Source: Planctomycetota bacterium (GTDB lineage: Bacteria; Planctomycetota; UBA1135; UBA2386). Taken from it: a DNA stretch of 64,000 nt. Positions within the stretch are counted from its first letter, which is position 1, and the number at the start of each line of letters is the position of its first letter. The notes below the pieces were generated by a model that worked only from the letters and a program-made list of their open reading frames with translations, was not told where the DNA came from and did not search any database. Positions 1 to 64,000 of this stretch are shown piece by piece. The stretch covers positions 7,392,001 through 7,456,000 of the forward strand of contig OZ245006.1 of NCBI GenBank assembly GCA_965223545.1. The letters are read 5' to 3'. The position numbers and the translations under genes were made by a program.

Positions 1-326
1 GTGCACCGGTCACAGCGCGCGAGGTAGCGCTCGTGGGCGAGGTCGGCGTTGGTGGGGTCGATGCGCACCGTGTAGAAGCTGCCGACGCCGACCGGAGCGT
101 CCAGCTGCAGCAGAGCGCCCGTCGAGTGCAGCTCGAGGGTGACGCCGCGCACCGGGTCGGTCGCGGCCATGGCGGGGTCGGCGAGGAGCAGCTCGACCTG
201 CGTCCCCGAGGACGCCGTCTCGCGCAGGCTGCGGACGGTTGCGCGGTTTACGAGCTGCAGCTCTTCGACGAGCTGGATCGTCGCTTGTGGTTCGCTGGTC
301 AGGCCTTCGCCAAGCTTCTTCGACAT
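1..326 (-). CDS. PilZ-like domain protein (3' end truncated by window edge)
   Basis: Not in ORF track. ATG at 326 with GGAGAG SD; translates MSKKLGEGLTSEPQ...SLRETASSGTQVELLL...VRGVTLELHSTGALLQLDAPVGVGSFYTVRI...RYLARCDRC, resembling a degenerate PilZ barrel (D/NxSxxG-like LHSTGA). Confidence 0.5.
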   Translation of the reverse strand, partial: MSKKLGEGLTSEPQATIQLVEELQLVNRATVRSLRETASSGTQVELLLADPAMAATDPVRGVTLELHSTGALLQLDAPVGVGSFYTVRIDPTNADLAHERYLARCDRC

Positions 327-338
327 CGGCTCTCTCCG

Positions 339-1205
339 TTACTTCGGCGGTGTGGTTGCGGCGGACCCGAGGCCGGGAGTGACGACCATCTTGAGACCGG
401 CGCGCCACGAGTAGTCCTCGTTGTCCAAGGCGGCGCGCACCAGGAAGGACTGGCTCGTGGGCGTGGCGCGCAACGAGATGTGGACGATCTCCGCCCGCCG
501 CGGTTCGTGGTTGCCGGTCGCCGGCCGCACCAGCACGGCGCCACCCGTCCGCACCTCGCTCTCGAGGCTGACGGGGCATTGGAACTCCACCCAGAGCGGG
601 TGCAGCGCCATGACTTCGACGATCGGCTCGAGCTGGTCCGCGGTCTCGCCGACCTGTTTGAATCGGCGCGTCACGACGCCGGCCAGCGGGCTCTTCAAAG
701 TGCGCTGGTCGAGGCGGGCCTGGGCTTGCGCGAGCTCGTTGCGCAGCTGAGCGGCCTCGAAGTCGACCCTGCCGACCGCCAGCCGCGCGAGCTCGGACTC
801 GAGCTGGACCTCCTGCAGCTCGGCGGCGGCCGCGACGTCGCGGTCGGAGAGATGACGCACGCGTTCGACCTTCTTCTGCGCGTAGCTCAGGCTGGCCGCG
901 GCGCGGTCCTGCTCGATCCTGGACTCGACCAGCGCTTGCAGGCGCAGCACCTCGAGCCGCGGCAGCTCGTCGCTGAGGCGGTAGAGCACCGTGCCGGGCT
1001 CGACCCGACTGCCCTCCAGGGCCGGCATCTCGATGATGGTGCCGCTCTGCTCGGGTGCCACCGCGGCCAGGTGGCTCGGCACGGTGAGACCGACCAGCTC
1101 GAACGTGAGCGGCGTCGACGTCGCCTCCGCCGGTCGGTCCGCGGTGGCGCCGATCGCGATCGCGGTGAGTGCGATCCCGCCCCACAGCCAGTGGTTGCTC
1201 CTCAT
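339..1205 (-). CDS. Efflux RND/HlyD-family periplasmic adaptor (membrane fusion protein)
   Basis: Signal peptide, lipoyl half-motifs (EGSRVEPGTVLYRL; LKSPLAGVVTRRFKQVGE), coiled-coil hairpin, C-terminal WRAGLKM. Confidence 0.85.
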   Translation of the reverse strand: MRSNHWLWGGIALTAIAIGATADRPAEATSTPLTFELVGLTVPSHLAAVAPEQSGTIIEMPALEGSRVEPGTVLYRLSDELPRLEVLRLQALVESRIEQDRAAASLSYAQKKVERVRHLSDRDVAAAAELQEVQLESELARLAVGRVDFEAAQLRNELAQAQARLDQRTLKSPLAGVVTRRFKQVGETADQLEPIVEVMALHPLWVEFQCPVSLESEVRTGGAVLVRPATGNHEPRRAEIVHISLRATPTSQSFLVRAALDNEDYSWRAGLKMVVTPGLGSAATTPPK

Positions 1206-1427
1206 CCCTGCCAGTTCCCCCCAGAAAGTGCCCCGACGACGCGGTGCGCGGCGTCGCCTAGGACGCTGTTTCGACTATCGGAACAGCCGTCGGTGGCGCC
1301 TGAGGGGATCAGGGGATGTGCGGCGGTCGATCGGGATTCGCGGCACTGTCGATTGGGCCGCTGTCGAGGAAGTCGACAGCGCGGCTGGCAGCCCGTCGTT
1401 TTCGTGCTCAGAGAGAGAACGGCTCTC

Positions 1428-4220
1428 TCAGGTCAGCGGAGCCGCCGCGCGGCACCATCGCTCGACGACCGCGAGCAGACCCTTGGGCCGAAACGGCTTG
1501 GTGACGAAGTCGTCCATGCCCGCCGCCAGTGCCTCTTGCCGGTCGCTTTCCTGGGCATTGCCGGTGAGCGCGACGATCGGCAGGCGGTCGCCGGCGTGGC
1601 CTCCCACCGGGCCTGCTGCCTCGAGCTCGCGGATCAAGCGCGTGGCCTGCAAGCCGTCGAGCACCGGCATCTGGCAGTCCATCAGGACCAGCGCCGCCCC
1701 GGTTTCGGCGATGAACTCCACTGCCTGCTGGCCGTCTTCGACCAGAGCGACCTGGTAGCCGGCGCGGCGCAGCACGCTGCTCGCCACCGTGCGGTTGATC
1801 TGGCTGTCGTCGGCGACCAGGATCAAGGGTGCGTCGGTCGCGGCGGACTCTGCGGCAGGCTCCGCGGCGGGCACCGGCTCGAGCAGACGCTCGACGGCGG
1901 CGAGCAGGTCGGCCGGGCGAAACGGCTTGGTCATGAACTCGTCGACGCCCGCCGCGCGACACTCGGCGACGACCTCTTCGCGGGCATTGGCGGTGAGGGC
2001 GAGGATCGGTACGTGGCGCGGCAGAGTCGAGGCCGCCGCGCGGTCGGTCTCCAGCGCACGGATCTTGCGCGTGGCCTCGATGCCGTCCATCACCGGCATC
2101 TGGCAGTCCATCAACACCAGGTCGAAGGTCTGCTCCGCGAACGCGTCCAGCGCCTCGCGGCCGTTCTCGGTAATGGTCACGCGGTGGCCGGCGCGCTCGA
2201 GCACGGTGCGCACCACCTGCTGGTTGACGGTCGTGTCCTCGGCCACCAGGATGTGGCGGCCGGTCCCCGCGGCGTCGGCCGTGCCGGTCGATGGCACTGG
2301 TCGGTTGCTCGCGCTCGCGGTGGCGGGAGCGCCGTCGAGCCAGGCGCGCAGCTGCTCGAAACCGGTCGGTTCGGCCAGCGGGTGGATGCCCGTGGGAGGC
2401 GTGCCCATCTCTGCGGGCCAGTGGCGCAGCCAGTGGTCGAGGACGGCGATGCGCTGTCCGTCGATCCAGGGCACGCCGCGCAACTGCTCGACGGCTTCGA
2501 ACGGCTCCGCGAGCGTGGCATACGGATCGACGATGGCGAGGGCTTGGCCGGTTTGGGGCTCGGTGCCCTGTTGCCAATGCTCCACCACCTGGCATCGCGA
2601 TGCGGGAACGCCGAGGAACCGCAGCTGCGCCTCGAGCCGGGCGCGGACCAGTGGCCTTCGCGATACGACCAGGACACTGTCGGCCGGAGCGGGCGGAGGC
2701 GCTTGTTGCGGCACCGTGCCGAGCCGGGCGGTGAACCAGAACGTCGAGCCACGGCCGACCTCGCTGTCGACGCCGATGTCGCCGCCCATGAGCGCCGACA
2801 GCTCCTTGCAGATGGCGAGGCCCAGGCCGGTGCCGCCGTACTTGCGCGTCGTCGATGCGTCGACCTGCTCGAAGGCGGTGAACAGCGAGGCGCGTCGCTC
2901 GGGCGGAATGCCGATGCCGGTGTCCCGCACCTCGAAACGAAGCGTGGTGCCGTCGTTGGCCTCGTCGGTGCTATCGACATCGACGTGGATGCTGACGCTG
3001 CCTTCGGCGGTGAACTTCAGCGCGTTGTTCAAGAAGTTGATCAACACCTGCCGCAGTCGGGTGGGGTCGCCTTGCACCTTGGCCGGCACCGACGGGGCGA
3101 CGACGGCGTGCAGCTCGAGGCCCTTGGAGTCGGCGAGGCCGGCGAGGATCTCCACCGCCCCATCCGTCAGTTGGCGCAGGTCGACCTCGACCAGCTCCAG
3201 AGTGAGTTTGCGGGCCTCGATCTTGGAGAAGTCGAGGATGTCGTTGATCAGGCCGAGCAGCGCCTCGGCAGCGTTCTTGGCGGTCCTGGCAAAGCTCTCC
3301 TGCTCGCGGTCGAGCGGCGTCTCCAGGATGAGCTCGTTCATGTTGATGATGCCGTTCAGCGGTGTGCGCAGCTCGTGGGACATCGTCGCCAAGAACTGGG
3401 CCTTTGCCTGGTTGGCCTCCACCAACTGCGCGGTGCGCTCCTTCACCTGCTGCTCGGTGTGCGCCTTGGCCGACTGCAGCTTGTCGACGAAGCTGCCGAT
3501 GTTGCGCGTCAGCAGGCGGACTTCGTCGGGGCCCCGCTGGGACAGCTCGAACTCGGCGTCGTCGCGGGCTGCCCGTTCGGCGGCGTCGCTCAGGCCCTCG
3601 ATCGGAGCGACGATCTTGTGCACCGTCCACAGCCAGCACAGCGCCACGACGCCCAGATAGAGGACCGCTGCCGCCAGCGACAGCAGGGCGAGGAAGCGGC
3701 GCTGATCGTTGAGGTCGGCGCTCAAGAAGCCGGCGCGCCGCCGCATCCGGTGCTGCAGGTCTTCGATGCGCGCCACCGCCGACTTGCCCAAGCGGTCGGC
3801 TTCGCTGGCGAGCGCGGCCAGTCTGCTATCGCGCTGCTCGCCGCGCAGGTCACGGGCTTGGTCGATCAGCTCGCGCGTCTGCTCGATGTCGTCCGCCAAG
3901 CGCAACAGTGCGGGCCGCTGATCGGCGACCAGCGGTGTCTCGCCGATGTCGTCGAGCAGCTCCTGCAGGCGATCCGCCTGGGTGAGCGACGACGACGCCA
4001 TGAAGGTCTCTCCCTGGTAGAGCACCAGGTCGTTGACCAGGAGCCATTGGCCCAGGGACTCGCCGAACAGCTCGACGTTGCGCATCGCCACCGAGGCCGG
4101 GCCCAGCTCGCGGATGCGGTCGTCGATGCCGCGGAATCGGTCGACCAGGAAGCTGCCCAGCGCGACCCCTGTCGCGGTGCAGGCCGCCAGCGTCAGGGTG
4201 GTGTGGACCTTGATGTTCAC
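1428..4220 (-). CDS. Membrane hybrid sensor histidine kinase (HAMP-HisKA-HATPase-REC-REC)
   Basis: H-box FLATMSHELRTPLNG, N-box NFLNNALKFT, G-boxes DTGIG and GGTGLGLAI, two receiver domains (LMDCQMP...KPF), two TM helices. Confidence 0.95.
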   Translation of the reverse strand: MNIKVHTTLTLAACTATGVALGSFLVDRFRGIDDRIRELGPASVAMRNVELFGESLGQWLLVNDLVLYQGETFMASSSLTQADRLQELLDDIGETPLVADQRPALLRLADDIEQTRELIDQARDLRGEQRDSRLAALASEADRLGKSAVARIEDLQHRMRRRAGFLSADLNDQRRFLALLSLAAAVLYLGVVALCWLWTVHKIVAPIEGLSDAAERAARDDAEFELSQRGPDEVRLLTRNIGSFVDKLQSAKAHTEQQVKERTAQLVEANQAKAQFLATMSHELRTPLNGIINMNELILETPLDREQESFARTAKNAAEALLGLINDILDFSKIEARKLTLELVEVDLRQLTDGAVEILAGLADSKGLELHAVVAPSVPAKVQGDPTRLRQVLINFLNNALKFTAEGSVSIHVDVDSTDEANDGTTLRFEVRDTGIGIPPERRASLFTAFEQVDASTTRKYGGTGLGLAICKELSALMGGDIGVDSEVGRGSTFWFTARLGTVPQQAPPPAPADSVLVVSRRPLVRARLEAQLRFLGVPASRCQVVEHWQQGTEPQTGQALAIVDPYATLAEPFEAVEQLRGVPWIDGQRIAVLDHWLRHWPAEMGTPPTGIHPLAEPTGFEQLRAWLDGAPATASASNRPVPSTGTADAAGTGRHILVAEDTTVNQQVVRTVLERAGHRVTITENGREALDAFAEQTFDLVLMDCQMPVMDGIEATRKIRALETDRAAASTLPRHVPILALTANAREEVVAECRAAGVDEFMTKPFRPADLLAAVERLLEPVPAAEPAAESAATDAPLILVADDSQINRTVASSVLRRAGYQVALVEDGQQAVEFIAETGAALVLMDCQMPVLDGLQATRLIRELEAAGPVGGHAGDRLPIVALTGNAQESDRQEALAAGMDDFVTKPFRPKGLLAVVERWCRAAAPLT

Positions 4221-4221
4221 G

Positions 4222-5238
4222 TCAGCGCGCCTCCGGCCGCAGCGTGCCGAGCACGTGGCGAACGCGGCGCGCGGCCGCGCCGCTCACGCCGTCGGCGGCG
4301 CAGAGCTCGGCGAGACCGAGGTCGCGCGTCGATTGCCACTGGGCGCGCAGCGGCGCGGCCGCCGACGGCGAAGTCTCCGCTGCGGTGACGACGGCTTCGG
4401 CGTCGAGGGTCCAGCGCAGTGGCTGCGGTTCGTGCGGCGTGCGGACATCGATCACCCAGCCCAACGTCCGCGACTCCGCGCCGAGCACGCGCAGCGCCAA
4501 CGCCACCTCGACCACTGGACCGTCGGCGGCCGGCAGCGGTGGCCCGGGCCGACCCGCCGGTCGCGGCCAGATGCGTTGGATCCGCCGCGCGTTCGGAAAC
4601 TGCTGCCGGCCGACGGCGAGGTCGTGCAGCTTGGCGGTCTCGCCGGCCCACACGACGTCCAGTACCGCCATCGTCTTGAGTGCCGAGCGGACCAGCGCGG
4701 CGGCCAACGCCTCGGTGCCCGCCGGCACCGCGAAGGCTCCGTCGGCGAGCCCGCCGGCCGGAGTCAGCAGTGGCTCCAGCTGCGGGCGGCTCATGCCGAC
4801 CAGCAGGCGCGTGAAACCGGAGCGCTCCAACGCGTACCAGTGGTTGCTGCGCGTGCGGCGCAGCTTCAACCCCGCCAGCCGTCCGTCCAGGGTCAGGGCC
4901 CACTCGACGGCGGTGAGGCCATAAGGGCTCTCCTCGTCGCGCGCGTACAGCAGACCGAGCGGCAACCGCCCGCGCACGGCGACGTACATCGCGTGCGCGC
5001 CGAGCTCGCTGTAGTGGACTCGAAACGGCAGCCGTTGCTCGATGGCGCGGCGGGCGTTGTCGTCGACCTCGCGGACGATGACCTGATAGCCGTCGGCCTG
5101 TGGGAAGGCCGCGAACACGCTCTGCTGCGGCTGGCTCAGAGTCGAGCGCTGCGCAGCGGCCCGCTCGGCCGGCGACGCGACCACCGTCGCGCCGATCAGC
5201 GCGATGGTGCGGCGTAGACTGGCTTGCGATGCGGCCAC
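4222..5238 (-). CDS. Exported hypothetical protein, weakly FMN-binding (RnfG/FMN_bind)-like
   Basis: Signal-like N-terminus, FPQAD motif, C-terminal DGVSGAA. Abuts the kinase start. Family call tentative. Confidence 0.45.
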   Translation of the reverse strand: MAASQASLRRTIALIGATVVASPAERAAAQRSTLSQPQQSVFAAFPQADGYQVIVREVDDNARRAIEQRLPFRVHYSELGAHAMYVAVRGRLPLGLLYARDEESPYGLTAVEWALTLDGRLAGLKLRRTRSNHWYALERSGFTRLLVGMSRPQLEPLLTPAGGLADGAFAVPAGTEALAAALVRSALKTMAVLDVVWAGETAKLHDLAVGRQQFPNARRIQRIWPRPAGRPGPPLPAADGPVVEVALALRVLGAESRTLGWVIDVRTPHEPQPLRWTLDAEAVVTAAETSPSAAAPLRAQWQSTRDLGLAELCAADGVSGAAARRVRHVLGTLRPEAR

Positions 5239-5415
5239 GAGGGGCAGTTCGGCCTGGGTTTTGCCTGACTTGAGTGCCGTGCGGGTTCCGCGCCGGCAGC
5301 TCCCGTATCACGCCGCGAGGGCGGTGGTCCCGATTCGAGACGGTGGATTCCCGCGCGCGCCCGAACAGCCGGTATGGTCGTCGGCGAAGTTTGGTCCCGA
5401 TTGGAGCGATCCTCG

Positions 5416-5712
5416 ATGCGCGCCCGTTTCTGTACCCTCCTGCTGCTCGTGCTTCTGTGCTCCACCCCCGCCTGCGTCTACGCCGATGTGCAGGTGCCGC
5501 TCGACGTCGACCTGCACCAGACGCAGCTCGGCGACAAGGTGGGTGAAGCCTCCACCCACAGCGTCCTGTGGGCGGTGGCGTGGGGTGACTCCGGCACCCG
5601 GGCGGCGGCCGAGAGCGCCGGGATTCGCCGGATCCTGCACGCCGACCGCAAGGTGTTCAGCATCCTCTGGGGGCTGTACACCCGCACCACGACAGTGGTC
5701 TACGGCGAGTGA
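5416..5712 (+). CDS. TRL-like lipoprotein
   Basis: Lipoprotein-type signal ending in Cys; KVGEAS..SVLWAVAWGDSG..AAA..GI...TTVVYGE is typical of TRL domains. Confidence 0.75.
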   Translation: MRARFCTLLLLVLLCSTPACVYADVQVPLDVDLHQTQLGDKVGEASTHSVLWAVAWGDSGTRAAAESAGIRRILHADRKVFSILWGLYTRTTTVVYGE

Positions 5713-6023
5713 TGCGCCGGTGGTGGCTGGCGCTGACGGCGTGCGTGCTGCTCGGCTGCAGCGGGTGCGTTTCCGGTCTGCTGTACACCCACACGATCGA
5801 GCCGCTGTCCACCGACTTCGACCGCACGCCGGTGGGAGAGACCACCGCGGTGGGCGACGTGCGCCAGCTGCGCTACTCGAGCTTCGAGGTGCAATGGAGC
5901 TCGAATGCGATCGGCGAGATCGCGCGCCGGCATGGCATGCAGCAGGTGTACTACGCTGACCTGGAGACGTTGAGCGTGCTCGGCGTCTGGACCCAGAGGT
6001 GGGTGCTGGTCTACGGCCGCTGA
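5712..6023 (+). CDS. TRL-like lipoprotein (second paralog)
   Basis: Lipobox-like SGC, SNAIGEIARRHG, C-terminal SVLGVWTQRWVLVYG. TGATG overlap with the previous gene. Confidence 0.7.
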   Translation: MRRWWLALTACVLLGCSGCVSGLLYTHTIEPLSTDFDRTPVGETTAVGDVRQLRYSSFEVQWSSNAIGEIARRHGMQQVYYADLETLSVLGVWTQRWVLVYGR

Positions 6024-8581
6024 GGGGGAGGGGTCACGAACTCGACCGCTGCGCGTTCGACCCAGCCGGCTCCATCGGCATGTGCGACGCGCGCCCAATG
6101 GTCCGAGTGCTCGTGCACGACCACCTCGGCTCCGGACGGCACGTGGGTCCAAGCCGGTAGATCCCGGTGCGGCGCCCGCCGCACATCGGCGCGCGGCGCC
6201 GTCACCACCGCCGTCGCCGGCGACGCGGCGAGCCGGTCGTGGACGTGCAGACCGGCGACCAGGGCACCGGCGACGAATGCAGCTCCAGCCAGCTGGCGCG
6301 GGCGCCGCCGTCCGCTGAGGCCAAACGCGCCGAGTGCGCAGAGCTGGACCAGCACGGCGATGAACAGAGCGGGGTCCGTGGCCGCGATTGCGCGCACGCG
6401 CTCGCCGGACCACCGCGGGGCGGGAGGGGCCAACCCCAGCGCCGCGTGCGCTTTGTCGAGGCCGTCGAGCGCGCTGCCGTGCAGTGGTGCCAGAGCGAGC
6501 GCGCGGCGGAAGAACAGGGCGGCGCGGGCGGTGTCGCCGGTCATGGCCGCGCATTGGCCGAGGTTGCACCACAGCGCTGCCGATGCGGCCTCGCGCGTTC
6601 GCGGTTCCAGCAGCCGCGCGGCGGTTTCGTAGTCCGCCGCGCGGTAGGCCGCGGCGGCGGGGTCGCCCTGCTGCGCTGCGGCTGACCAGGCGATGCAGAG
6701 GACGAACGCGGCGACGGTTGCGCCACGGCGTCCGCCCGCCCTGGGCTGCGCCGCGCGGCCGGTGTGTTCGAGCTGGACGACGAGGCGAACGGTGTCCTCC
6801 GCAGGGGGAACGGCTGCGCCTGGTTGTGCGCCGCGGTAGGCCGGCGCGAGGAGCGCCTGCAGATGCGCGGCGGCATCGGTCGCCAGCGTGCGGTCGATTC
6901 CGTGCCGCGCCAACTGCTCGGCCAAGTCCGGCCGGCGGATCGCCGCCGGCGCGCAACCGGTGCGCGCCGCCAGATAATCGGTCAGTGCCGCGGCCCGATC
7001 GATCGCGGCGTCGCGAGTGCTCCGTCGCAGGCGGCGGAGCGCGCGGCGGGCGCGCACCGCGTCGGGGTCGGTGTCGCGCCGCCGGCGCAGGGCGGCGGTG
7101 AGCAGCATGATCGCGGCCGCGATCCACGGCAGGGCGAAGAGCGCGGCGCGGATCGGTGGCGCGACCGGCGTGCGCGGCGTGGAGCTGTCTGCCAGTGGTT
7201 GCCATGGCGGCGCCGCTACCGTTGTCCGTGCGGTCGCCGGTTCGGCCGTGGCAGCGGCATCGCCGACCGTGCCGGCCGGGGGCGGTGCCGGCACCTCGGT
7301 GCGCGCCGGCGCGCCGGTCGCGGCTGCCGCCGGTGCTCCCGTAATCCGCAGCGGCAGCCGCGCGCTCCGCGCCACCTCGTAGCGCTCGGTGTCGGGATCG
7401 AAGAACGCGATCTCGACCGGCGGCACCGCGTCCACGTCCGATCCAGTCGGTGCCAAGTCGTAGATCAGACGGCGCACGCCCGGCTCCGCTTCGGCCTCGA
7501 GATGGCCGCGCAGGTGCAGGCCGGGTAGATCGTCCAGCAGGGGTGGACGCAGCGCCGACAGCCCGCTTGCGCCGCGCACCTCGAGCGTCAGCCGCAGGCT
7601 CTCGCCGACCTCGAGCTCGGTGGGCTCCGCCGTCGCGGTGACCGTCAGCCGTCCCACCACCCCGGCGAAGTCGGCGGGTCGACCGGCGGTCGGCAGCGCG
7701 CGGATTTGCAGCAGCAGTGGGTCGCCGTAGACGAATGCCTCGTGCAGATCGGTGGCGACGCGGTCGGCGAACAGACCGGTGTCGAAGCGCGAGGTGTAGG
7801 AATAGCGCAGCAGCGGGCCTGCCAGCCGGAGGGGGCCCGACTCGGTGGCGCGGAGCCGGCACGACCACTCGAGCACCGCGAATTCGCGGCCGTCGCGCTC
7901 GATCGCCGCCTGCGGCCGGGCCTCGGCTTCGGCATCGTTGAGCACGAAGCTGGCGCCACGGTTGACGGCGGGGTCCACCGGCAGTCCCTGCGTGCCCGGC
8001 GGGGCTGGCAACCACGGCGCGCGCAGGCGCACGGGCACGTCGAGTTGGCGGCGGAACGGCTGCACGACGTGATCGGCCAGCTGGTCTTTGGCGATGCCGA
8101 AGCGCACGCGGACTTCGATCGTCTCGCCGAGCCAGTAGCGCGGGGCGTCGGCGTGGAGCGCGACGAAGGCGTGGGCATCGGCGGTGCCGGCGGCGACCGC
8201 CTCCAGCTGCAGCGGGCCGGTGGCGAGGGTCGCGCCGCGGTGGGCGACGCGCAGGCCGGGCAGGGTGAAGGAGCCGGCGCGCTGCGGCTCGAGCCATACG
8301 CTCCAGTGGGCGACGGCGCGCGCCGCCGGCGCGCCGGCGGCGACGTGCTGCACCTGCTCGATGCGGGTGGCGGAGGCGTGCAGCGCGAGCCCGTCGACGC
8401 GCGGCAGCGGCAGCAGCTCGGCGCCGCCGCCGGTGTCGGCCAGCTCGAGCCGCAGCGCGACCTCGGCGCGTTCGCCGAGCTGCACGACCGGCGGCGACGG
8501 CCCGACCGCGTCGAGCCGCTGTGCCGCGGGCGCGCCGCACAGCAGCAGGACGGCAGCGGTCTGCACCTGTGCTCCGCGCAT
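6011..8581 (-). CDS. batD: BatD-family protein fused to a BatE-like TPR/SH3 C-terminus
   Basis: BatD-like repeats (GRPADFAGVVG, FFDPDTERY), TM segment, TPR (LWCNLGQCA...ALALAP), SH3-like end (WARVAHADGAGWV). Last gene of the MoxR operon. Confidence 0.7.
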   Translation of the reverse strand: MRGAQVQTAAVLLLCGAPAAQRLDAVGPSPPVVQLGERAEVALRLELADTGGGAELLPLPRVDGLALHASATRIEQVQHVAAGAPAARAVAHWSVWLEPQRAGSFTLPGLRVAHRGATLATGPLQLEAVAAGTADAHAFVALHADAPRYWLGETIEVRVRFGIAKDQLADHVVQPFRRQLDVPVRLRAPWLPAPPGTQGLPVDPAVNRGASFVLNDAEAEARPQAAIERDGREFAVLEWSCRLRATESGPLRLAGPLLRYSYTSRFDTGLFADRVATDLHEAFVYGDPLLLQIRALPTAGRPADFAGVVGRLTVTATAEPTELEVGESLRLTLEVRGASGLSALRPPLLDDLPGLHLRGHLEAEAEPGVRRLIYDLAPTGSDVDAVPPVEIAFFDPDTERYEVARSARLPLRITGAPAAAATGAPARTEVPAPPPAGTVGDAAATAEPATARTTVAAPPWQPLADSSTPRTPVAPPIRAALFALPWIAAAIMLLTAALRRRRDTDPDAVRARRALRRLRRSTRDAAIDRAAALTDYLAARTGCAPAAIRRPDLAEQLARHGIDRTLATDAAAHLQALLAPAYRGAQPGAAVPPAEDTVRLVVQLEHTGRAAQPRAGGRRGATVAAFVLCIAWSAAAQQGDPAAAAYRAADYETAARLLEPRTREAASAALWCNLGQCAAMTGDTARAALFFRRALALAPLHGSALDGLDKAHAALGLAPPAPRWSGERVRAIAATDPALFIAVLVQLCALGAFGLSGRRRPRQLAGAAFVAGALVAGLHVHDRLAASPATAVVTAPRADVRRAPHRDLPAWTHVPSGAEVVVHEHSDHWARVAHADGAGWVERAAVEFVTPPPQRP

Positions 8582-9300
8582 CACCAGTCCTTGTCGACCA
8601 CCACGCGGGTGGCCGCCTCGCGCCGGCGGCGCAGCGCGCGCTTCTCGGCGTCGCGTTGGTTGAGCTTGTCGAGCAGGCGCTGCACCAGGTCGTCCATCGT
8701 GGCGGCCGGCGGTGGCGGAGCGGTGCCGGTGGTGTCGGCGCGCGGCTCGGGCGGGCGTTCGGAGGCGTCGCGTTGGCTCCCCCCGGTCTGCGCGCGCATC
8801 CGCTCGCGCAGCGCGGCGGCCAGGCGCAGGGCGCGCTCGGCATTGCGGCGCGCGGCCGGCCAGTCGGCGCCCCTGGTGGCGGCGCGCCGCCAGTGCGCCG
8901 CGGCGCGCTCGGCCTCCAGCAGCGCCAGGGCCAACACCGCCGGGCCCGCCTCGGGTCCCTCGGCCTGCCGCGCCGCGCGTCGGCTGCGGGCGAACGCCGC
9001 GTTGCCGAGCACGAAGTCGCGCTCGCGGTACTGCGCGGGACCGCTGCGCGCCGCGGCGATCTCGGCGGCGATCTCGGCGTCGCGGGTCGCGTCGCACTGC
9101 AGCGCCGCCAGAGCGATGTTGTGCCACAGAGCGGCGGGTGCGTCGTCACCGGCGGCGTCGGCGGCGCGGCGGAACGCCGCGAGGGCGTCGGCGAAGCGTC
9201 CCTCGGCATACGCCTCGATCCCGTCCACCAGCGGATCGTCTCCGCCGGGGAGCAGGACCGCGAGCAGCAGCGGCGTGGTCAGGTGCGACGGGCGAGGCAC
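8581..9300 (-). CDS. BatC-like TPR protein
   Basis: TPR-like helices (AYAEGRFADAL, WHNIALAA, ARRNAERAL) and C-terminal KDW typical of BatC. Start approximate. Confidence 0.7.
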   Translation of the reverse strand: MPRPSHLTTPLLLAVLLPGGDDPLVDGIEAYAEGRFADALAAFRRAADAAGDDAPAALWHNIALAALQCDATRDAEIAAEIAAARSGPAQYRERDFVLGNAAFARSRRAARQAEGPEAGPAVLALALLEAERAAAHWRRAATRGADWPAARRNAERALRLAAALRERMRAQTGGSQRDASERPPEPRADTTGTAPPPPAATMDDLVQRLLDKLNQRDAEKRALRRRREAATRVVVDKDW

Positions 9301-10268
9301 AGCTCCACGATCCAAAGCAAGAACGCGGCCAGCAAGGGCCACTGGAAACGCTCCCCGGCCGCGCCGGGCCGCGCGGTCGGCTCGACCGGTCGGCCGCGCG
9401 GCAGAATCTCGGTGGCGAACAGGGTCGCCAAGCCGTCGTCGTCGCCACCCAGCGCGACCAGGCGCCCGCCGCCGGCGGTGGCCAGCGCCTGCAATCCTTC
9501 CCGCTCGAAGCTGGAGATGACCTCTGCGCCGCTCGCGTCGGTGAGAAAGCGCACGCCGCCGGCGTCGTCGACGGCGATCTTGGCGCCGCGCTCCGAGCCG
9601 ATGCCCGCGCAGTGCACGACGATTGCCTGCGCATGGCACGCCGCCGCGGCGCGGCGGCCGCTTTCGCCGTGGTCTTCGCCGTCGGTGATCAGCACGATGC
9701 AAGCACCGTCCGCCGCCGCTGCGGTCAATGCGCCGGCGGCGGTCTGCAGCGCGGTGCCGAGATCGGTGCCGCCGCGCCGCAGGCTGCGGGGGTCGACCAG
9801 CTCGAGCAGCTGGGCGAAGGCGTCGAGGTCATCGGTCAGCGGGATCACCGTGCGCGCCTCGCCGGCGAAGGCGACCAGGCCGAGGCGGCTGCCGGCGGCG
9901 CGTTCCGCCAAGACACCGATCGCCCGCTTGGCGGCGGCCAGCCGCGAGGGCCGGACGTCGGCGGCGAGCATCGAGCGCGACACGTCGAGACAGAGCAGCA
10001 CATCGGCGCGGCGCGGCAGCGCCGCGCCATCTCCGGCACCCCACTGCGGGCGGGCCAGCGCCAGCACGGCACAGCCCAGTGCGGCGGCGAACGCCGCCCG
10101 ACGCAGCCGGTCCGCGGTCTGGGTTGGTGCCGGCGCGCCGGCGCCCAGCGCGCGGCTGAGTCGGTGTTGCCGCCGGCGCGCGTGGCGCCGCTGCAGCCAC
10201 CACAGCGCCGGCACGGCGCCGAGCAGGACGAGGGCCAACGGCGTGGCAAACAGCGGCCCGCCGGTCAC
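9279..10268 (-). CDS. batB: vWA domain protein, BatB-like
   Basis: ALARPQWG, MIDAS DVSRSM, PSRL..AK, PLTDD, GGTD, ITDGEDH. GTGA coupling. Confidence 0.85.
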   Translation of the reverse strand: MTGGPLFATPLALVLLGAVPALWWLQRRHARRRQHRLSRALGAGAPAPTQTADRLRRAAFAAALGCAVLALARPQWGAGDGAALPRRADVLLCLDVSRSMLAADVRPSRLAAAKRAIGVLAERAAGSRLGLVAFAGEARTVIPLTDDLDAFAQLLELVDPRSLRRGGTDLGTALQTAAGALTAAAADGACIVLITDGEDHGESGRRAAAACHAQAIVVHCAGIGSERGAKIAVDDAGGVRFLTDASGAEVISSFEREGLQALATAGGGRLVALGGDDDGLATLFATEILPRGRPVEPTARPGAAGERFQWPLLAAFLLWIVELCLARRT

Positions 10269-11281
10269 GGCAGCACCTCCAGGTGTGTCGCCGCGAGCAG
10301 TCGGGCGAGGAGGAGCGCGCCCAGGCCCAGAGCCAGCAGTGGGGCGAAGCGCTCGACTGCGTCGAAGCGCGGTTGCTCGAGCGGCGCGACCTCCAGGGCG
10401 TCGATGGCTTCGTAGACCGCGGCGATCGCCGCGGCATCGCGCGCGCGGTAGAACCGGCCGCCGGTGTCGGCGGCCAGCCGCTCGATCTGTGCGGTGTCGA
10501 GCGGCGCCAGCGCGCCGTCGGCGGTGCGCTGCCCGGTGCCGACGGCGATGCTGTACACCGCGACGCCGAGCTCGCCACACAACACCGCTGCCTGTGCCGG
10601 GCCGATCTCGTCGGGCGTCTGCGCGGTGGCGACGTTTTCTTCGCCGTCGGTGAGCAGGATGACCACCTTGGAGGCGGCGCGGCTGTCGCGCAGCGCCACC
10701 GCCGCGCGCGCCACCGCGTTGCCGATGCCGGTGAGGTCTTCGGCGGAATCCGCCTCGGCCACCGCCATCTCGTCGAGCAGCGCTGCCGCGGTGTCGTGGT
10801 CGAGGGTGAGTGGGCAGAGGACGTCGGCGTAGGCGGCAAACCCCAGAAGGGCGATGCGATCGCGCGTGCGGTCGGCGATGAAGCGCCGCGCCGCGTCGAC
10901 CGACACCTCGAGTCTGGTGCGGTCGCCGTCCATGTCGGTCGCCGCCATCGACGACGACCGGTCCAGGCACAGGACGATGTCGATGCCGAGGCTTCGCTGT
11001 GGCACTGGCACGCGTTCGATCGGCCGGGCCAGGGCGACGACGAGCGCCGCGAGGCCCAGGCCGGTCAGGGCCGGCGGCAGCCACAGCAGCCGTTGGCGGG
11101 GGGTGTCGGGTAGCGGAGCCACGGGCGGTGCCCCGGCGTTCGCCGGCGGCGACTGCCGCAGGAACAGCGCGGGTGCGAAGGCCGCTGCCGCCGCCCGGCG
11201 CCGGAACAGCCAGAGGGCGAGCGGCAGGAGGGCGAGCCCGAGCCACAGCATGCCCGGCTGCAACAGCGCGAAGCGGCTCAC
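10265..11281 (-). CDS. batA: vWA domain protein, BatA-like
   Basis: ALARP, MIDAS DRSSSM, CPLTLDH, TGIGNA, LLTDGEEN, TGGRFYRA. GTGA coupling. Confidence 0.85.
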   Translation of the reverse strand: MSRFALLQPGMLWLGLALLPLALWLFRRRAAAAAFAPALFLRQSPPANAGAPPVAPLPDTPRQRLLWLPPALTGLGLAALVVALARPIERVPVPQRSLGIDIVLCLDRSSSMAATDMDGDRTRLEVSVDAARRFIADRTRDRIALLGFAAYADVLCPLTLDHDTAAALLDEMAVAEADSAEDLTGIGNAVARAAVALRDSRAASKVVILLTDGEENVATAQTPDEIGPAQAAVLCGELGVAVYSIAVGTGQRTADGALAPLDTAQIERLAADTGGRFYRARDAAAIAAVYEAIDALEVAPLEQPRFDAVERFAPLLALGLGALLLARLLAATHLEVLP

Positions 11282-12168
11282 GCCGCGTCGCTCCCGGCGC
11301 GTTGGTCGATGGCGGCGGCGAGGTCCTCGAGCAGGGCGCGGCCCTCGGCGTCGCTCAGCTGTCGCCGCGCAAAGCGCACCGCGTCGGCGCGCTGCAGCAG
11401 CGACACCAAGGGGCGCAGCCGCGGCGTGGCGTCGGCCGCGGCCGTCAGCTCGGCGGTGGTCGCCGCGCGGTCCGTCGGCGCCGCGGCCAGCAGTTCGTCG
11501 CGCACGATGGCGGCGATCTCGACGGCGATCTCGTCGGCCGAGCAGTGGGCGGCGCGCGTCACCAGCTGCTGTTGCCGCGCCCGGGCCCGGTCGATGGGTG
11601 AGGGATGCCGCGCGGGGCGCCGGCGGCGGGCCAGGAACAAGCCGGCGGCGAGGGCCACCGCCGCGGCCAGCGCGGCGGGCCACCAGCGGCGCGGTGCCGG
11701 CAGCGCGCGCAGCGGGCCGGGCAGCTCGGCGCGCCCGTCGTCGGCTTTCGTCAGGATCGAGTGCACGCGCACGGTTCGCGGCGGCGCGCTCGCTGTCAGC
11801 TGGCGGCCGTCGGCGGTGGTGACGATCAGCGGTGCCGGCTGCACTTCGACGTCGCCCAGAGCGAATGCGCGGCACTGAAAGACCACGGTCTCGACGATCG
11901 CGTCGCCGTCCGCGCGCTGCGCGGACGACTGCCGCCGGCTGTCGAGCGGCGGCAGTGGTGTTGTGGGCAGCGCGTCCGGCCGCGCGGACGCCGGGTAGCG
12001 GCGGGTCACCGTCGCCGTGAACGCGGCGCCGAACTCGACTGCGTCGCTGTCGAGATCGACGGTCAGCTGCGGCGCGTCCGTCCGGGGTGTCGCGGCTTGC
12101 CCGCGCGGGCTGTCCGTCGCGCAGCAGAGGCCGGCGCCCAGCGCCAGCAGCGTCCGCAGGGCATTCAT
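11278..12168 (-). CDS. Bat-operon membrane-anchored protein (DUF4381-like position)
   Basis: Signal peptide, TM helix, C-terminal ADAVRFA motif. Coupled to both neighbours (ATGA, GTGA). Confidence 0.65.
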   Translation of the reverse strand: MNALRTLLALGAGLCCATDSPRGQAATPRTDAPQLTVDLDSDAVEFGAAFTATVTRRYPASARPDALPTTPLPPLDSRRQSSAQRADGDAIVETVVFQCRAFALGDVEVQPAPLIVTTADGRQLTASAPPRTVRVHSILTKADDGRAELPGPLRALPAPRRWWPAALAAAVALAAGLFLARRRRPARHPSPIDRARARQQQLVTRAAHCSADEIAVEIAAIVRDELLAAAPTDRAATTAELTAAADATPRLRPLVSLLQRADAVRFARRQLSDAEGRALLEDLAAAIDQRAGSDAA

Positions 12169-13079
12169 CGCTTGATGGCGCGGGCGCTGCGCATGCGGAA
12201 GAAGTCGAGGATCGGCCCCGCCACGGCGTCGATGTCCGGCGCGGTCGGCACCGCGATGTCGATGCAGTCGACGCGCGCCCGCCGCAGCGCGCGGTCGGTG
12301 TGCGCCTGCCACGCGGCGACGCGGTCGGAGTACGCCGCGCGCACCGCGGTGCTGCGCCAGTCGATGATGCGCGCGAACCCCGATTCGGGGTCGCGGACCC
12401 GCAGCATGCCGACGTCGGCCGGCGGCGGTGTCAGCTCGGGGGGCGCCAACCGCACCGCGACGATGTCGTGGCGGCGCGCGCACAGGGGCAGCGTGGCCTC
12501 GTAGCCGGTGGCGATGAAATCGGAGACGACGAACACGATCGCGCGCCGGCGGCGCAGCGCGGTGAGCCGCTCCAGCGCGGGGCCGAGTGCCGTGCCCTCA
12601 CCGCTGCCGGCAAGAGCCAGGCAGTCGCGCACGATGCGCATCGCGTGGTGCGCTCCCTTGCCCGGTGGCAGATAGCGATCGACCCCGCCCGAGAAGGCGA
12701 GCATGCCGACCTTGTCGTCGTTGTCGACCGCCGACAGGGCCAGGCAGGCGACCGCGCGAGCGGCGGTCTGCCGCAGCGACCAGGCGCCGCTGCCGGCGCG
12801 CATCGAGGCCGACAGATCGATGGCGAACAAGACCGTGAGCTCGCGTTCCTCGACGAACTTCTTCACGTAGGGGCGGCCGGTGCGGGCGGTGACGTTCCAA
12901 TCGACCGAACGCGGGTCGTCGCCGGGGACGTACTCGCGGACCTCGTCGAACTCGATGCCCGCACCGCGGAACACCGAGCTGTAGCCGCCGGCCATCACGT
13001 CGGTGACCAGCGACAGACTCTGCATCTCGATGCGCCGGACCTCGGCGAGCAGCTGTTCGAGCTCCTTGGCCTCCTGCAT
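12165..13079 (-). CDS. DUF58 domain protein
   Basis: GIEFDEVREYVPGDDPRSVDWNVTAR...VKKFVEERE, DLSASM, VVSDF. Confidence 0.92.
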   Translation of the reverse strand: MQEAKELEQLLAEVRRIEMQSLSLVTDVMAGGYSSVFRGAGIEFDEVREYVPGDDPRSVDWNVTARTGRPYVKKFVEERELTVLFAIDLSASMRAGSGAWSLRQTAARAVACLALSAVDNDDKVGMLAFSGGVDRYLPPGKGAHHAMRIVRDCLALAGSGEGTALGPALERLTALRRRRAIVFVVSDFIATGYEATLPLCARRHDIVAVRLAPPELTPPPADVGMLRVRDPESGFARIIDWRSTAVRAAYSDRVAAWQAHTDRALRRARVDCIDIAVPTAPDIDAVAGPILDFFRMRSARAIKR

Positions 13080-13105
13080 CGCGGTTCTCGTCGGTGGCCT
13101 TCGCC

Positions 13106-14101
13106 TCAGGGCACGGGCACGGTGTCGAACACGCGCCGCACGACGTCCTCGGCGCGGACGCCCTCGGCCTCGGCCTCGAAGGTGGTGATCACCCGGTGCC
13201 GCAGCACCGCGATGCCCACTTGCTTGACGTCCTCCGGCGTGACGAACCCCCGGCCGGCGAGGAACGCCTGTGCCCGGGCCGCCTGGGTCCAGGCGATCGC
13301 CGCCCGCGGCGAGGCGCCGTACAGGATCAAGGGCTCGAGGTCGGTCAGGCCGTGCTCGGCGGGGTGTCGCGTCGTGCGCACCAGGTCGACGATGTAGCCC
13401 CGCACTTGTGCGTCGACGTAGACGTCGTCGAGCACTGCCCGCGCCGCGAGGATCTGCGCCGGGCTCGCCACCGTGTCGGCGGTGGGACGCCGCGTGTTGG
13501 AGGCCATGCGCTCGACCATAGCGTCTTCTTCTTCGCGCGACGGGTACTCGACGACGACCTTGAGCATGAAGCGGTCGAGCTGCGCCTCCGGCAGCGCGTA
13601 GGTGCCCTCTTGCTCGACCGGGTTCTGGGTCGCCAGCACCAAAAACGGCGACGGCAGGGCATGCGACTCGCCGGCCAGCGTCACCTGCCGTTCCTGCATG
13701 GCCTCGAGGAGGGCCGACTGCACCTTGGCCGGCGCGCGGTTGATCTCGTCGGCGAGGACGAAGTGGCCGAAGACGGGACCCAGGTGGACGGTCCAGTCGC
13801 CGGTCTTGGGGTTGTAGACCTGGGTGCCGAGCAGGTCCGAAGGCAGGAGATCGGGGGTGAATTGGAGGCGTTGGAAGGTGCCGCCGAGGGCGCGGGCCAG
13901 GGTCTGCACCGCCAGGGTCTTGGCCAGGCCGGGGACGCCCTCGAGCAGGACGTGGCCGTCGGCGAGCAGGCCGATCAGCATGCCGTCGATCAGCGCGCGC
14001 TGGCCGACGATGACGCGCTCGACCTCGCGGCGCACGTCGGTCAAAAATGCGCTCTCTTTGGCGATGCGGTCGGCGACGGCGGTGGGATCGGCGTGTGGCA
14101 T
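13106..14101 (-). CDS. moxR: MoxR-family AAA+ ATPase
   Basis: Walker A GVPGLAKT, QFTPDLLPSD, Walker B LADEINRAPAKVQSALLEAM, ATQNPVEQEGTY, GASPRA. Confidence 0.96.
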   Translation of the reverse strand: MPHADPTAVADRIAKESAFLTDVRREVERVIVGQRALIDGMLIGLLADGHVLLEGVPGLAKTLAVQTLARALGGTFQRLQFTPDLLPSDLLGTQVYNPKTGDWTVHLGPVFGHFVLADEINRAPAKVQSALLEAMQERQVTLAGESHALPSPFLVLATQNPVEQEGTYALPEAQLDRFMLKVVVEYPSREEEDAMVERMASNTRRPTADTVASPAQILAARAVLDDVYVDAQVRGYIVDLVRTTRHPAEHGLTDLEPLILYGASPRAAIAWTQAARAQAFLAGRGFVTPEDVKQVGIAVLRHRVITTFEAEAEGVRAEDVVRRVFDTVPVP

Positions 14102-14226
14102 GCGCTCTGGGCCGGTCTACGGGGCGGCTGGGGCGGCGCGAGTGTAGTGCGGCGACTGGGCAGCGCCCAGGGCACGGGTTACCTTCGTCGGCGTCCCGCG
14201 TTCCCGCCGAGGCCTTCGATCCAAAC

Positions 14227-16431
14227 ATGACTCTCCTCTCCGTGCCGGTTCGCGCGCCCCTCGCGGTTCTCGTTCTGTCCGTGTTGCCGTTGGCGGCGCA
14301 GGGCGGTCCACCGCCCGGCAGCCGCGAAGCGATGTGGCCGGCGCCGACCGACGAGGACTGGGCGCGTCCGTGCTTGGTCCAGTGGCAGCGCACCTGGGAC
14401 GACGCGGTCGCGGTGTCGCAGGAGACCGGCAAGGCGATTTTGGTGTGCGTCAATATGGACGGCGAGATCGCCAGCGAGCACTACGCCGGCATCCGCTACC
14501 GGCAGCCGGAGATCGCCTCGCTGTACGAGCCCTACGTGACGGTGATCGCCTCGGTGTACCGACACACTCCCCGCGACCACGACGAACACGGCAACCGCAT
14601 CCCGTGTCCGCGGTTCGGCGGGGTGACCTGTGGTGAGCACATCTCCATCGAGCCGCTGCTGTACGAGAAGTTCATGGACGGCCGGCGCATCGCGCCGCGG
14701 CACATCATGGTCGAGCTCGACGGCAGCGAGACGTACGACGTGTTCTACGCCTTCGACACCGACTCGGTGTTCCAGGCGATCCGCGAGGGCATCGCCAACC
14801 GCGAGCACGAGCCGACCAACATCACGCGCGGCGACCGCACCATCACCGAGCGGGTGGCAGGGCGCGACTACAGCGACCGGCTGGCGGTCGAAGAGGCCTA
14901 CCAACAGGGCGACGCCGCGCAGCGCCGCTCGCTGCTCGAGGCGGCGATCGCGGCGGGCGATGCCGCATCGGTCGATCTGCTGCGGCTGGCGGTGTTCGGC
15001 GTCGATCCCGAGCTTGCCGCGCTGGCGCGGCAGGCGTTGGCCAAGGCGGAGGGCGCGGGGGCTGCCGATCTGATCAACGAGGCGCTGCGCGCGCCGATGG
15101 CGGCGGCTGAGCGCGACCAGCTGGTCGGCGCGCTGGGCCGCATCGGCGAGCAATCGCCGCGGGCGCGGACGCTGGCGGTGGTGCACCGCGGGCTGGGTGG
15201 GCGCTCGCGGGCGGTCGATCTCGACGGCTGGGCGCAGTCGCTGCGGGGCGCCGAGTACCCGGCGCAGCCGGCCGGGTTCGATGAGCTGGCGACGCGGATC
15301 GACGAGCGCGAGCAGGCCAGCACTGCGCGGCCGCAAGACGCCGCCGCGCAGCTCGACTTGGCGGTGGCTTCCCTGGCGCTGGCGCTCGACCCCGAGACTG
15401 CCGAGGTGCTGCCCGCCGACCGCCGCAACGCGGGGCGTTACCTGCAGCTGATGTTCGAAGACGCGCGTCGCGCAGCGGAGGACGCCGAGCGGCTGGGGGC
15501 CGAGGGCTGGAAGCTGGATGCGGTGTTCGCCGTGGTGGCGCACAACACCGGTGATGCCGCCGAGGCCTACCGGCGGGCAGAAGCAGCGGTCGCGGCGCTG
15601 CCAGCCGGTGTCACCGATCGCGAGGCTGCCGCCGTGCTCGAGCTGTTCGCGCACGGCAGGCAGCGGGCGATCTCGGCAGCGGTGGTCGACAAGGAGCGCT
15701 GGCCGCCGGAGTGGCTCAGCGATCTGGACGCCGCTTACTCGGTGCTCAGCGAGCACCCGCTCGGCACCGAGCAGCACATCGTCGACCACTACGACTTCAT
15801 GGCGTGGCTGCGGGCGCGCGGCCGGGCCTCGCGCGTCCTGGACCGCGGCCTCGCCCGCTATCCGGACTCCGCCGCGATCCACGAGCGGTTGCGCAAGAAG
15901 GTGTTGCGCGAGCGCGGCGTCGAGGGGCTGCAGCGGGTCTACGACGACATGCTGGCGGCGCCGGACGCGACCGCCAGCACGCGGTGGTTCGCCGGCTACG
16001 CCGCGATGGTCGCCGGTGAGTTCCACCGCCGCGCCAGCGACGGCCCGCCGGCCGCCGCGGCCTACGACCGGGCCATCGCGCACTTCGAGGCCTGCGCCGC
16101 GCAGGAGGAGTCGTTTCGCGACAGCGCCGAGCACCAGATCGCCATGGCGATGGCTGGCCAGGCCCGAGTCGCGCTCGACGCCGGCAATCTGGATGCGGCC
16201 CTGGCGCTGCTTCTGGCCACGTTCGAAAGGCGGCCCGAGTCGGCGGCGACGTTGGACGGCATGAACCTGTCGGCGGTGGCGACCGCGCAGATGCTGCGCG
16301 CCGTGCTGCGCCAAGCCGGTCGCGACGAGCAGGCCGCGACGCTGCAGGCCGCGCTCGACGGCCTCGACCCCGAGTTGCTGGAGATGCCCGCGTTCGAGCG
16401 CGAGGCGCCGTTGCCCGGCAACGGCGGCTGA
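14227..16431 (+). CDS. Exported protein with thioredoxin-like N-terminus and HEAT/TPR-like helical repeats
   Basis: Signal peptide; W...WDDAVAVSQETGKAILV resembles thioredoxin-fold starts but has no CxxC; Ala-rich helical remainder. Confidence 0.6.
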   Translation: MTLLSVPVRAPLAVLVLSVLPLAAQGGPPPGSREAMWPAPTDEDWARPCLVQWQRTWDDAVAVSQETGKAILVCVNMDGEIASEHYAGIRYRQPEIASLYEPYVTVIASVYRHTPRDHDEHGNRIPCPRFGGVTCGEHISIEPLLYEKFMDGRRIAPRHIMVELDGSETYDVFYAFDTDSVFQAIREGIANREHEPTNITRGDRTITERVAGRDYSDRLAVEEAYQQGDAAQRRSLLEAAIAAGDAASVDLLRLAVFGVDPELAALARQALAKAEGAGAADLINEALRAPMAAAERDQLVGALGRIGEQSPRARTLAVVHRGLGGRSRAVDLDGWAQSLRGAEYPAQPAGFDELATRIDEREQASTARPQDAAAQLDLAVASLALALDPETAEVLPADRRNAGRYLQLMFEDARRAAEDAERLGAEGWKLDAVFAVVAHNTGDAAEAYRRAEAAVAALPAGVTDREAAAVLELFAHGRQRAISAAVVDKERWPPEWLSDLDAAYSVLSEHPLGTEQHIVDHYDFMAWLRARGRASRVLDRGLARYPDSAAIHERLRKKVLRERGVEGLQRVYDDMLAAPDATASTRWFAGYAAMVAGEFHRRASDGPPAAAAYDRAIAHFEACAAQEESFRDSAEHQIAMAMAGQARVALDAGNLDAALALLLATFERRPESAATLDGMNLSAVATAQMLRAVLRQAGRDEQAATLQAALDGLDPELLEMPAFEREAPLPGNGG

Positions 16432-16437
16432 GTCGCT

Positions 16438-17010
16438 CTACTCTTTGGCGCGGCCGAGGAACTCGGCCGTCCGCGTGTCGACCGAGACGCGCGTGCCCTG
16501 ATCGAGGTGCTCCGGCACCTGAATGACGAGTCCCGTCGACACCGTCGCCGGCTTGGTGCGGCCGGTGGCGGAGTTGCCCTTGACCGCGGGATTGGTCTCG
16601 GTGATCTCGAGCGCCACGGTGTTGGGCAGCTCGAGCCCGATCGGGCTCTCGTTGTGGTACATCGCGCGCACGTCCTCGATGCCCTCGAACAAGAACTGCG
16701 CCTCCCACTCGAGGTCGTCGCGCGTCATCGCGAACTGCTCGTAGGTCTCGTTGTCCATGAAGTGGAACCCGCTCGGGTCGGCGTACAAGAACTGCACCGG
16801 CCGCCGTGCCACGTCGGCGACGCCGAAGGTGTCGCCGCCCTTGAACGACTTGTCGACGCGCTGCTTGGTGATCAGGTTGCGCAGCCGCACGCGGTGGATG
16901 GTGTTGCCGCCGCGCGCGGTGGGGGAGCTGGTCTGCGTCGACTCGACGGTGTACGGCGTGCCCTCGTGTTCGATGAGCAGGCCGCGCTTGAGATCGGAGG
17001 TCGTGTACAT
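16438..17010 (-). CDS. efpL: Elongation factor P-like protein EfpL (YeiP)
   Basis: EF-P fold (FMDNETYEQ, KPATVSTGLVIQVPE) with the SPTARG loop of EfpL/YeiP instead of PGKG. Confidence 0.9.
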   Translation of the reverse strand: MYTTSDLKRGLLIEHEGTPYTVESTQTSSPTARGGNTIHRVRLRNLITKQRVDKSFKGGDTFGVADVARRPVQFLYADPSGFHFMDNETYEQFAMTRDDLEWEAQFLFEGIEDVRAMYHNESPIGLELPNTVALEITETNPAVKGNSATGRTKPATVSTGLVIQVPEHLDQGTRVSVDTRTAEFLGRAKE

Positions 17011-17133
17011 GGCGGAGAGAGGGGACCGGACCGGTGAGCTGCAGAGCATCGCCCGGCGGGCGGGCGGCGCCAAGGGGGCGCTTGGCCGAGCGGTGGCTTC
17101 GGTGGCGGGCATCGATCGGGTCCGGGCGCGGTT

Positions 17134-18732
17134 ATGGTAGCCGGCGTGGTCGCCTCTCGCCGGCACGTGTTGCTGCGGTTCGTGCTCGCCGTCGCCGGAG
17201 TGGTGCTGGCGGTGCTGCTGGTCGAGGGCGCCCACTCGGCGTGGACCGGAGTGTCGCTGCTGCGCCGCGCGCTGGGTGTGCGCGCAGTGCAGTTGGCAGT
17301 GCTCGACGACGCCGCGCGGATCGCCGCCGCCGGCCTGACCAAGGGCCCGTTCGCACTGGCGCGCGATCCCGCCGTCGGCGTGGTGATGAAGCCCGCGCAC
17401 GTGCACGCGTTCCTCGGCGTGGCGGCACACACCGACGCGTATGGCCAGCGGCGGCGGCCGGGACCGCCACCGCAAGCCGGCGCGCAGCGCATCGTCGTGC
17501 TCGGGGATTCGGTGGCCTTCGGGCTCGGCGTCGGCGACGAGGAGACCTACGGCCACCAGCTCGAGCGCGCGCTGGCGGCGGCGGTGGGGGCCGCGCCGCC
17601 GCCGGTCGTGCATACGGTGGCCTGCCCCGGCTGGAACACGCAGGACGCGGTGCGCTATCTGCAGGCGCACCTGGAGCGGCTGGCTCCCGACCTGGTGGTC
17701 TACTTGCCGGTCGACAACGACCTCGACGACGGCAGCATGGTGAGCGAGATCGGTCAGCGCGTGCCGCGTGGAGGGCCGGCCAGCTGGACCGCTCCCGGTG
17801 TCCCGGCGCGCGTGCCCTTCAACGCCGAGGGCTACTTGCAGCTCTACCTGGCTTGGGCACCGCGGGCCGGGCTCGACCTGGTGCGCCGCGTGGTCGCGTC
17901 CGGCAGCGAGTCGGCGGTGCAGCACGTGTTGCGCACCGGCGTGACGCCCGAGTCGAAGCGTCGCTGGGGTTGGTTTGCCGCGACGCTGGCTGACTTGGCC
18001 GCGCAGCTGGAGCGGCGCGGCGCGCGGCTCTTGGTGTGCTGTCCCTGGGATGGTGACTTCCACCAGTTGGTGAGAGCGACCTTGGCCCGCCGCGCACCGG
18101 CGGTGCCGTGTGCGCTGCTGTTCCGCGACCGGTCGCCGGCCGACAGCCTGGACGGCGATCCCCACCCGAATGCGGAGTGCGTCGCCGCCGGCGCGCAGCG
18201 GATCGCGACGCTGCTGGTCGAGCGCGGCTGGGTGGCGGGCGTTTCCGTCAGTCGGTTGCCACCGTTGCCCGCGGTCTACCGCGGGCGGCTGGCGGAGGAC
18301 CGTTGGGCCGGCGCCGCGCAGTATGCCGAGACCGTCGGCGGATTCGTCGGCGCGTCGGTGGAGCTCGAACGCGCGGCCGGGATCCACCAGGTCTACGGCG
18401 GGCTGGCCGCCGATGGCACCGTCGGGCGCGGGGTCGTGCTCGCGCTCCGTTGTGACGGTGCCGAGAACCTCGTGCTGGATGCCGATCCGGTGGTCACCGC
18501 CGACGGGCCGCTGCTCTTAGACGTTGCCGTGCGCGCGGAGGACGGCCAATGGATGCCGCTGCCGGAGCCGTTGCGCCTGACGGGCGGCCGGTGTGCGGTG
18601 GCGCTGCCGGCGGCAGTGCGCACCGCGCCGATCCTCGACGTGCGCATCGCGCCGCGGGCGTGGCGCGTCGAGGAACGCGAGGGTCGCAGCCGGTTGGCTG
18701 CGTTTCGCCTGCGCCGCGCGGCATTGCAGTAG
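17134..18732 (+). CDS. Membrane-anchored SGNH/GDSL hydrolase
   Basis: VLGDSVAFG, G..NT, DND, DPHPN blocks; N-terminal TM. True start may be GTG 17146. Confidence 0.8.
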   Translation: MVAGVVASRRHVLLRFVLAVAGVVLAVLLVEGAHSAWTGVSLLRRALGVRAVQLAVLDDAARIAAAGLTKGPFALARDPAVGVVMKPAHVHAFLGVAAHTDAYGQRRRPGPPPQAGAQRIVVLGDSVAFGLGVGDEETYGHQLERALAAAVGAAPPPVVHTVACPGWNTQDAVRYLQAHLERLAPDLVVYLPVDNDLDDGSMVSEIGQRVPRGGPASWTAPGVPARVPFNAEGYLQLYLAWAPRAGLDLVRRVVASGSESAVQHVLRTGVTPESKRRWGWFAATLADLAAQLERRGARLLVCCPWDGDFHQLVRATLARRAPAVPCALLFRDRSPADSLDGDPHPNAECVAAGAQRIATLLVERGWVAGVSVSRLPPLPAVYRGRLAEDRWAGAAQYAETVGGFVGASVELERAAGIHQVYGGLAADGTVGRGVVLALRCDGAENLVLDADPVVTADGPLLLDVAVRAEDGQWMPLPEPLRLTGGRCAVALPAAVRTAPILDVRIAPRAWRVEEREGRSRLAAFRLRRAALQ

Positions 18733-18759
18733 CATGGCCGGCGGCGGTCGCCGCTCAGA

Positions 18760-19311
18760 TCACTGCAGCGGCTTGAACTTGAACTTCTGGCCGGAGACGG
18801 CGGCCTCGGCCATCAGCCCCTTGTCGGCGAGGGTGAACACCGCCAGCCCGTTGTCGAAGGACGCTTCGCGGGCGGCGCCGCTGGTCGCGGCGACGGCGCT
18901 CACCTGTGCGCCGAACTCGTAGGTGCCGCTCTTGAAGCTGTCCAGATCCTGCTGGCCCTGGAAGAAGATCACCTCACTGAAGCGCTGGCCGCCGATCTGC
19001 GCGCCGAACGACACCTGAGTCATCGCCGCGGTGCCGATCAGCCGGGTGCCCTCGAAGACGTAGCCGGTCCCGCCGCCGCCGCCGACGATCAGGCCGCCCT
19101 TGCCCAGCTTGGGAAAGATCGCGTAGCCGACCGAGCTGTCGATGAAGCGTTGGATGTCGGGATCGCGCTCGAGGAAAGCGGCCAGGGCGGCGTCGGCCTC
19201 GGCGCGCGCGCCGGCGGCATCCTCGGTCTTCAGCGTGGGGGCTTGGCAGGCGCCCAAGATCAGGGCGCCGATCATCAGGGACGGAAGGAAGGGCAGTCGG
19301 GAGTTCATCAT
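18760..19311 (-). CDS. YSC84/SYLF lipid-binding lipoprotein
   Basis: Lipobox LGAC, IFPKLGKGGLIVGG, GAQIGGQ, KGLMAEAAVSGQKF. Confidence 0.85.
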   Translation of the reverse strand: MMNSRLPFLPSLMIGALILGACQAPTLKTEDAAGARAEADAALAAFLERDPDIQRFIDSSVGYAIFPKLGKGGLIVGGGGGTGYVFEGTRLIGTAAMTQVSFGAQIGGQRFSEVIFFQGQQDLDSFKSGTYEFGAQVSAVAATSGAAREASFDNGLAVFTLADKGLMAEAAVSGQKFKFKPLQ

Positions 19312-19481
19312 CGATTCGTCTTTCAGTTGGGGACAGTCCCCCAGGATTTGATCCTCATCTGTGTCTCCGCGCCGCAAGTCTTGCCAGCGACAATCGCGAG
19401 AACTCGGCCGGCCGCGTGCAAATCCGGCGCTGGAGGAGGTCTTTCTGCGGGAAGTTCCGGACGTGGCGGCGGGTGGACGTC

Positions 19482-21707
19482 TCAGCGCCCGGCCTCCGCC
19501 TGGGCTGCCGCCGGCAGCTCCAAGCGAACCTCGGCGCACCACATGCCGACCGGGTCTCCGCGTTCGGTCAACGTGCGCGCCAGCACCGACGGCTGCCTTG
19601 CCAGCACTCCATCGAACAGCACGCGCGCGCGGTGACGGACCACGACGGGGCGATCGAGATCGAGCATCGCGTCGTCCAAGCGAACGCTGACGGAAGCGAC
19701 ACCGGTGGCTTCGAGAATCGCGATCTCCTGTCCGCGGCGCTCGACGACGAGCCGGCTGCCCGCGACGGGCTCATCCACCGACAGCCAGTAGAAGCGGCGG
19801 TGCGTGCGGCGCCCCTGCTGCCAAACCACGCGCGTCGGCCGCAGCTCTCGACGGCGCTCGGCCATCCAGGGCAATGCAGTCGCGTCGTCGCCGTCCATCC
19901 AGTGGCCCTTGCCCGCGTGGATCTCGACCCAGTGGTCGTATCCCTCGGGATCGGCGGCACGCAGCTGCGCCAGCTGGTCGCGCCACTGCGCCGCCACCGC
20001 GTTGCGCTTGTAGGCGCTGTCGTCGGCGCCCATGTGCAGAGTGAAGGCCGTGTTGCGCAAGGACGCGGGCCGGGCGTCGTTGGGATGGCCGGCCATCATC
20101 GCTGCCGCGGCCCAGCGATCGGCCATGCGCGGCGCCAGCTGGTAGACGCCGTCGCCGCCCGCCGAGTAGCCCATCAGATAGACGCGGTCGGGGTCGACGC
20201 CGTGCAGGGCGACCATGTTCTCGATCAAGCGGTCGAACAGGACGTCGATGTGGTCGCGGTGCCAGAGGTTCCAGGTGTCGGTCGGTGCGCGGGGCGCGAC
20301 GTAGATGCCTTCGGGCGGGGCGTACAGCTTCTGTTGGTTGGCCCACTGGCGGTCGTTCACCGCCGCCGGAGCGCCGCCGCCACCGTGCAGGGACAGCCAC
20401 AGGCTGCGCCCGTTGGGTCCGGGCTCGCCGCGCGTGGTGAACCAGAACGGCATCCGGTGCTCGCCGTGCGTCAGCGCGCCGGCCTCCATCTCGGCCTGGC
20501 GCTCGCGCCGCAGCCGCGCGACGTGGTCGGTCCACAGCGACTCCTTCTCGGTCTCGGCCTCGGCGCGCGTCAGCCCGGGTTTCAGCCGCAACGCGACCAG
20601 CTGTTGGTCCGACTCGACGACCACGGTCTGCGCCGCGGCCACGCCCGGACCGCTCGCCTCGATCATGACCTCTGCGCCGAGCGGCAGCGTCGTCTCGACG
20701 TGGTCGTTGGCGTCGAATCGCTCGTCCTTGCTCTCGCCGGCGAACAGCAGACGGCCGTCGCCGGCGGAGTGCACGGTCACCGGTACCCGGCGGCGGCGCC
20801 CGTCCGCCGGGTCGGTGACGACCACGCGCACCCGCGCGTGACCGTCGGCAACCGCCGCCGCGTCCCTGGTGTAGCGCTCGGTGACGTTGATTCCGTACAC
20901 CTCGCTGGCGCCGCGCCGCCACACCAGGGGGAAGCGCTGCGGCGTCGGCACGTAGCTCGTGGCGAAGATCCCGTAGCGCTCGGAGTCGGCGCGCGCGTCG
21001 GCGGCGCGGCTGACGAACCACGCGCGGTCGAGTTCGTCGCCGGTCGGTTCCGCCGCGCCGGTGAAGTGCCAGCCACGGTCCCAGATCTCCACCCAGGAGT
21101 GGTTGCCGCTGTCGTCCGACCACCGCGGCGTGCCGACGAAGCGCGCCGGAACGCCGACCGCGCGGCAGGCGCTGATCAGCAGCACCGACAGACCGGTGCA
21201 GGATGCCATGCCGGCTTCGATCGATTCGTACGGACTCTGGTCGGCCTTCGGCCGTTTCGTCGAGTAGTGCACGCCGAGCTCGTCGAAGATCCGCTGGTTG
21301 AGCAGCACGGCCGCGGCGGCCGGCGTCTCGGCCTCGGCGACCAGCGGGTGAAAGCGCTCGTAGAAGTCGCGGCGCCAGGCGTCGCGCCGCTCGCCGATGT
21401 TGGCGTAGGGCAGCACGTACTCGAAGAAGTAACGCTCGGGCACCTCGTCGGACCACGGCGCCGCCCGCCACGCGCGGTAGGCGAACTGCACGTGCTCGAC
21501 GAGGAAGTCCGCGGTGAGCGTGCGCAGGTCGGTCTCCGGCATGTGCCGCAGCAAGAACTCGAGCCCGGGGCGCTCGTCATCGGCGACGCGCTCCAGCGCC
21601 GCGCGCAGCGCGGGGAGGTTGTCACCGGCGCGCTCGAGGGTCTGCTCGAGCGCGGTGGGGGACTGCGGCAGGGCGAGCGCGAGCGCGGTGAGGCTGAGCG
21701 GAAGCAT
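19482..21707 (-). CDS. Secreted transglutaminase-like / alpha-beta hydrolase (PHB-depolymerase-like) fusion
   Basis: YVLPY, ASCTG...GVPAR..GNHSWVE (TGase Cys/His); LHGGG, GYSAGG, GADD, GKGHW (hydrolase triad). Confidence 0.8.
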   Translation of the reverse strand: MLPLSLTALALALPQSPTALEQTLERAGDNLPALRAALERVADDERPGLEFLLRHMPETDLRTLTADFLVEHVQFAYRAWRAAPWSDEVPERYFFEYVLPYANIGERRDAWRRDFYERFHPLVAEAETPAAAAVLLNQRIFDELGVHYSTKRPKADQSPYESIEAGMASCTGLSVLLISACRAVGVPARFVGTPRWSDDSGNHSWVEIWDRGWHFTGAAEPTGDELDRAWFVSRAADARADSERYGIFATSYVPTPQRFPLVWRRGASEVYGINVTERYTRDAAAVADGHARVRVVVTDPADGRRRRVPVTVHSAGDGRLLFAGESKDERFDANDHVETTLPLGAEVMIEASGPGVAAAQTVVVESDQQLVALRLKPGLTRAEAETEKESLWTDHVARLRRERQAEMEAGALTHGEHRMPFWFTTRGEPGPNGRSLWLSLHGGGGAPAAVNDRQWANQQKLYAPPEGIYVAPRAPTDTWNLWHRDHIDVLFDRLIENMVALHGVDPDRVYLMGYSAGGDGVYQLAPRMADRWAAAAMMAGHPNDARPASLRNTAFTLHMGADDSAYKRNAVAAQWRDQLAQLRAADPEGYDHWVEIHAGKGHWMDGDDATALPWMAERRRELRPTRVVWQQGRRTHRRFYWLSVDEPVAGSRLVVERRGQEIAILEATGVASVSVRLDDAMLDLDRPVVVRHRARVLFDGVLARQPSVLARTLTERGDPVGMWCAEVRLELPAAAQAEAGR

Positions 21708-21789
21708 GCGGGACCGAGGATACCCGAGGCTCGGATGCGTCCGTCGCTCCGCTCGGCTATCTTGGCGCGCTGTCGTCTCGCGATCGCCC

Positions 21790-22140
21790 ATGGATGCACA
21801 AGACCTGGACCAACCCGTCGTAATCGCCGAGGGCAGCGCGCCCGAGATGGGGCGGCTCTGCGGCTTGCTGCGCGCGCAGTCGATCGCGGCGGCGCTGGTG
21901 CCCTCGAGGCGCGGATCGGGTTGAGGCACACGGGCCGGGCTCGCGGTCGCGGGCTCGTCGGCGGCCGAGGCTCTGCAGTGCCTGCGCAGCGACGAGCAGC
22001 GTGGAATGTCCGAGATCGAGCGCCTCGCCTCGGAGGTCAACGTCGACTTCGACGCCGACGAGGCGGTGTGTCCGGCGTGCGCGACGATTTTCTCGACCGC
22101 GCTGCGCCGCTGCCCCGAGTGCGACCTCAACTTCGGCTGA
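21790..22140 (+). CDS. Putative zinc-ribbon selenoprotein (in-frame TGA at 21922-21924, codon 45)
   Basis: Read-through gives 116 aa, MDAQ...PSRRGSG-U-GTRAGLAV...CPAC...CPECDLNFG. Coding-like GC3 on both sides of the TGA, and a SECIS-like hairpin follows. Confidence 0.7.
21936..21957 (+). promoter_or_regulatory. Candidate bacterial SECIS hairpin
   Basis: Stem CGGGCUCGC/GCGGGCUCG with apical loop GGUC, which starts 20 nt after the UGA. Confidence 0.6.
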
Positions 22141-22160
22141 GCGTTCGGGGGCCGAGAGTC

Positions 22161-23528
22161 TTAGCGCGGCGACGACATTCCCGAAGGCCGGTTGCCTGCC
22201 GGAGTTCGATCCCGCAACTCCCGGGCGCTGAGCTGGTCCTTCGCGATCGCCGCGCGCAAACCCCATGGACTCTTGTGCACTCGCGCCGCCAACACCCAGG
22301 TGATCGCGAAGCCGGCGAGGTAGGACAGAGCCGTGGCCTGCGCCGCGCCGACGATCCCCATGCGCGGGATCAGCACGGCGTTGGCGCCGATGTTGATCGC
22401 GGCGATCAGCATCGAGGTCAGCGACAGCAGATGGGTCTTGCGCTCGTAGAACAGGTAGCCGCTGCGCATCTTGTACATGCCGTTGAAGGCAAGGCCGAGT
22501 CCGACCCAGAGCACACAATCGGCGCCGCCGCGGAAGTCCGCGCCGATGAACCACTGATAGATCCACGGCACGACCGCCGCCAGCAGCAGGGCGGCGCCGA
22601 CGATGGCGAGGTCGTAGGCGTAGATGATCAGTACGATGCGCCGATTCTGCTCGGCATCCCGGCGGCGGATCTGCTCGCAGAACCATGGCAGCCAGCCGCG
22701 GTGGAAGGAGTCTTGCAGCAGCCCGATCACCAGGCCGATCTGCGCGGCGACCACGAACACCCCGGTCTGCTGCGAGCCGAGCAGGTTCTCGACCAGCACG
22801 CGGTCGGCGGTGCTGACCGCGAGGCCGGCCAGCGCGACCGGCAGCAGCGGCACGCCGAAGCCGAGGGCGTGGCGCATGGCGGCCGGGTCCGGCCGCCGGC
22901 GCAGGAATCCCAAGCGCTGCAGGATGCCGAGGCCCAGGGCGCAGAAGATCGCGTAGGTCGTCAGCTGCGCGACGACCCGTCCCTGCCAGCCCGTGGTGAA
23001 GCCGACGACGAGCAGCAGAGTCAGCGCCGCGTTGCAGATCGCGATGCCGATCTGGAACGCCGCGTAGCGCGTGGGCTGCACGCGCACTTGCCAGATCGCC
23101 AGCACGATGCGCGTGATCACCTGGGCGCTCGCGCACCACACGACCAACCACAGCCAGTCGGCCGTGATCTTGGTCCAGCGCTCGATCGCCGGCGCGGCCA
23201 GCCACAGGGCGGCGGCCACCAACGCCGTGCCGGCCGCCCAAAGCCAGACGCAGCTGCCGACGTAGGCGGGGAAGTCGCACTGCTCGCGGTCGTAGTAGCG
23301 CCGGGCGATCGCGTTCTGCACGCTCACCCCCGCGAAGGTCGCCGCCAAGCCGATCAGCACTTGGAACATGGCGACCGCCGCCATGTCCTCGGTGGTGAGG
23401 CAACGCGTCAGCACCGGCAGCAGCAGGAACGGCACCGCCGCGGCGATCACGTTGCTCGCGGTGTACACCCCGACGGTCTTCGAGAACCGAGAGGTCGCCC
23501 ACTGCAGCAGTACTTGTCGGTGGCTCAC
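22161..23528 (-). CDS. Oligosaccharide flippase (Wzx/MOP family)
   Basis: PFLLLPVLTR, many TM helices, FGVPL, DRVL, LIPRMGIVGAAQAT. Confidence 0.85.
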   Translation of the reverse strand: MSHRQVLLQWATSRFSKTVGVYTASNVIAAAVPFLLLPVLTRCLTTEDMAAVAMFQVLIGLAATFAGVSVQNAIARRYYDREQCDFPAYVGSCVWLWAAGTALVAAALWLAAPAIERWTKITADWLWLVVWCASAQVITRIVLAIWQVRVQPTRYAAFQIGIAICNAALTLLLVVGFTTGWQGRVVAQLTTYAIFCALGLGILQRLGFLRRRPDPAAMRHALGFGVPLLPVALAGLAVSTADRVLVENLLGSQQTGVFVVAAQIGLVIGLLQDSFHRGWLPWFCEQIRRRDAEQNRRIVLIIYAYDLAIVGAALLLAAVVPWIYQWFIGADFRGGADCVLWVGLGLAFNGMYKMRSGYLFYERKTHLLSLTSMLIAAINIGANAVLIPRMGIVGAAQATALSYLAGFAITWVLAARVHKSPWGLRAAIAKDQLSARELRDRTPAGNRPSGMSSPR

Positions 23529-23618
23529 GATCGGGCGGGGGGATCCCGCTGGTTCATCGGCCGAGGCAGGCGCCCCGGTGTAGCCAATCCGCCCCCGCGA
23601 TGGGCAGTTCGCGCGATC

Positions 23619-24056
23619 CTAGTCCGCTTCCGCCACCTCGAGCAGAGCATCGAGCGCGCCCGGGATCGTCACCGCCCGCATCCGCCCACCGTCCGCGTCC
23701 TTGCGCACGCACACCGCCGTCATCGTGCCCTGCGCAGTGCGCCGCGGGCCATCCTCACCGGCAACCGTGAAGTCGATCTCGTAGGTCACCGACGTGCGCC
23801 GCTTCGCGCGCACGCGCAAGCGCAGCTCGACCTCGTCCTCGTAGTGCAGTGGTGCCTCGTAGTGGCAGCTGGCGCTGCCGCGCGCCCAACCGACGAAGCC
23901 GTCGCCGTCGGCGTGGTGCACGCGGTGGCCGAGGGAGCGGAAGAAGGCGTGCTCGACCTCTTCCATGTAGCGGAAGTAGTTGGAGAAGTGCAGGATGCCG
24001 GCCATGTCGGTCTCGGCGAACTCGACGCGGCGGCGCATGGTGAACTCGGTCGGCAC
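23619..24056 (-). CDS. Hot-dog fold acyl-CoA thioesterase (YbgC/4HBT-like)
   Basis: RVEFAETDMAGILHFSNYFRYME signature. Confidence 0.9.
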   Translation of the reverse strand: MPTEFTMRRRVEFAETDMAGILHFSNYFRYMEEVEHAFFRSLGHRVHHADGDGFVGWARGSASCHYEAPLHYEDEVELRLRVRAKRRTSVTYEIDFTVAGEDGPRRTAQGTMTAVCVRKDADGGRMRAVTIPGALDALLEVAEAD

Positions 24057-24063
24057 GGCGGGG

Positions 24064-25404
24064 TCAGGCGTACCGCGCGTTCCGGTGCCGGTCGAGGAAG
24101 AAGCCCTGGAGTAGCGGATCCACCTGCAGCAGGCCCTGCCGGGTCAGCACCACCGCGCCCTCTTCGAGCTCGAGATGACCGCGGCTCTGGTAGTCGCGCA
24201 GCACACCGGCGAAGCGCTGCTGGGGGTCGACCCCGAACTTGTCGACGAACGGCCGGGTCTCGACGCGGCCCAGCTTCAGCTGCAGCACGAACTCGCGGAT
24301 CATCCGTTCTTCGTCGGTGAGCTGCAGGGCGCGGCGCAGCGGGAACGCGCCGGCCTCGACCGCTTGCAGGTAGTCGTCGAGGTGGTGCGCGTTCTGCACG
24401 TGGAAGCCGCCGAGGTGCGAGAACGAGGCGACGCCGATGCCGAGCATGTCGGCGCCGTGCCACAGCGCGTCGCGGTAGCGGAAGTGGACCTCGTCGCCGC
24501 GCACGGCCGTGTAGGCGCTGCCGATGCGATAGCCGTCGCGCTCCAAGGCGGCGAACGCTTCGCCGACCCAGCGGCGCTTGGTCGGCCAGTCCGCCACCGG
24601 CGCGACCTGTTGGCCGCCGTCGCGCATGCGCCGGTAGAGCGTCGTGTTGTACGGCACCTCCATCTGGTAGATGGTGATGCTCTCCGGCGCCAGCGCGCGG
24701 GCGCGCTCGACGCTGCGCGTCCAACCTTCATCCGACTCGCCGACCATGCCGGCGATCAGGTCGAGATTGCGCTGGTCGAAGCCCGCCTCGCCGGCCCACC
24801 CATAGGCGCGATCGATCTCGGCGGCGCGGTGGGCGCGGTTGTTGAGCGCCAGCAGCTCCGCATCGAAGCTCTCCACGCCCAGGCTGAGGCGGGTGACGCC
24901 GAGCTCGGCCAAGGCGTGCACCTTGCGCTCCTGCAAGGTCCCGGGTTCGCACTCGAAGGTCACTTCGCGCACCGCGTCCCACGGCATCAGCGCGCGCAGC
25001 TGCTCGAACAGCGAGCGCAGCTGGTCGACCGACAGATACGACGGCGTGCCGCCGCCGAAGTAGACGAACTCCGGCGGCCGGTCGCGCAGGTAGGGGGTCG
25101 CCGCCAGCAGGCGCAGCTCGGCGACCAAGGCGTCGACGTAGCGGTGGACGCGCGCCGAGTCGTTGTCGGTATAGACCCGGAAGTAGCAAAAATCGCAGCG
25201 CTTGCGGCAGAACGGGATGTGGACGTAGAGGCCGAACGGCGGCGGCTTCTCCGGCGCCAGCGCGAGCCGTTGGGTGGCCGCCGGCAGGGTTTCGGCGCTC
25301 CACGCCGAGAACGGCGGGTAGTTGGCGACGAAGTAGTTGCCGGCGGCGGTGGCGTCGGGCCGCGGCTGGGCCGTGTCGTGGTCGTTTTGGCTGGCTTCGG
25401 ACAT
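24064..25404 (-). CDS. HemN/HemW-like radical SAM enzyme (coproporphyrinogen III oxidase-like family)
   Basis: YVHIPFCRKRCDFC, FGGGTPS, RLSLGVESF, DLIAG, HemN_C-like end; atypical N-terminus GNYFVANYPPF. Confidence 0.88.
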   Translation of the reverse strand: MSEASQNDHDTAQPRPDATAAGNYFVANYPPFSAWSAETLPAATQRLALAPEKPPPFGLYVHIPFCRKRCDFCYFRVYTDNDSARVHRYVDALVAELRLLAATPYLRDRPPEFVYFGGGTPSYLSVDQLRSLFEQLRALMPWDAVREVTFECEPGTLQERKVHALAELGVTRLSLGVESFDAELLALNNRAHRAAEIDRAYGWAGEAGFDQRNLDLIAGMVGESDEGWTRSVERARALAPESITIYQMEVPYNTTLYRRMRDGGQQVAPVADWPTKRRWVGEAFAALERDGYRIGSAYTAVRGDEVHFRYRDALWHGADMLGIGVASFSHLGGFHVQNAHHLDDYLQAVEAGAFPLRRALQLTDEERMIREFVLQLKLGRVETRPFVDKFGVDPQQRFAGVLRDYQSRGHLELEEGAVVLTRQGLLQVDPLLQGFFLDRHRNARYA

Positions 25405-25545
25405 CGCGGCGCGCTGGATCTTAGCGTCGGTGGTACGGTTCCGGGACTCGCAGTGCGAGGCCGGCGCGCGTATCTTCCGGCGCGGCTACAGCATGCGCGC
25501 GCCCCGCGAACGGCGCGGCGCGCGTGCCAAACATACCGAAAGTTC

Positions 25546-26778
25546 GTGAATCGCTACGACGCGGCAATCATCGGCGGCGGCCCGGCGGGGGCTGCGGCAG
25601 CGCTCCTGTTGGCGCGGTCCGGGCATCGCGTCGTCGTGCTCGAGCGCGAGCGGTTCCCGCGGGTACACGTCGGCGAGTCGTTGGTGCCGGCGGTCAATCT
25701 CAGCCTGGATCGGCTCGGCGTGACCGCGGCGATGGAGAGCCTGCGCTGTCCGGCGAAGCACGGCGTGCAGTTCTTCACCCAGCGCGGCGCGGCCCGGCCG
25801 TTCTACTTTTCCGAGGTCGACGATCCCCGCATGCACACGACCTGGCAGGTCGAACGCGCTGGATTCGACGCGATGCTGCTGGACGCCGCCCGCGACGCCG
25901 GTGCCGAGGTGCGGCATGGCGTCGAGGTCGTCGCCGTGGCCGGCGCCGATGGCCGGGTCGAGGGCGTCCGCGTACGCGCGCCGGATGGCGAGCAGGAGGT
26001 CCGCGCCGGCGTCGTGGTCGACGCATCGGGTGCCTCGGGGGTCGTGGCGCGGCGGCTGGGCCAGCGCGTGCCGATCCCCGAGCTGCGCAACGCGGCGGTC
26101 TGGGCACACTACCGCGGAGCTCGCCTGGACCCGGGCATCGATGCGGGGTCGACCTTGATCTTCCGGCTCGACACCGCCGCGTGGCTGTGGTGGATCCCGT
26201 TGCCGGACGCGGTCAGCATCGGTCTGGTCGCGCCGGCGGACCGGCTGACCGAGTTCGGCAGCGAGCCGATCGCCATCCTCGAAGAGGCCATCGGCCGGAG
26301 TCCACAACTGACGGAGCGGTTGCGCACCGCCGAGCGCTGCACCGCGGCGCGGCCGGTGCGCGATTTCTCCTACGTCTCCGAGCGAGAGGGCGGACCCGGG
26401 TGGCTACTGGTCGGCGACGCCCTCGCCTTCCTCGATCCGATCTACTCGACCGGGTTGTTCCTGTCGCTGTACTCGGCGGAGCTGGCGGCGGAAGCGATCG
26501 ACGGCGCGCTGCGCACGGGCCAGCCGCTGGACTTCGACGGCTACGCGGCCGACTACCGGCGCGCGTATCGACGGTTCGAGGCGCTGGTGCGTGCCTACTA
26601 TCAAGAAGAGTTCCACTTCGGCGAGTTCGCCCGCGACGCGGAGCGGCGCCGGGGTCTGGTCGACTTGCTCAGTGGCCTGTGGGACACCGAGGCGGCGGCC
26701 GGGGTCGAGCGCGCGCTGTGGGCGCGGCACGGCACCCGGTTGGCAGCGCGGCGGCCCACCGGCACCGAGGGGTCCTGA
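25546..26778 (+). CDS. FAD-dependent oxidoreductase of the flavin halogenase family
   Basis: GGGPAG, FPRVHVGESL, Lys in PAKHG, WLWWIP, GDALAFLDPIYSTG. Confidence 0.82.
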   Translation: MNRYDAAIIGGGPAGAAAALLLARSGHRVVVLERERFPRVHVGESLVPAVNLSLDRLGVTAAMESLRCPAKHGVQFFTQRGAARPFYFSEVDDPRMHTTWQVERAGFDAMLLDAARDAGAEVRHGVEVVAVAGADGRVEGVRVRAPDGEQEVRAGVVVDASGASGVVARRLGQRVPIPELRNAAVWAHYRGARLDPGIDAGSTLIFRLDTAAWLWWIPLPDAVSIGLVAPADRLTEFGSEPIAILEEAIGRSPQLTERLRTAERCTAARPVRDFSYVSEREGGPGWLLVGDALAFLDPIYSTGLFLSLYSAELAAEAIDGALRTGQPLDFDGYAADYRRAYRRFEALVRAYYQEEFHFGEFARDAERRRGLVDLLSGLWDTEAAAGVERALWARHGTRLAARRPTGTEGS

Positions 26779-26803
26779 CGTTTCGTTGACTTGGAGTCGT
26801 GCG

Positions 26804-28189
26804 ATGAACGGTGATTGCCGCGCTGGCGCAGCCTTGCTGCCCATCCTCTGTCTGTCGGTCCTGCCGGTCGCGAACGCTCAAGACTGGCCGCACTGGCGCG
26901 GGCCGCGCTACGACGGTTGGTCGCCGGCGACTGGCCTGCCGGCCAAGTTCGATGCCGAGACCAACCTGGCGTGGCGTTGCGCCATGCCCGGCCCCGCCGC
27001 GTGCACGCCGATCGTGGTGGGCGACGCGATCTTCCTCAGCTCCGTCGATACCGAGCGCGAGCGGCTCGTCGCGATGCGGGTCGACGCGGCCACCGGCGAG
27101 ATCGTCTGGCAGCGCGATGCCGACTCGGGCTATCGGCCCGGGGAGGTGGGCAGCCGAGTCGCCGGCGGGCGGCGCAGCAACTACGCGTCGCCGTCGCCGA
27201 CGACGGATGGCGAGCGGGTCGTGTTCTTCTTCGGCAACGGCGACCTGGTGAGCTACGACTTCGACGGCGAGGAGCAGTGGCGGCGCAACGTCTGCGAGGA
27301 CTACGGCGACTTCGCGTTCCAGTGGACCTTCTCGGCGAGCCCGACGCTCTGGCGGGACATGCTGGTGCTGCCGGTGCTGCAGCGCGACGTCGAGGTGCAG
27401 CGGCGGCGGCAGCGGGGCGGTCCGCAGGCCGAGCCCGGCCGCGAGGGCATCGAGTCGTTCTTGCTCGGCTTGGATCCCGCGACGGGCGAGACCCGCTACC
27501 GGCATTTGCGCCCCTCGGATGCCCGCGTCGAGTCGCGCGAGAGCTACGCCACGCCGATCCCCTACGTCGGCGACGACGATCGCGCCGAGCTGCTCATCGT
27601 CGGCGGCGACGTGATCACCGGCCACGTGCCGGAGACCGGTGAAGAGCTGTGGCGGTGGGGGACCTGGAACGAGGCCCACCGCGAACGCTGGTGGCGCTTG
27701 GTACCCTCGCCGGTCGTCGGCGATGGCGTGGCGCTGGTGTGCGCGCCGAAGCGCGCGCCGGTGTTCGCCGTCAGGCTCGGCGGCGAGGGCTTGCAGATGC
27801 CCACCGCCAACCTGTGGCGCAGCAGCGGCCGACCCAACCCGGTGAGCAGCGACGTGCCCACGCCGGCATTCGCCGACGGACACTTCTACGTCCTGAGCGA
27901 CGTGCAGAGCGCCCTCTCCAAGGTGTCGTCCGTCGACGGAGAGGTCGTGTGGACCACCGAGCTGAGCAAGGACACCCTGTGGCGCGCGTCACCGACCATC
28001 GCGGACGGCCACGTCTACTGCATGAACCACGGCGGTGAGGTGGTGGTGGTCGACGCCGAGACCGGCGACATCACCCACCACACGGCACTCGGCGAGCCCG
28101 ACGACGATCTCACTCGATCATCGATCGTCGCCGCCCGCGGCGGCCTGTTCGTGCGCACCAACCAGGCCTTGTTCCACTTCGCCGAGTAG
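26804..28189 (+). CDS. Secreted PQQ-binding-like beta-propeller protein
   Basis: Signal peptide then QDWPHWRGP; repeated SP/TP...G..W blade motifs. Confidence 0.88.
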   Translation: MNGDCRAGAALLPILCLSVLPVANAQDWPHWRGPRYDGWSPATGLPAKFDAETNLAWRCAMPGPAACTPIVVGDAIFLSSVDTERERLVAMRVDAATGEIVWQRDADSGYRPGEVGSRVAGGRRSNYASPSPTTDGERVVFFFGNGDLVSYDFDGEEQWRRNVCEDYGDFAFQWTFSASPTLWRDMLVLPVLQRDVEVQRRRQRGGPQAEPGREGIESFLLGLDPATGETRYRHLRPSDARVESRESYATPIPYVGDDDRAELLIVGGDVITGHVPETGEELWRWGTWNEAHRERWWRLVPSPVVGDGVALVCAPKRAPVFAVRLGGEGLQMPTANLWRSSGRPNPVSSDVPTPAFADGHFYVLSDVQSALSKVSSVDGEVVWTTELSKDTLWRASPTIADGHVYCMNHGGEVVVVDAETGDITHHTALGEPDDDLTRSSIVAARGGLFVRTNQALFHFAE

Positions 28190-28230
28190 TACGGAGTCGC
28201 ACTCGATTTTCTCGCTTCGCCGCGCGCCGC

Positions 28231-30888
28231 TCACGGTGTGACGCCGCGCAGCCCGTTGCTCGCCGCAGCGCCCGCGACCGCACTTGCATCGAGCAGCCAC
28301 GCCTGCGCATACAAGCTCAACCCCGCGGGGACGCCCAGCGGCCAGCGCTGTTGCAGGAACGCGCTCCCCCGTGCGTCGGTCGACAGGGGCACCGCGACAT
28401 CCGGTCGCGGCACGAGCACTCCGCCGAGCAGTGGCAGGTCGACGCGGGCGCCGCCCAAGACCAACACCCCGGGTGCGCTCGCTGCGGCACGGTGGACGGC
28501 GAGGGTCAGCGGCGTCGCTGGCTGGAGGATACCGGTGCCGCGCAGCTGCGGTGGGCCCGCGGCGCCGGGCAGCGCGTTGCCAAGGTCGGTCCAGGCGTCG
28601 CCGCCGGTGCCGCGCAGGGTGATCAGCGCCGGATAGTACCAGCGTGCCGGCGAGCGCTCGACCTGAACCAAGACGTCTTGCACCGAGTCGCCGTCGAGGT
28701 CGGCCAGGGCCAGCCCGAACGGGCGCTCGTTGACACCGAGCCGCAGGTGTTCATCGAACGTGCCATCGCCCCGGTTGCGCCAGAACGACACGTCCTGCGC
28801 GCCGAAGTTGCCGGCCAGCAAGTCGACGTCGCCGTCGCCATCCGCGTCGCCGGCGACCAGCATGTTGAAGTTGCTCACCGAGATCGCCGCGCGGCTGGCG
28901 CGGTAGCTGCGCGGCGGCTTCAGCAACCCCGCGATGCCGCGCCCCAGCAGGATCGACATGGTCAGCGAGTTCGCGTCCAGCGTTGCCGCGTCCAGGTTGC
29001 CGTCGCCGTCGTAGTCGGCAAGCGCGATCTCGGTGACCGCGAATCCCGACTGGAAGGTGGCCGGCGTGCCGAACGTGCCGTCGCCGTTGCCCAGGCTGAC
29101 CTCGACCCACCCCTGAATGCCGCTGTTGGTGACCAGGTCGATGGTGCCGTCGTTGTCCATGTCGCCGGCCTCGACCGCGTCGAAGTAGTTGCTGACCTCG
29201 TGTCCGGCGAATGCGGCGAAGGCGCCGCCGTCGCGCCGCGAAACCTGCACCTCGTCGTTGCAGCCGGCGACCAGGGCGTCGAGGTCACCGTCTCGGTCGA
29301 CGTCGGCCAACCGCAGCTCGTCGGCCTCGCATGCCAGGCCCGGCCCCGCGCGCTCGGCGTCCAGCGAGCCGTCGCCCCGGTTCAGGCGCCAGCGGAGCCG
29401 CGTGGGGAAGCGGTCGTCCATCCAGACGACGTCGAGGTCGCCATCGCCGTCGAGGTCTCCCAGCGCGAGCGTCTTGGCCATCATCGGCGCGCGGTAGAAC
29501 GTCGAGGGCGCGAACTGACCACCCCCGATGCCGAGCGCCACGGCGAGGCCCCAGTTGCTGCCGGAGCCGAAGTTCTCGCTGTAGCCGACCACGACGTCGA
29601 GAACGCCGTCGCCGTCGAGGTCGCCGGTGCGCATCTCGCCGTACGAGCAGGGCGCCCAGCTGAGCGGCACGAGGTCGTGGTGCTGCGCCACCGGGTAGGC
29701 GCCGTCGCCAGGGTTCTTGTGCACGCCGACCGTCGTCGAGCCGGTCGACACCGCGGTGATGTCGAGGTCGCCGTCGCCGTCGAGGTCGGCCGGCACCGCG
29801 CCGCTGAGGCCATTGCCCGAGCGATAGGGCTGCGCCGTGCCGAACCCGCCGCTGCCGTCGCCGGCGACGATCGAGAACCCGAACACGCTGCGTTGGCCGA
29901 TGCAGAGGTCCACCCAGCCATCGCCGGTGACGTCCGCGACGTGCAGCGAGGTGCCGGCGTCGCGGCCGGCGACCAACGGGATCACGGTCAGGGGATCGAA
30001 GCTGCCGTCACCGCGGTTGCGCAGCAGGCCGACGTGGCCGGTCGGGCCCTGAAACGCACCGGAGCCGGCGCGCTCGGCGGTGTACAGCAGGTCGGCATCC
30101 CCGTCGCGATCGACGTCGTGCAGCGCCACGGCCGGCAGGTTGTCGAGCTGGATGACCGGTGAGCCCATGTGCACCACCGGCGCGTCGAAGCCACCGCTGC
30201 CGCTGAGCATCACCGACAGGTCGTGCATCTCGCCGGCGATGACCAGGTCGGGCCTTCCATCGCCGTCGAGGTCGCCGGAGGCCGCTGCCGAGGACGAGCT
30301 CGGCAGCGTGCGGATCACCGGTGGCGCGAACGCGCCACCGCCCAGGTTGCGCAAGTACGCCCAGCTGTTGCCGGCACTGATGAGGTTGTCGTGCGCCACC
30401 GCCAGGTCGGCGTCGCCATCGCCGTCGAAGTCGGCCGCGGTGATGCCGGTCGGTCCCGGACCGGCGACATAGACTCCGCCGCGGACGAAGCCCGCGCCGC
30501 CGTCATTGAGCAGCACCGTGACCGTCGTGCCGTCCCACAGCATGCCGGTGTTGGCGACGGCCAGATCCAGATCGCCGTCGCCGTCGAGGTCGGCGGCCAC
30601 CATGCCACCACTCGGCCCGGCGACCGGGTAGAACGACGGCGGGCCAAAGCCACCGCGGCCGTCGCCCCGCAGCACGACGACGTTGGCGCCGGGGCCCCAG
30701 CTGGCGGCGGCGAGGTCGAGGTTGCCGTCGCCGTCGAAGTCGGCCACTTGTGGCGCCGAGGGCACGAGAGCCTCGGTCGAGAGCGATACGTCGAACACGG
30801 TGCTCGGCGCGTCGAACTCGAAGTGCTGCGCGCTCGCGGGGAGGGCCGCCGCACACGCGGCAACCACGGAACAGAGAGCTCGGTTCAT
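28231..30888 (-). CDS. Secreted FG-GAP/VCBS repeat protein
   Basis: Signal peptide; more than 10 DxDGDGDxD Ca-binding repeats; distinct 120-aa C-terminal domain. Confidence 0.9.
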   Translation of the reverse strand: MNRALCSVVAACAAALPASAQHFEFDAPSTVFDVSLSTEALVPSAPQVADFDGDGNLDLAAASWGPGANVVVLRGDGRGGFGPPSFYPVAGPSGGMVAADLDGDGDLDLAVANTGMLWDGTTVTVLLNDGGAGFVRGGVYVAGPGPTGITAADFDGDGDADLAVAHDNLISAGNSWAYLRNLGGGAFAPPVIRTLPSSSSAAASGDLDGDGRPDLVIAGEMHDLSVMLSGSGGFDAPVVHMGSPVIQLDNLPAVALHDVDRDGDADLLYTAERAGSGAFQGPTGHVGLLRNRGDGSFDPLTVIPLVAGRDAGTSLHVADVTGDGWVDLCIGQRSVFGFSIVAGDGSGGFGTAQPYRSGNGLSGAVPADLDGDGDLDITAVSTGSTTVGVHKNPGDGAYPVAQHHDLVPLSWAPCSYGEMRTGDLDGDGVLDVVVGYSENFGSGSNWGLAVALGIGGGQFAPSTFYRAPMMAKTLALGDLDGDGDLDVVWMDDRFPTRLRWRLNRGDGSLDAERAGPGLACEADELRLADVDRDGDLDALVAGCNDEVQVSRRDGGAFAAFAGHEVSNYFDAVEAGDMDNDGTIDLVTNSGIQGWVEVSLGNGDGTFGTPATFQSGFAVTEIALADYDGDGNLDAATLDANSLTMSILLGRGIAGLLKPPRSYRASRAAISVSNFNMLVAGDADGDGDVDLLAGNFGAQDVSFWRNRGDGTFDEHLRLGVNERPFGLALADLDGDSVQDVLVQVERSPARWYYPALITLRGTGGDAWTDLGNALPGAAGPPQLRGTGILQPATPLTLAVHRAAASAPGVLVLGGARVDLPLLGGVLVPRPDVAVPLSTDARGSAFLQQRWPLGVPAGLSLYAQAWLLDASAVAGAAASNGLRGVTP

Positions 30889-30920
30889 GATCGGTGGGAT
30901 TGGGTTGGCGCCGAGGAGGT

Positions 30921-33617
30921 TCAGTACTGCGTGCCCTGCAGGGCGTTGCTGGCGGTGACACCGCTCGGGCCGGTCGGGTCCAGGATCCAGCTCTGCGCGA
31001 ACAGCGAGATGCCGGTGGGGACGCCGACCGGGATCGGCAGAGTCAGGCTCGATGCGCCGAGTGGGTCGGTGGCAAACGGCGTCAACAGATCCGGCCGCGG
31101 CACGAGCAGACCGCCCAGCAGCGGCTGGTCGACGCGCTGCAGGCCGAGGACGTGCACGCCTGCGGCGGCGGCCGCCGCGTTGGCGAGATCGAGTTGCACG
31201 GACTGGCCGCCGACGACCGGCGTCGCGCTCTGCAGGGTCGGTGCTCCCAGCGCGCCGCCGAGCGCACTCCGCAGGTTGCGCCACGCGCTGCCGGCGGTGC
31301 CGGGCAGCACCGCGGCGGCGGGAAAGAAGCTCAGCGATGCGCCGGGCACGATGCCGACGACGAGATCCTCGATCGCGTCGCCGGTGACATCCGCCCAGAC
31401 CAGATCGAACACCTCGTCACCGGTTCCGTAGCGCAGCTGCCGATCGAAGGTGCCGTCGCCGCGGTTGCGGTAGACGGAGACATCGCGCGAGCTCCAGTTG
31501 CCGGTCATCAGGTCGAGATCCCCGTCGCCGTCGATGTCGCCGGCCGTGATCCGGCGCGCGTTGCTGAGCGCGGGGTCATAGGCGCTCTCGTAGTGGACCG
31601 CCGGGAAGAAGCCGCCGTCCCCGAAGCCGATCAGCACCGACACGGTGGATTGGCCCTTGTTCTGCCCGAGGTTGGAGGTCGCGAGGTCGAGGTTGCCGTC
31701 GCGGTTGAAGTCGGCCACGGCGATCGACAGCGGACCGCGCTCGGTCACCGACGTCAGCGGTGTGCCGAACGTGCCGTCGCCGTTGCCGAGGCTGACCTCG
31801 ATGCCGTTGAAGCCGCTGTTGGTGACCAGATCGGCGATGCCGTCGTTGTCGATGTCGGCGTGGGTGACGAAGGTGGTGAAGGTGCTGAGCGTGTGCTGCG
31901 TGACGCGCGCGAACGTGCCGTCGCCGGCGTTGTGCAGCAAGAACAGGGGCTGGCCGTTGCCGCCCCCGCAGAAGGCCGCCGCCGAGACCGCCACGTCCAG
32001 ATCGCCGTCGCGGTCCATGTCGAAGGCGTGCACATCGCCGATCTTGCAGCCGCTGACCTGCCAGTCGCGCTGTGCGGCGAATGCGCCGCCGCCGAGGCCG
32101 CGTCGGGTGTGCACCTCGTAGGGGGGGAAGTCGTCGCCCCAGAGCAAATCGGTGATGCCATCGCCGTCGAGGTCGCGGAACTCGAGCTCGCGCGCTGCCA
32201 CCGGCGTGTTCAGTACGCGGGGTGCCGCGAAGGTGCCATCGCCGCGGTTGGCGAGCAGGCCGATGCCGCCCGCATTGCTGGTCGCCGGCGAGAACGCCAG
32301 ACCGAGGTCGAGGTCGCCATCGCCGTCGTAGTCGGCGCTGTCCATCGAGGTCGAGACGATCAGCCCCGATGTCGTGAACGGGTACGGCCGCGGGTCCGCG
32401 AACCGCCGCCCCACGGTGTTTTCGTAGACGCACAGGCCCAGCGCGAAGCGCGCCAGCACGAGGGCGTCGGCGCGGGCATCCGCGTTGATGTCGAGGATGT
32501 CGATGGCGATGGCCTCGGCGCCGGCCTGTAGACTGCGCGGCGTCGCGAACGCACCGCCTCCGGTCGATTCGAACAGCAGCCATTCGCCGTCGTTGAGGTG
32601 GGCGCTGGCGATGTCGGGCCAGCCGTCGAGGTCGAGGTCGCCGACCGCCAAGTCCGCCGCCCCCTGCGTCTCCGGCAGTGTGGTGAGGGCGACCGCCGCG
32701 CCGAATCGCCCGCTGCCGTCGTTGTGCAGCACCGCCACAGCACCCCGGCCGGATCCCGATTGGAACCCCGACTTGAGGCTGGAGTAGACCACGTCGAGGT
32801 CGCCGTCGAGGTCGAGGTCGGCGAGCTCGACGCAGGGGTAGAAGTCGCCGGCGAACTGGTTGGGCAGCACGGGGTAGCTGACCGGGGTCAGCTCCGCGGT
32901 GTTGTGGATGATCACCACGCGCTGTCCCTCGCGTGCGACCGCGAGGTCGGTCGTGCCATCGCCGTCGACGTCTCCCGTGGCGATGCGATAGGGACCGGCG
33001 CCCACCGGCACGCTGCCGGGAGGCCGGAAGCCGCCATTGCGGTCGTTGGTGAGCACGGACACCGTGCTGCCCTGGCCGAGGCGGCCGAAGTTGGCCACCG
33101 CCAGGTCGGTCCAGCCATCGCCGTCGAAGTCGGCGGCGGCGAGCCCGGTGGGGCCGGCGCCTGCCGGGAAGACCGCGCGGGGGGCGAAACTCCCGTCGCC
33201 GCGGTTTCGGTGCAAGGAGACCGTGCTGCCGCTGCCGGTGTTGCCGGTGTTCGCCACCACGACATCGATGTCGCCGTCCCGGTCGAAGTCGGCGACTTCG
33301 AGGTCGTTGGCGTCGTCCCAGAAGCCGGCGGCGGTGTCGTACAGCACCGGCGGGCCGAAGCTGCCGTCGCCGCGGCCGAACAGCACCCCCAGCTTCGGGA
33401 TCGCCGGCCCGTGCACGGTGACGACATCGAGCAGCCCGTCGCCGTCGAGGTCGGCCTGCCGCATCGACCACGGCATGCGGGCGAGGGTCGAGGAGCCGGT
33501 GTCGTAGGTGATCGAGCGGCTCTCGAAGTCGGGGACTTGGGCGGCGGCACCGGGTGCCAGCGTTGGCAGGACCAGCGTTGACAACGCGGCGAGTGCGATC
33601 GGAATGGGGGTGGACAT
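30921..33617 (-). CDS. Secreted FG-GAP/VCBS repeat protein (paralog)
   Basis: Same architecture as the downstream gene, with DLDGDG repeats and the same C-terminal domain. Confidence 0.9.
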   Translation of the reverse strand: MSTPIPIALAALSTLVLPTLAPGAAAQVPDFESRSITYDTGSSTLARMPWSMRQADLDGDGLLDVVTVHGPAIPKLGVLFGRGDGSFGPPVLYDTAAGFWDDANDLEVADFDRDGDIDVVVANTGNTGSGSTVSLHRNRGDGSFAPRAVFPAGAGPTGLAAADFDGDGWTDLAVANFGRLGQGSTVSVLTNDRNGGFRPPGSVPVGAGPYRIATGDVDGDGTTDLAVAREGQRVVIIHNTAELTPVSYPVLPNQFAGDFYPCVELADLDLDGDLDVVYSSLKSGFQSGSGRGAVAVLHNDGSGRFGAAVALTTLPETQGAADLAVGDLDLDGWPDIASAHLNDGEWLLFESTGGGAFATPRSLQAGAEAIAIDILDINADARADALVLARFALGLCVYENTVGRRFADPRPYPFTTSGLIVSTSMDSADYDGDGDLDLGLAFSPATSNAGGIGLLANRGDGTFAAPRVLNTPVAARELEFRDLDGDGITDLLWGDDFPPYEVHTRRGLGGGAFAAQRDWQVSGCKIGDVHAFDMDRDGDLDVAVSAAAFCGGGNGQPLFLLHNAGDGTFARVTQHTLSTFTTFVTHADIDNDGIADLVTNSGFNGIEVSLGNGDGTFGTPLTSVTERGPLSIAVADFNRDGNLDLATSNLGQNKGQSTVSVLIGFGDGGFFPAVHYESAYDPALSNARRITAGDIDGDGDLDLMTGNWSSRDVSVYRNRGDGTFDRQLRYGTGDEVFDLVWADVTGDAIEDLVVGIVPGASLSFFPAAAVLPGTAGSAWRNLRSALGGALGAPTLQSATPVVGGQSVQLDLANAAAAAAGVHVLGLQRVDQPLLGGLLVPRPDLLTPFATDPLGASSLTLPIPVGVPTGISLFAQSWILDPTGPSGVTASNALQGTQY

Positions 33618-33768
33618 TGGAGAATCGGTAGTGAGGGGGGCGACACCGCCCTTGCGAGGGGAGGGGTCCGGCCGCTGCCAAAAATTCCGGTCGCGAATCG
33701 GGGCGAGGCTCCGCCCCCGGCATGCGGCGTGCAAAGCTCTAGGGTGGGGCGCGCGCCGCCACTGCTCG

Positions 33769-34350
33769 ATGGCCCGACCGACCGAAATCACCATGCTCTT
33801 GGACCGTTCCGCCGCCGGCGACGCGGCGGCCGCGCAGGAGCTCGTTCCGCTGATCTACGACGAGCTGCACGCGATCGCCCGCCGGCAGATGCGGGTCGAA
33901 CGAGCCGGACACACCCTGCAGCCGACCGCCCTCGTGCACGAGGCCTACGTGCGGTTGCTGGGCACGGAAAAGGGCGGGTTTGCCAACCGAGCGCACTTCT
34001 TCGCCGCGGCGGCGCAGGCGGTGCGCCGCATTCTGGTCGAACACGCGCGGTCGCGCCGCCGGTTGCGCGCGGGCGGAGATCGAGGCCGCGCGGCGGACGT
34101 CGACGTCGGTCTCCTGCCGGCCGACCCGATGGACCAGCGGGTGCTGGCGGTCGACGAGGCCCTGCAGCGGCTGGCCGAGGAGCGCCCGCAACAGGCCAGG
34201 CTGGTCGAGCTGCGGTTCTTCGGTGGCCTGACGACGGAGGAAGCCGCGGTTGCGCTCGGTGTGGCCCCGCGCACCGCCGCGCGCGATTGGCTGGTGACCA
34301 AGGCGTGGCTGGCGCGCGCGCTGCGGCCGGAGGTGGACCAAGATGGCTGA
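33769..34350 (+). CDS. ECF sigma factor, kinase-associated (ECF43/TIGR02999-like)
   Basis: LVPLIYDELH, HTLQPTALVHEAYVRL, VELRFFGGL, ARDW..KAWL. Confidence 0.92.
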   Translation: MARPTEITMLLDRSAAGDAAAAQELVPLIYDELHAIARRQMRVERAGHTLQPTALVHEAYVRLLGTEKGGFANRAHFFAAAAQAVRRILVEHARSRRRLRAGGDRGRAADVDVGLLPADPMDQRVLAVDEALQRLAEERPQQARLVELRFFGGLTTEEAAVALGVAPRTAARDWLVTKAWLARALRPEVDQDG

Positions 34351-37027
34351 GCGGCAACCGTTGCCGTCGTGGGATCGCGTGGCCGAGCTGGTCTCCGCCC
34401 TGGCCGGGTTGCCGCCGGCGGAGCGCGCCGCCGCCCTCGAGCGGCAGTGTGGCAGCGATGCCGCGCTGCGCGCCGAGGTCGAGTCGCTGCTCTCCCACCA
34501 CGACGAGCCGTTGGACTTCTTGGAGCGGCCGGCGCTCGGCCGCTCGTTCACGGTCGCCGCCGCCAGCGACGATCCGGCCGACGATCCGATCCTGGGTCGG
34601 CGGCTGGGGGTGTATCGCGTCGATGCGCGCGTCGGCTCCGGCGGGATGGGGTCGGTGTACCGCGGCAGTCGCCAGGATGGTCTCGTCGAGCAGACCGTGG
34701 CCATCAAGTTGGTCCACCCTTGGCGCTGCACGCCCGAGGTCGTGGCGCGCTTTCAGCGCGAGTGGCAGGCCCTGGCGGCGCTGTCGCACCCGCAGATCGC
34801 CAAGCTGCTGGACGCCGGCTTGGCGGACGACGGGACGCCGTTCTTGATCATGGATTTCGTCGAGGGCCGGCCGATCGACGAGCACTGCGACGCGTTGCGC
34901 CTGACGGTGCCGCAGCGTCTCGAGCTCGTCGAGCGCGTCGCCCGGGTCGTGCACTACGCCCACCAAAACCTGATCGTGCACCGCGACCTGAAGCCGGCCA
35001 ACATCTTGGTCACCGCCGCGGGCGACCCGGTGTTGCTCGACTTCGGCATCGCCAAGATGCTGCAACCGGGGGCGGCCGCCGCGCCCACCGCAACCCGCGC
35101 GGCGATGATGACGCCGGACTACGCCAGCCCCGAGCAGATCCGCGGCGAGGCGCCGACGACCGGGTCGGACGTGTACTCGCTCGGCGTCTTGCTCTACGAG
35201 CTGCTGGTCGGCTGCCGACCGTATCGGTTCACGACGCGTTCGGTCGCCGCGATGCGCTCGGTGCTCGATGATCGGGAGCCAGCGCGGCCGAGCACCCGAG
35301 TGCGGCAGGCCGGCGAGCCCGCGGGGGTCGAGTCCGAGCCGTCGGGGGCGGCCGCCGTGGGTGCCGTGGAGCTCGCCGAGCGGCGGGGGACCACGCCGCG
35401 TCGGCTCTACCGCTTGCTGCGCGGCGAGCTCGACAACGTCGTGTTGATGGCCATGCGCAAGGATCCGGCGCGCCGCTACGGGTCGGCCGAACAGCTCGCC
35501 GCAGACCTGCGACGCCATCGCGCCGGCTTGCCGGTGGCCGCGCGGCCGGACACCTGGCGCTACCGGGGCGCGAAGTTCCTGCTCCGCAATCGCGCTGTGG
35601 TCGCGCTCGCTGCCATCGCGGTCACGGCCTTGGTCGCGGGAAGCGTGGCGACGTGGCGGCAGGCACTGGTGGCCGCGCGCGAAGCCGAGCACGCCGGCAT
35701 CGAGGCGCGGTCGGCGCAGCGACTGGCCGACGTCGTCGTCGATGCGTTGTTGGCCTCGACGCCGGAGCAAGCGGATGTGCAGCGCGACCGGATCGAGCGG
35801 CTGTTGGCGCAGCACGCTGCCGCGGCGCGGCGCGAGCTGGCCCACCGCCCGCACGTGCGCGCCAACTTGATCGATGCGCTCGGCCGGGTCTGCGGTCGAC
35901 TCGGGCAGCACGACGCGGCGTTGGCGCTGGTCGACGAGGCCGCCGGCGTGCGCCGCGAGGCGTTCGGCGAGCAGAGCTTGGAGTGGGCGCTGAGCGAGAG
36001 CTCTCGTGGCGAGCTCGCGGTGCGCCGCAGCGACTACGCCGCTGCGCGGGAGCACTTTGCCCGTGCTCTACAGCTCCAGCAGGCGTTGCCCGTCGGTGTG
36101 CACACCGACGTCGGGCGCGCCTACAACGACCTGGCAGTCGCCGAGCGCGCGCTCGGCAACGTCGGCCGCGCGGAGGAGCTGCACCACGCCGCGCTCGATG
36201 TCCGGCGCGGCGCGCATGGCGCGCGCACCGTGGCCGTGGCCGAGAGCCTGAACAACCTGGCGATGATCCACCTGGCGCGGGGCGCGCTGCCGCTGGCGGT
36301 GCGCGACTTGACCGAGGCGTTGGCGATCCGGCGAGAGCAGCTGGGCGCCGGGCACCCGTTGGTGGCACAGAGTCTCAACAACCTGGCCGGAGTGCAGCAG
36401 CGGCAGGGGGACACGGCGGCGGCTCAGGCGACGCTGGAGCAGGCCGTGCGCAGCTACGCCGAGCAGGCGGTCGCCGATCCGGAGGCCTTCGGCCGAACCC
36501 TGACCAACTTGGCCGAGGTCATGGCGCTGCGCGGAGACGATTCGGGCGCGCTGCAGCGCGCTGAAGAGGCGCTCGCCATGCGCCGCGAGCACCACGGTGA
36601 CGACGCGCACCCGAGCGTGGCGCGGGCACAGCTGGTGGTGGCGAAGCTCGAGGGGCGGCTCGGCCGCCATGCCGACGCGCTGCCACGGTTCGAAGCCGCC
36701 CTGGCGGTGTTGCGGTCGGCGCTTCCCGCCGGCGGTGACCGGTTCGCGGCTGCGCTGTGCAGCCATGGCACCGCGCTGCTGGCCGCCGGCCGGACCGCGG
36801 ACGCCGAGAGCGTCTACCGCGATGCGATCGCGCAGATGCGCGCCGCCGATACGAAGCGCGCCGATTTGCGGGGTGCCGCCCTGTTGGGGCTGGCGGTTGT
36901 CCTGCAGCGCGACGGTCGCGCGGCCGAGGCTGTTCCGTTCGCCCGGCAGGCCGCGGAGTGCTTCGGCGAGCGCTTTCCTGCCCAAGCGCAGCGTGCGCGA
37001 GAGTTGCTGGTGGCTCTCGGGGGGTGA
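34343..37027 (+). CDS. Ser/Thr protein kinase with TM segment and TPR repeats
   Basis: GSGGMGSVY, VAIK, HRDLKPAN, DFG, YASPEQ; TM helix; SLNNLA TPR repeats. Confidence 0.95.
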   Translation: MAERQPLPSWDRVAELVSALAGLPPAERAAALERQCGSDAALRAEVESLLSHHDEPLDFLERPALGRSFTVAAASDDPADDPILGRRLGVYRVDARVGSGGMGSVYRGSRQDGLVEQTVAIKLVHPWRCTPEVVARFQREWQALAALSHPQIAKLLDAGLADDGTPFLIMDFVEGRPIDEHCDALRLTVPQRLELVERVARVVHYAHQNLIVHRDLKPANILVTAAGDPVLLDFGIAKMLQPGAAAAPTATRAAMMTPDYASPEQIRGEAPTTGSDVYSLGVLLYELLVGCRPYRFTTRSVAAMRSVLDDREPARPSTRVRQAGEPAGVESEPSGAAAVGAVELAERRGTTPRRLYRLLRGELDNVVLMAMRKDPARRYGSAEQLAADLRRHRAGLPVAARPDTWRYRGAKFLLRNRAVVALAAIAVTALVAGSVATWRQALVAAREAEHAGIEARSAQRLADVVVDALLASTPEQADVQRDRIERLLAQHAAAARRELAHRPHVRANLIDALGRVCGRLGQHDAALALVDEAAGVRREAFGEQSLEWALSESSRGELAVRRSDYAAAREHFARALQLQQALPVGVHTDVGRAYNDLAVAERALGNVGRAEELHHAALDVRRGAHGARTVAVAESLNNLAMIHLARGALPLAVRDLTEALAIRREQLGAGHPLVAQSLNNLAGVQQRQGDTAAAQATLEQAVRSYAEQAVADPEAFGRTLTNLAEVMALRGDDSGALQRAEEALAMRREHHGDDAHPSVARAQLVVAKLEGRLGRHADALPRFEAALAVLRSALPAGGDRFAAALCSHGTALLAAGRTADAESVYRDAIAQMRAADTKRADLRGAALLGLAVVLQRDGRAAEAVPFARQAAECFGERFPAQAQRARELLVALGG

Positions 37028-37070
37028 GGCGCCGCTCCGCTCGGCAGAGTGACCCCGGTCCGGCCGCAGG

Positions 37071-38066
37071 TCAGAACCGTTCGAGCAGCTGCGCCGCGTA
37101 GCGGCGGTGGCCGGCAGCGGTCGGGTGCACGTCCTTGCCGGGGATCTGTTGGTAGCGCGCGTCGTCTTCAGGGTTGCCCGCCGGCAGCGAGAGGTCGGCC
37201 ACCGGAATGCCCAGGCCACGGACGTGGCGGATCGTGGGCGAGTCCATCGTGCGCGGGTCGATCTGCTGGGAGACGATCGCGACCGACAGCTCGATCCGGT
37301 GCGCCGTGCACAGCGCGTGCAGCTCGTCGAAGATCGCCTTCTCGACCTCGACCGCCTCCGCGTGCGGCGTCGGTGCAGCCGCGAGCGCGTCGTGCCAAGC
37401 CGCTCGGTCGTCGGCGTACGGGATGAGCTGCACGGTGAGCGCGCCGTTGGACAGGCCCGCGGCCGCGATGTGTCGCCGGCCGGACTCATCGAACCGACCT
37501 GGCGGATTGAAGCGCGCCAGCCAGTCCGAACTGCCGACGTTGCGCTCGGGTTGCCACGAGCCGTAGAAGAACACCAGCCAGCGTGGCAAGCGGCGCTGGT
37601 GGGCGACCGCGTCTCGCAGGCGCAACAACGCTTGCAGGCTGCCGTAGCTGGAGCAGCCGTAGTTGCGCACTTTCAGTGCGGGGCGGTTCTGTTGGACGAT
37701 CCAGGCGAAGGTTTCGTCATTGCTCAAGCCGTCACCGGCGACGAACGAGCAGCCCATCAGCCAAAGCTCCGGCCGGCGATCGTCGGTTCGTGCGACGAGG
37801 CTGGTGGCCTTGGTGCCATCGGCGTCGATCACCACCCACTTGGCTCCGCGCTCGCCGCCGATGTCGTAGTCGAAGCGGTGCAGCCCCGGCTGGAACCGGT
37901 AGCCGAGCACCGGGTCACCGATGTAGTAGGGTCCGGTCTGCAGGCCGGCGACCAGATGTCCGCCGAGCTTCTGCGGCGGGCGTGGTCGCAGCGCGAGCAC
38001 CAGCGCGGCAGCCGCGAGCGCTGCGGTGCCGGCGAGGGTCACCTTGAACCACGTCTCACGCTTCAC
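37071..38066 (-). CDS. Membrane-anchored SGNH-like hydrolase
   Basis: DPVLGY, MGCSFVAG, NYGCSSYG, DVHPT. GTGA overlap with the TonB gene. Confidence 0.75.
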   Translation of the reverse strand: MKRETWFKVTLAGTAALAAAALVLALRPRPPQKLGGHLVAGLQTGPYYIGDPVLGYRFQPGLHRFDYDIGGERGAKWVVIDADGTKATSLVARTDDRRPELWLMGCSFVAGDGLSNDETFAWIVQQNRPALKVRNYGCSSYGSLQALLRLRDAVAHQRRLPRWLVFFYGSWQPERNVGSSDWLARFNPPGRFDESGRRHIAAAGLSNGALTVQLIPYADDRAAWHDALAAAPTPHAEAVEVEKAIFDELHALCTAHRIELSVAIVSQQIDPRTMDSPTIRHVRGLGIPVADLSLPAGNPEDDARYQQIPGKDVHPTAAGHRRYAAQLLERF

Positions 38067-40216
38067 CAGCTGAGGCGTACGGTGACACCGTAGGTCCTGG
38101 GACCCGCGCTCTCGCCGGCGAACAGAGTGGGGTCGGCGGGGTTGATCTGGAACGCGATGGGCACGTAGCGCTCGTCGAGCGCGTTCTCCATGAATCCCTC
38201 GATGCGCCAGCGCTCGCCACCGCCGCCGATGCGCAGGTTGAGCAGCTCGTAGCGCTCGCTCTGCAGGTTGCTGGCGTCGTAGTAGAACCTGCCGATCGAG
38301 TGGTAGTCGGCGCGGGCGAAGACCGCGTGTCCGTGTTCGCCGATCGGTGTCGAGTAGCGCGCGCCGACGCTGGCGGTGCGCTCGGGCGCGAACGGCAGGT
38401 CGTTGCCGGCGGTGTTCTGGCCGAACTGGTCGACGAACGCGTCGAACTCGGTGTCCAAGAATCCCAGGCTGCCGTAGACCTCGATCTGCTCGGTCGGCCG
38501 CAGCACGCACTCGAACTCGACGCCGCGGCTGGTCGACTCGCCGGCGTTGGTGACGTAGCCACCGGCGGTGGGGTCGAATTGGCTGAGCTGCATGTCGTCC
38601 CAATCGATGTGGAACACCGCCACGCTGCCCTCGACGCGGTGCGCTTCGCTGCCCGCCTTGAGGCCGAGCTCGTAGGTCCAGCTGGTCTCGGTGCCGAAGG
38701 CGGTGCGGCCGGCGGGCGCGGTGGTGTTGAAGCCACCTGCCTTGAAGCCGCGCGCGGCGAGGCCGTACGCCGAGAACTCGTCGGTCAGTCGGTATGCCAG
38801 GCTCACCCGTGGCAGCCATTCGCGGTCGCTGCGCGACGGTGCGCTGGCGCTCAGGGGAAAGCCGCTGAACGTGCGCTGCAGCTCGGCCTCCTTGTCCTCG
38901 TAGTCGAAGCGCAGCGCGCCGCTCAGCTCCAGCTGGCCGGCCGACAGGGTCGCTTGGCCGAAGCCGGCGAGGCCCCAGTCGTCGAAGGTGCCGGCCGCGG
39001 TGTCGGAGCCGACTTGGCCCGGTGGAAACAAGATGCCCGCGCCGCCGGCGCGGAACTCGTTGGTGGCCGCGCGTTCGCTGTCGCTGTAGAACCCGCTGAT
39101 CCCCACCAGCCAGCGCAGGGCCGTCCGCTCGCTGAACTGCACGCCGCGCTCTCCCCGGGATCCGACGCGCACCTCTTGGTACAGGTAGGTCTGCTCCTCC
39201 TGCGTGAAGCGGCGCACGCCGTCGATCGGCGAGAAGTCGAAGTCGGCGCTCTCCTCGATGCTCCAGTCCTGCACCGCGGTGATCGAGGTCAGCTCGAGGT
39301 CGCTGCCGCTGTGCGTGTAGTGCAGCGTGTTGGCCAGCACGTCGCGGTCGGCGGAGCCCTCGAAGTCCTGCGCGATGCGGTTGGGCGCGGCGCGGAGTCC
39401 GTTCAGCTCGGACAACACGAAACCGCCGTCGCGCGCCGCCTCGCCCCAGATCGTGTAGCGCAGCGTGTTGTGGGCGTCGGGCGTCCACACCAGCTGGCCG
39501 TGGCCGAACCAGCTGTCGCGGTCGTCGACGTCGTTGCCGGTCAGCGCGTTGGTGGTGTAGCCGTCGCGGTTCTCGTGGCTGACGCTCAAGCGCAGGTACA
39601 GCTCGTCGGCGACCAGGGGAGTGCTCAGGCCGGCGCGGAACTCCTCGCGGCCGAAGTTGCCGATCGTCGTCAGTGCCTCCAGCTCGGTCCGGTTGGTCGG
39701 TCGGCGCGAGTGCAGGTGGATTGCGCCACCCACGGTGTTGCGCCCGTACAGCGCGCTGCTGGGGCCGCGCAGGAACTCGACCCGCTCGACGTCCCAGAGC
39801 GGGAGGTTGGTGCTGCTGACCGACAGCTGCGGCACGCCGTCGACGAACGTGGTCACCGCCGGGTCGCCCTGACCGGAGCCGACGCCGCGCACGTAGGGGA
39901 ACGACAGCCGGCGGGAGGTGAACCCGGTGATCAGCGTGTTGGGCACCGAGCGCGCGGCTTCGGTGATGGTCTCGGCGCCGCGCTCCAAGAGCTCGTCGTA
40001 GCGCAGCGTGCTGAGGCTCTGCGGCACGTCACGCTCGGCTTCCTCCCACTTGCGCGCCGTGACCACGACGCGGCTGCCTTCGGTTTCGGCGACCGGTGGG
40101 TCCTGTGGCGTCGGGGCGGCGGCGGGCGGGGTCTGGCCGTGGACGGGCGCGACCGAGGCGAGCAGAACGAGGAGCGGCGCGGCAGAGCGCCGGGTCGGGG
40201 CGTTGGATCGAATCAC
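38063..40216 (-). CDS. TonB-dependent receptor (siderophore/FyuA-like)
   Basis: TonB box VVVTARK, plug ERVEFLRGPSSALYGRN, RGFKAGGFN, C-terminal RTYGVTVRLSW. Confidence 0.92.
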   Translation of the reverse strand: MIRSNAPTRRSAAPLLVLLASVAPVHGQTPPAAAPTPQDPPVAETEGSRVVVTARKWEEAERDVPQSLSTLRYDELLERGAETITEAARSVPNTLITGFTSRRLSFPYVRGVGSGQGDPAVTTFVDGVPQLSVSSTNLPLWDVERVEFLRGPSSALYGRNTVGGAIHLHSRRPTNRTELEALTTIGNFGREEFRAGLSTPLVADELYLRLSVSHENRDGYTTNALTGNDVDDRDSWFGHGQLVWTPDAHNTLRYTIWGEAARDGGFVLSELNGLRAAPNRIAQDFEGSADRDVLANTLHYTHSGSDLELTSITAVQDWSIEESADFDFSPIDGVRRFTQEEQTYLYQEVRVGSRGERGVQFSERTALRWLVGISGFYSDSERAATNEFRAGGAGILFPPGQVGSDTAAGTFDDWGLAGFGQATLSAGQLELSGALRFDYEDKEAELQRTFSGFPLSASAPSRSDREWLPRVSLAYRLTDEFSAYGLAARGFKAGGFNTTAPAGRTAFGTETSWTYELGLKAGSEAHRVEGSVAVFHIDWDDMQLSQFDPTAGGYVTNAGESTSRGVEFECVLRPTEQIEVYGSLGFLDTEFDAFVDQFGQNTAGNDLPFAPERTASVGARYSTPIGEHGHAVFARADYHSIGRFYYDASNLQSERYELLNLRIGGGGERWRIEGFMENALDERYVPIAFQINPADPTLFAGESAGPRTYGVTVRLSW

Positions 40217-40443
40217 GAGTGGCGGCGAAGTCTACGCGCGGGGTCGGGCACCGCGAACCGAAAGGAAGCCCAGCTACGCGCGCCGCGCGCTGCCCGCGAG
40301 TCGGACTTGCCGGCGGGGGCCGCTCAGCGCCGCCGATTGCCGCGGGTTTGGCTCGCAACGGGGCCACTGATGCCGTTAACAAGGGCGCCGGTGCCGCCGC
40401 GTACCGTCGCTATACTCGCTCTCCACGCCGCATGCGGCTGCTC

Positions 40444-42690
40444 ATGACCACGCGCCTCGCTCTCGTCATCGGTGCGGCCACCGCCGCAATCACCGTTTCC
40501 GGTTCGGCCCTCGCGCAGGATTGGCTGCGCTGGCGCGGTCCCGACCAGGCTGGCACCAGCCACGAAACCGAGCTGCCCGCGGCGCTGGCGCTGGACGGCG
40601 ACGGGGCGTGGAGCCTGGCCGTGCGCGGGCGGGGCACTCCGGTGGTGCACGGCGACCGCCTGTTCGCGATGGGCTACCGCGGCGAGGGGTTCGACGCGCA
40701 CGAGCTGTTGATGTGCGTCGACGTGGCGAGCGGCGCGATCGTCTGGGAGCACGACCTCACCGACTTTCTCAGCGACGTGGTCTACACCCGGTACGCGATC
40801 GGCAGCCCGACGGTCGATCCCGAGACCGGGCTGGTCTACTGCCTGTCCACGCCGGGCCTGCTGAGCTGCTTCACGCCGGATGGTGCGCTGCGTTGGCAGC
40901 ACTCGATGATGGAGGAGTACGGCCGCTGGACCTTTCCCAACGGCCGCACCGGGGCACCGCTGATCGAGGGGGATCTCGTGGTCGTCCACGTGGCGACCAG
41001 CAACTGGGGGCCGATGGGGCCGACGCGGGATCGGTTCTACGCCTTCGACAAGGCCGACGGCACCTCGGTGTGGAGCTGTACCCCGGGCGGACCGCCGAAG
41101 GATGGGTCGTTTTCGTTTCCGGTAGTGGCCGACGTCGAGGGCCGGCGGGTGCTGTACGCCGGCCTGGCGGGCGGGCATCTGGTGTGCGTCGATGTGCGCA
41201 CCGGCCAACCTCTGTGGCGCTTTCAGATGTCGATCGGCGGCATGTCCTCGAGCCCGCTGCTGTTCGGCGACACGGTGATCGCGATCCACGGCAAGGAGAA
41301 CGTCGACGACTCGACGATCGGGCGGATGGTGGCGCTGCGCCGCGGCGGCCTGCCGGCGCCCGGCGAGCCGGCGCAGGTGCGGGGCCTCGAGGCGGAGGTC
41401 TGGCGCAACGATCTGGTCGCGTTCACCAGCTCGCCGGTGCTGATCGGCGAACGGGTCTACGTCACGGTGGCCACCGGCGAGCTGTGCTGCGTCGACGCAA
41501 CGGACGGCACGGTGTTGTGGCAGGAGAAGCTGGCGCCCGACCAGATCCACGCCTCGCCGGTGTGGGCGGACGGCAAGCTCTACGTGCCGATGACCAACGG
41601 CTCGTTGCACGTCGTGCGGCCGAGCGATGGTGGTCCCGAGGTGCTGCAGAGTCTGCAGCTCGAGGGCAGCTGTCTGGGGGCGCCGGCGATCGCCGGTGGT
41701 CGGGTGTTCGTGCACACGACCGAGAAGCTGTACTGCCTGACCGGTGAGCCCGCGCCCGGTGCCGCCGGGCACGCGGCGGGGTGGCCGCCGACGCCACTGC
41801 AGCCGCAGGCTGGCGAGCCGGCGCAGCTACAGGTGCGCCCCGCCGATCTCGTCGTCGAGCAGGGCGAGTCGTTCGCGGTGCGCGTCGATCTGCTCGATGC
41901 CGCCGGCCGGCCCGTGCAGCGCGGCGTCGATGGAGTTGAGCTGCGCACCGAGGTCGAAGGAGTGCAGATGACGAGCGGCGGTGGCGCGGGCCGGATCGAG
42001 GTCGCCGCCGACGCGCCGCCGGCGGCGCGCGTACTGACCTTCGCGGCGGCCGAGCGCGAGGCCGGCATGCGCCTGCGCGTCGTGCCGCGGCTGCCGTTCG
42101 CCGACGACTTCGAGGACGCCGCGTTGCAGGCCGACGCCGCCGGCGTCCGTCGCGGCCCGGCGCGCCCGTGGTGGGTGGTGGCGGGGCCGCGCTGGGAGAT
42201 CGTCGAGTTCGAGGGCAATCAAGTGCTTGGCCGCACCCTGGTCAACCCGCTGTTCCAGCGCACCTGGAGCATGATCGGCCACCCGCGGCAGTCGAACTAC
42301 ACCGCCGCGATCGACGTCTACCTCGACGGCAACCGCCGCACGCTGGCCAGCGGCGGGCTGATCAACCAGCGCTACTTGTTCGCGCTGATGGGCAACTACC
42401 AGGAGCTGTGGGTGACCTCCAACGAGGAGTCGCTGCGCCAGGTGGTGCCGATCGAGCTCAAGGCCAAGACGTGGTACCGGCTCGTGACTCGGGTCGATCT
42501 CGACGCGGACGGTGGCGCCATGCTGCGCGCCAAGGCTTGGCCCCGCGACGGCGAAGAGCCATCGGCGTGGACCTTGGAGGTGCCGCACGCCGTCGCCCAC
42601 CGGCACGGCTCGCCCGGCCTGTACGGCTTCACTCCGCAGAACCGATTCACTTGCTACTTCGACAACCTGACCGTGACCCCCAATGAGTGA
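40444..42690 (+). CDS. Secreted PQQ-like beta-propeller with C-terminal beta-sandwich/lectin-like domain
   Basis: Signal peptide, QDWLRWRGP, blade repeats; C-terminus RAKAWPRDGEEP..W..GSPGLYG..YFDNLTV. Start may be 40432. Confidence 0.85.
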   Translation: MTTRLALVIGAATAAITVSGSALAQDWLRWRGPDQAGTSHETELPAALALDGDGAWSLAVRGRGTPVVHGDRLFAMGYRGEGFDAHELLMCVDVASGAIVWEHDLTDFLSDVVYTRYAIGSPTVDPETGLVYCLSTPGLLSCFTPDGALRWQHSMMEEYGRWTFPNGRTGAPLIEGDLVVVHVATSNWGPMGPTRDRFYAFDKADGTSVWSCTPGGPPKDGSFSFPVVADVEGRRVLYAGLAGGHLVCVDVRTGQPLWRFQMSIGGMSSSPLLFGDTVIAIHGKENVDDSTIGRMVALRRGGLPAPGEPAQVRGLEAEVWRNDLVAFTSSPVLIGERVYVTVATGELCCVDATDGTVLWQEKLAPDQIHASPVWADGKLYVPMTNGSLHVVRPSDGGPEVLQSLQLEGSCLGAPAIAGGRVFVHTTEKLYCLTGEPAPGAAGHAAGWPPTPLQPQAGEPAQLQVRPADLVVEQGESFAVRVDLLDAAGRPVQRGVDGVELRTEVEGVQMTSGGGAGRIEVAADAPPAARVLTFAAAEREAGMRLRVVPRLPFADDFEDAALQADAAGVRRGPARPWWVVAGPRWEIVEFEGNQVLGRTLVNPLFQRTWSMIGHPRQSNYTAAIDVYLDGNRRTLASGGLINQRYLFALMGNYQELWVTSNEESLRQVVPIELKAKTWYRLVTRVDLDADGGAMLRAKAWPRDGEEPSAWTLEVPHAVAHRHGSPGLYGFTPQNRFTCYFDNLTVTPNE

Positions 42691-44227
42691 ACTCACCCTT
42701 TCCGGCGCGTTGGCCGCCCTCGTGTGCAGTGCAGTTCTTGCCGTGACGCCGACGGTCGCGGCGCAGAGCGATTGGCCGGCGTGGGGGCGCGACGCGTCGC
42801 GCAACATGGTCGCCGACGTCGAGGGATTGCCGCACACCTTCGAGGCCGGCAAGTTCATCGGCGACAGCGAAGACATCGACATGGCGACCACGCGCAACAT
42901 CAAGTGGATCGCCAAGCTGGGCTCGCAGAGCTACGGCAACCCGACCGTGGCCGGCGGCCGGGTGTTCGTCGGCACCAACAACGACGTGCCGCGCGATCCG
43001 CGCTTCGTCGGGGACCGCAGCTGCGTCTACTGCTTCGACGAGGAAACCGGCGAGTTCCTGTGGCAGCTCAACGTGCCCAAGCTCGGCACCGGCAAGGTCA
43101 GCGACTGGGAGTTCTTGGGCATCTGCTCGTCGCCGGCAGTCGAGGGGGATCGCGTCTATTTGGTGACCAACCGGTGCGAGGTGATGTGTCTCGACGTGAA
43201 CGGGATGGCCGACGGCAACGACGGCCCGTTCAAAGGCGAGGGCCAGTACATGGCCGGCCCGGGCGCGGAACCCATGGAGGTCACCGCCACCGATGCCGAC
43301 ATCATCTGGGCGACCAACATGATCGACGAGTGCGGTGTGTTTCCGCACAACATCACCAGCTGCTCGGTGATGGTGGTCGGTGACCAGGTGTGGACCGCGA
43401 CCTCCAACGGCGTGGACTACGGTCACGTGACGACGCCGGCGCCGAACGCGCCGTGCTTGATCGTGGTCGACAAGAACACCGGTGCGCTGCTCGGCGAGGA
43501 GTCTTCGGGTCTGAGCCGGCGCATCTTCCACAGCAACTGGTCGTCGCCGGCGTTCTTGGAGACCGAGGACACCCGGCTGGTGATCTTTGGTGGACCGGAT
43601 GGCGTGGTCTACGCGTTCAAGCCCGAGCCGGTGCCCGAGGACGACTTCAACGTGCTGGAGCTGGCCTGGCAGTTCGACGCCAATCCACCCGAGTACCGGA
43701 TGCGCGATGGTGAGCCCATCAAGTACGCGACCCGCAAGGGGCCCAGCGAAGTGCTGGCCACGCCGGTGGTCCACGAGGGCAGGGTCTACGCCTTGATCGG
43801 TCAGGACCCCGAGCACGGCGAGGGGGTGGGCAACATGGTTTGTCTGGACGCGGCGGGCAACGAGGTGTGGTCGTATCGCAAGATCCACCGCTCGCTGTCG
43901 ACGCTGTCGGTGCACGATGGCCTGGTGTTCGCCGCGGACTACTCGGGCTTCCTGTACTGTTTGGACGCCGACACCGGTGAGGAGAAGTGGGTGCACGACA
44001 CCGCCGCGCACATCTGGGGATCCACGCTGGTCGCCGACGGCCGCGTGTTCGTCGGCACCGAGGACGGGTTCCTGGTCGCGCTGCCGGCGACTGCCGAGTA
44101 CGACGAAGGCAAGGTGCAGGAGTTCGACTTCAGCGCGGCGCAGATCTACAGCTCCCCGATCGCCGCCAACGGCGTGCTCTACCTCGCCACCCACACCCAC
44201 CTCTACGCCATCGCCGAGGTCGAGTAG
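42683..44227 (+). CDS. Secreted PQQ-like beta-propeller (acidic, Cys-rich)
   Basis: DWPAWGRDASRN, YGNPTVAGGRVFVGTNN, blade repeats. Overlaps the previous gene. Confidence 0.88.
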   Translation: MSELTLSGALAALVCSAVLAVTPTVAAQSDWPAWGRDASRNMVADVEGLPHTFEAGKFIGDSEDIDMATTRNIKWIAKLGSQSYGNPTVAGGRVFVGTNNDVPRDPRFVGDRSCVYCFDEETGEFLWQLNVPKLGTGKVSDWEFLGICSSPAVEGDRVYLVTNRCEVMCLDVNGMADGNDGPFKGEGQYMAGPGAEPMEVTATDADIIWATNMIDECGVFPHNITSCSVMVVGDQVWTATSNGVDYGHVTTPAPNAPCLIVVDKNTGALLGEESSGLSRRIFHSNWSSPAFLETEDTRLVIFGGPDGVVYAFKPEPVPEDDFNVLELAWQFDANPPEYRMRDGEPIKYATRKGPSEVLATPVVHEGRVYALIGQDPEHGEGVGNMVCLDAAGNEVWSYRKIHRSLSTLSVHDGLVFAADYSGFLYCLDADTGEEKWVHDTAAHIWGSTLVADGRVFVGTEDGFLVALPATAEYDEGKVQEFDFSAAQIYSSPIAANGVLYLATHTHLYAIAEVE

Positions 44228-44230
44228 TCC

Positions 44231-44539
44231 TTGGCGCCCGACGGAGCGGACCGGGTGGCGCGCGCGCCGCTGAGCGGCAAGGGGCGACTCGCGTGGGGGC
44301 TGGTCGTGTTGCTGGCGATCGTGCACTACGACTTTTGGTACTGGGGTGACGAGACGGCCGTGTTCGGCTTCATTCCGATCGGACTGTTCTTCCACGCGCT
44401 GATCTCGCTCGCGGCCGGCTGCGTCTGGGCGATGGTGGTCGCGTGGGCCTGGCCGTCGTGGATCGAGGCCTGGGCCGCCGGTGACGTCGGCAGCGCTGCG
44501 GACGGCGACCCCGCGGGCGACCCGCGGGGCGGGGAGTAG
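44231..44539 (+). CDS. DUF3311-like small membrane protein (symporter accessory)
   Basis: Two TM helices, HYDFWYW, FGFIPIG; directly upstream of the SSS symporter. Start uncertain. Confidence 0.7.
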   Translation: MAPDGADRVARAPLSGKGRLAWGLVVLLAIVHYDFWYWGDETAVFGFIPIGLFFHALISLAAGCVWAMVVAWAWPSWIEAWAAGDVGSAADGDPAGDPRGGE

Positions 44540-44542
44540 CGC

Positions 44543-46126
44543 ATGCTGGCCGCTGCCGACCTGTCGGCGCTCTACGTGATCGCGGGCTACGTCAGCCTGC
44601 TGCTGCTGTTCGCGGTGGCGACGCAGGTGCGGGCGCGGCGGAGCAGCGCGGATTACTTCGTCGCCGGGCGATCGATCGGGCCGTTCCTGCTGCTGATGAG
44701 CGTGTTCGGCACCACGATGACCGCGTTCGCGCTGGTGGGGTCCACCGGCAAGGCGTTCGAGAGCGGCATCGGCGTCTACGGCTTGATGGCGTCGACCTCG
44801 GGCATCGTGCACTCGCTGGTGTTCTTCGCCGTCGGCATTCGGCTGTGGGCGATCGGCAAGCGCTACGGCTACGTCACCCAGATCCAGTTCTTTCGCGCGC
44901 GGTTCGCCAGCGACGGCCTGGGGACGCTGTTGTTCCCGATCCTGGTCGCGCTGGTGATCCCGTACCTGCTGATCGGGCTGCTCGGCGCGGGCTCGGTGCT
45001 GCGCGGAATCACCGTCGGCATGTTCCCCGACACGTTTGCCGGGGTCACGCTGCCCAGCGGCGAGACGCGGTTCGCGGGCGCGGTGCCGCCGTGGCTGACC
45101 GGCTTGCTCGTCTGTCTGGTGGTGCTGTCCTACATCATCACCGGCGGCGTGCGCGCCGCGGCGATGGCCAACGCCTGCCAGACCTGCGTGTTCATGGCGG
45201 TCGGCGTGCTCGCCTTCGTCTTGATCTCCGACTCGCTCGGCGGCGTGGTCGCCGCCACCGAGAAGGTGCGGGAAGTCGCGCCGGAGCTGCTGACGCGCAC
45301 CGAAACCATCGGCCATCTCCAGTTCTTGAGCTACGCGTTCGTGCCGCTGTCGGTCGGCATGTTTCCGCACCTGTTCCAGCATTGGTTGACGGCGCGCAGC
45401 GCGAAGACGTTCCGCACCACGGTGATCGCGCATCCGATCTTCATCGCCATCGTCTGGGTGCCCTGCGTGCTGATCGGGATCTGGGCGGCGGGCGCCGGCA
45501 TCCAAGCGCCGGGCGGCAACTCCAACGCGGTGCTGGCGGCGATGGTGTCGCGCCAGCTGCACAACGAGTGGATCACCGGTCTGCTGACCGCGGGTATCCT
45601 GGCGGCGATCATGTCGTCGCTGGACTCGCAGTTCGTCTGTCTGGGCACGATCTTCACGCACGACATCGTCGTGCACCACGCCGGCGAGGAGCGCTTCAGC
45701 GACCGGCAGAAGGTGCTGCTGGGCCGTATGTTCATCTTCGGCATCGTCGCCGTCACCTACGTGCTGTCGCTGTTCCCGCCGCCGAGCATCTTCGATCTGG
45801 CGGTCTGGTGCTTCAGCGGCTTCGCCAGCCTGTTCCCGCTGGTGTTTGCCGCGATCTACTGGCGACGGGCGACGCGCGCCGGCGCCATCGCCTCGGTGTT
45901 GGCGGCGGCGGGGACGTGGCTGTGGTTGTTCTACGACGGCTTGGTGGTGCCGACCATGGCCGGTGAGCGCTTGGAGGGGGACTACCTCGTGATGGGCATG
46001 ATGCCGGTCGCGGTGATGTTCGCGGCCTCGGCCAGTGCGCTGGTCGTCGTCAGTCTGCTCACCACGCCGCCGCCGCCGTCGGTGGTGGAGCGCTTCTTCG
46101 ACCTGCCCGAGCGCAAGGAGGCGTGA
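44543..46126 (+). CDS. Sodium:solute symporter (SSS family)
   Basis: DYFVAGRSIG, GGVRA, LAAIMSSLDSQ, YWRRATRAGA; about 13 TM helices. Confidence 0.93.
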   Translation: MLAAADLSALYVIAGYVSLLLLFAVATQVRARRSSADYFVAGRSIGPFLLLMSVFGTTMTAFALVGSTGKAFESGIGVYGLMASTSGIVHSLVFFAVGIRLWAIGKRYGYVTQIQFFRARFASDGLGTLLFPILVALVIPYLLIGLLGAGSVLRGITVGMFPDTFAGVTLPSGETRFAGAVPPWLTGLLVCLVVLSYIITGGVRAAAMANACQTCVFMAVGVLAFVLISDSLGGVVAATEKVREVAPELLTRTETIGHLQFLSYAFVPLSVGMFPHLFQHWLTARSAKTFRTTVIAHPIFIAIVWVPCVLIGIWAAGAGIQAPGGNSNAVLAAMVSRQLHNEWITGLLTAGILAAIMSSLDSQFVCLGTIFTHDIVVHHAGEERFSDRQKVLLGRMFIFGIVAVTYVLSLFPPPSIFDLAVWCFSGFASLFPLVFAAIYWRRATRAGAIASVLAAAGTWLWLFYDGLVVPTMAGERLEGDYLVMGMMPVAVMFAASASALVVVSLLTTPPPPSVVERFFDLPERKEA

Positions 46127-47202
46127 TGAGTGCGGTTTCCGACACGGCGGTCAGCGAGGCGCGCGAGGCCCTGGACGCGCATCTGCGCGAGATCGTGCAG
46201 TGGCACTTCTCGCTCGAGACCGGCACGCCGTACTGGCTCGACTGGGCGCGGCAGCACGGCTTCGACCCTGGCGCGATCAGCGGCGTGCAGGATCTGACGC
46301 TGCTGCCGCACTTCGACGGCGAGCTGCTGCGCACCGAGCCGCACGAGCGCTTCGTGCCAAGCGCCTACGCCGGCTGGCCGTTCACCATCTTCGAGACCGG
46401 CGGCACCACCGGCCTGCCAAAGCAGCGCATCGGCTGGGAGGACTACAAGCACGACTACGAGCAGTTCTCCGCCACCCTCGACGACCGCCACTTTCCGCAC
46501 GGCGGCTACTGGTTGATGATCGGCCCGACCGGCCCGCGACGGCTGCGGCTGGCGATCGAGCACCTGGCCAACTTCCGCGGGTCGTCGTGCTACTTCGTCG
46601 ATCTCGATCCGCGTTGGGTCAAGAAGCTGATCGCCAACCGCGAGTTCGGTCAGGCCAAGGCCTACATGGCGCACGTCATCGACCAAGCGGTTGCGATCCT
46701 GCGCAAGCGCTCGGTTTCAGTGCTCTTCACCACACCGAAGTTGCTCGAGGAGCTCGGTGAGCGCCTGTCGATTCCCGACGCGGGCGTCGTCGGCGTGTTC
46801 TGCGGCGGCACGACGATGACGCCACAGACGACGCGCTTTCTGATCGAAGAGGTGCTCGAGAACCGCGTCGGCTTCGTGCCCACCTACGGCAACACGTTGA
46901 TGGGCCTGGCCGCGCACAAGAAGTCGCTGGTCGAGGACCGCTACTCGATCACCTACTACGCGCCGCAACCCCGCGCGATACTGCGCGTCGTCGACCCCGA
47001 CAACACCGACCGCGAGGTCGACTACGACCAGTGGGGGCGCGTCGAGCTGACGACGCTGACCCACGAGCTGTTCCTGCCGCGGTTCTTGGAGCGGGACGAG
47101 GCCCTGCGCCGCCGGCCGTGCGCGGATTACCCCTGGGACGGGGTCGGCGAAGTGCGACCGTTCGCCTCGCAGGCCGAGGCGATCGTCGAGGGGGTCTATT
47201 GA
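46126..47202 (+). CDS. EhpF-like adenylating enzyme (atypical ANL / PaaK-LuxE-like)
   Basis: WHFSLETGTPYW, ETGGTTGLPK, DLDPRWVK, TTP, GGT, YGNT, ERD and terminal EGVY match motifs recalled from Pantoea EhpF. Confidence 0.8.
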   Translation: MSAVSDTAVSEAREALDAHLREIVQWHFSLETGTPYWLDWARQHGFDPGAISGVQDLTLLPHFDGELLRTEPHERFVPSAYAGWPFTIFETGGTTGLPKQRIGWEDYKHDYEQFSATLDDRHFPHGGYWLMIGPTGPRRLRLAIEHLANFRGSSCYFVDLDPRWVKKLIANREFGQAKAYMAHVIDQAVAILRKRSVSVLFTTPKLLEELGERLSIPDAGVVGVFCGGTTMTPQTTRFLIEEVLENRVGFVPTYGNTLMGLAAHKKSLVEDRYSITYYAPQPRAILRVVDPDNTDREVDYDQWGRVELTTLTHELFLPRFLERDEALRRRPCADYPWDGVGEVRPFASQAEAIVEGVY

Positions 47203-47272
47203 GCGTCGTTGTTCGAGAACTCGAGGTCGGCCAAGAGGCCGACCTTCGCGTCCTTCGTGCTGGCATGTTTCC

Positions 47273-48754
47273 ATGTCCGAGACCCCGCCCAGCGTCGTCG
47301 AGGGGTGTCCGGTGAGCGGCGTGCTGCACATTCCGATTCTGCGCGCCGGCGTGGAGTACGAGAGTCTGGAGCAGGTCGAGGTCAAGAGCCACCGCGACGG
47401 CCGGGTGATGGCGCGCGTGAGTCAGGCCAACGCCGGGATGGTGCGGCGCGATCTGCGCAGCTGCGAGGAGCGCACGGCTCCGCTGCGCGCGATGCCGATG
47501 GCGCAGCTGCTGTCGATCTGCAAGGCCGCCGGTGAGCTGTTCTTGCGCGGCTCGTTGCCGCTCAGCGACGACGGGCCGGCGCTCTCGGCCGACGAGTTCG
47601 TAGCACTGCTGAGCCACACCAGCGGGCTGCCGCACAGCCTGTGCCGGCGCAACATGCAGAAGGTGTTCTCGGTGTTCGACGAGATGCCGACGATTCTGCG
47701 CGGCTTGACGCGCGGCATGGATCCGGGCGTGATCGACGCCGCCGAGGGTGAGCACTTGGGCATCCCGCTGTGCTACGGCAGCACCACGCCGGTGCTCGGG
47801 GTCGTGCTGCCGAGCAACTCCCCCGGCGTCAACTCGATCTGGATTCCGGCGCTGGCGCTGAAGACGGCGGTGGTGCTCAAGCCGGGCCGCGACGAGCCGT
47901 GGACGCCGGCGCGCATCGCGCGCGCGTTCTTCGCCGCCGGCCTGCCGCGCTGTGCGTTCAGCGTGTATCCCACCGACCACGAGGGCTCGGCGGCGATCCT
48001 CGATCGCTGTGGCCGGTCGCTGTTGTTCGGCGACGAGTCTGTGACCAAGATCTACGCCGGCGATCCCCGCGTGCAGATCCACGGACCGGGCCGCAGCAAG
48101 GTGTTGATCGGCGATGACGCCATCGAGGACTGGCCGGCGCTGCTCGATGTGCTCGTGGCGTCGGTGGCCGACAACGGCGGACGCAGCTGCATCAACGCCT
48201 CGTCCATCTTCGTGCCGCGGCACGGCGACGCGGTGGCGGCCGCGCTCGCCGAGCGTTTGGCGGGAATCGAGCCGCGCCCCGCCGACGACCCCGAGGCCCG
48301 GCTGTCGGCGTTCGCCAAGCCTGCCGTGTGCGCGGCGATCGACGGCGCCATCGAGCGGGGCCTGGCGGCGGGCGGTGCCGAAGACGTCACCCAGCGGGTG
48401 CGCGGCACACCGCGCGCGTGCGCGATCGGCGACAGCCATTTCCTGCGGCCGACCGTGGTGCGCTGCGCCGGTCTCGACCACCCGCTGGCGCGCACCGAGT
48501 ACCTGTTCCCGTTCTGCAGTGTCGTCGAGGTGCCGGCGGATCGTATGGCGGAGCGGATCGGGCCGAGCCTGGTGGTGACCGCGATCACCCGCGACCGGGC
48601 GCTGATCGATCAGCTGGTGCGCTCGCCGCACGTCGACCGGCTCAATCTCGGGCCGGTGCCCACCTCGGTCGTCGAGTGGGATCAACCGCACGAGGGCAAT
48701 CTGTTCGAGCTGTTGTACGAACGACGCGCGTTCCAGCGTGCCGAGGGGTGGTGA
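47273..48754 (+). CDS. Aldehyde dehydrogenase-superfamily protein (EhpG/LuxC-like acyl reductase)
   Basis: LPSNSP, LKP, catalytic Cys in DNGGRSCINAS, EYLFP; HGPGRSK sits where ELGGK normally is. Confidence 0.82.
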   Translation: MSETPPSVVEGCPVSGVLHIPILRAGVEYESLEQVEVKSHRDGRVMARVSQANAGMVRRDLRSCEERTAPLRAMPMAQLLSICKAAGELFLRGSLPLSDDGPALSADEFVALLSHTSGLPHSLCRRNMQKVFSVFDEMPTILRGLTRGMDPGVIDAAEGEHLGIPLCYGSTTPVLGVVLPSNSPGVNSIWIPALALKTAVVLKPGRDEPWTPARIARAFFAAGLPRCAFSVYPTDHEGSAAILDRCGRSLLFGDESVTKIYAGDPRVQIHGPGRSKVLIGDDAIEDWPALLDVLVASVADNGGRSCINASSIFVPRHGDAVAAALAERLAGIEPRPADDPEARLSAFAKPAVCAAIDGAIERGLAAGGAEDVTQRVRGTPRACAIGDSHFLRPTVVRCAGLDHPLARTEYLFPFCSVVEVPADRMAERIGPSLVVTAITRDRALIDQLVRSPHVDRLNLGPVPTSVVEWDQPHEGNLFELLYERRAFQRAEGW

Positions 48755-49908
48755 CCGACGGCACCGGTGCCCCGCAGCGCGCGTTCGAGTGCAGCGTGCG
48801 CACGCGCATCGTGTTCGGCGCCGGCGTCGCCGGTTCGACGGGAGCGCTGGCGGCGGAGTGCGGCGGCCGCCGTGCACTGCTGGTGACCGATGCGGGCGTC
48901 GTCGGTGCCGGCCACGCCGCGCGAGTGGCCGATGCGCTGGTCGCCGCGGGGCTCGAGGTGCGCCAGTTCGACGCGGTGCGCGAGAACCCCTCCACGGTGG
49001 ATGCGGAGGCGTGTGCCGAGGCGATGCGCGCCGCACCCGTCGACATCGTCGTCGCGGTGGGCGGCGGCAGCGCGATCGACGCGGCCAAGGCCGGTGCCCT
49101 GCTCGCCGCCGGCGGGGGCACGGTGGAGGACTACTGGGGGGTCGGCAAGGCGCGGGGAACCGTCGCGCCGCTGATCGCGGTGCCGACCACCGCGGGCACC
49201 GGCAGCGAGGTGCAGTCCTTCGCTCTGATCAGCCAACCCGACACCCACCAAAAGATGGCGTGCGGCGATCCGCAGCTGGCGCCGCGGGTGGCGGTGCTCG
49301 ATCCACGGCTCACCTGCAGCATGCCGGCCAGCGTGACCGCCTGCACCGGCATGGACGCGATCGGGCACGCGGTCGAGACCGCGGTGACCGCGCGGCGCAA
49401 CCCCGCCTCCGCGCTGTTCGCGCGGGGTGCATTCGAGCTGCTCAACGAGGGCCTGCCGCGCGCGCTGACCGATCCCGACGACCTCGACGCCCGCGGCGCG
49501 ATGCTGCTCGGTGCGACCTGGGCGGGCCTCGCGATCGAGCACAGCATGCTCGGCGCGGCGCACGCGTTGGCCAATCCGCTGACCGCGCACCACGGCCTGA
49601 CCCACGGCCAGGCGGTGGGGACGGTGTTGCCGGCGGTGGTCCGCCACAACGCGCGCGAGCCGCAGGTCGCGGCGCTCTACGCCGCGCTGGCCGCGCGCGG
49701 CGGCTTGCCGGCGAGCGCCGCGGCGCTCGCCGACCGCCTCGACGCGTTGATCGCGCTGGTCGGCTGGCCGGCTTCGCTCCGCGCACACGGCGTCGTGCCG
49801 AGCACCGCCCTCGCCGCCGAGGCCGCGCGGCAGTGGACCGCACAGTTCAATCCGATCCCGGTGGCGCAAGAGGATCTGCTGGCGATGCTGCGGGCCAGCT
49901 GCGGCTGA
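48751..49908 (+). CDS. Iron-containing alcohol dehydrogenase
   Basis: ENP, GGGSAIDAAK, VPTTAGTGSE, metal ligands DAIGHAVE, HALA, HG. Confidence 0.93.
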   Translation: MTDGTGAPQRAFECSVRTRIVFGAGVAGSTGALAAECGGRRALLVTDAGVVGAGHAARVADALVAAGLEVRQFDAVRENPSTVDAEACAEAMRAAPVDIVVAVGGGSAIDAAKAGALLAAGGGTVEDYWGVGKARGTVAPLIAVPTTAGTGSEVQSFALISQPDTHQKMACGDPQLAPRVAVLDPRLTCSMPASVTACTGMDAIGHAVETAVTARRNPASALFARGAFELLNEGLPRALTDPDDLDARGAMLLGATWAGLAIEHSMLGAAHALANPLTAHHGLTHGQAVGTVLPAVVRHNAREPQVAALYAALAARGGLPASAAALADRLDALIALVGWPASLRAHGVVPSTALAAEAARQWTAQFNPIPVAQEDLLAMLRASCG

Positions 49909-49925
49909 GCTGCGGCCGCCGAGAA

Positions 49926-50891
49926 TCAGTCGAACGCGCGGGCCAGCGCGTCGCCGACGTCGTCTCCGCCGCTGGCAGCGCGCCGCGCGACCGCTGCTTC
50001 GGCCTCGGCCCGGGCGGCCGGGTCGAGCGTCAACCCCTCGATCGCGAGCTCGGCGTCGGCGCGCGGCGCGCTGCCGAGCAGCTCGAGCAGGTGGGCGCGC
50101 GCCGGCGCGGCGCGCAGCATGCCCAAGCTCAAGATGGCGGTACGGCGCGTGTGCGGGTCGCGCGCGCGCGCACTCAGCTCGATCAAGTCCGGGCAGGCGG
50201 CGGCGCAGCGTGCCTCGCCGATCGCCAGCGCGGCGGCCTGCTGCAGCGAGCTCCGCCGCAAGGCGTCGCGCACCACGTCGAGGGCCGCCTCGCCGTCGAC
50301 CTGCAGCAGCGCCGCCAGCACCTCGCCAATGACCTGGGGCTCCGCGTCGCGCCGCCAATACGCGTAGCGTAACAGGGGGGCTGCGGTGTCGGCGGTGAGC
50401 AGGCCGATGGCGCGCGCCGCGCCGACGCGGGCGACCGGCTCCGGGTCGGCCAGCAGATCGGCCAGCAGCCGGGGCGCGTCCACGTGGCCATCGCCGGCGA
50501 GCGCGAGGCCGCACGCCGCCCGCAGCTGTGCGGCGGTGTCGACCGACCCGCCGAACGAGGGCTCGATCTGGCGATGGCGGATGCCGCGCAGCAGCGCGGT
50601 TTCGGCGATTCCTCCGCTGCGCGCGAGGGCGTGGGCGAGGGCGGTCTTGCCGGCGCAGCCCGGATCGCTGGCCGCGTCGGCGTCGAGCAGGGCGAGCAGG
50701 CGCTCGTTCATCGCCGGCGCGTGGCCCGGCAGGTCGAGCTCCTCGATCAGCGAGGCCGCCTTGGCGACCACGTGATTGCTCTTGTGCACCAGCGCCGTCG
50801 CCAGCAGCGCCTGGCTGTCTTCGGCGAGGGGATCGCCGCGCACGGCGTTGAGGCCGCGCAGGGCGTCCTCGGTGGTGGCGCGCCGCGGCAT
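49926..50891 (-). CDS. HEAT-repeat protein
   Basis: Ala/Leu helical repeats (LLADPEPVARVGAARAIG), DPGCAGK. Confidence 0.7.
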   Translation of the reverse strand: MPRRATTEDALRGLNAVRGDPLAEDSQALLATALVHKSNHVVAKAASLIEELDLPGHAPAMNERLLALLDADAASDPGCAGKTALAHALARSGGIAETALLRGIRHRQIEPSFGGSVDTAAQLRAACGLALAGDGHVDAPRLLADLLADPEPVARVGAARAIGLLTADTAAPLLRYAYWRRDAEPQVIGEVLAALLQVDGEAALDVVRDALRRSSLQQAAALAIGEARCAAACPDLIELSARARDPHTRRTAILSLGMLRAAPARAHLLELLGSAPRADAELAIEGLTLDPAARAEAEAAVARRAASGGDDVGDALARAFD

Positions 50892-50965
50892 GGGGCCCCA
50901 CGGTAGGGGAGTCCGCGGCGCCGGGCAAAACGGCGGTCGCCACGGGCGGCGCCGCGCCGTAGACA

Positions 50966-51868
50966 ATGCTGCCGATGTCGCTCCGCTCTGCCGCCCCTCC
51001 GTTCGCCGCCCTCGCCGTGCTGCTGTGGGCGCAAGATCCCGCCGGTGCACCGACCCTGGCCCCTGGCGGCGCGTTCTTGACGATGGCCGATCGTCCGCTG
51101 GCGCGGTTGCGCGGCGGCGACATCGACACCGCGCTGTACGCAACCTACGTCACTGCCGTAGTGGGGGACCGCCACCTCGCCGACCTGGCGTTCGATCTGG
51201 CTCTGGCGCGCGAGTGCGCGGCGCGCGGGCTCGCGCGCACCGCGCCGGTGCTGGCGCGGTCGGCGGCAGTGCGCCGCCAGCACGAGCTCGGCCGCGATGT
51301 CGGCGATCACTGGCAGCGGTGCGTGTTCGCCAACGAGGCGCTGCGCGACCAGCGCGTCGAGGCGCTGGTCCGCGCTGATCGGCGGATCGACCCCGCCGAG
51401 GTGCAGGCCTTGTTCGAGCGTCGCTACGGCCCCGGCGGTGTGCGCGTGCGCGCGCGACACCTGCTGGTCGGCTTCGCCGGCGTGCAGCGCGCGCTGCGCG
51501 CCACCGGCGCCGAAGCGACCGAGACCGCTGTCGACGAGGCCGCCCGCGCCCGCGCCGCGGCCGAGCGGCTGCGTTGGCAGGAGGGCGCGGTGCCTTCCGC
51601 GGCGAAGCTCCTGGACGCCGGCCTGCTGCGGCGCTTCGGCGCCGCGGTGGGCGAAGTCCTGCAGCAGACCCCGGTGGGCGAGGTTTCGGCGCCGGTGCGC
51701 GGACGCCGCGGCTACCACCTGGTCGAAGTCCTCGGCCGCGAGCGCACCGCGCTCGCCGACGTCGAGGCCGCGCTGCGGGCGGAGCTGCGCGCGTCCAAGC
51801 CGTCGCCGGTCGAGGTGCGCCAGCTGCGCCAACGCCTGCTGTCCGAGTATGGTTTCGAGCCGAGATGA
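50966..51868 (+). CDS. PpiC/parvulin-type peptidyl-prolyl isomerase-like exported protein
   Basis: VRARHLLV and GEVSAPVRGRRGYHLVEV rotamase motifs. Start may be 50975. Confidence 0.75.
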   Translation: MLPMSLRSAAPPFAALAVLLWAQDPAGAPTLAPGGAFLTMADRPLARLRGGDIDTALYATYVTAVVGDRHLADLAFDLALARECAARGLARTAPVLARSAAVRRQHELGRDVGDHWQRCVFANEALRDQRVEALVRADRRIDPAEVQALFERRYGPGGVRVRARHLLVGFAGVQRALRATGAEATETAVDEAARARAAAERLRWQEGAVPSAAKLLDAGLLRRFGAAVGEVLQQTPVGEVSAPVRGRRGYHLVEVLGRERTALADVEAALRAELRASKPSPVEVRQLRQRLLSEYGFEPR

Positions 51869-53013
51869 ACGTTCCCCTGATGGTGGGCGCGGGCCGTTGC
51901 CTGGCGCTGTCGTTGGCCGTCGCCGCCCCGGCGCAGGACACGGTCGGCCGCGAGGACGCGGCCGTCTACCGCGGCGACGCGCAGCTGCGCGGTGTCGCGC
52001 CGGGTCGACTCCAGCTGCCACTCGAGCTGCGCTGGCGGTTCGTCACCGAGGGACCGGTGGTGTCGTCTCCGGTGGTGCACGGCGGGATGGTCTACTTCGG
52101 CTCGAGCGACGGCAACGTGTACGCCGTCGACGCCAAGAGCGGTCAGCGCGTGTGGGCGTTCGCCAGCGAGGACATCGTCGATGCGCCGCCCCTGGTGCTC
52201 GACGGCCGCGTCTTCGTCGGCTCGTCGGACTTCTTCTTCTACGCTTTGGACGCCCGCACCGGTGCGCTGAGCTGGAAGTACGAGACCGGCGACAAGATCC
52301 TCGGCAGCGCCAATTGGGTCCGGCTGAAGGACGGTGAAACCCGCGTGCTGGTCGGCAGCTACGACGGCGCGCTGTACGCCTTCGACGCCGCCAGCGGCGC
52401 GCTGCGGTTTCGCTACGAGACCTCCAACTCGCTGAACGGCACGCCGGCGATGGTCGGCGAGGACGCCGTGTTCGGTGGTTGCGACGCGATTCTGCACGCG
52501 GTGTCCGCCCGCACCGGCGCGGCGCGCAGTCAGCTGGAGATCGGTCAGGAGTGCCACATCGCGGGCTCGGTCGCGACCGACGGCGAGACGGTCTACTTCG
52601 GTCACTACGGCAACGCCTTCGTCGCGGTCGCGCTGGATGCGGAGCAACCCGCATGGGTGTATCCCAGCGAGCGCCACGCGTTCTTCTCGTCGCCGGCGAT
52701 CGGTGAAGACCGAATCGTGTTCGGCGGGCGAGACCGTCGCGTGCACTGCGTGCGCCGCGCGGACGGCGAGCCGCTGTGGACCTTCACCACCCGGCGCAAG
52801 GTGGACTCCTCGCCGGTGATCTGCGGCGAGGTGGTCGCCGTGGGCTCCGGCGACGGGCGGTTGTACGTGCTCGGCCTGGCCGACGGCGAGAAGCGCTGGG
52901 AGTACGATCTCGGCCGGCCGGTGATGTCGTCGCCGGCGATCGTCGACGGCTGGCTGTACATCGGCTGCAACGACGGCGCGCTGTACGCGTTCGCACCCGC
53001 GGAGCAGAGCTGA
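51865..53013 (+). CDS. Secreted PQQ-like/BamB-like beta-propeller
   Basis: Regular SSP...VYFGSSDGNVYAVD..G..W blades. ATGA overlap. Confidence 0.9.
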   Translation: MNVPLMVGAGRCLALSLAVAAPAQDTVGREDAAVYRGDAQLRGVAPGRLQLPLELRWRFVTEGPVVSSPVVHGGMVYFGSSDGNVYAVDAKSGQRVWAFASEDIVDAPPLVLDGRVFVGSSDFFFYALDARTGALSWKYETGDKILGSANWVRLKDGETRVLVGSYDGALYAFDAASGALRFRYETSNSLNGTPAMVGEDAVFGGCDAILHAVSARTGAARSQLEIGQECHIAGSVATDGETVYFGHYGNAFVAVALDAEQPAWVYPSERHAFFSSPAIGEDRIVFGGRDRRVHCVRRADGEPLWTFTTRRKVDSSPVICGEVVAVGSGDGRLYVLGLADGEKRWEYDLGRPVMSSPAIVDGWLYIGCNDGALYAFAPAEQS

Positions 53014-53027
53014 GACGGGCGCCGAGC

Positions 53028-54323
53028 ATGCGCTTCTTGATGTTGATCCCCGGCACGGGGCACTACTACTGCGGGAGCTGCCTGCGCGACGACGCCCTCG
53101 CCTCCGCGCTGCGCGAAGCCGGCCATGACGTCGACGTCGCGCCGCTGTACCTGCCGATGGTGTTGGAGCGGCCGGACGGCGAGCCTGCCGTGCAGATGGG
53201 AGGCATCAACGTCTACCTCCAGCAGCGCACCAGGTTGTTCCGCCGGCTGCCGCGTTGGATGACGCGGCCGCTGGACCACCCGCGCCTGCTGCGCTGGGCG
53301 TCGCGCCGTGGCGACATGACGGATGCGCGCTCGCTGGGCGAGCTGACGCTCGGTGTGCTGCTGGGAGAGACCGGGCCGCAGCGAGCGTCGGTCGATGCCC
53401 TGCTGCGCTGGGTCGCCGAGCAGCCGCGTCCCGATGTCGTGGTCTTGTCGAACGCGATGCTGATCGGGCTCGCCGCGCCGATCAAGCGCACTCTGCAGCG
53501 ACCGGTGGTGGTCACCCTGCAGGGTGAGCTGCCGTTCCTCGACTCCTTGCCGCAGCCGTACCGCGATCAGGCCTGGGGGGCGTTGGCGGCGGCGGTTTCC
53601 GGCGTCGATCGGCTGGTCGCGGTCAGCGGTGCCTACCGCGATGCGATGGCCGCCCGCTTGGGACTGCGGCGCGACGACATCGCGGTCGTGCACAACGGCA
53701 TCGACACCGCGGACTTCGCGGCGGCGCCGCCGCGCCTGGTCGAGCGGCAGCCGCCGACGGTCGGCTATCTGGCGCGGCTGTCGCGCGACAAGGGGCTGGC
53801 GGACCTGGTCGACGCGTTCATCGTCTTGGCCAAGCGCGGTCGCGTGCCCGGCGTGCGCCTGTTGACGGTGGGCGTCGAGCTCGCCGAGGACCGTGCTCTG
53901 TGGCGTGAGGTGCGGTCGCGGCTGGCGCGCGCCGGCCTCGCCGATGCCGTCGAACGCGTTGCCAACGCGAGCCGTGACGAGAAGCTGCGGCACTTGGCCC
54001 GCATGTCGGTGCTGTCTGTGCCCGCGACCTACGGGGAGTCGTTCGGGCTGTATCTGCTCGAGGCCGCGGCGGCGGGCGTGCCGGTCGTGCAGCCACAGGA
54101 TCGCGTGTTCGCCGAGCTGATCGAGGCGACCGGCGGAGGAGTGCTGTGCGAGCCGGGCAATGCGACTGCGCTGGCGTTGGCACTCGAGGATCTGTTGCTC
54201 GACGCCGAGCGCGCCCAGCGGTTGGCGGACGCGGGCCGGAGTGCTGTGTTGGCGCGGTTCTCGGCGAAACAGATGGCCAGCGCGTTCGAGCGTACCACTA
54301 GGATGATCGCGACCACGGTCTGA
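53028..54323 (+). CDS. Glycosyltransferase family 4 (GT-B) with N-terminal CGSC motif
   Basis: VHNGID, YLARL...KG, ESFGLYLLEA..GVPVV; N-terminal YYCGSCLRD. Confidence 0.9.
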   Translation: MRFLMLIPGTGHYYCGSCLRDDALASALREAGHDVDVAPLYLPMVLERPDGEPAVQMGGINVYLQQRTRLFRRLPRWMTRPLDHPRLLRWASRRGDMTDARSLGELTLGVLLGETGPQRASVDALLRWVAEQPRPDVVVLSNAMLIGLAAPIKRTLQRPVVVTLQGELPFLDSLPQPYRDQAWGALAAAVSGVDRLVAVSGAYRDAMAARLGLRRDDIAVVHNGIDTADFAAAPPRLVERQPPTVGYLARLSRDKGLADLVDAFIVLAKRGRVPGVRLLTVGVELAEDRALWREVRSRLARAGLADAVERVANASRDEKLRHLARMSVLSVPATYGESFGLYLLEAAAAGVPVVQPQDRVFAELIEATGGGVLCEPGNATALALALEDLLLDAERAQRLADAGRSAVLARFSAKQMASAFERTTRMIATTV

Positions 54324-54369
54324 CGCGGGGCCGCTCGCTCCGCGCCAACTGCCTCGAGCCAGACTGCAA

Positions 54370-54912
54370 ATGCCCGAACCCGCTGCCTCGCCACCGCTGT
54401 GGATGATCTACGCCCTGACCACCGTCGCCACCTGGGGGCTGTACGGGGTGTTCTTGCACACCGGACAGCTGGGAATGGGGGATCCCGCGCACGGTCGCTA
54501 CAAGGCGTTCTTGTGGGTGGGGATCGCCTACTTCCTGACCGCGGTGCTGGCGCCGGCCATCGTGCTGTGGCTCGGCGGCGCCAGCTGGACGATGCCGCCG
54601 AAGGCAATCGGTTGGTCGCTGTTCGCCGGCGTGCTCGGCGCGGTCGGCGCGTTCGGCGTTCTGCTCGCGTTCGGTGCGCGGGGCCAGCCGGCGGTGGTGA
54701 TGTCGATCGTGTTCGCCGGAGCGCCGATCGTCAACGCGATCGCCAGCATCGCCATGCATCCCCCGGCCGGCGGTCTCGGCGGTGTGCGCTGGCAGTTCTT
54801 CGCCGGCATCCTGCTGGCGGCGGTCGGCGGCACGCTGGTGACTCTCTACAAGCCGACCCCCGGAGGGCCCAAGCCCGGCGCGGCGGCGCAGCCCGTGGTC
54901 GAGCCCCGGTGA
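54370..54912 (+). CDS. Small multi-TM membrane protein (DMT/EamA-like)
   Basis: About 5 TM helices, WGLYG, GAPIVN. Confidence 0.65.
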   Translation: MPEPAASPPLWMIYALTTVATWGLYGVFLHTGQLGMGDPAHGRYKAFLWVGIAYFLTAVLAPAIVLWLGGASWTMPPKAIGWSLFAGVLGAVGAFGVLLAFGARGQPAVVMSIVFAGAPIVNAIASIAMHPPAGGLGGVRWQFFAGILLAAVGGTLVTLYKPTPGGPKPGAAAQPVVEPR

Positions 54913-55622
54913 GCCACGACGCCGGCGTGCCCGCGGTGCGCGCCGCGGGGGTGGTGGTGCGCTATCCATCGCCTGGCGCTGAGTCGGCGGATGCCGTCCT
55001 GCGCGGCGTCGATCTCACCGTCCAGCGCGGCGAGTCGGTCGCCGTGGTCGGCCCGTCCGGCTGCGGCAAGAGCACGCTGTTGCACGTGCTGGGTGGTTTG
55101 CTGCCGCCGCAGGAGGGCGTCGTCGAGGTCGACGGGCAGCCGCTCGCCGACCGCGACGCGGCGGAGCTCGCCGCGTTGCGCCGGCGCTCGGTCGGTTTCG
55201 TCTTCCAAGAGCACCATCTGCTGCCGCAGTGCAGTGCTCTGGAGAACGTGTTGGTCCCGCTGCTGGCCGAGCAGTCGCGGGTCCCGCCGGAAGCCATCGA
55301 CCGCGGTCGCGCGCTGCTCGCGCAGGTCGGGCTCTCGGCGCGCGAGACGCACCGGCCCAGCGAGCTCTCGGGCGGCGAGTGCCAGCGCGTGGCGGTCGTG
55401 CGCGCACTGATGGCGCGGCCGGCGTTGTTGCTCGCCGACGAACCCACCGGTTCGCTGGACGAAGCCGGCGCCGAAGCCTTGGCGGAGGTGATCATCGCAC
55501 TGGTGCAGACGGCCGGCGCCGGTCTGGTCACGGTGACCCATTCGCCGCTGCTGGCCGGCCGCATGCAGCGCACGCTGCGGCTGCACGGCGGCGTGTTGGC
55601 GGCGGCGACCGCGTCGTCATGA
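54909..55622 (+). CDS. ABC transporter ATP-binding protein (LolD/MacB-like)
   Basis: GPSGCGKST, GFVFQ, LSGGECQR, LADEPTG, VTH. Confidence 0.94.
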   Translation: MSHDAGVPAVRAAGVVVRYPSPGAESADAVLRGVDLTVQRGESVAVVGPSGCGKSTLLHVLGGLLPPQEGVVEVDGQPLADRDAAELAALRRRSVGFVFQEHHLLPQCSALENVLVPLLAEQSRVPPEAIDRGRALLAQVGLSARETHRPSELSGGECQRVAVVRALMARPALLLADEPTGSLDEAGAEALAEVIIALVQTAGAGLVTVTHSPLLAGRMQRTLRLHGGVLAAATASS

Positions 55623-58600
55623 AGCGCGGGACGCTGATCGCCCGCGGCCTGCGGCACTACTGGAACGCGCACCGCTGGGTGCTGTGCGGCGTGGCGTGCA
55701 CGGCGGCGGTACTGACCGGTGCCTTGGCGGTTGGCGACTCGGTGCGCAAGAGCCTCGCCCTGCAGGTGCACTGGCGCACCGGGGGCGTGCGCGCGGCGAT
55801 GCACGCGATGGACCGCCGCGTGCGGCCGGCGCTCGCCGATGCGATGCAGGCGGGCTTGGGCGAGGGTGCGGTCGTGGCGCCGGTCCTCCACCTGCCGGGC
55901 GTGGCGACGCCGCCGGGCGGCGGGGTCACCGGCCTGGTCGAGGTGCTGGGCGTCGACGCGCGGTTCGGCGCACTCGCTCCGGGCCCGACGATGCGGCGTG
56001 GCACGCCGGCGGACGGCAAGGCTTGGATCAACGAGGCGGCTGCCGCTCAGCTGGGCGTCGCCGTGGGGGACGTGTTGGTCGTGCGCGTCGAGGCACCGAG
56101 TCCGGTGCCGCGCGACGCGGCGGTGGCGACCTACGATGACGTTTCCTTCGGCTTGCGCGTCGACGTCGATGGGATTCTGTCGGCGGGCGACTTCGGTCGC
56201 TTCGACCTCCGCTCCAATCCGCTGCCGACGTTCTCGGTGGTCGTCGGCCTCGAGTGGCTGTGCGCACAACTGGAGCTCGAGCCGGGCGCCAACACGCTGT
56301 TGGCGGGTGGCGATCCGGACGCGGTCGGCGACGCCGCGCGGCTGGACAAAGCCCTGGCGGAGCATTGGACGCTGGCCGACGCCGGCCTCGAGCTGGTGAC
56401 CCTGGAGTCCGGCGTGGCCGAGCTGCGCAGCGGGCGCCTGTTCATCGATCAGGCACTGGTCGACGCGGTCGGGGCGGTGGTGCCCGGCGCGGTGGGGGTG
56501 CTGACCTACTTCGTCAACGCCCTGCGCCACGGCGAGGCGGTGACGCCGTACTCGACCGTGGCCGGGATCGGTGCGCTCGGCGACCCGGCGGCGGTGGAGG
56601 ATCCCGTTCTTCGCGAGCTGCTGGCGCTTGCGCCGGGGCCGGACGCGCTGACGCTCAACCAGTGGTGCGCGTCCGACCTCGGCGCCGGCCTCGGGTCGGA
56701 GATCGAGCTCGACTTCACCGTCGCCGACACGGTCGCCGGGTTGCGGTCCGCGCACCGCGTGCTGCGCGTCGGCGGCGTCACCGAGCTGAGCGGAGCAGCG
56801 GCGGATGCTACGCTCATGCCGCCGTTCCCGGGGCTCGGGGATGCCGCGAGCTGCCGCGACTGGGAGCCGGGGCTGCCGGTCGAGCTGGCGCGGCTGCGGC
56901 CGAAGGACGAGCGTTACTGGGAACTCCACCGGGGCACGCCCAAGGCCTTCGTCGCGCTGGAGACGGCGCGCGCGATGTGGGCGAGTCGGTTCGGCTCGCT
57001 CAGCGCGGTGCGGCTGCCCGCCGCGCGGGCTGCCGAGCTCGCGCGCGCGCTGCCGCGCAGTGTCGCCCCGGCGGCGATCGGCCTGTACTTCACCGACGTC
57101 GCCTCTGCCGGCCGCGTCGCCAGCGCGCCGACCACCGACTTCGCCGGCTTGTTCGGCGGAATGAGCGGATTCACCATCATCGCCGCCGTGCTGCTGACCG
57201 CGCTGCTGTTCGTGTTCAGCGTCGAGCAGCGCTGGCGCGAGCTGGGCACGTTGATGGCGGTGGGCTTCGCGCCGGCCGGGGTGCGCCGGCTGCTGCTCGG
57301 CGAGGCGCTGGTCATTGCCGTGCTCGGCGGGCTGCTCGGCGCGGGCCTCGGCCTGCTCTACACGCGCGCCGTGCTCTGGGCGCTGGGCTCGGTTTGGAGT
57401 GGTGCGGTGGGCGGGGTCGCGCTCGAGTTCGACTGCCGTCCGGTCAGCCTCGCGGCGGGTGCGGGCGGCGCGGTGCTGGTCGCGATGGTTGCGCTCTATT
57501 GGTCGACGCGCCGGGCGTTCGCCACCCCGGTGGTGGCGCTGCTGCGCCGGCGGGCGGCGGTGGCGCGCGCGGGCGCCGCCACCGTGGCGCGCGTGGTGGC
57601 GCCGCTCGCGGCGCTCGCCGCGGTGGGGCTGTGGGTCGCGGCTCCCGCCACCGGCACCGACGCGGCGTTGTGGCGCTTCGCTGCCGGCGCCCTGCTGTTG
57701 GTGGGGGCGTTGGCGGCGGTGCGGTTGTCGCTCGGCGGCGGCGGTGAGAGTGCGCGGCCGGCGGCGTCGCGCTGGGCGCTCGCGTGGCGCAACGCGGCGC
57801 GCCGGCCGGTGCGCAGCATGACGTGCGTCGGCCTGTTGGCCGCGGGTGTGTTCACGGTGACGGCGGTGCAGGCGTTTCGCCAACGCCCGCCCGAGGTGGC
57901 CGATGCAGCCTCTGGAACCGGCGGTTTCGCCCTCTTCGGTCGCTCGGCGTTGCCGGTGTTGCGCGACCTCGGCACGCCCGAAGGCCGCGACGCCTACGGC
58001 CTCGGCGCGGCGGCGCTGCGTGGCGTCGACATCGTGCCCCTGCGCGTGCGCGACGGCGACGAAGCCAGCTGCCTCAATCTCGGTTCGCCGGCGGAGCCGC
58101 GTCTGCTCGGCGTCGATCCCGAGGCGTTGGCAGCGCGCGGCGCGTTCTCCTTTGCCGCCGTCGACGCCGCGCTTGCCGGGGATGACGGCGACAGTCCCTG
58201 GCGATTGCTCGGCCAGCCGCTCGCCGACGGGGCGATCGCCGCGATCGGCGACGCGCAGAGCACGCAGTGGAGCCTGCACCTCGGGCTCGGCGAGCAGCTG
58301 CTCTACCGCGACGATCGGGGGGCGACCGTGCCGGTGCGGCTGGTCGGCACGCTGCGCAGCTCGATCCTGCAGGGCAGCTTGATCGTCGATGAGAGCCAGT
58401 TGGCGCGCGCGTTCCCCAAGACGTCGGGGCACCGCGCGTTCTTGATCGGGGTCGACGGCCCGGCCGAGCGGGTGGCCGCCGTCCGCGGCGACTTGAGCGA
58501 GGCGTTTGCCGATCTCGGCCTCGAGCTGACGCCGACCGCGGTCCGGCTGGCGGCGTTCCAGGCGGTGCAGAACACCTATCTGCGCATCTTTCTGGTGCTC

Positions 58601-58942
58601 GGTGGGCTCGGCTTGTTGTTGGGCTCGGTCGGCCTCGGCGCCGTCGTGCTGCGCAACGCCGCCGAGCGCCGCGGCGAGCTGGCGGCGCTGCGCGCGCTGG
58701 GCTTCACTCCGGGCCTGTTGCACCGCCTGTTGTGGATGGAGCACGGCGCGCTGCTGGCGGTCGGGCTCGTGTGCGGCGCGGTGAGCGCTTTGGTCGCGGT
58801 CGCTGGCAGTCCCGAGGCGCGGGGGTGGCGCGATTTGCTGTGGGTGTTGCCGGCGCTGGCGGCGAGCGGCGCGCTCTGGGTCGGCTGGGCGGGGTGGCGC
58901 GCCGGGCGCGGTGAGCTCAACGCCGCGCTCCGCGGCGACTGA
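55619..58942 (+). CDS. Large FtsX/MacB-type ABC permease (about 1107 aa, duplicated architecture)
   Basis: LTGALAVGDS, EQRWRELGTLMAVGF, ERRGELAALRALGF; two large periplasmic domains. Confidence 0.88.
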   Translation: MKRGTLIARGLRHYWNAHRWVLCGVACTAAVLTGALAVGDSVRKSLALQVHWRTGGVRAAMHAMDRRVRPALADAMQAGLGEGAVVAPVLHLPGVATPPGGGVTGLVEVLGVDARFGALAPGPTMRRGTPADGKAWINEAAAAQLGVAVGDVLVVRVEAPSPVPRDAAVATYDDVSFGLRVDVDGILSAGDFGRFDLRSNPLPTFSVVVGLEWLCAQLELEPGANTLLAGGDPDAVGDAARLDKALAEHWTLADAGLELVTLESGVAELRSGRLFIDQALVDAVGAVVPGAVGVLTYFVNALRHGEAVTPYSTVAGIGALGDPAAVEDPVLRELLALAPGPDALTLNQWCASDLGAGLGSEIELDFTVADTVAGLRSAHRVLRVGGVTELSGAAADATLMPPFPGLGDAASCRDWEPGLPVELARLRPKDERYWELHRGTPKAFVALETARAMWASRFGSLSAVRLPAARAAELARALPRSVAPAAIGLYFTDVASAGRVASAPTTDFAGLFGGMSGFTIIAAVLLTALLFVFSVEQRWRELGTLMAVGFAPAGVRRLLLGEALVIAVLGGLLGAGLGLLYTRAVLWALGSVWSGAVGGVALEFDCRPVSLAAGAGGAVLVAMVALYWSTRRAFATPVVALLRRRAAVARAGAATVARVVAPLAALAAVGLWVAAPATGTDAALWRFAAGALLLVGALAAVRLSLGGGGESARPAASRWALAWRNAARRPVRSMTCVGLLAAGVFTVTAVQAFRQRPPEVADAASGTGGFALFGRSALPVLRDLGTPEGRDAYGLGAAALRGVDIVPLRVRDGDEASCLNLGSPAEPRLLGVDPEALAARGAFSFAAVDAALAGDDGDSPWRLLGQPLADGAIAAIGDAQSTQWSLHLGLGEQLLYRDDRGATVPVRLVGTLRSSILQGSLIVDESQLARAFPKTSGHRAFLIGVDGPAERVAAVRGDLSEAFADLGLELTPTAVRLAAFQAVQNTYLRIFLVLGGLGLLLGSVGLGAVVLRNAAERRGELAALRALGFTPGLLHRLLWMEHGALLAVGLVCGAVSALVAVAGSPEARGWRDLLWVLPALAASGALWVGWAGWRAGRGELNAALRGD

Positions 58943-59031
58943 GGGCGGCGATCGTGCTGCGGTGGCCGTGAGGGGCGCGAAGTCTCGACCGCAACGGCGG
59001 GTGGGCGGTAGGTGCGAGTCGGCCGCGCGCC

Positions 59032-59886
59032 GTGGTCGATAGGCTGGACGTGGGGCAAGATCGCGATCTCGGGTCAGGGCGCGCCGCGCCGCCGGCGGAG
59101 GACGACCTGTTGTTGGGCTATCTGGCGGCGGCCGAGTCGTTGCTGTTGCAGGTTCGGCCGATGATCGCCGCCGCCGAGCCAGGTCCGCGGTTGGCGCAGG
59201 CGGTGGAGCGGCTGCGCGCGGCGTGTCCGGAGCCGCAGGTCGTCGAGGCCCCGCCGCCGGCGACCCCGGTGGCGCCACCGCGCGAGGCGATCGAGGCCGA
59301 ACGCGCACCCAGCGGCCTGCTGCGCGCGGCGCACGCGCGCGCAGCAGGCGACGACTTTGCGGCGTTGCTGTTTGCCACCGGCGAGGCGGCGGCCGGCAAC
59401 GCCCTCGTGCTGCACGGCAACAGCGGCAACATGTCGATGACCTCCGTGTTCTCCTTCTTGAGCTCGGGAGAGCGCAACGGCCGGCTGTACGTCGGCATCG
59501 GCGATATCGTCCAGTGCTTCACGTTCCGATCCGGCGAGGTGGTGTGTTCGACGTCGAGCGCGCCCACGCCGGGGCTCGAGCTCTACGACGTGCTGCTCGC
59601 ATCCGGCCGCATCGAGCGGCGCACGCTCGACGATTTTCTCGAGTGGAGCGGCTGCGCGATCGATCTGGCGGAGGACTTCGCGACCCAGTTCGAACGCGTC
59701 GGGCTGGCGACGCCGGCCCAGCTGGTGGAGGCGCTGCAGCATCAAGCGCACGAGCGGTTCTACGCGGTGTTCACGGCGCCGAGCGCCGACTACGGCTTCT
59801 TCGAGTGCGAGGTCGGCGATCCGGAGATGGTGATGCGCGCCCATCTCGACGAGCTGCTGCCGCGGCCCCGGCCGGCGTCTCGGTAG
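59032..59886 (+). CDS. DUF4388-like domain protein
   Basis: LHGN...SVFSFL...NGRL...FRSGEVV...LLASGRI pattern. Start uncertain. Confidence 0.6.
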   Translation: MVDRLDVGQDRDLGSGRAAPPAEDDLLLGYLAAAESLLLQVRPMIAAAEPGPRLAQAVERLRAACPEPQVVEAPPPATPVAPPREAIEAERAPSGLLRAAHARAAGDDFAALLFATGEAAAGNALVLHGNSGNMSMTSVFSFLSSGERNGRLYVGIGDIVQCFTFRSGEVVCSTSSAPTPGLELYDVLLASGRIERRTLDDFLEWSGCAIDLAEDFATQFERVGLATPAQLVEALQHQAHERFYAVFTAPSADYGFFECEVGDPEMVMRAHLDELLPRPRPASR

Positions 59887-59929
59887 GGGGACACGGCGCG
59901 AGCGGTGAACGGTCGCGCCGGGCGGGCCG

Positions 59930-60376
59930 TCAGTCCCACCACCACCGCTGAAACCCGGCCGGCGCGAGCGCGGTCAACAACAGGCCAGTCCAGCAGGCGG
60001 CTCCGCTGAGCGCCGGATAGATCATCTTGGCGCGCAGCTGCGGCACCGCTGCGAACAGCGCCAAGACCATTGGCATCCCGAGCGCTGCCAGCACGCCGGT
60101 GAAGACCACCCAGTGGGTGGCATCGGCATGCGCGACGAGCTGCTGGGGCAACCCGTCGGAGCCATAGAAATCGGGCCAACCCTGCAGCCGCACGTGCATG
60201 TGGATCGCCAGGGAATAGAACGCGGCGAGCACGAGGAGGCCCGGCAGCGTCGTGAGCGCCAGAGCCCCTGCCGATCGCACGACCTGCCCTCTTTGGATCG
60301 ACCAAACCACGGCGGCAGCGGTCACCGCGACCGAGAGCGCGGCGAGGGTGATCGGCTCGGGCATCGGGAGTTCCAC
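59930..60376 (-). CDS. Hypothetical membrane protein
   Basis: Four hydrophobic segments, ends WWWD. Start GTG 60376/60379 or ATG 60364. Confidence 0.6.
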   Translation of the reverse strand: MELPMPEPITLAALSVAVTAAAVVWSIQRGQVVRSAGALALTTLPGLLVLAAFYSLAIHMHVRLQGWPDFYGSDGLPQQLVAHADATHWVVFTGVLAALGMPMVLALFAAVPQLRAKMIYPALSGAACWTGLLLTALAPAGFQRWWWD

Positions 60377-60442
60377 CACCGCGCATTCTAGCCGTGGGGG
60401 CGGGAAGCGAGAAAATCGAGCCTGACACCGTACGTTTCGTTG

Positions 60443-61159
60443 ATGGAATCCGAACACCGTGGTTCTCCGTCGCGCGGCCGGCCGACGCGGTTGCACGTCG
60501 GCGGCAAGCTCGCCTTTCGGCGACGGGTGCCTTCGGCGGACGCGGCGAGTGGTGCGCTGCCGTTGGTCGAGCTGAGCGACGATCCGCCGGAGCTGGCGAC
60601 GCTGGTTCCGTCGCAGTTCGAGAGGGTCGAGATCGAGGTCGGACCCGGCAAGGGCACGTTCATGGTGGCCGCCACCGAGGCGCGGCCCGACGTGTTTCTG
60701 TTGGGCATCGAGGCGGCGCCGAGCTACGCGCGCTACAGCGCCGAGCGGCTGGCGAAGGCGGGCCGCGACAACGCGGTCGTCCTGGTCGACAACGCCAAGC
60801 TGTACTTGCGCGATCGGGTTGCGGACGGCGCGCTCGATCGCTTGCACGTCTACTTCAGCGACCCGTGGCCCAAGCGGCGCCACCGCAAGCGCCGGTTCTT
60901 CTCGGCGGACATGTGCGCGACCTACGCCCGCGTGCTGCGCGCCGGTGGTCACCTGCTGTGCGCCACGGACAACGCCGCCTACGCCGGTGAGATCTGCGGC
61001 GTGCTCGGCAGCTGCGCTGCGCTGGTGCGCGACGAGGACGAGGAGCGCCGGCTGTCGAACCTGCCTCCGGGGCACGCGTTCGGCCCGACCAACTTCGAGC
61101 GCAAATACGCCGCCGAGCATCGCATCATCCGGCGGTACGCGTATTGTCGCCGCGCATGA
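60443..61159 (+). CDS. trmB: tRNA (guanine-N7)-methyltransferase
   Basis: EVGPGKG, LGIE, FSDPWPKRRHRKRR, ATD, TNFERKY. Confidence 0.92.
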   Translation: MESEHRGSPSRGRPTRLHVGGKLAFRRRVPSADAASGALPLVELSDDPPELATLVPSQFERVEIEVGPGKGTFMVAATEARPDVFLLGIEAAPSYARYSAERLAKAGRDNAVVLVDNAKLYLRDRVADGALDRLHVYFSDPWPKRRHRKRRFFSADMCATYARVLRAGGHLLCATDNAAYAGEICGVLGSCAALVRDEDEERRLSNLPPGHAFGPTNFERKYAAEHRIIRRYAYCRRA

Positions 61160-61512
61160 GCCAACCGGAAACGAGCCAACCGGAATCGACGGACGCGCAC
61201 CGCTGGGTGTCGATCGGCGCGGTGGGCGAGCTGGTGTTCGCGCCGGGTCACTCGGTCGTGGTCGAGGGCCGCGAGCTCGCGGTGTTCGAGCTCGACGACG
61301 GCCTGGCGGCCGTCGACGGCTCGTGCCCGCACGCCGGCGGTCCCCTCTGCGAGGGCGACGTCGATGGCGGCGCGGTCTCTTGCCCATGGCACGGCTGGAG
61401 CTTCGACTTGCGCACCGGGGCGTGCGCCGTGTCGCCGGCATCGGCGATCGCCGCCTACCCGGTGCGGGTGGTCGACGGCGACGCGCAGGTCCGCATGCCG
61501 AAGGCAGTGTGA
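61156..61512 (+). CDS. Rieske [2Fe-2S] ferredoxin
   Basis: CPHAGGPL...CPWHGWSFDLRTG. Confidence 0.92.
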   Translation: MSQPETSQPESTDAHRWVSIGAVGELVFAPGHSVVVEGRELAVFELDDGLAAVDGSCPHAGGPLCEGDVDGGAVSCPWHGWSFDLRTGACAVSPASAIAAYPVRVVDGDAQVRMPKAV

Positions 61513-62192
61513 TGCGGTTGCGCCACCCGCTCTCGCTGTCGTTGTTGCTCGTCACCGCGGCGGCGTGTGCCGGGACCGCGCCCGACCGCGGTGAGGACGA
61601 TTTCGTCGCGGTGTACCTGCAGCGCGGCGAGCCGGTGCCCGAAGCGGAGCGGGGGGCCTTGATGGATGGCCACATGGCCAACATGCGCCGCCTGTGGGAG
61701 CGCGGCGTGCTGCTGTTCGCCGGGCCCTTCGAAGCGCATCCCGACAGCGACCGGCGGGGGTTGTTCTGGTTCGATGTCGCCGATCTCGACGCGGCGCGGG
61801 CCTTGGCCGACGCGGACCCCGCGGTGCGTGCCGGCGCGCTGGTCTACACCGCGGTGCCGGTGCGCAGTTCGGCGCGCGTGCGCACCCTGCTGGCGCTCGA
61901 GCGCGCTGCCGAGGCGATGCGGGCCGCCGCTGGCGGCGGGGATGCGGGAATGCGCAAGTACGTGCTGGTCGAGGCGCCGCGCGATCAGCGCGCAGCGCTG
62001 CTGGCCTTGGGGGACCGCCTGCTGTTGGTGGCCGCGCTGGGTGGCCCCCGCGAGGGCGAGCTGCTGGCGATCCTGGACGCCGAGGACCTCGCCGCGGGGG
62101 AGCGTCTGCGCGCCGAGGTCGGCGGGACGCAGTGGTCCGCCTACGAGTGGTGGGGATCGGCGACGATCCTGGGACTGTCCGGCGGCGGCTGA
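61512..62192 (+). CDS. YciI-domain lipoprotein
   Basis: Lipobox AAC, GHMAN, AGPF, ADPAV. Confidence 0.75.
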   Translation: MRLRHPLSLSLLLVTAAACAGTAPDRGEDDFVAVYLQRGEPVPEAERGALMDGHMANMRRLWERGVLLFAGPFEAHPDSDRRGLFWFDVADLDAARALADADPAVRAGALVYTAVPVRSSARVRTLLALERAAEAMRAAAGGGDAGMRKYVLVEAPRDQRAALLALGDRLLLVAALGGPREGELLAILDAEDLAAGERLRAEVGGTQWSAYEWWGSATILGLSGGG

Positions 62193-62199
62193 ACGCGCA

Positions 62200-62219
62200 G
62201 AACTGCAGCCCTTCCGTGG
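62200..62219 (+). repeat. Left terminal inverted repeat GAACTGCAGCCCTTCCGTGG
   Basis: Exact reverse complement of 63424-63443. Confidence 0.9.
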
Positions 62220-62349
62220 GCCTGGCTAGCTGAGAGACGCTGACCGAGACGTAACCGGAGCCCTCTTCCGAGTCACTGGAAGTGACGCAGGGCCAACTGC
62301 GCAACGGTGCCCTTTTGGTCCCCCCCGCGTTGTGTCTCGGAGGTCGCCG

Positions 62350-63402
62350 ATGTTCGTTCCCCCGCGTTGCCCCAACTCAGCTTGCCCGCACAACCGCAGC
62401 CCGCGGCCCGGCTTCTTCGTACGCCGTGGCTACTACTACCCCAAGTGCCGCGCCCAAGGCGTGCCGCGCTTCCGCTGCCGCCATTGCCGGCAGGGCTTCT
62501 CGCGGCAGACGTTCCGCATGGATTACCGCGACCACAAGCCCGACCGCAACGCCTGGATCGTCATGTTGCTCTGCTCTGGCCTGGGCCTGCGACAGACCGC
62601 TCGCCTGGCCGGGCTCACGGCGCGCAACACCGAGATGAAGTTCCGCAAGATCGGTCGTCACGTCCGCCGCCTGAACAACAACTTACGGGGCGACCTCCCG
62701 GTCGGCTCGAGCTTGCAGTTCGACGAACTCGAGAGCTACGAGGGCCGCCGCAACACGCGGCCCCTGACGCTGCCTGTCCTGATCGAGCGCGGGAGCCGCT
62801 TCATCCTCGCAGCGCGGTCGGCCCCGATCCGCCCCGGTGGCCCCAAACCGGCTGCGCGCCGGCGAGCGATAGAGGCCGACGCGCGGCGGTTTGGCCGGCG
62901 GCCGTCGCGGTCGCGCGCGGCAACGCGCAATGCGCTGTGCCGGGGCGCGCGCGCTTGCACTCGGTTGACCACCGTGTTGCTCGAAACGGACGAGAAAACG
63001 ACCTACTCAGGACTCGCGAGGGGCATTTTCGGCGCGCGGCTCGAGCACCGGCGAACACCAAGCACGCTGCCGCGCGAGACCTGGAACCCGCTGTTCGCGA
63101 TCAACCATACCGAGGCAATGGCGCGCGACCTCAACGGTCGTCTGCGGCGCGAGTCCTGGCTGGTCAGCAAGAAGCGCTGTTTCCTCAACCTGCAGCTGCA
63201 CATCTACACCGCGTACCGCAACTTCACGCGACCGCGCTTCAACTTCGACCGAGACACGCCGGCGATGCTGGTTGGCTGGCTCCCCCAGAAGTTGCGGCTG
63301 AACCAGGTGCTATCCTGGCGCCAGGACTGGGGCACGCGCAGCGGCCATCCGCTGGATCGAAACGCAAAACCGATCGAGAACTTCCTGAAGAGCTCTGCCT
63401 GA
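62350..63402 (+). CDS. IS1-family-like transposase (Zn ribbon-HTH-DD(E/N))
   Basis: CPNSAC...CRHC zinc ribbon, SGLGLRQTARLAG HTH, QFDE, ETDE, RLRRESWLVSKK; GGAGG SD. Confidence 0.82.
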   Translation: MFVPPRCPNSACPHNRSPRPGFFVRRGYYYPKCRAQGVPRFRCRHCRQGFSRQTFRMDYRDHKPDRNAWIVMLLCSGLGLRQTARLAGLTARNTEMKFRKIGRHVRRLNNNLRGDLPVGSSLQFDELESYEGRRNTRPLTLPVLIERGSRFILAARSAPIRPGGPKPAARRRAIEADARRFGRRPSRSRAATRNALCRGARACTRLTTVLLETDEKTTYSGLARGIFGARLEHRRTPSTLPRETWNPLFAINHTEAMARDLNGRLRRESWLVSKKRCFLNLQLHIYTAYRNFTRPRFNFDRDTPAMLVGWLPQKLRLNQVLSWRQDWGTRSGHPLDRNAKPIENFLKSSA

Positions 63403-63423
63403 GTTTCTAGCGGCCGTGCCGGA

Positions 63424-63443
63424 CCACGGAAGGGCTGCAGTTC
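63424..63443 (-). repeat. Right terminal inverted repeat CCACGGAAGGGCTGCAGTTC
   Basis: Exact reverse complement of 62200-62219. Confidence 0.9.
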
Positions 63444-63691
63444 GGGGATTGCCGACCCGGCCGCAAAGAGCTGGTGTCGGGCCCTGACGAGGGCTAAATT
63501 GAGGGTTCGAGCTGCGCCCTCGGCGATTCGCGCGCTGCTCGCGCTGTAGACGCCGAGGCTTGCAGGGTGAGGGATCGGTGTCGATCCCCGGCTTGAACCG
63601 GCCGCCGGCGGGGACGCGGGTGGCGTGCGGCTCACCTCAACGCGCTCCGAGGGCAGCCCTCGACCGCGGCACTTCAACCCAAGGCGATCCG

Positions 63692-64000
63692 TTGCAGCAG
63701 CGAACCTACCAGGCGTATACCCCGAACAATGTCGGTCGGTTGGTCGATGAGGGCCGGCTGTCGGCGGAGCAGCTCGACGCGATCCGCGCCACCGCCGCGG
63801 TGTTGCCGTTCCGGGTCAACAATTACGTTGTGGAGGAATTGATCCGCTGGGACGAGGTGCCACACGACCCGATCTACCAGCTCACCTTTCCGCAGGAGGG
63901 GATGCTGGATCGCGAGGACTTCGAGCGCATGCGCGGGCTGATTCGGCGCGACGCGCCGAAGGCCGAGGTCGCGGCGCAGGCGCGGCAGGTGCAAGCGAAG
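63692..64000 (+). CDS. KamA-family radical SAM aminomutase-like protein, N-terminal part (truncated)
   Basis: Not in ORF track. Translates ...AVLPFRVNNYVVEELIRWDEVPHDPIYQLTFPQEGML, typical of lysine/arginine 2,3-aminomutase-like N-termini. TTG start approximate. Confidence 0.75.
   Translation, partial: MQQRTYQAYTPNNVGRLVDEGRLSAEQLDAIRATAAVLPFRVNNYVVEELIRWDEVPHDPIYQLTFPQEGMLDREDFERMRGLIRRDAPKAEVAAQARQVQAK

Follow-up and report, generated by a model that had tools for sequence, protein, structure and literature searches.

Does the TGA codon at positions 21922-21924 end a short open reading frame, or is it read as selenocysteine (Sec) within one longer gene? The locus at 21790-22140 raises this question on the plus strand of the window, by which we mean the whole stretch of 64,000 nucleotides that was analysed. 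The first-pass annotation had proposed a 116-residue Sec protein here, and its proposal is supported by conservation of the TGA, by homologs with Cys at the same position, by constraint on a hairpin downstream and by the presence of Sec machinery in the genome. We therefore consider it very probable that 21790-22140 is a single gene, in which the TGA at codon 45 would be read as Sec under the direction of a hairpin with a GGUC loop. The features on which the argument draws are as follows.

21790-22140, plus strand: full coding sequence, 116 codons and a stop, with TGA codon 45 predicted to be read as Sec
21838-21993, plus strand: residues 17-68, the part of the N-terminal domain aligned with PF11823 (hhalign, AlphaFold2)
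21922-21924, plus strand: in-frame TGA, predicted Sec codon (U45), from comparison of the column with relatives and with PF11823
21936-21957, plus strand: SECIS-like hairpin, 9 pairs here, from folding and comparison with relatives
21939-21944 paired with 21949-21954, plus strand: 6-pair core conserved in relatives
21945-21948, plus strand: apical loop GGUC, invariant in 36 of 36 aligned sequences
22069-22122, plus strand: C-terminal Cys4 zinc ribbon, CPAC-x10-CPEC, from invariance of the Cys residues and Pfam matches
22138-22140, plus strand: final stop TGA, not followed by a hairpin of this type

Reading frame, gene context and Sec machinery

The frame opens with the ATG at 21790, meets the TGA at codon 45 in the context G-S-G-U-G, and continues for 71 sense codons to the TGA at 22138-22140. 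The fraction of G or C at third positions (GC3) was 0.84 upstream of the internal TGA and 0.92 downstream of it, and homologs of the protein stop at the equivalent point, after CG-L-x-F-G. The gene takes up the gap that separates two genes of the minus strand, a transglutaminase-like gene upstream with a probable start at 21707, as read from the sequence, and a Polysacc_synt flippase gene downstream with its stop at 22161. The coordinates, the 71 codons, the GC3 bias and the filling of the gap had all been claimed for the read-through frame, and each is present in the sequence. The list of open reading frames holds one that stops at 21924 and a separate one of 44 amino acids from the ATG at 22006.

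A scan for promoters and terminators over 21600-22300 found none, and among the sequencing runs checked no RNA run holding the locus was listed. No family was common to the 67 ORFs that flank the gene at 30 loci; the neighbours are not conserved and so gave no clue to function. In contigs from two sequencing runs on two samples, the TGA is unchanged and 21700-22200 is identical to the assembly, although these runs may be the source of the assembly; the TGA lies outside the coverage of runs with small shares.

Two observations concern the surrounding DNA. Several unrelated contigs, from runs X1 and X3, match about 45 bases at 22148-22194 (the spacer together with the flippase gene's 3′ end) with 4-7 differences; this stretch may be a short element, either conserved or repeated. 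Long open frames such as 19416-24320 on the plus strand (1634 amino acids) overlap real genes on the opposite strand, and were rejected as genes since they are a usual artefact of DNA with 70% G+C.

The genome that contains the window (8.1 Mb in 2 contigs) encodes a complete Sec machinery. We found selB (318.2 bits), selD (345.8 bits), selA adjoining selD (464.3 bits) and a tRNA-Sec (74.2 bits), which ARAGORN called as tRNA-SeC with anticodon TCA; the presence of these four genes had been set out beforehand as a check on the Sec reading. Of 61 genomes searched for selA, the window's own and those of 60 relatives, 60 gave a match; the one that did not is 73% complete. The selD gene carries one in-frame TGA, in the context G-G-G-U-A-A-K, and is therefore itself a predicted selenoprotein gene.

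The selD region (G000:C1:1264004-1266329, loci L001 and L004) lies outside the window, directly beside selA, and the hairpin that follows its TGA has the loop CGGGC, unlike the GGUC of the gene at 21790-22140. Another observation comes from genome G040, where an open stretch of 140 amino acids stands beside that genome's copy of the gene (L045, 1851-2270, minus strand). It matches only positions 115-235 of Pfam T4_deiodinase (E 5.9e-18), and may be the C-terminal part of another selenoprotein gene interrupted by TGA.

Codon 45 and the downstream hairpin in relatives

We compared the read-through protein with the same 61 genomes, and obtained matches in 33, of which 26 have one in-frame TGA and 7 have TGG at the position of codon 45. 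The TGA stands 15 nt before the core of the hairpin in 24 of the 26, and one codon further away in the other 2. Across the whole taxonomic family, matches were present in 73 of 91 genomes, with 54 TGA, 18 TGG and 1 TGC; for TGG and TGC the codon was taken from the DNA itself, and one of 40 loci was unparsable. In the TGG and TGC forms a single ORF runs through without interruption. Conservation of the protein extends to either side of codon 45, and homologs align across both halves.

Searched through a word index, the read-through protein had no match at E<=1e-3 among proteins of 64-205 amino acids, which reflects a limit of that kind of index; a profile of the 33 homologs, searched later against 1.84 billion representatives, gave 842 matches at E<=1e-3 and 245 at E<=1e-10. 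Among the best 150 of the 842, 99 cover the Sec column, with Cys in 65, Trp in 3 and other residues in 31. A further 46 of the best 150 are C-terminal fragments of 46-89 amino acids, many of which start at or near WLAVA, and these are probably truncated gene calls of TGA forms. Such fragments, along with the 44-residue ORF from 22006, bear out the expectation that gene callers would split or truncate this gene. In six of the representatives (P0041, P0056, P0097, P0103, P0123 and P0139) the module lies within longer proteins of 248-1555 amino acids, with several matched stretches each, and these may be fused or repeated forms.

Many relatives have a nearby Cys in the loop, giving a CxxxU-type arrangement. 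The window protein is without this second Cys, and a redox pair of two residues is therefore not general. An apparent conversion of Sec to Cys was seen between two members of the same genus, L250 (G278) and L258 (G277). The Cys form of this pair is identical to the TGA form in 85 of 114 residues and has gained a CxxxC loop (C-N-T-G-C). It keeps L-A-V-A, the residues encoded by the hairpin, while the 3′ arm is broken, with GCC GAC for GCG AGC; this comparison of hairpin loss with L-A-V-A kept rests on one sequence. The hairpin was absent from all six Cys forms whose DNA was examined.

In the window the hairpin reads CGGGCUCGC-GGUC-GCGGGCUCG, with 9 pairs of which two are G-U. It begins 11 nt past the UGA, with a separation of 20 nt between the UGA and the loop; the length of the stem, the loop and both spacings are as the first-pass annotation had given them. 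Among the family sequences displayed, the spacing from UGA to loop is 20 nt in all except two, where it is 23 nt. Folding of this single sequence was uninformative: the z score against shuffled sequences was 0.10, with 98 of 200 shuffles as good, and in a second run -1.13, with 26 of 200. The fold of the window sequence alone is thus no better than chance, and is no proof of a hairpin in DNA of 70% G+C. Searches of Rfam gave no match for the whole window at gathering thresholds, and at E<=10 on 21880-22010 the sole row was an irrelevant archaeal sRNA. The 12-nt core is present in 50 copies in the genome, and only the copy at this locus has a TGA 18 nt upstream; a genome-wide repeat linked to TGA was therefore rejected.

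It is only the comparison with relatives that makes the hairpin more than a chance fold. In the 33 homologs from the protein search, the codons for L-A-V-A are CTC (33/33), GCG (30/30), GTC (33/33) and GCG (33/33), and the three changes from A to V within these columns yield a G-U pair. At each of the other conserved columns for Leu, Ala, Val, Pro and Gly, 2-4 codons are in use. When 36 sequences were aligned, 93.7% of the cells of a 7-pair stem were paired, compared to 26-46% in slid controls; four pairs were changed on both sides, and none of 500 shuffles attained the observed values on any of five measures. A relative from another taxonomic family has the stem CUCGU/ACGAG, with amino-acid changes in both arms, and another relative has CUGGC/GCCAG by way of two synonymous changes. 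Of 79 distinct sequences, 78 preserve pair 5 of the stem, some of them as U-A, A-U or C-G variants. The DNA pattern scan that supplied 46 of these 79 required the hairpin core, so that only the outer pairs are informative in those 46, and it is silent on forms without the core.

Taken together, the invariant codons and the compensatory changes indicate a covarying hairpin under constraint at the RNA level. A SECIS element just 3′ of the UGA had been suggested from the window sequence, and the hairpin has the stem-loop position, the covariation and the G/U-containing loop of such an element; we predict it to be of SECIS type. In the mechanism that we propose, the hairpin would be bound by SelB and its Sec-tRNA(Sec) at the time that the UGA stands in the ribosome, and Sec would be inserted in competition with RF2. 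The product would have 116 residues, comprising a Se_S_carrier-like domain with Sec on the β2-β3 loop and a Cys4 zinc ribbon.

Domains, predicted structure and family

The C-terminal zinc ribbon noted at the outset is present as CPAC-x10-CPEC, and its four Cys residues (C94, C97, C108 and C111) occur without exception in 33 of 33 sequences. The Pfam families Zn_ribbon_3 and DZR each match 24 of the 33 members; searches with the window protein and its halves gave sub-threshold zinc ribbons only. We modelled the protein by AlphaFold2 with the 33-sequence alignment, and the mean pLDDT was 88.1. The order of elements in the model is β1 (9-16), α1 (17-29), β2 (34-38), the loop with U45, β3 (48-54), α2 (55-71), α3 (75-82) and the ribbon, which places U45 in the β2-β3 loop of a β-α-β-β-α domain. 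Foldseek gave no match in the PDB at E<=1e-3, with weak similarity to PII-like, ACT and PrgK-type folds only. Sequence searches of the PDB with the alignment of 33 homologs, and with an alignment of 19 members of PF11823, found nothing significant.

The HMM of PF11823 (Se_S_carrier, DUF3343) gave sub-threshold matches in 8 of the 33 members and no match for the window's own protein. Four N-terminal domains scored 14-16 bits against the cut-off of 25, with the Sec near profile position 39. When 19 PF11823 members from the phylum were aligned, the sole invariant residues were P32 and C39, both within PVPRxLSSDCG. A comparison of the 33 homologs with these 19 members by hhalign gave a probability of 85.1% (E 6.1e-6) over 52 columns, and the Sec/Cys column was aligned with the invariant C39. 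These results suggest that the N-terminal domain is remotely like PF11823, with Sec placed on the invariant Cys of that family.

Lin et al. (2015, PMC5322559) proposed that DUF3343, centred on a highly conserved Cys, is a chaperone in the trafficking of Se or S. We tentatively suggest, at somewhat less than even confidence, that the window protein may be a small selenol-based carrier or relay of S or Se, or else a redox protein, in which the ribbon would act as a structural or docking module.

The suspicion that the family might already be known was correct. The NCBIfam model NF049953.1, ‘zinc ribbon-containing (seleno)protein DG’, matches residues 4-116 of the window protein at profile positions 54-172 of 172 (E 1.2e-15), with a score of 57.9 bits that lies below the curated cut-off of 130. 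All 33 aligned homologs match this model (best E-value 2e-24), and its cut-off was reached in none of 201 genomes sampled from the phylum. ‘Hypothetical protein DG’ was predicted as a selenoprotein in two Desulfosediminicola species in the work on deep-Sep (mSystems 2025, PMC12013277), where it is described as having no conserved domain and as having both Cys-containing and TGA-containing homologs. A review of 2026 (PMC13188914) lists protein DG with NF049953 and the motif GUxG. We found no literature under the name ‘selenoprotein DG’. Beyond what these sources give, the present analysis adds the alignment of the N-terminal domain with PF11823 and the retention of the hairpin in 18 of 18 relatives with a Trp codon.

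Tryptophan-codon relatives, rival readings and known systems

The TGA and TGG forms are intermixed. One genus (g34) has 9 TGA and 3 TGG forms and another (g35) has 2 of each, and on a tree of 79 sequences at least five switches are needed, of which strongly supported branches force at least two. The sequence CTCGCGGTCGCG is kept exactly in all 18 TGG forms. In the 7 TGG forms that were first found, 23 of the 31 remaining columns whose residue is invariant varied synonymously but none of the 4 hairpin columns did, a difference expected by chance about once in 100 by our own estimate. A tRNA-Sec with the anticodon TCA (UCA in RNA) was present in 5 of the 7 TGG-form genomes searched, and we rejected on this ground a tRNA-Sec with a CCA anticodon that would serve the TGG forms. 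The other two genomes (69% and 82% complete) gave no tRNA-Sec match at the family cut-off.

The first-pass annotation had counted Trp at this position in homologs against the Sec reading. Trp codons were indeed found, in 18 of the 73 matches within the taxonomic family, and an exchange of Sec with Trp differs from the customary one with Cys. The Sec reading is nevertheless not overturned, because Cys is common in homologs, as had been looked for alongside TGA at codon 45, and because the Trp forms keep the predicted SECIS.

Xu et al. (NAR 2013, PMC3834832) showed in E. coli that the native tRNA-Sec can decode a UGG that stands ahead of a SECIS, giving a mixture of Sec and Trp with no truncation; a recombinant rat enzyme was produced, and a good yield needed overexpressed selA, selB and selC. 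The presence of the hairpin in 18 of 18 Trp forms and in none of 6 Cys forms would fit such wobble decoding of UGG as Sec and Trp. If the SECIS stays selected while the codon toggles between UGA and UGG, then the UGG forms would be the first natural genes in which SelB and an ordinary tRNA-Sec(UCA) place Sec at a Trp codon by wobble, yielding a Sec/Trp mixture without truncation in a protein that would be a Sec-bearing cousin of DUF3343. We hold this bolder reading to be possible but rather unlikely. Alternatively, the TGG forms could be frequent, recent transitions from TGA to TGG, whose hairpins have not yet decayed.

The same alternation bears on a rival account of the TGA itself, according to which tRNA-Trp, or some other near-cognate tRNA, reads through the UGA at a low level and the hairpin acts as a stimulator. 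On this account the TGA and TGG forms would yield one and the same Trp protein in differing amounts, and both the switching of the two codons among close relatives, even in one genus, and the hairpin of the TGG forms are in keeping with this. However, Cys and not Trp is the commonest residue at the column among the best-150 matches that cover it, the column is aligned with the invariant Cys of PF11823, and selA is almost always present in these genomes. To our knowledge, no bacterial hairpin stimulates Trp read-through in such a manner. The invariant GGUC loop is, moreover, that of the E. coli SECIS of PMC3834832. We regard Trp read-through as improbable.

Less probable still is that the locus is a pseudogene, or two small genes encoding a 44-residue N-terminal peptide and a C-terminal zinc-ribbon protein that starts, for example, at the ATG at 22006. 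Gene callers do yield such pieces, both in the window and among the C-terminal fragments in the best 150 representatives. Yet the protein sequence of residues 46-72, between the TGA and that ATG, is conserved, this stretch offers no conserved start codon, the AlphaFold2 model folds the whole chain as one unit with β3 directly after the TGA, and a private nonsense mutation cannot explain the same TGA in 54 genomes. Protein conservation before and after the codon, and the single ORFs of the TGG and TGC relatives, thus defeat both the pseudogene and the two-gene reading. An error of sequencing or assembly, for which nothing speaks except that the sequence comes from an assembly, has a negligible probability: the same TGA occurs in dozens of independently assembled genomes, and the contigs of the two runs are identical here, even if they may be the assembly's source.

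The reading of 21790-22140 as one Sec-encoding gene has consequences at several levels. The short form of the protein scores below the curated cut-off of NCBI and its gene is split by gene callers, and the selenoproteomes of the phylum would therefore be undercounted. The predicted placement of Sec on the invariant Cys of DUF3343/Se_S_carrier provides a first testable hypothesis, that of a chalcogen carrier or relay, for a family in which no conserved domain had been described. Of all the features, the alternation of UGA and UGG beside a SECIS that is kept most deserves an experiment. It is the configuration that gives Sec/Trp mixtures in engineered E. coli (PMC3834832), and natural decoding of this kind, if true, would amount to recoding of a sense codon to Sec without a changed tRNA.

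Among known systems, the hairpin resembles the fdhF-type SECIS of E. coli in lying inside the ORF just 3′ of the UGA and in its GGUC apical loop. Its stem differs in sequence and is shorter in most relatives (the 6-pair conserved core), and no bulged U was observed in it, whereas a bulged U in the stem is important in fdhF. The E. coli SECIS is printed in PMC3834832 as ggttgcaggtctgcacc, with GGTC at its centre. The natural TGG relatives resemble the engineered UGG system described in that paper in having UGG at the normal distance before an intact SECIS-type hairpin. In contrast to the engineered system, the configuration here is a natural one, and it is found in relatives and not in the window's TGA gene; a search of the literature at the level of titles and abstracts found no natural gene with UGG and a SECIS.

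PF11823 shares with the window protein a small β-α-β-β-α domain, and its single invariant Cys aligns with the Sec/Cys column. Members of PF11823, unlike the window protein, consist of a single domain without a zinc ribbon, and all 19 that were aligned have Cys, in matches without an in-frame stop codon. Their genes have been reported near yedF and Sec-lyase genes (PMC5322559), whereas the window gene has no conserved neighbours.

The closest likeness is to NF049953, with which the window protein shares Sec or Cys in a Gly-rich loop ahead of a hydrophobic strand, and a C-terminal CxxC...CxxC ribbon. The long forms of that family (162-196 residues) have in addition an N-terminal zinc ribbon (CPxC...CxxC) and a CxxGC(C)G loop. 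In the window protein the first ~50 profile positions, which correspond to the N-terminal ribbon, are missing, and the frame upstream overlaps the neighbouring gene. U45 aligns with the Cys of the long forms (GCCG, GKC), and its motif is G-U-G-T, to be set beside the GUxG listed for the family in the review (PMC13188914). The family was named from Desulfosediminicola (PMC12013277), while many relatives of the window gene come from records of Planctomycetota, including Rohdeia mirabilis Pla163. The extra N-terminal ribbon of the long forms is absent here, and the gene at 21790-22140 is therefore a short relative of NF049953 that scores below its threshold, and so a variant of a family that was predicted in 2025.

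Follow-up and report, generated by a model that had tools for sequence, protein, structure and literature searches.

What does a conserved bacterial gene cluster make if it encodes an acid-activating enzyme, a glycosyltransferase, an exporter and several secreted beta-propellers? The question arises from a 64,000-nucleotide stretch of a planctomycete genome (contig OZ245006.1; hereafter the window), in which an initial annotation had described two tightly coupled runs of genes (40444-49908 and 50966-58942) as a pathway without a characterised counterpart. A check of the open reading frames placed all genes named for these runs on the plus strand as listed in Table 1, and their families were confirmed by Pfam, namely PQQ_2 in all three propellers, SSF, Aldedh, Fe-ADH, Rotamase_2, GT4, ABC_tran and FtsX, with AMP-binding weak and DUF3311 slightly below the cut-off (29.2 bits versus 30). 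The symporter stayed under every NCBIfam cut-off, and the DMT-like protein had no match in Pfam or NCBIfam. The tight coupling is likewise evident at the gene junctions, of which five overlap by 4 nt (ATGA/GTGA) and one by 8 nt, the others leaving gaps of 3, 3, 14, 46 and 70 nt. The division into two runs probably does not hold: because none of the fetched loci contained a match to the minus-strand HEAT-repeat gene between them, and Fe-ADH directly precedes PpiC in genome G157, the runs probably form one operon. The extent first drawn (40444-58942) also proved too short, as four further genes, encoding a thioesterase, a HemN-like radical SAM enzyme, a halogenase-like flavoprotein and a fourth propeller (P4), lie at 23619-28189, 12 kb upstream. 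A single inversion separates the order of this block from that of a same-family genome, and an assembly artefact was dismissed since contigs of runs X1/X3, which may represent the source sample itself, cross both junctions with no differences. A 31-nt inverted match (74%) between the sequences upstream of the radical SAM gene and P1, found in 1/272 pairs and not evident by eye in five relatives, was attributed to chance, and no Rfam riboswitch matched at E up to 1 within 20-64 kb of the window.

Table 1. Features of the cluster and its surroundings, in window coordinates
Feature	Position	Strand	Evidence or remark
4HBT-class (hot-dog) thioesterase	23619..24056	-	49% to relatives' cluster thioesterase; PDB matches include 4-hydroxybenzoyl-CoA thioesterases, E 6.7e-11
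HemN-like (class C type) radical SAM enzyme	24064..25404	-	HemN E 5e-37, NocN E 1e-28
Flavin-dependent halogenase-like flavoprotein	25546..26778	+	PDB halogenases 8zop (E 3e-65), ChlB4, CmlS, PltA
P4, fourth PQQ-like beta-propeller	26804..28189	+	Same place beside flavoprotein in G157, G074
TonB-dependent receptor, divergent from P1	38063..40216	-	Pfam barrel and plug; loose association
P1, signal-peptide-like N-terminus, PQQ-like propeller, conserved C-terminal extension	40444..42690	+	PQQ_2 E 7.6e-31
P2, eight-bladed propeller, invariant His/Asp/Asn/Trp loop residues	42683..44227	+	Model pLDDT 92.8
DUF3311 small membrane protein (alternative start 44255)	44231..44539	+	Pfam E 9.6e-7
Sodium:solute symporter (SSS)	44543..46126	+	SSF E 7e-34
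EhpF/GriC-type adenylating enzyme	46123..47202	+	PDB 3l2k (EhpF) E 5.8e-39, residues 19-358
EhpG/GriD-type ALDH-fold reductase	47273..48754	+	Pfam Aldedh; 26% (E 2e-34) to phenazine-cluster ALDH
Iron-containing alcohol dehydrogenase (Fe-ADH)	48751..49908	+	Fe-ADH E 4.5e-48
HEAT-repeat gene inside operon, outside conserved set (start approximate)	49926..50906	-	HEAT_2
PpiC-like exported protein, close kin only	50966..51868	+	Rotamase_2 E 8e-7
P3, PQQ-like propeller of GT4/ABC module	51865..53013	+	PQQ_2 E 7.6e-48
GT4 glycosyltransferase with N-terminal CxxC	53028..54323	+	Pfam GT4; conserved motif; modelled fold
DMT-like membrane protein	54370..54912	+	ESM Atlas 0.98 to clusters auto-named DMT permease
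LolD-like ABC ATPase	54909..55622	+	ABC_tran E 2.4e-34; top NCBIfam LolD, below cut-off
Doubled FtsX-type ABC permease, 1107 aa	55619..58942	+	Two FtsX stretches (Pfam)

The cluster genes are real, and their order is kept across Planctomycetota, Verrucomicrobiota, Armatimonadota and Omnitrophota, at 50-80% identity. About one in five sampled Planctomycetota genomes (39/201) holds the cluster. Core genomes are here the carriers of the EhpF-like gene, namely these 39 and 15 of 121 from the class of G204, which was sampled instead because a draw spread evenly over the phylum of G201 had given the gene in only 2/111; the cut-off (E < 1e-90) was chosen after a score gap was seen, and 17 further genomes have distant matches, all without the radical SAM gene. 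Among 112 close-clade loci, each gene being counted only where there was enough flank, P1 and P2 occurred in 65/87 each, SSS in 52/87, DUF3311 in 50/87, the ALDH-like gene in 72/90, Fe-ADH in 68/90, GT4 in 19/76 and the DMT-like gene in 17/76, a co-occurrence that exceeds chance, kin genomes not being independent in such counts. P2 was found in 39/39 core genomes versus 5/162 others, the thioesterase in 18/120 loci and the PpiC-like gene in 5 loci only. Furthermore, relatives combine these genes with a PaaK-like ligase and a thioesterase in one operon, an MFS gene directly precedes the EhpF-like gene in 4 loci, and a TonB receptor adjoins the cluster in five (L040, L075, L081, G157, L206). Linkage between the modules is lacking in many Verrucomicrobiota loci, which we count against our main reading (see below). 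As the neighbourhood search found the genes together in other genomes and the literature yielded no description of such a pathway or matching characterised cluster, the view of an uncharacterised conserved pathway stands. Regarding essentiality, cluster terms are absent from the P. limnophila main text and, apart from a large table in each case, from the supplementary files of PMC10632474 and PMC12283558.

By sequence, the EhpF-like and ALDH-like proteins resemble the split aryl-acid reductases EhpF/EhpG and GriC/GriD, and the EhpF likeness proposed earlier agrees with PDB 3l2k (Table 1). Plasmid relatives of the adenylating enzyme (33-35%) are annotated 'arylcarboxylate reductase', and the phenazine-cluster ALDH matched by its partner comes after an EhpF-like gene; overall, relatives of the pair belong to phenazine clusters or pABA clusters or bear the arylcarboxylate reductase annotation, one of the latter being found among mqn genes. 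In the ALDH family a Cys is catalytic and a Glu is needed for hydrolytic oxidation. Here, Cys306 is present in 72/72 sequences while His270 replaces the usual Glu in all 72, and the Glu is missing also in the partners from phenazine and pABA clusters. A full-length EhpF-type enzyme next to an ALDH-fold protein with the Cys and without the Glu is the gene make-up expected of a split carboxylic acid reductase, from which ATP- and NAD(P)H-dependent reduction of an aryl acid would be predicted, and the same arrangement, a short ANL enzyme followed by a Glu-less ALDH-fold reductase, is shared by GriC/GriD (grixazone, Streptomyces griseus) and EhpF/EhpG (D-alanylgriseoluteic acid, Pantoea), where we take EhpG to be the reductase partner of EhpF. 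GriC/GriD is described as converting 3,4-AHBA through an acyl-AMP to the aldehyde (PMC10179220). However, the cluster pair is only ~30-38% identical to these systems and separate from them, its EhpF-like proteins forming their own clade (SH-aLRT 90), and the cluster adds Fe-ADH, the radical SAM enzyme, the flavoprotein, GT4, the exporter and propellers, with a far wider spread. As the initial annotation had stated, neither phenazine core nor PKS genes appeared: phenazine core and 3,4-AHBA synthesis genes were found neither in window ORFs nor in families recurring in at least 4 of 120 loci, and ketosynthase, ACP or PKS genes of aryl polyene, flexirubin or phenolic glycolipid type neither in the scanned cluster ORFs nor in recurring neighbour families. 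A profile comparison of A1 with A3 gave nothing.

The radical SAM gene co-occurs strictly with the EhpF-like gene, both occupying identical genome sets (39/201 and 15/121) even though they are often unlinked, as in G070 (2.00 versus 3.96 Mb); counting against this, a further comparison gave 4/5, in which G203 (completeness not given) carries the EhpF-like gene and lacks a radical SAM match. CxxxCxxC is present in 25/25 sequences and the fold is HemN-like. The top NCBIfam scores (HutW, STM4012, HemN) are all far below cut-off, placing the enzyme outside the named families HemN, HemW, HutW and HemZ, and plasmids held no close relative at E 1e-40. Housekeeping heme synthesis was rejected, as 162/201 genomes have no match and the host has another HemN-like gene. 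Class C HemN-like enzymes are reported to put C1 units on sp2 carbons, as in NosN (tethered indoles) and MenK (menaquinone) (PMC10114718).

Nearly as constant is the flavoprotein, with 38/39 core genomes versus 1/162 others. In flavin halogenases a Lys is catalytic and WxWxIP is the family motif. Both are retained together with the FAD motif, K71, W213, W215, I217 and P218 being invariant in 18/18 sequences as in CmlS/PltA-type halogenases, and a quick tree grouped the protein with the cluster copies (SH-aLRT 95). Halogenase structures give its best PDB scores; in NCBIfam it matches CmlS (E 1e-52) and the hydroxylases QhpG (E 3e-43; 2.9e-43), LodB and GoxB, all under cut-off, and the hydroxylase matches count against halogenation. 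A further planctomycete locus, baaA/baaB for 3,5-dibromo-p-anisic acid in Planctomycetales strain 10988, also has a chorismate-lyase-like gene beside a flavin halogenase, as in many cluster relatives, as far as its description goes (10.1101/723874). In the same account BaaB is ~44% similar to Bmp5, whereas the cluster flavoprotein is nearest the CmlS/ChlB4/PltA types; going by that description, the baa product retains the acid, and no reductase, radical SAM enzyme, GT4 or exporter is named for the locus.

A source of aryl acid is suggested by a chorismate-lyase-like gene present in 25/39 core genomes versus 0/162 others, a label resting on weak matches to PDB 2nwi (E 2.8e-5), presumably a UbiC-like fold, and to Pfam Chor_lyase (E 0.034 in 1/10 members). 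Neither this gene nor a PaaK ortholog was found in the present, 91%-complete genome, which we count against our main reading, nor does the genome hold the Rv2949c-like Pfam family. The mycobacterial p-HBAD/phenolic glycolipid pathway combines chorismate lyase, aryl-acid activation, glycosylation and envelope export, with PKS extension or methyl esters. The cluster, as predicted from its genes, would share with it the lyase (in relatives), activation, glycosylation and export, yet it is predicted to reduce the acid, lacks the PKS and uses other glycosyltransferases.

GT4, P3 and the ABC genes constitute a separable module with a wider range than the aryl-acid enzymes. GT4 occurs in 56/201 and 25/121 genomes, among them 38/39 and 15/15 core genomes (53/54 in all); it is found without aryl-acid enzymes in 18/162 and 10/106 genomes, often within a terpenoid module, and because of these genomes its acceptor need not be an aryl alcohol. 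The FtsX permease travels with GT4, and P3 adjoins GT4 or the radical SAM gene in most loci. The modelled GT4 (pLDDT 95.3) has the MshA/GlgM/BshA fold (MshA TMq 0.74), with C15 and E345 conserved in 39/39 and C18 and E337 in 37/39; the GT-B fold of the model and the E-x7-E donor motif are those of a retaining glycosyltransferase. A polyprenyl synthase-DUF116 gene was present in 44/56 GT4 genomes versus 8/145 others, and the aryl-acid module, the terpenoid module or both in 52/56. Furthermore, G074 and G200 have an SHC-like gene within the cluster, and relatives' SHC-like and polyprenyl synthase-DUF116 genes share the GT4/P3/ABC module. We infer that these linked cyclases belong to the SHC-like terpene cyclase clade of PVC bacteria, which PMC7306690 and PMC12324236 call uncharacterised. 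A search of this genome revealed no SHC-like, prenyltransferase-like or polyprenyl synthase-DUF116 gene, and a meroterpenoid product was accordingly set aside here, the synthase having not been found in 9/39 core genomes either; for the 30 core genomes that hold both modules such a product is possible. Merosterol-like meroterpenoids consist of an aryl head and a terpenoid tail.

The propellers share only the eight-bladed fold with PQQ quinoproteins and BamB (12-24% identity to solved propellers), and P1, P2 and P3 score far under the TIGR03075, TIGR03300 and TIGR04528 cut-offs, outside the quinoprotein dehydrogenase and BamB families. P1 is conserved across 61 aligned rows, and in G104 a single frame of 1336 aa encodes it together with P2; prediction of a P1-P2 complex gave no answer (score 0.00). 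The P2 model has a YxaL/BamB-type fold (Z ~35), and nine polar or aromatic loop residues (D141, W142, H222, N223, N242, H248, Q374, D375 and H378) are present in 75/75 sequences. P4 is 64-66% identical over 244 residues to same-position genes in G157 and G074. GT4 genomes carry more PQQ-like propellers, and in 4/5 families compared the members with the cluster have more propellers than those lacking it. This is reminiscent of the PQQ and mycofactocin loci, in which a conserved synthesis and transport locus goes with expanded client enzymes, much as genomes with the cluster have a larger family of candidate client proteins; unlike there, no precursor peptide or SPASM enzyme was seen. That the product is a ligand or cofactor of the propellers is a reading of which we are rather doubtful. 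We are equally tentative about its fuller form, in which the expanded PQQ-like propellers in Planctomycetota and Verrucomicrobiota would use a new cofactor, a small molecule made and exported by the cluster, and the CxxC-GT4/P3/ABC module would be the common chassis for a tailored aryl alcohol or an SHC-like terpenoid product.

Our main reading, which we consider to have an even chance of being right, is that the product of the cluster is a small aromatic glycoside. Its synthesis would start from an aryl acid, probably of hydroxybenzoate type, with C-methylation and halogenation or hydroxylation; reduction to the alcohol, attachment of a sugar and export would follow. The acid would be supplied by the chorismate-lyase-like protein where present and here by DUF3311/SSS import, perhaps after the TonB receptor. 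Judging from their families, the HemN-like enzyme may place a C1 unit on a carbon of the ring, and halogenation or hydroxylation may be the task of the flavoprotein, possibly on a thioester that the thioesterase would release. By analogy with GriC/GriD and from the missing Glu, the EhpF-like enzyme would then form an acyl-AMP and pass the acyl group to Cys306 of its partner, yielding an aldehyde that Fe-ADH would convert to the alcohol; GT4 could glycosylate the latter, LolD/FtsX export it to the envelope, and the secreted P1, P2, P3 and P4 receive or bind it. Of the route sketched in the initial annotation, the acid-to-alcohol module, GT4 and exporter are thus retained, while import, glycosylation of the alcohol and propeller handling are put forward as predictions.

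Alternatively, two linked but separate systems might be at work, the aryl-acid enzymes producing an unglycosylated aldehyde or alcohol and GT4/P3/LolD/FtsX acting on another acceptor, e.g. a lipid or terpenoid. The association of GT4 with polyprenyl synthase-DUF116 fits this view, as do its position between that gene and prenyltransferase-like genes in 5/9 GT4-only loci fetched from the class of G204 and its frequent separation from the EhpF-like gene; we nevertheless hold it unlikely, given that GT4 is almost universal in core genomes, sits within the aryl-acid operon in L035-L043, L188, L189 and L209, and is kept where polyprenyl synthase-DUF116 was not found (this genome, G157, G172, G136 and G190). 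Distinctly unlikely is a different substrate, either another ring acid (naphthoate, pyrrole or a tetrapyrrole piece) or P2 itself, in which the flavoprotein and radical SAM enzyme would mature a protein-bound quinone cofactor, cf. QhpG/LodB for other quinoproteins. The HutW, STM4012 and HemN scores, the nearby TonB receptor, the relative among mqn genes, the QhpG match and the invariant Trp142 and three His of P2 would suit it, but the radical SAM and QhpG matches are far under cut-off with halogenase structures scoring highest, the presence of the reductase, Fe-ADH, thioesterase and PaaK-like ligase speaks for a small molecule, and the chorismate-lyase-like gene is confined to core genomes. 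As to plain uptake with detoxification or catabolism, an option of the initial annotation in which an aromatic acid, aldehyde or alcohol from the environment would be taken up, interconverted, conjugated and expelled, the SSS importer, TonB receptor, DMT and ABC exporter are all at hand and the lyase-like gene was not found in this genome. We regard it as very unlikely, because a class C radical SAM enzyme that is obligate and a halogenase-like flavoprotein that is nearly so are costly building steps pointing to biosynthetic tailoring of an aromatic acid; the lack, in 72/72 sequences of the ALDH-fold protein, of the Glu needed for hydrolytic oxidation, and a candidate synthesis gene in 25/39 genomes, argue in the same direction.

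The gene list is now full enough to be put directly to enzymatic and genetic tests. Having no PKS, NRPS or terpene core, yet spanning four phyla and some 20% of the Planctomycetota sampled, the pathway looks more like part of basic physiology than a niche antibiotic cluster, and it joins three puzzles, the PQQ-like propellers of PVC bacteria, the large HemN-like family and the SHC-like cyclases. If the near-obligate halogenase-like enzyme is a true halogenase, bacteria of soil and water would commonly produce a natural organohalogen.

The 13 genes that the initial annotation had read as an orphan pathway cluster were all found as ORFs, with Pfam and NCBIfam domain assignments matching its own, and neighbouring genes overlap by 4 nt at five junctions and by 8 nt at one, being otherwise separated by short gaps. 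The EhpF-like label of the adenylating enzyme, whose nearest named relatives are from Planctomycetota, was borne out by a PDB match, and the DMT-like label has its one basis in the ESM Atlas. The cluster is real and conserved but, as first drawn, incomplete, as further genes and a fourth PQQ-like beta-propeller (P4) lie upstream. A HEAT-repeat gene on the − strand sits between the two + strand runs and had no counterpart in any fetched locus, where the DUF4388 protein downstream was likewise unmatched. Clustering of the other ORFs in relatives' operons gave five more families: a HemN-like radical SAM enzyme, a CmlS-like flavoprotein, a chorismate-lyase-like protein, a 4HBT thioesterase and a PaaK-like ligase. 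Three of these, together with P4, occur in the window; searches of this genome (91% complete) detected neither the chorismate-lyase-like nor the PaaK-like gene. In G157, a genome of the same family, the order is TonB, P4, flavoprotein, radical SAM, thioesterase, then directly P1, from which the present order differs by one inversion (~23.6-40.2 kb). The TonB/P1 arrangement of this window recurs in loci L075 and L081, and both inversion junctions are spanned by contigs, which may derive from the source sample itself.

Features of the window and of two compared loci, with their coordinates
Feature	Position	Strand
Cluster of 13 genes	40444-58942	+
Block inverted relative to G157	23619-40216	
Three of the five further families (thioesterase, radical SAM enzyme, flavoprotein), with P4 alongside	23619-26778	
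Two large repeat proteins, FG-GAP/VCBS-like by eye, inside the inverted block	28231-33794; 33500-37027	-; +
ECF-type sigma factor (by eye) with TPR Ser/Thr kinase, inverted block	after the repeat proteins, within the same two ranges	
DUF4388 protein, TrmB-like methyltransferase, Rieske ferredoxin, YciI-like protein	59032-62192	+
ORF with transposase-like reading	62332-63402	+
Natural P1-P2 fusion, single 1336-aa frame (genome G104)	L178:6388-10395	
About nine more PQQ-like propellers immediately downstream of the cluster (G157)	L210:1-13800	

Gene order is retained in records named Planctomycetota, Verrucomicrobiota, Armatimonadota and Omnitrophota among 120 neighbourhoods, 40 cut from sampled genomes and the best 80 of 296 from a second search. 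Within 112 close-clade loci, counting only those with enough flank, we found P1 and P2 in 65/87 each, DUF3311 in 50/87, the SSS symporter in 52/87, the ALDH-like protein in 72/90, Fe-ADH in 68/90, P3 in 22/76, the CxxC glycosyltransferase GT4 in 19/76, the DMT-like protein in 17/76, and LolD and FtsX in 12/76 each. One fixed draw of 201 genomes from the phylum held the EhpF-like protein in 56 at E 0.001 and in 39 at E < 1e-90, a cut-off placed at a clear score gap and chosen after seeing the list. Exactly these 39 core genomes carry the radical SAM gene; the flavoprotein (profile from cluster members) occurs in 38 of them plus one weaker match elsewhere, P2 in all 39 and 5 others, GT4 in 38 and 18 others, and the chorismate-lyase-like gene in 25 and no others, counts in which related genomes are not independent. 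Likewise, in the class of genome G204 (121 genomes) the EhpF-like and radical SAM genes pick out an identical 15, and GT4 those 15 plus 10. The pairing has an exception in a further set (4/5 paired), where genome G203 gave no radical SAM match, and sampling evenly across the phylum of G201 yielded EhpF-like hits in 2/111 genomes. Linkage cannot account for this genome-wide match because the genes often lie far apart; the grouped genes do co-occur across the sampled genomes.

A quick tree places the EhpF-like proteins in a clade of their own (SH-aLRT 90). In the ALDH-fold protein, Cys306 and His270 are present in 72/72, His270 at the position of Glu in ordinary ALDHs, and Glu is absent too from the ALDH-fold partners in one phenazine and one pABA cluster. 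Given the usual roles of these residues, this fits a predicted reductase of an activated acyl group. GriC/GriD are reported to act in this manner (PMC10179220). The radical SAM enzyme resembles HemN and NocN and reached no named family in NCBIfam; class C enzymes, the HemN-like kind, attach C1 to sp2 carbons (PMC10114718). The flavoprotein retains Lys and WxWxIP, with halogenases as top-scoring matches and QhpG/LodB scoring lower, the thioesterase falls in the 4-hydroxybenzoyl-CoA class, and the relatives' chorismate-lyase-like label is a weak match.

Other EhpF-like contexts were also seen. Loci L063-L070 hold a distant clade (28-34%) without the ALDH-like partner, beside an SDR-like reductase, class III aminotransferase, MMPL transporter, alpha/beta hydrolase and CxxCH protein, and are a different, undescribed cluster. 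On a Streptomyces plasmid (L151, NZ_CP104318.1), an arylcarboxylate reductase lies amid extra mqn genes and an NRPS, and this setting suggests a naphthoate-derived product.

GT4 has a fold resembling that of MshA, keeps the donor motif and carries CxxC in its first loop. Loci with GT4 and without the aryl-acid enzymes, fetched for 17/18 such genomes in Planctomycetota and 9/10 in the class of G204, retain P3 and often LolD/FtsX. Their neighbours are of two types: one comprises genes for an SHC-like cyclase, polyprenyl synthase-DUF116, a prenyltransferase-like protein and a radical SAM enzyme, the other Fe-S electron-transfer genes. Polyprenyl synthase-DUF116 occurs in 30/39 core, 14/18 GT4-only and 8/144 other genomes; it or the aryl module is present in 52/56 GT4 genomes, and two more have the cyclase adjoining GT4. 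A search of this genome did not find the SHC-like/polyprenyl synthase-DUF116 module. For PVC SHC-like cyclases, the product or function is described as unknown in PMC7306690 and PMC12324236. Loci L198-L201 and L205 share a conserved operon of propeller, GcvH-like protein (by eye), Fe-S protein, radical SAM, SHC-like cyclase, polyprenyl synthase-DUF116, CxxC-GT4 and prenyltransferase-like genes. In the GT4-only Planctomycetota loci L154, L156, L157, L159, L160, L163, L167 and L168, the GT4 module lies beside a fused NuoE/NuoF-like protein, ferredoxins, a 4Fe-4S membrane protein and an NHL-repeat protein, a setting that suggests an electron-transfer role.

Family membership and gene context lead us to propose, at about even confidence, that an aryl acid would be tailored and then reduced, that the reduced product would be glycosylated and exported, and that the propellers would bind it once outside. 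GT4 and the ABC exporter, found with P3 in loci of their own as well as, for GT4, in nearly every core genome, might serve a separate acceptor, which we consider unlikely. That the pathway acts on a different ring acid, or serves a cofactor bound to protein, appears rather improbable. A route of uptake and detoxification, as the initial annotation also allowed, seems still less likely.

P2 gave a confident eight-bladed propeller model, resembling YxaL and BamB, with nine invariant loop residues. In genomes G001-G060, P4 first-look candidates per Mb, a loose proxy rather than copy number, had medians of 6.6 in core (n=8), 7.8 in GT4-only (n=6) and 2.1 in genomes with neither (n=46), and exceeded 5 in 12/14 core or GT4-only genomes versus 2/46. 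Scored PF13360 matches, which take in the cluster's own propellers and come from cluster-bearing genomes that are larger, were 36 and 26 with the cluster versus 7 and 5 without in family f1 (E 1e-8); at E 1e-15 they were 6 versus 0 in f5, 8 versus 1 in f14, 5 versus 1 and 1 in f25 and, as a counterexample, 13 versus 10 in f15. Genome G013 has 10 matches though it carries neither module. Higher propeller numbers go with the cluster, which is a lead, not proof.

Judged by the window's ORFs and the families recurring in the fetched loci, the cluster is not a phenazine, grixazone or aryl polyene locus, and the scores of P1, P2 and P3, far below the family cut-offs, set it apart from PQQ dehydrogenase and Bam loci. 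It resembles GriC/GriD and EhpF/EhpG in one predicted step, and the baa locus (10.1101/723874) has a lyase-halogenase pairing like that in many relatives of the cluster and is otherwise described differently. The literature searched, with subscription journals mostly outside its coverage, gave neither a description of this pathway nor a characterised match to the cluster. It is a real, undescribed pathway, assembled from known enzyme kinds.
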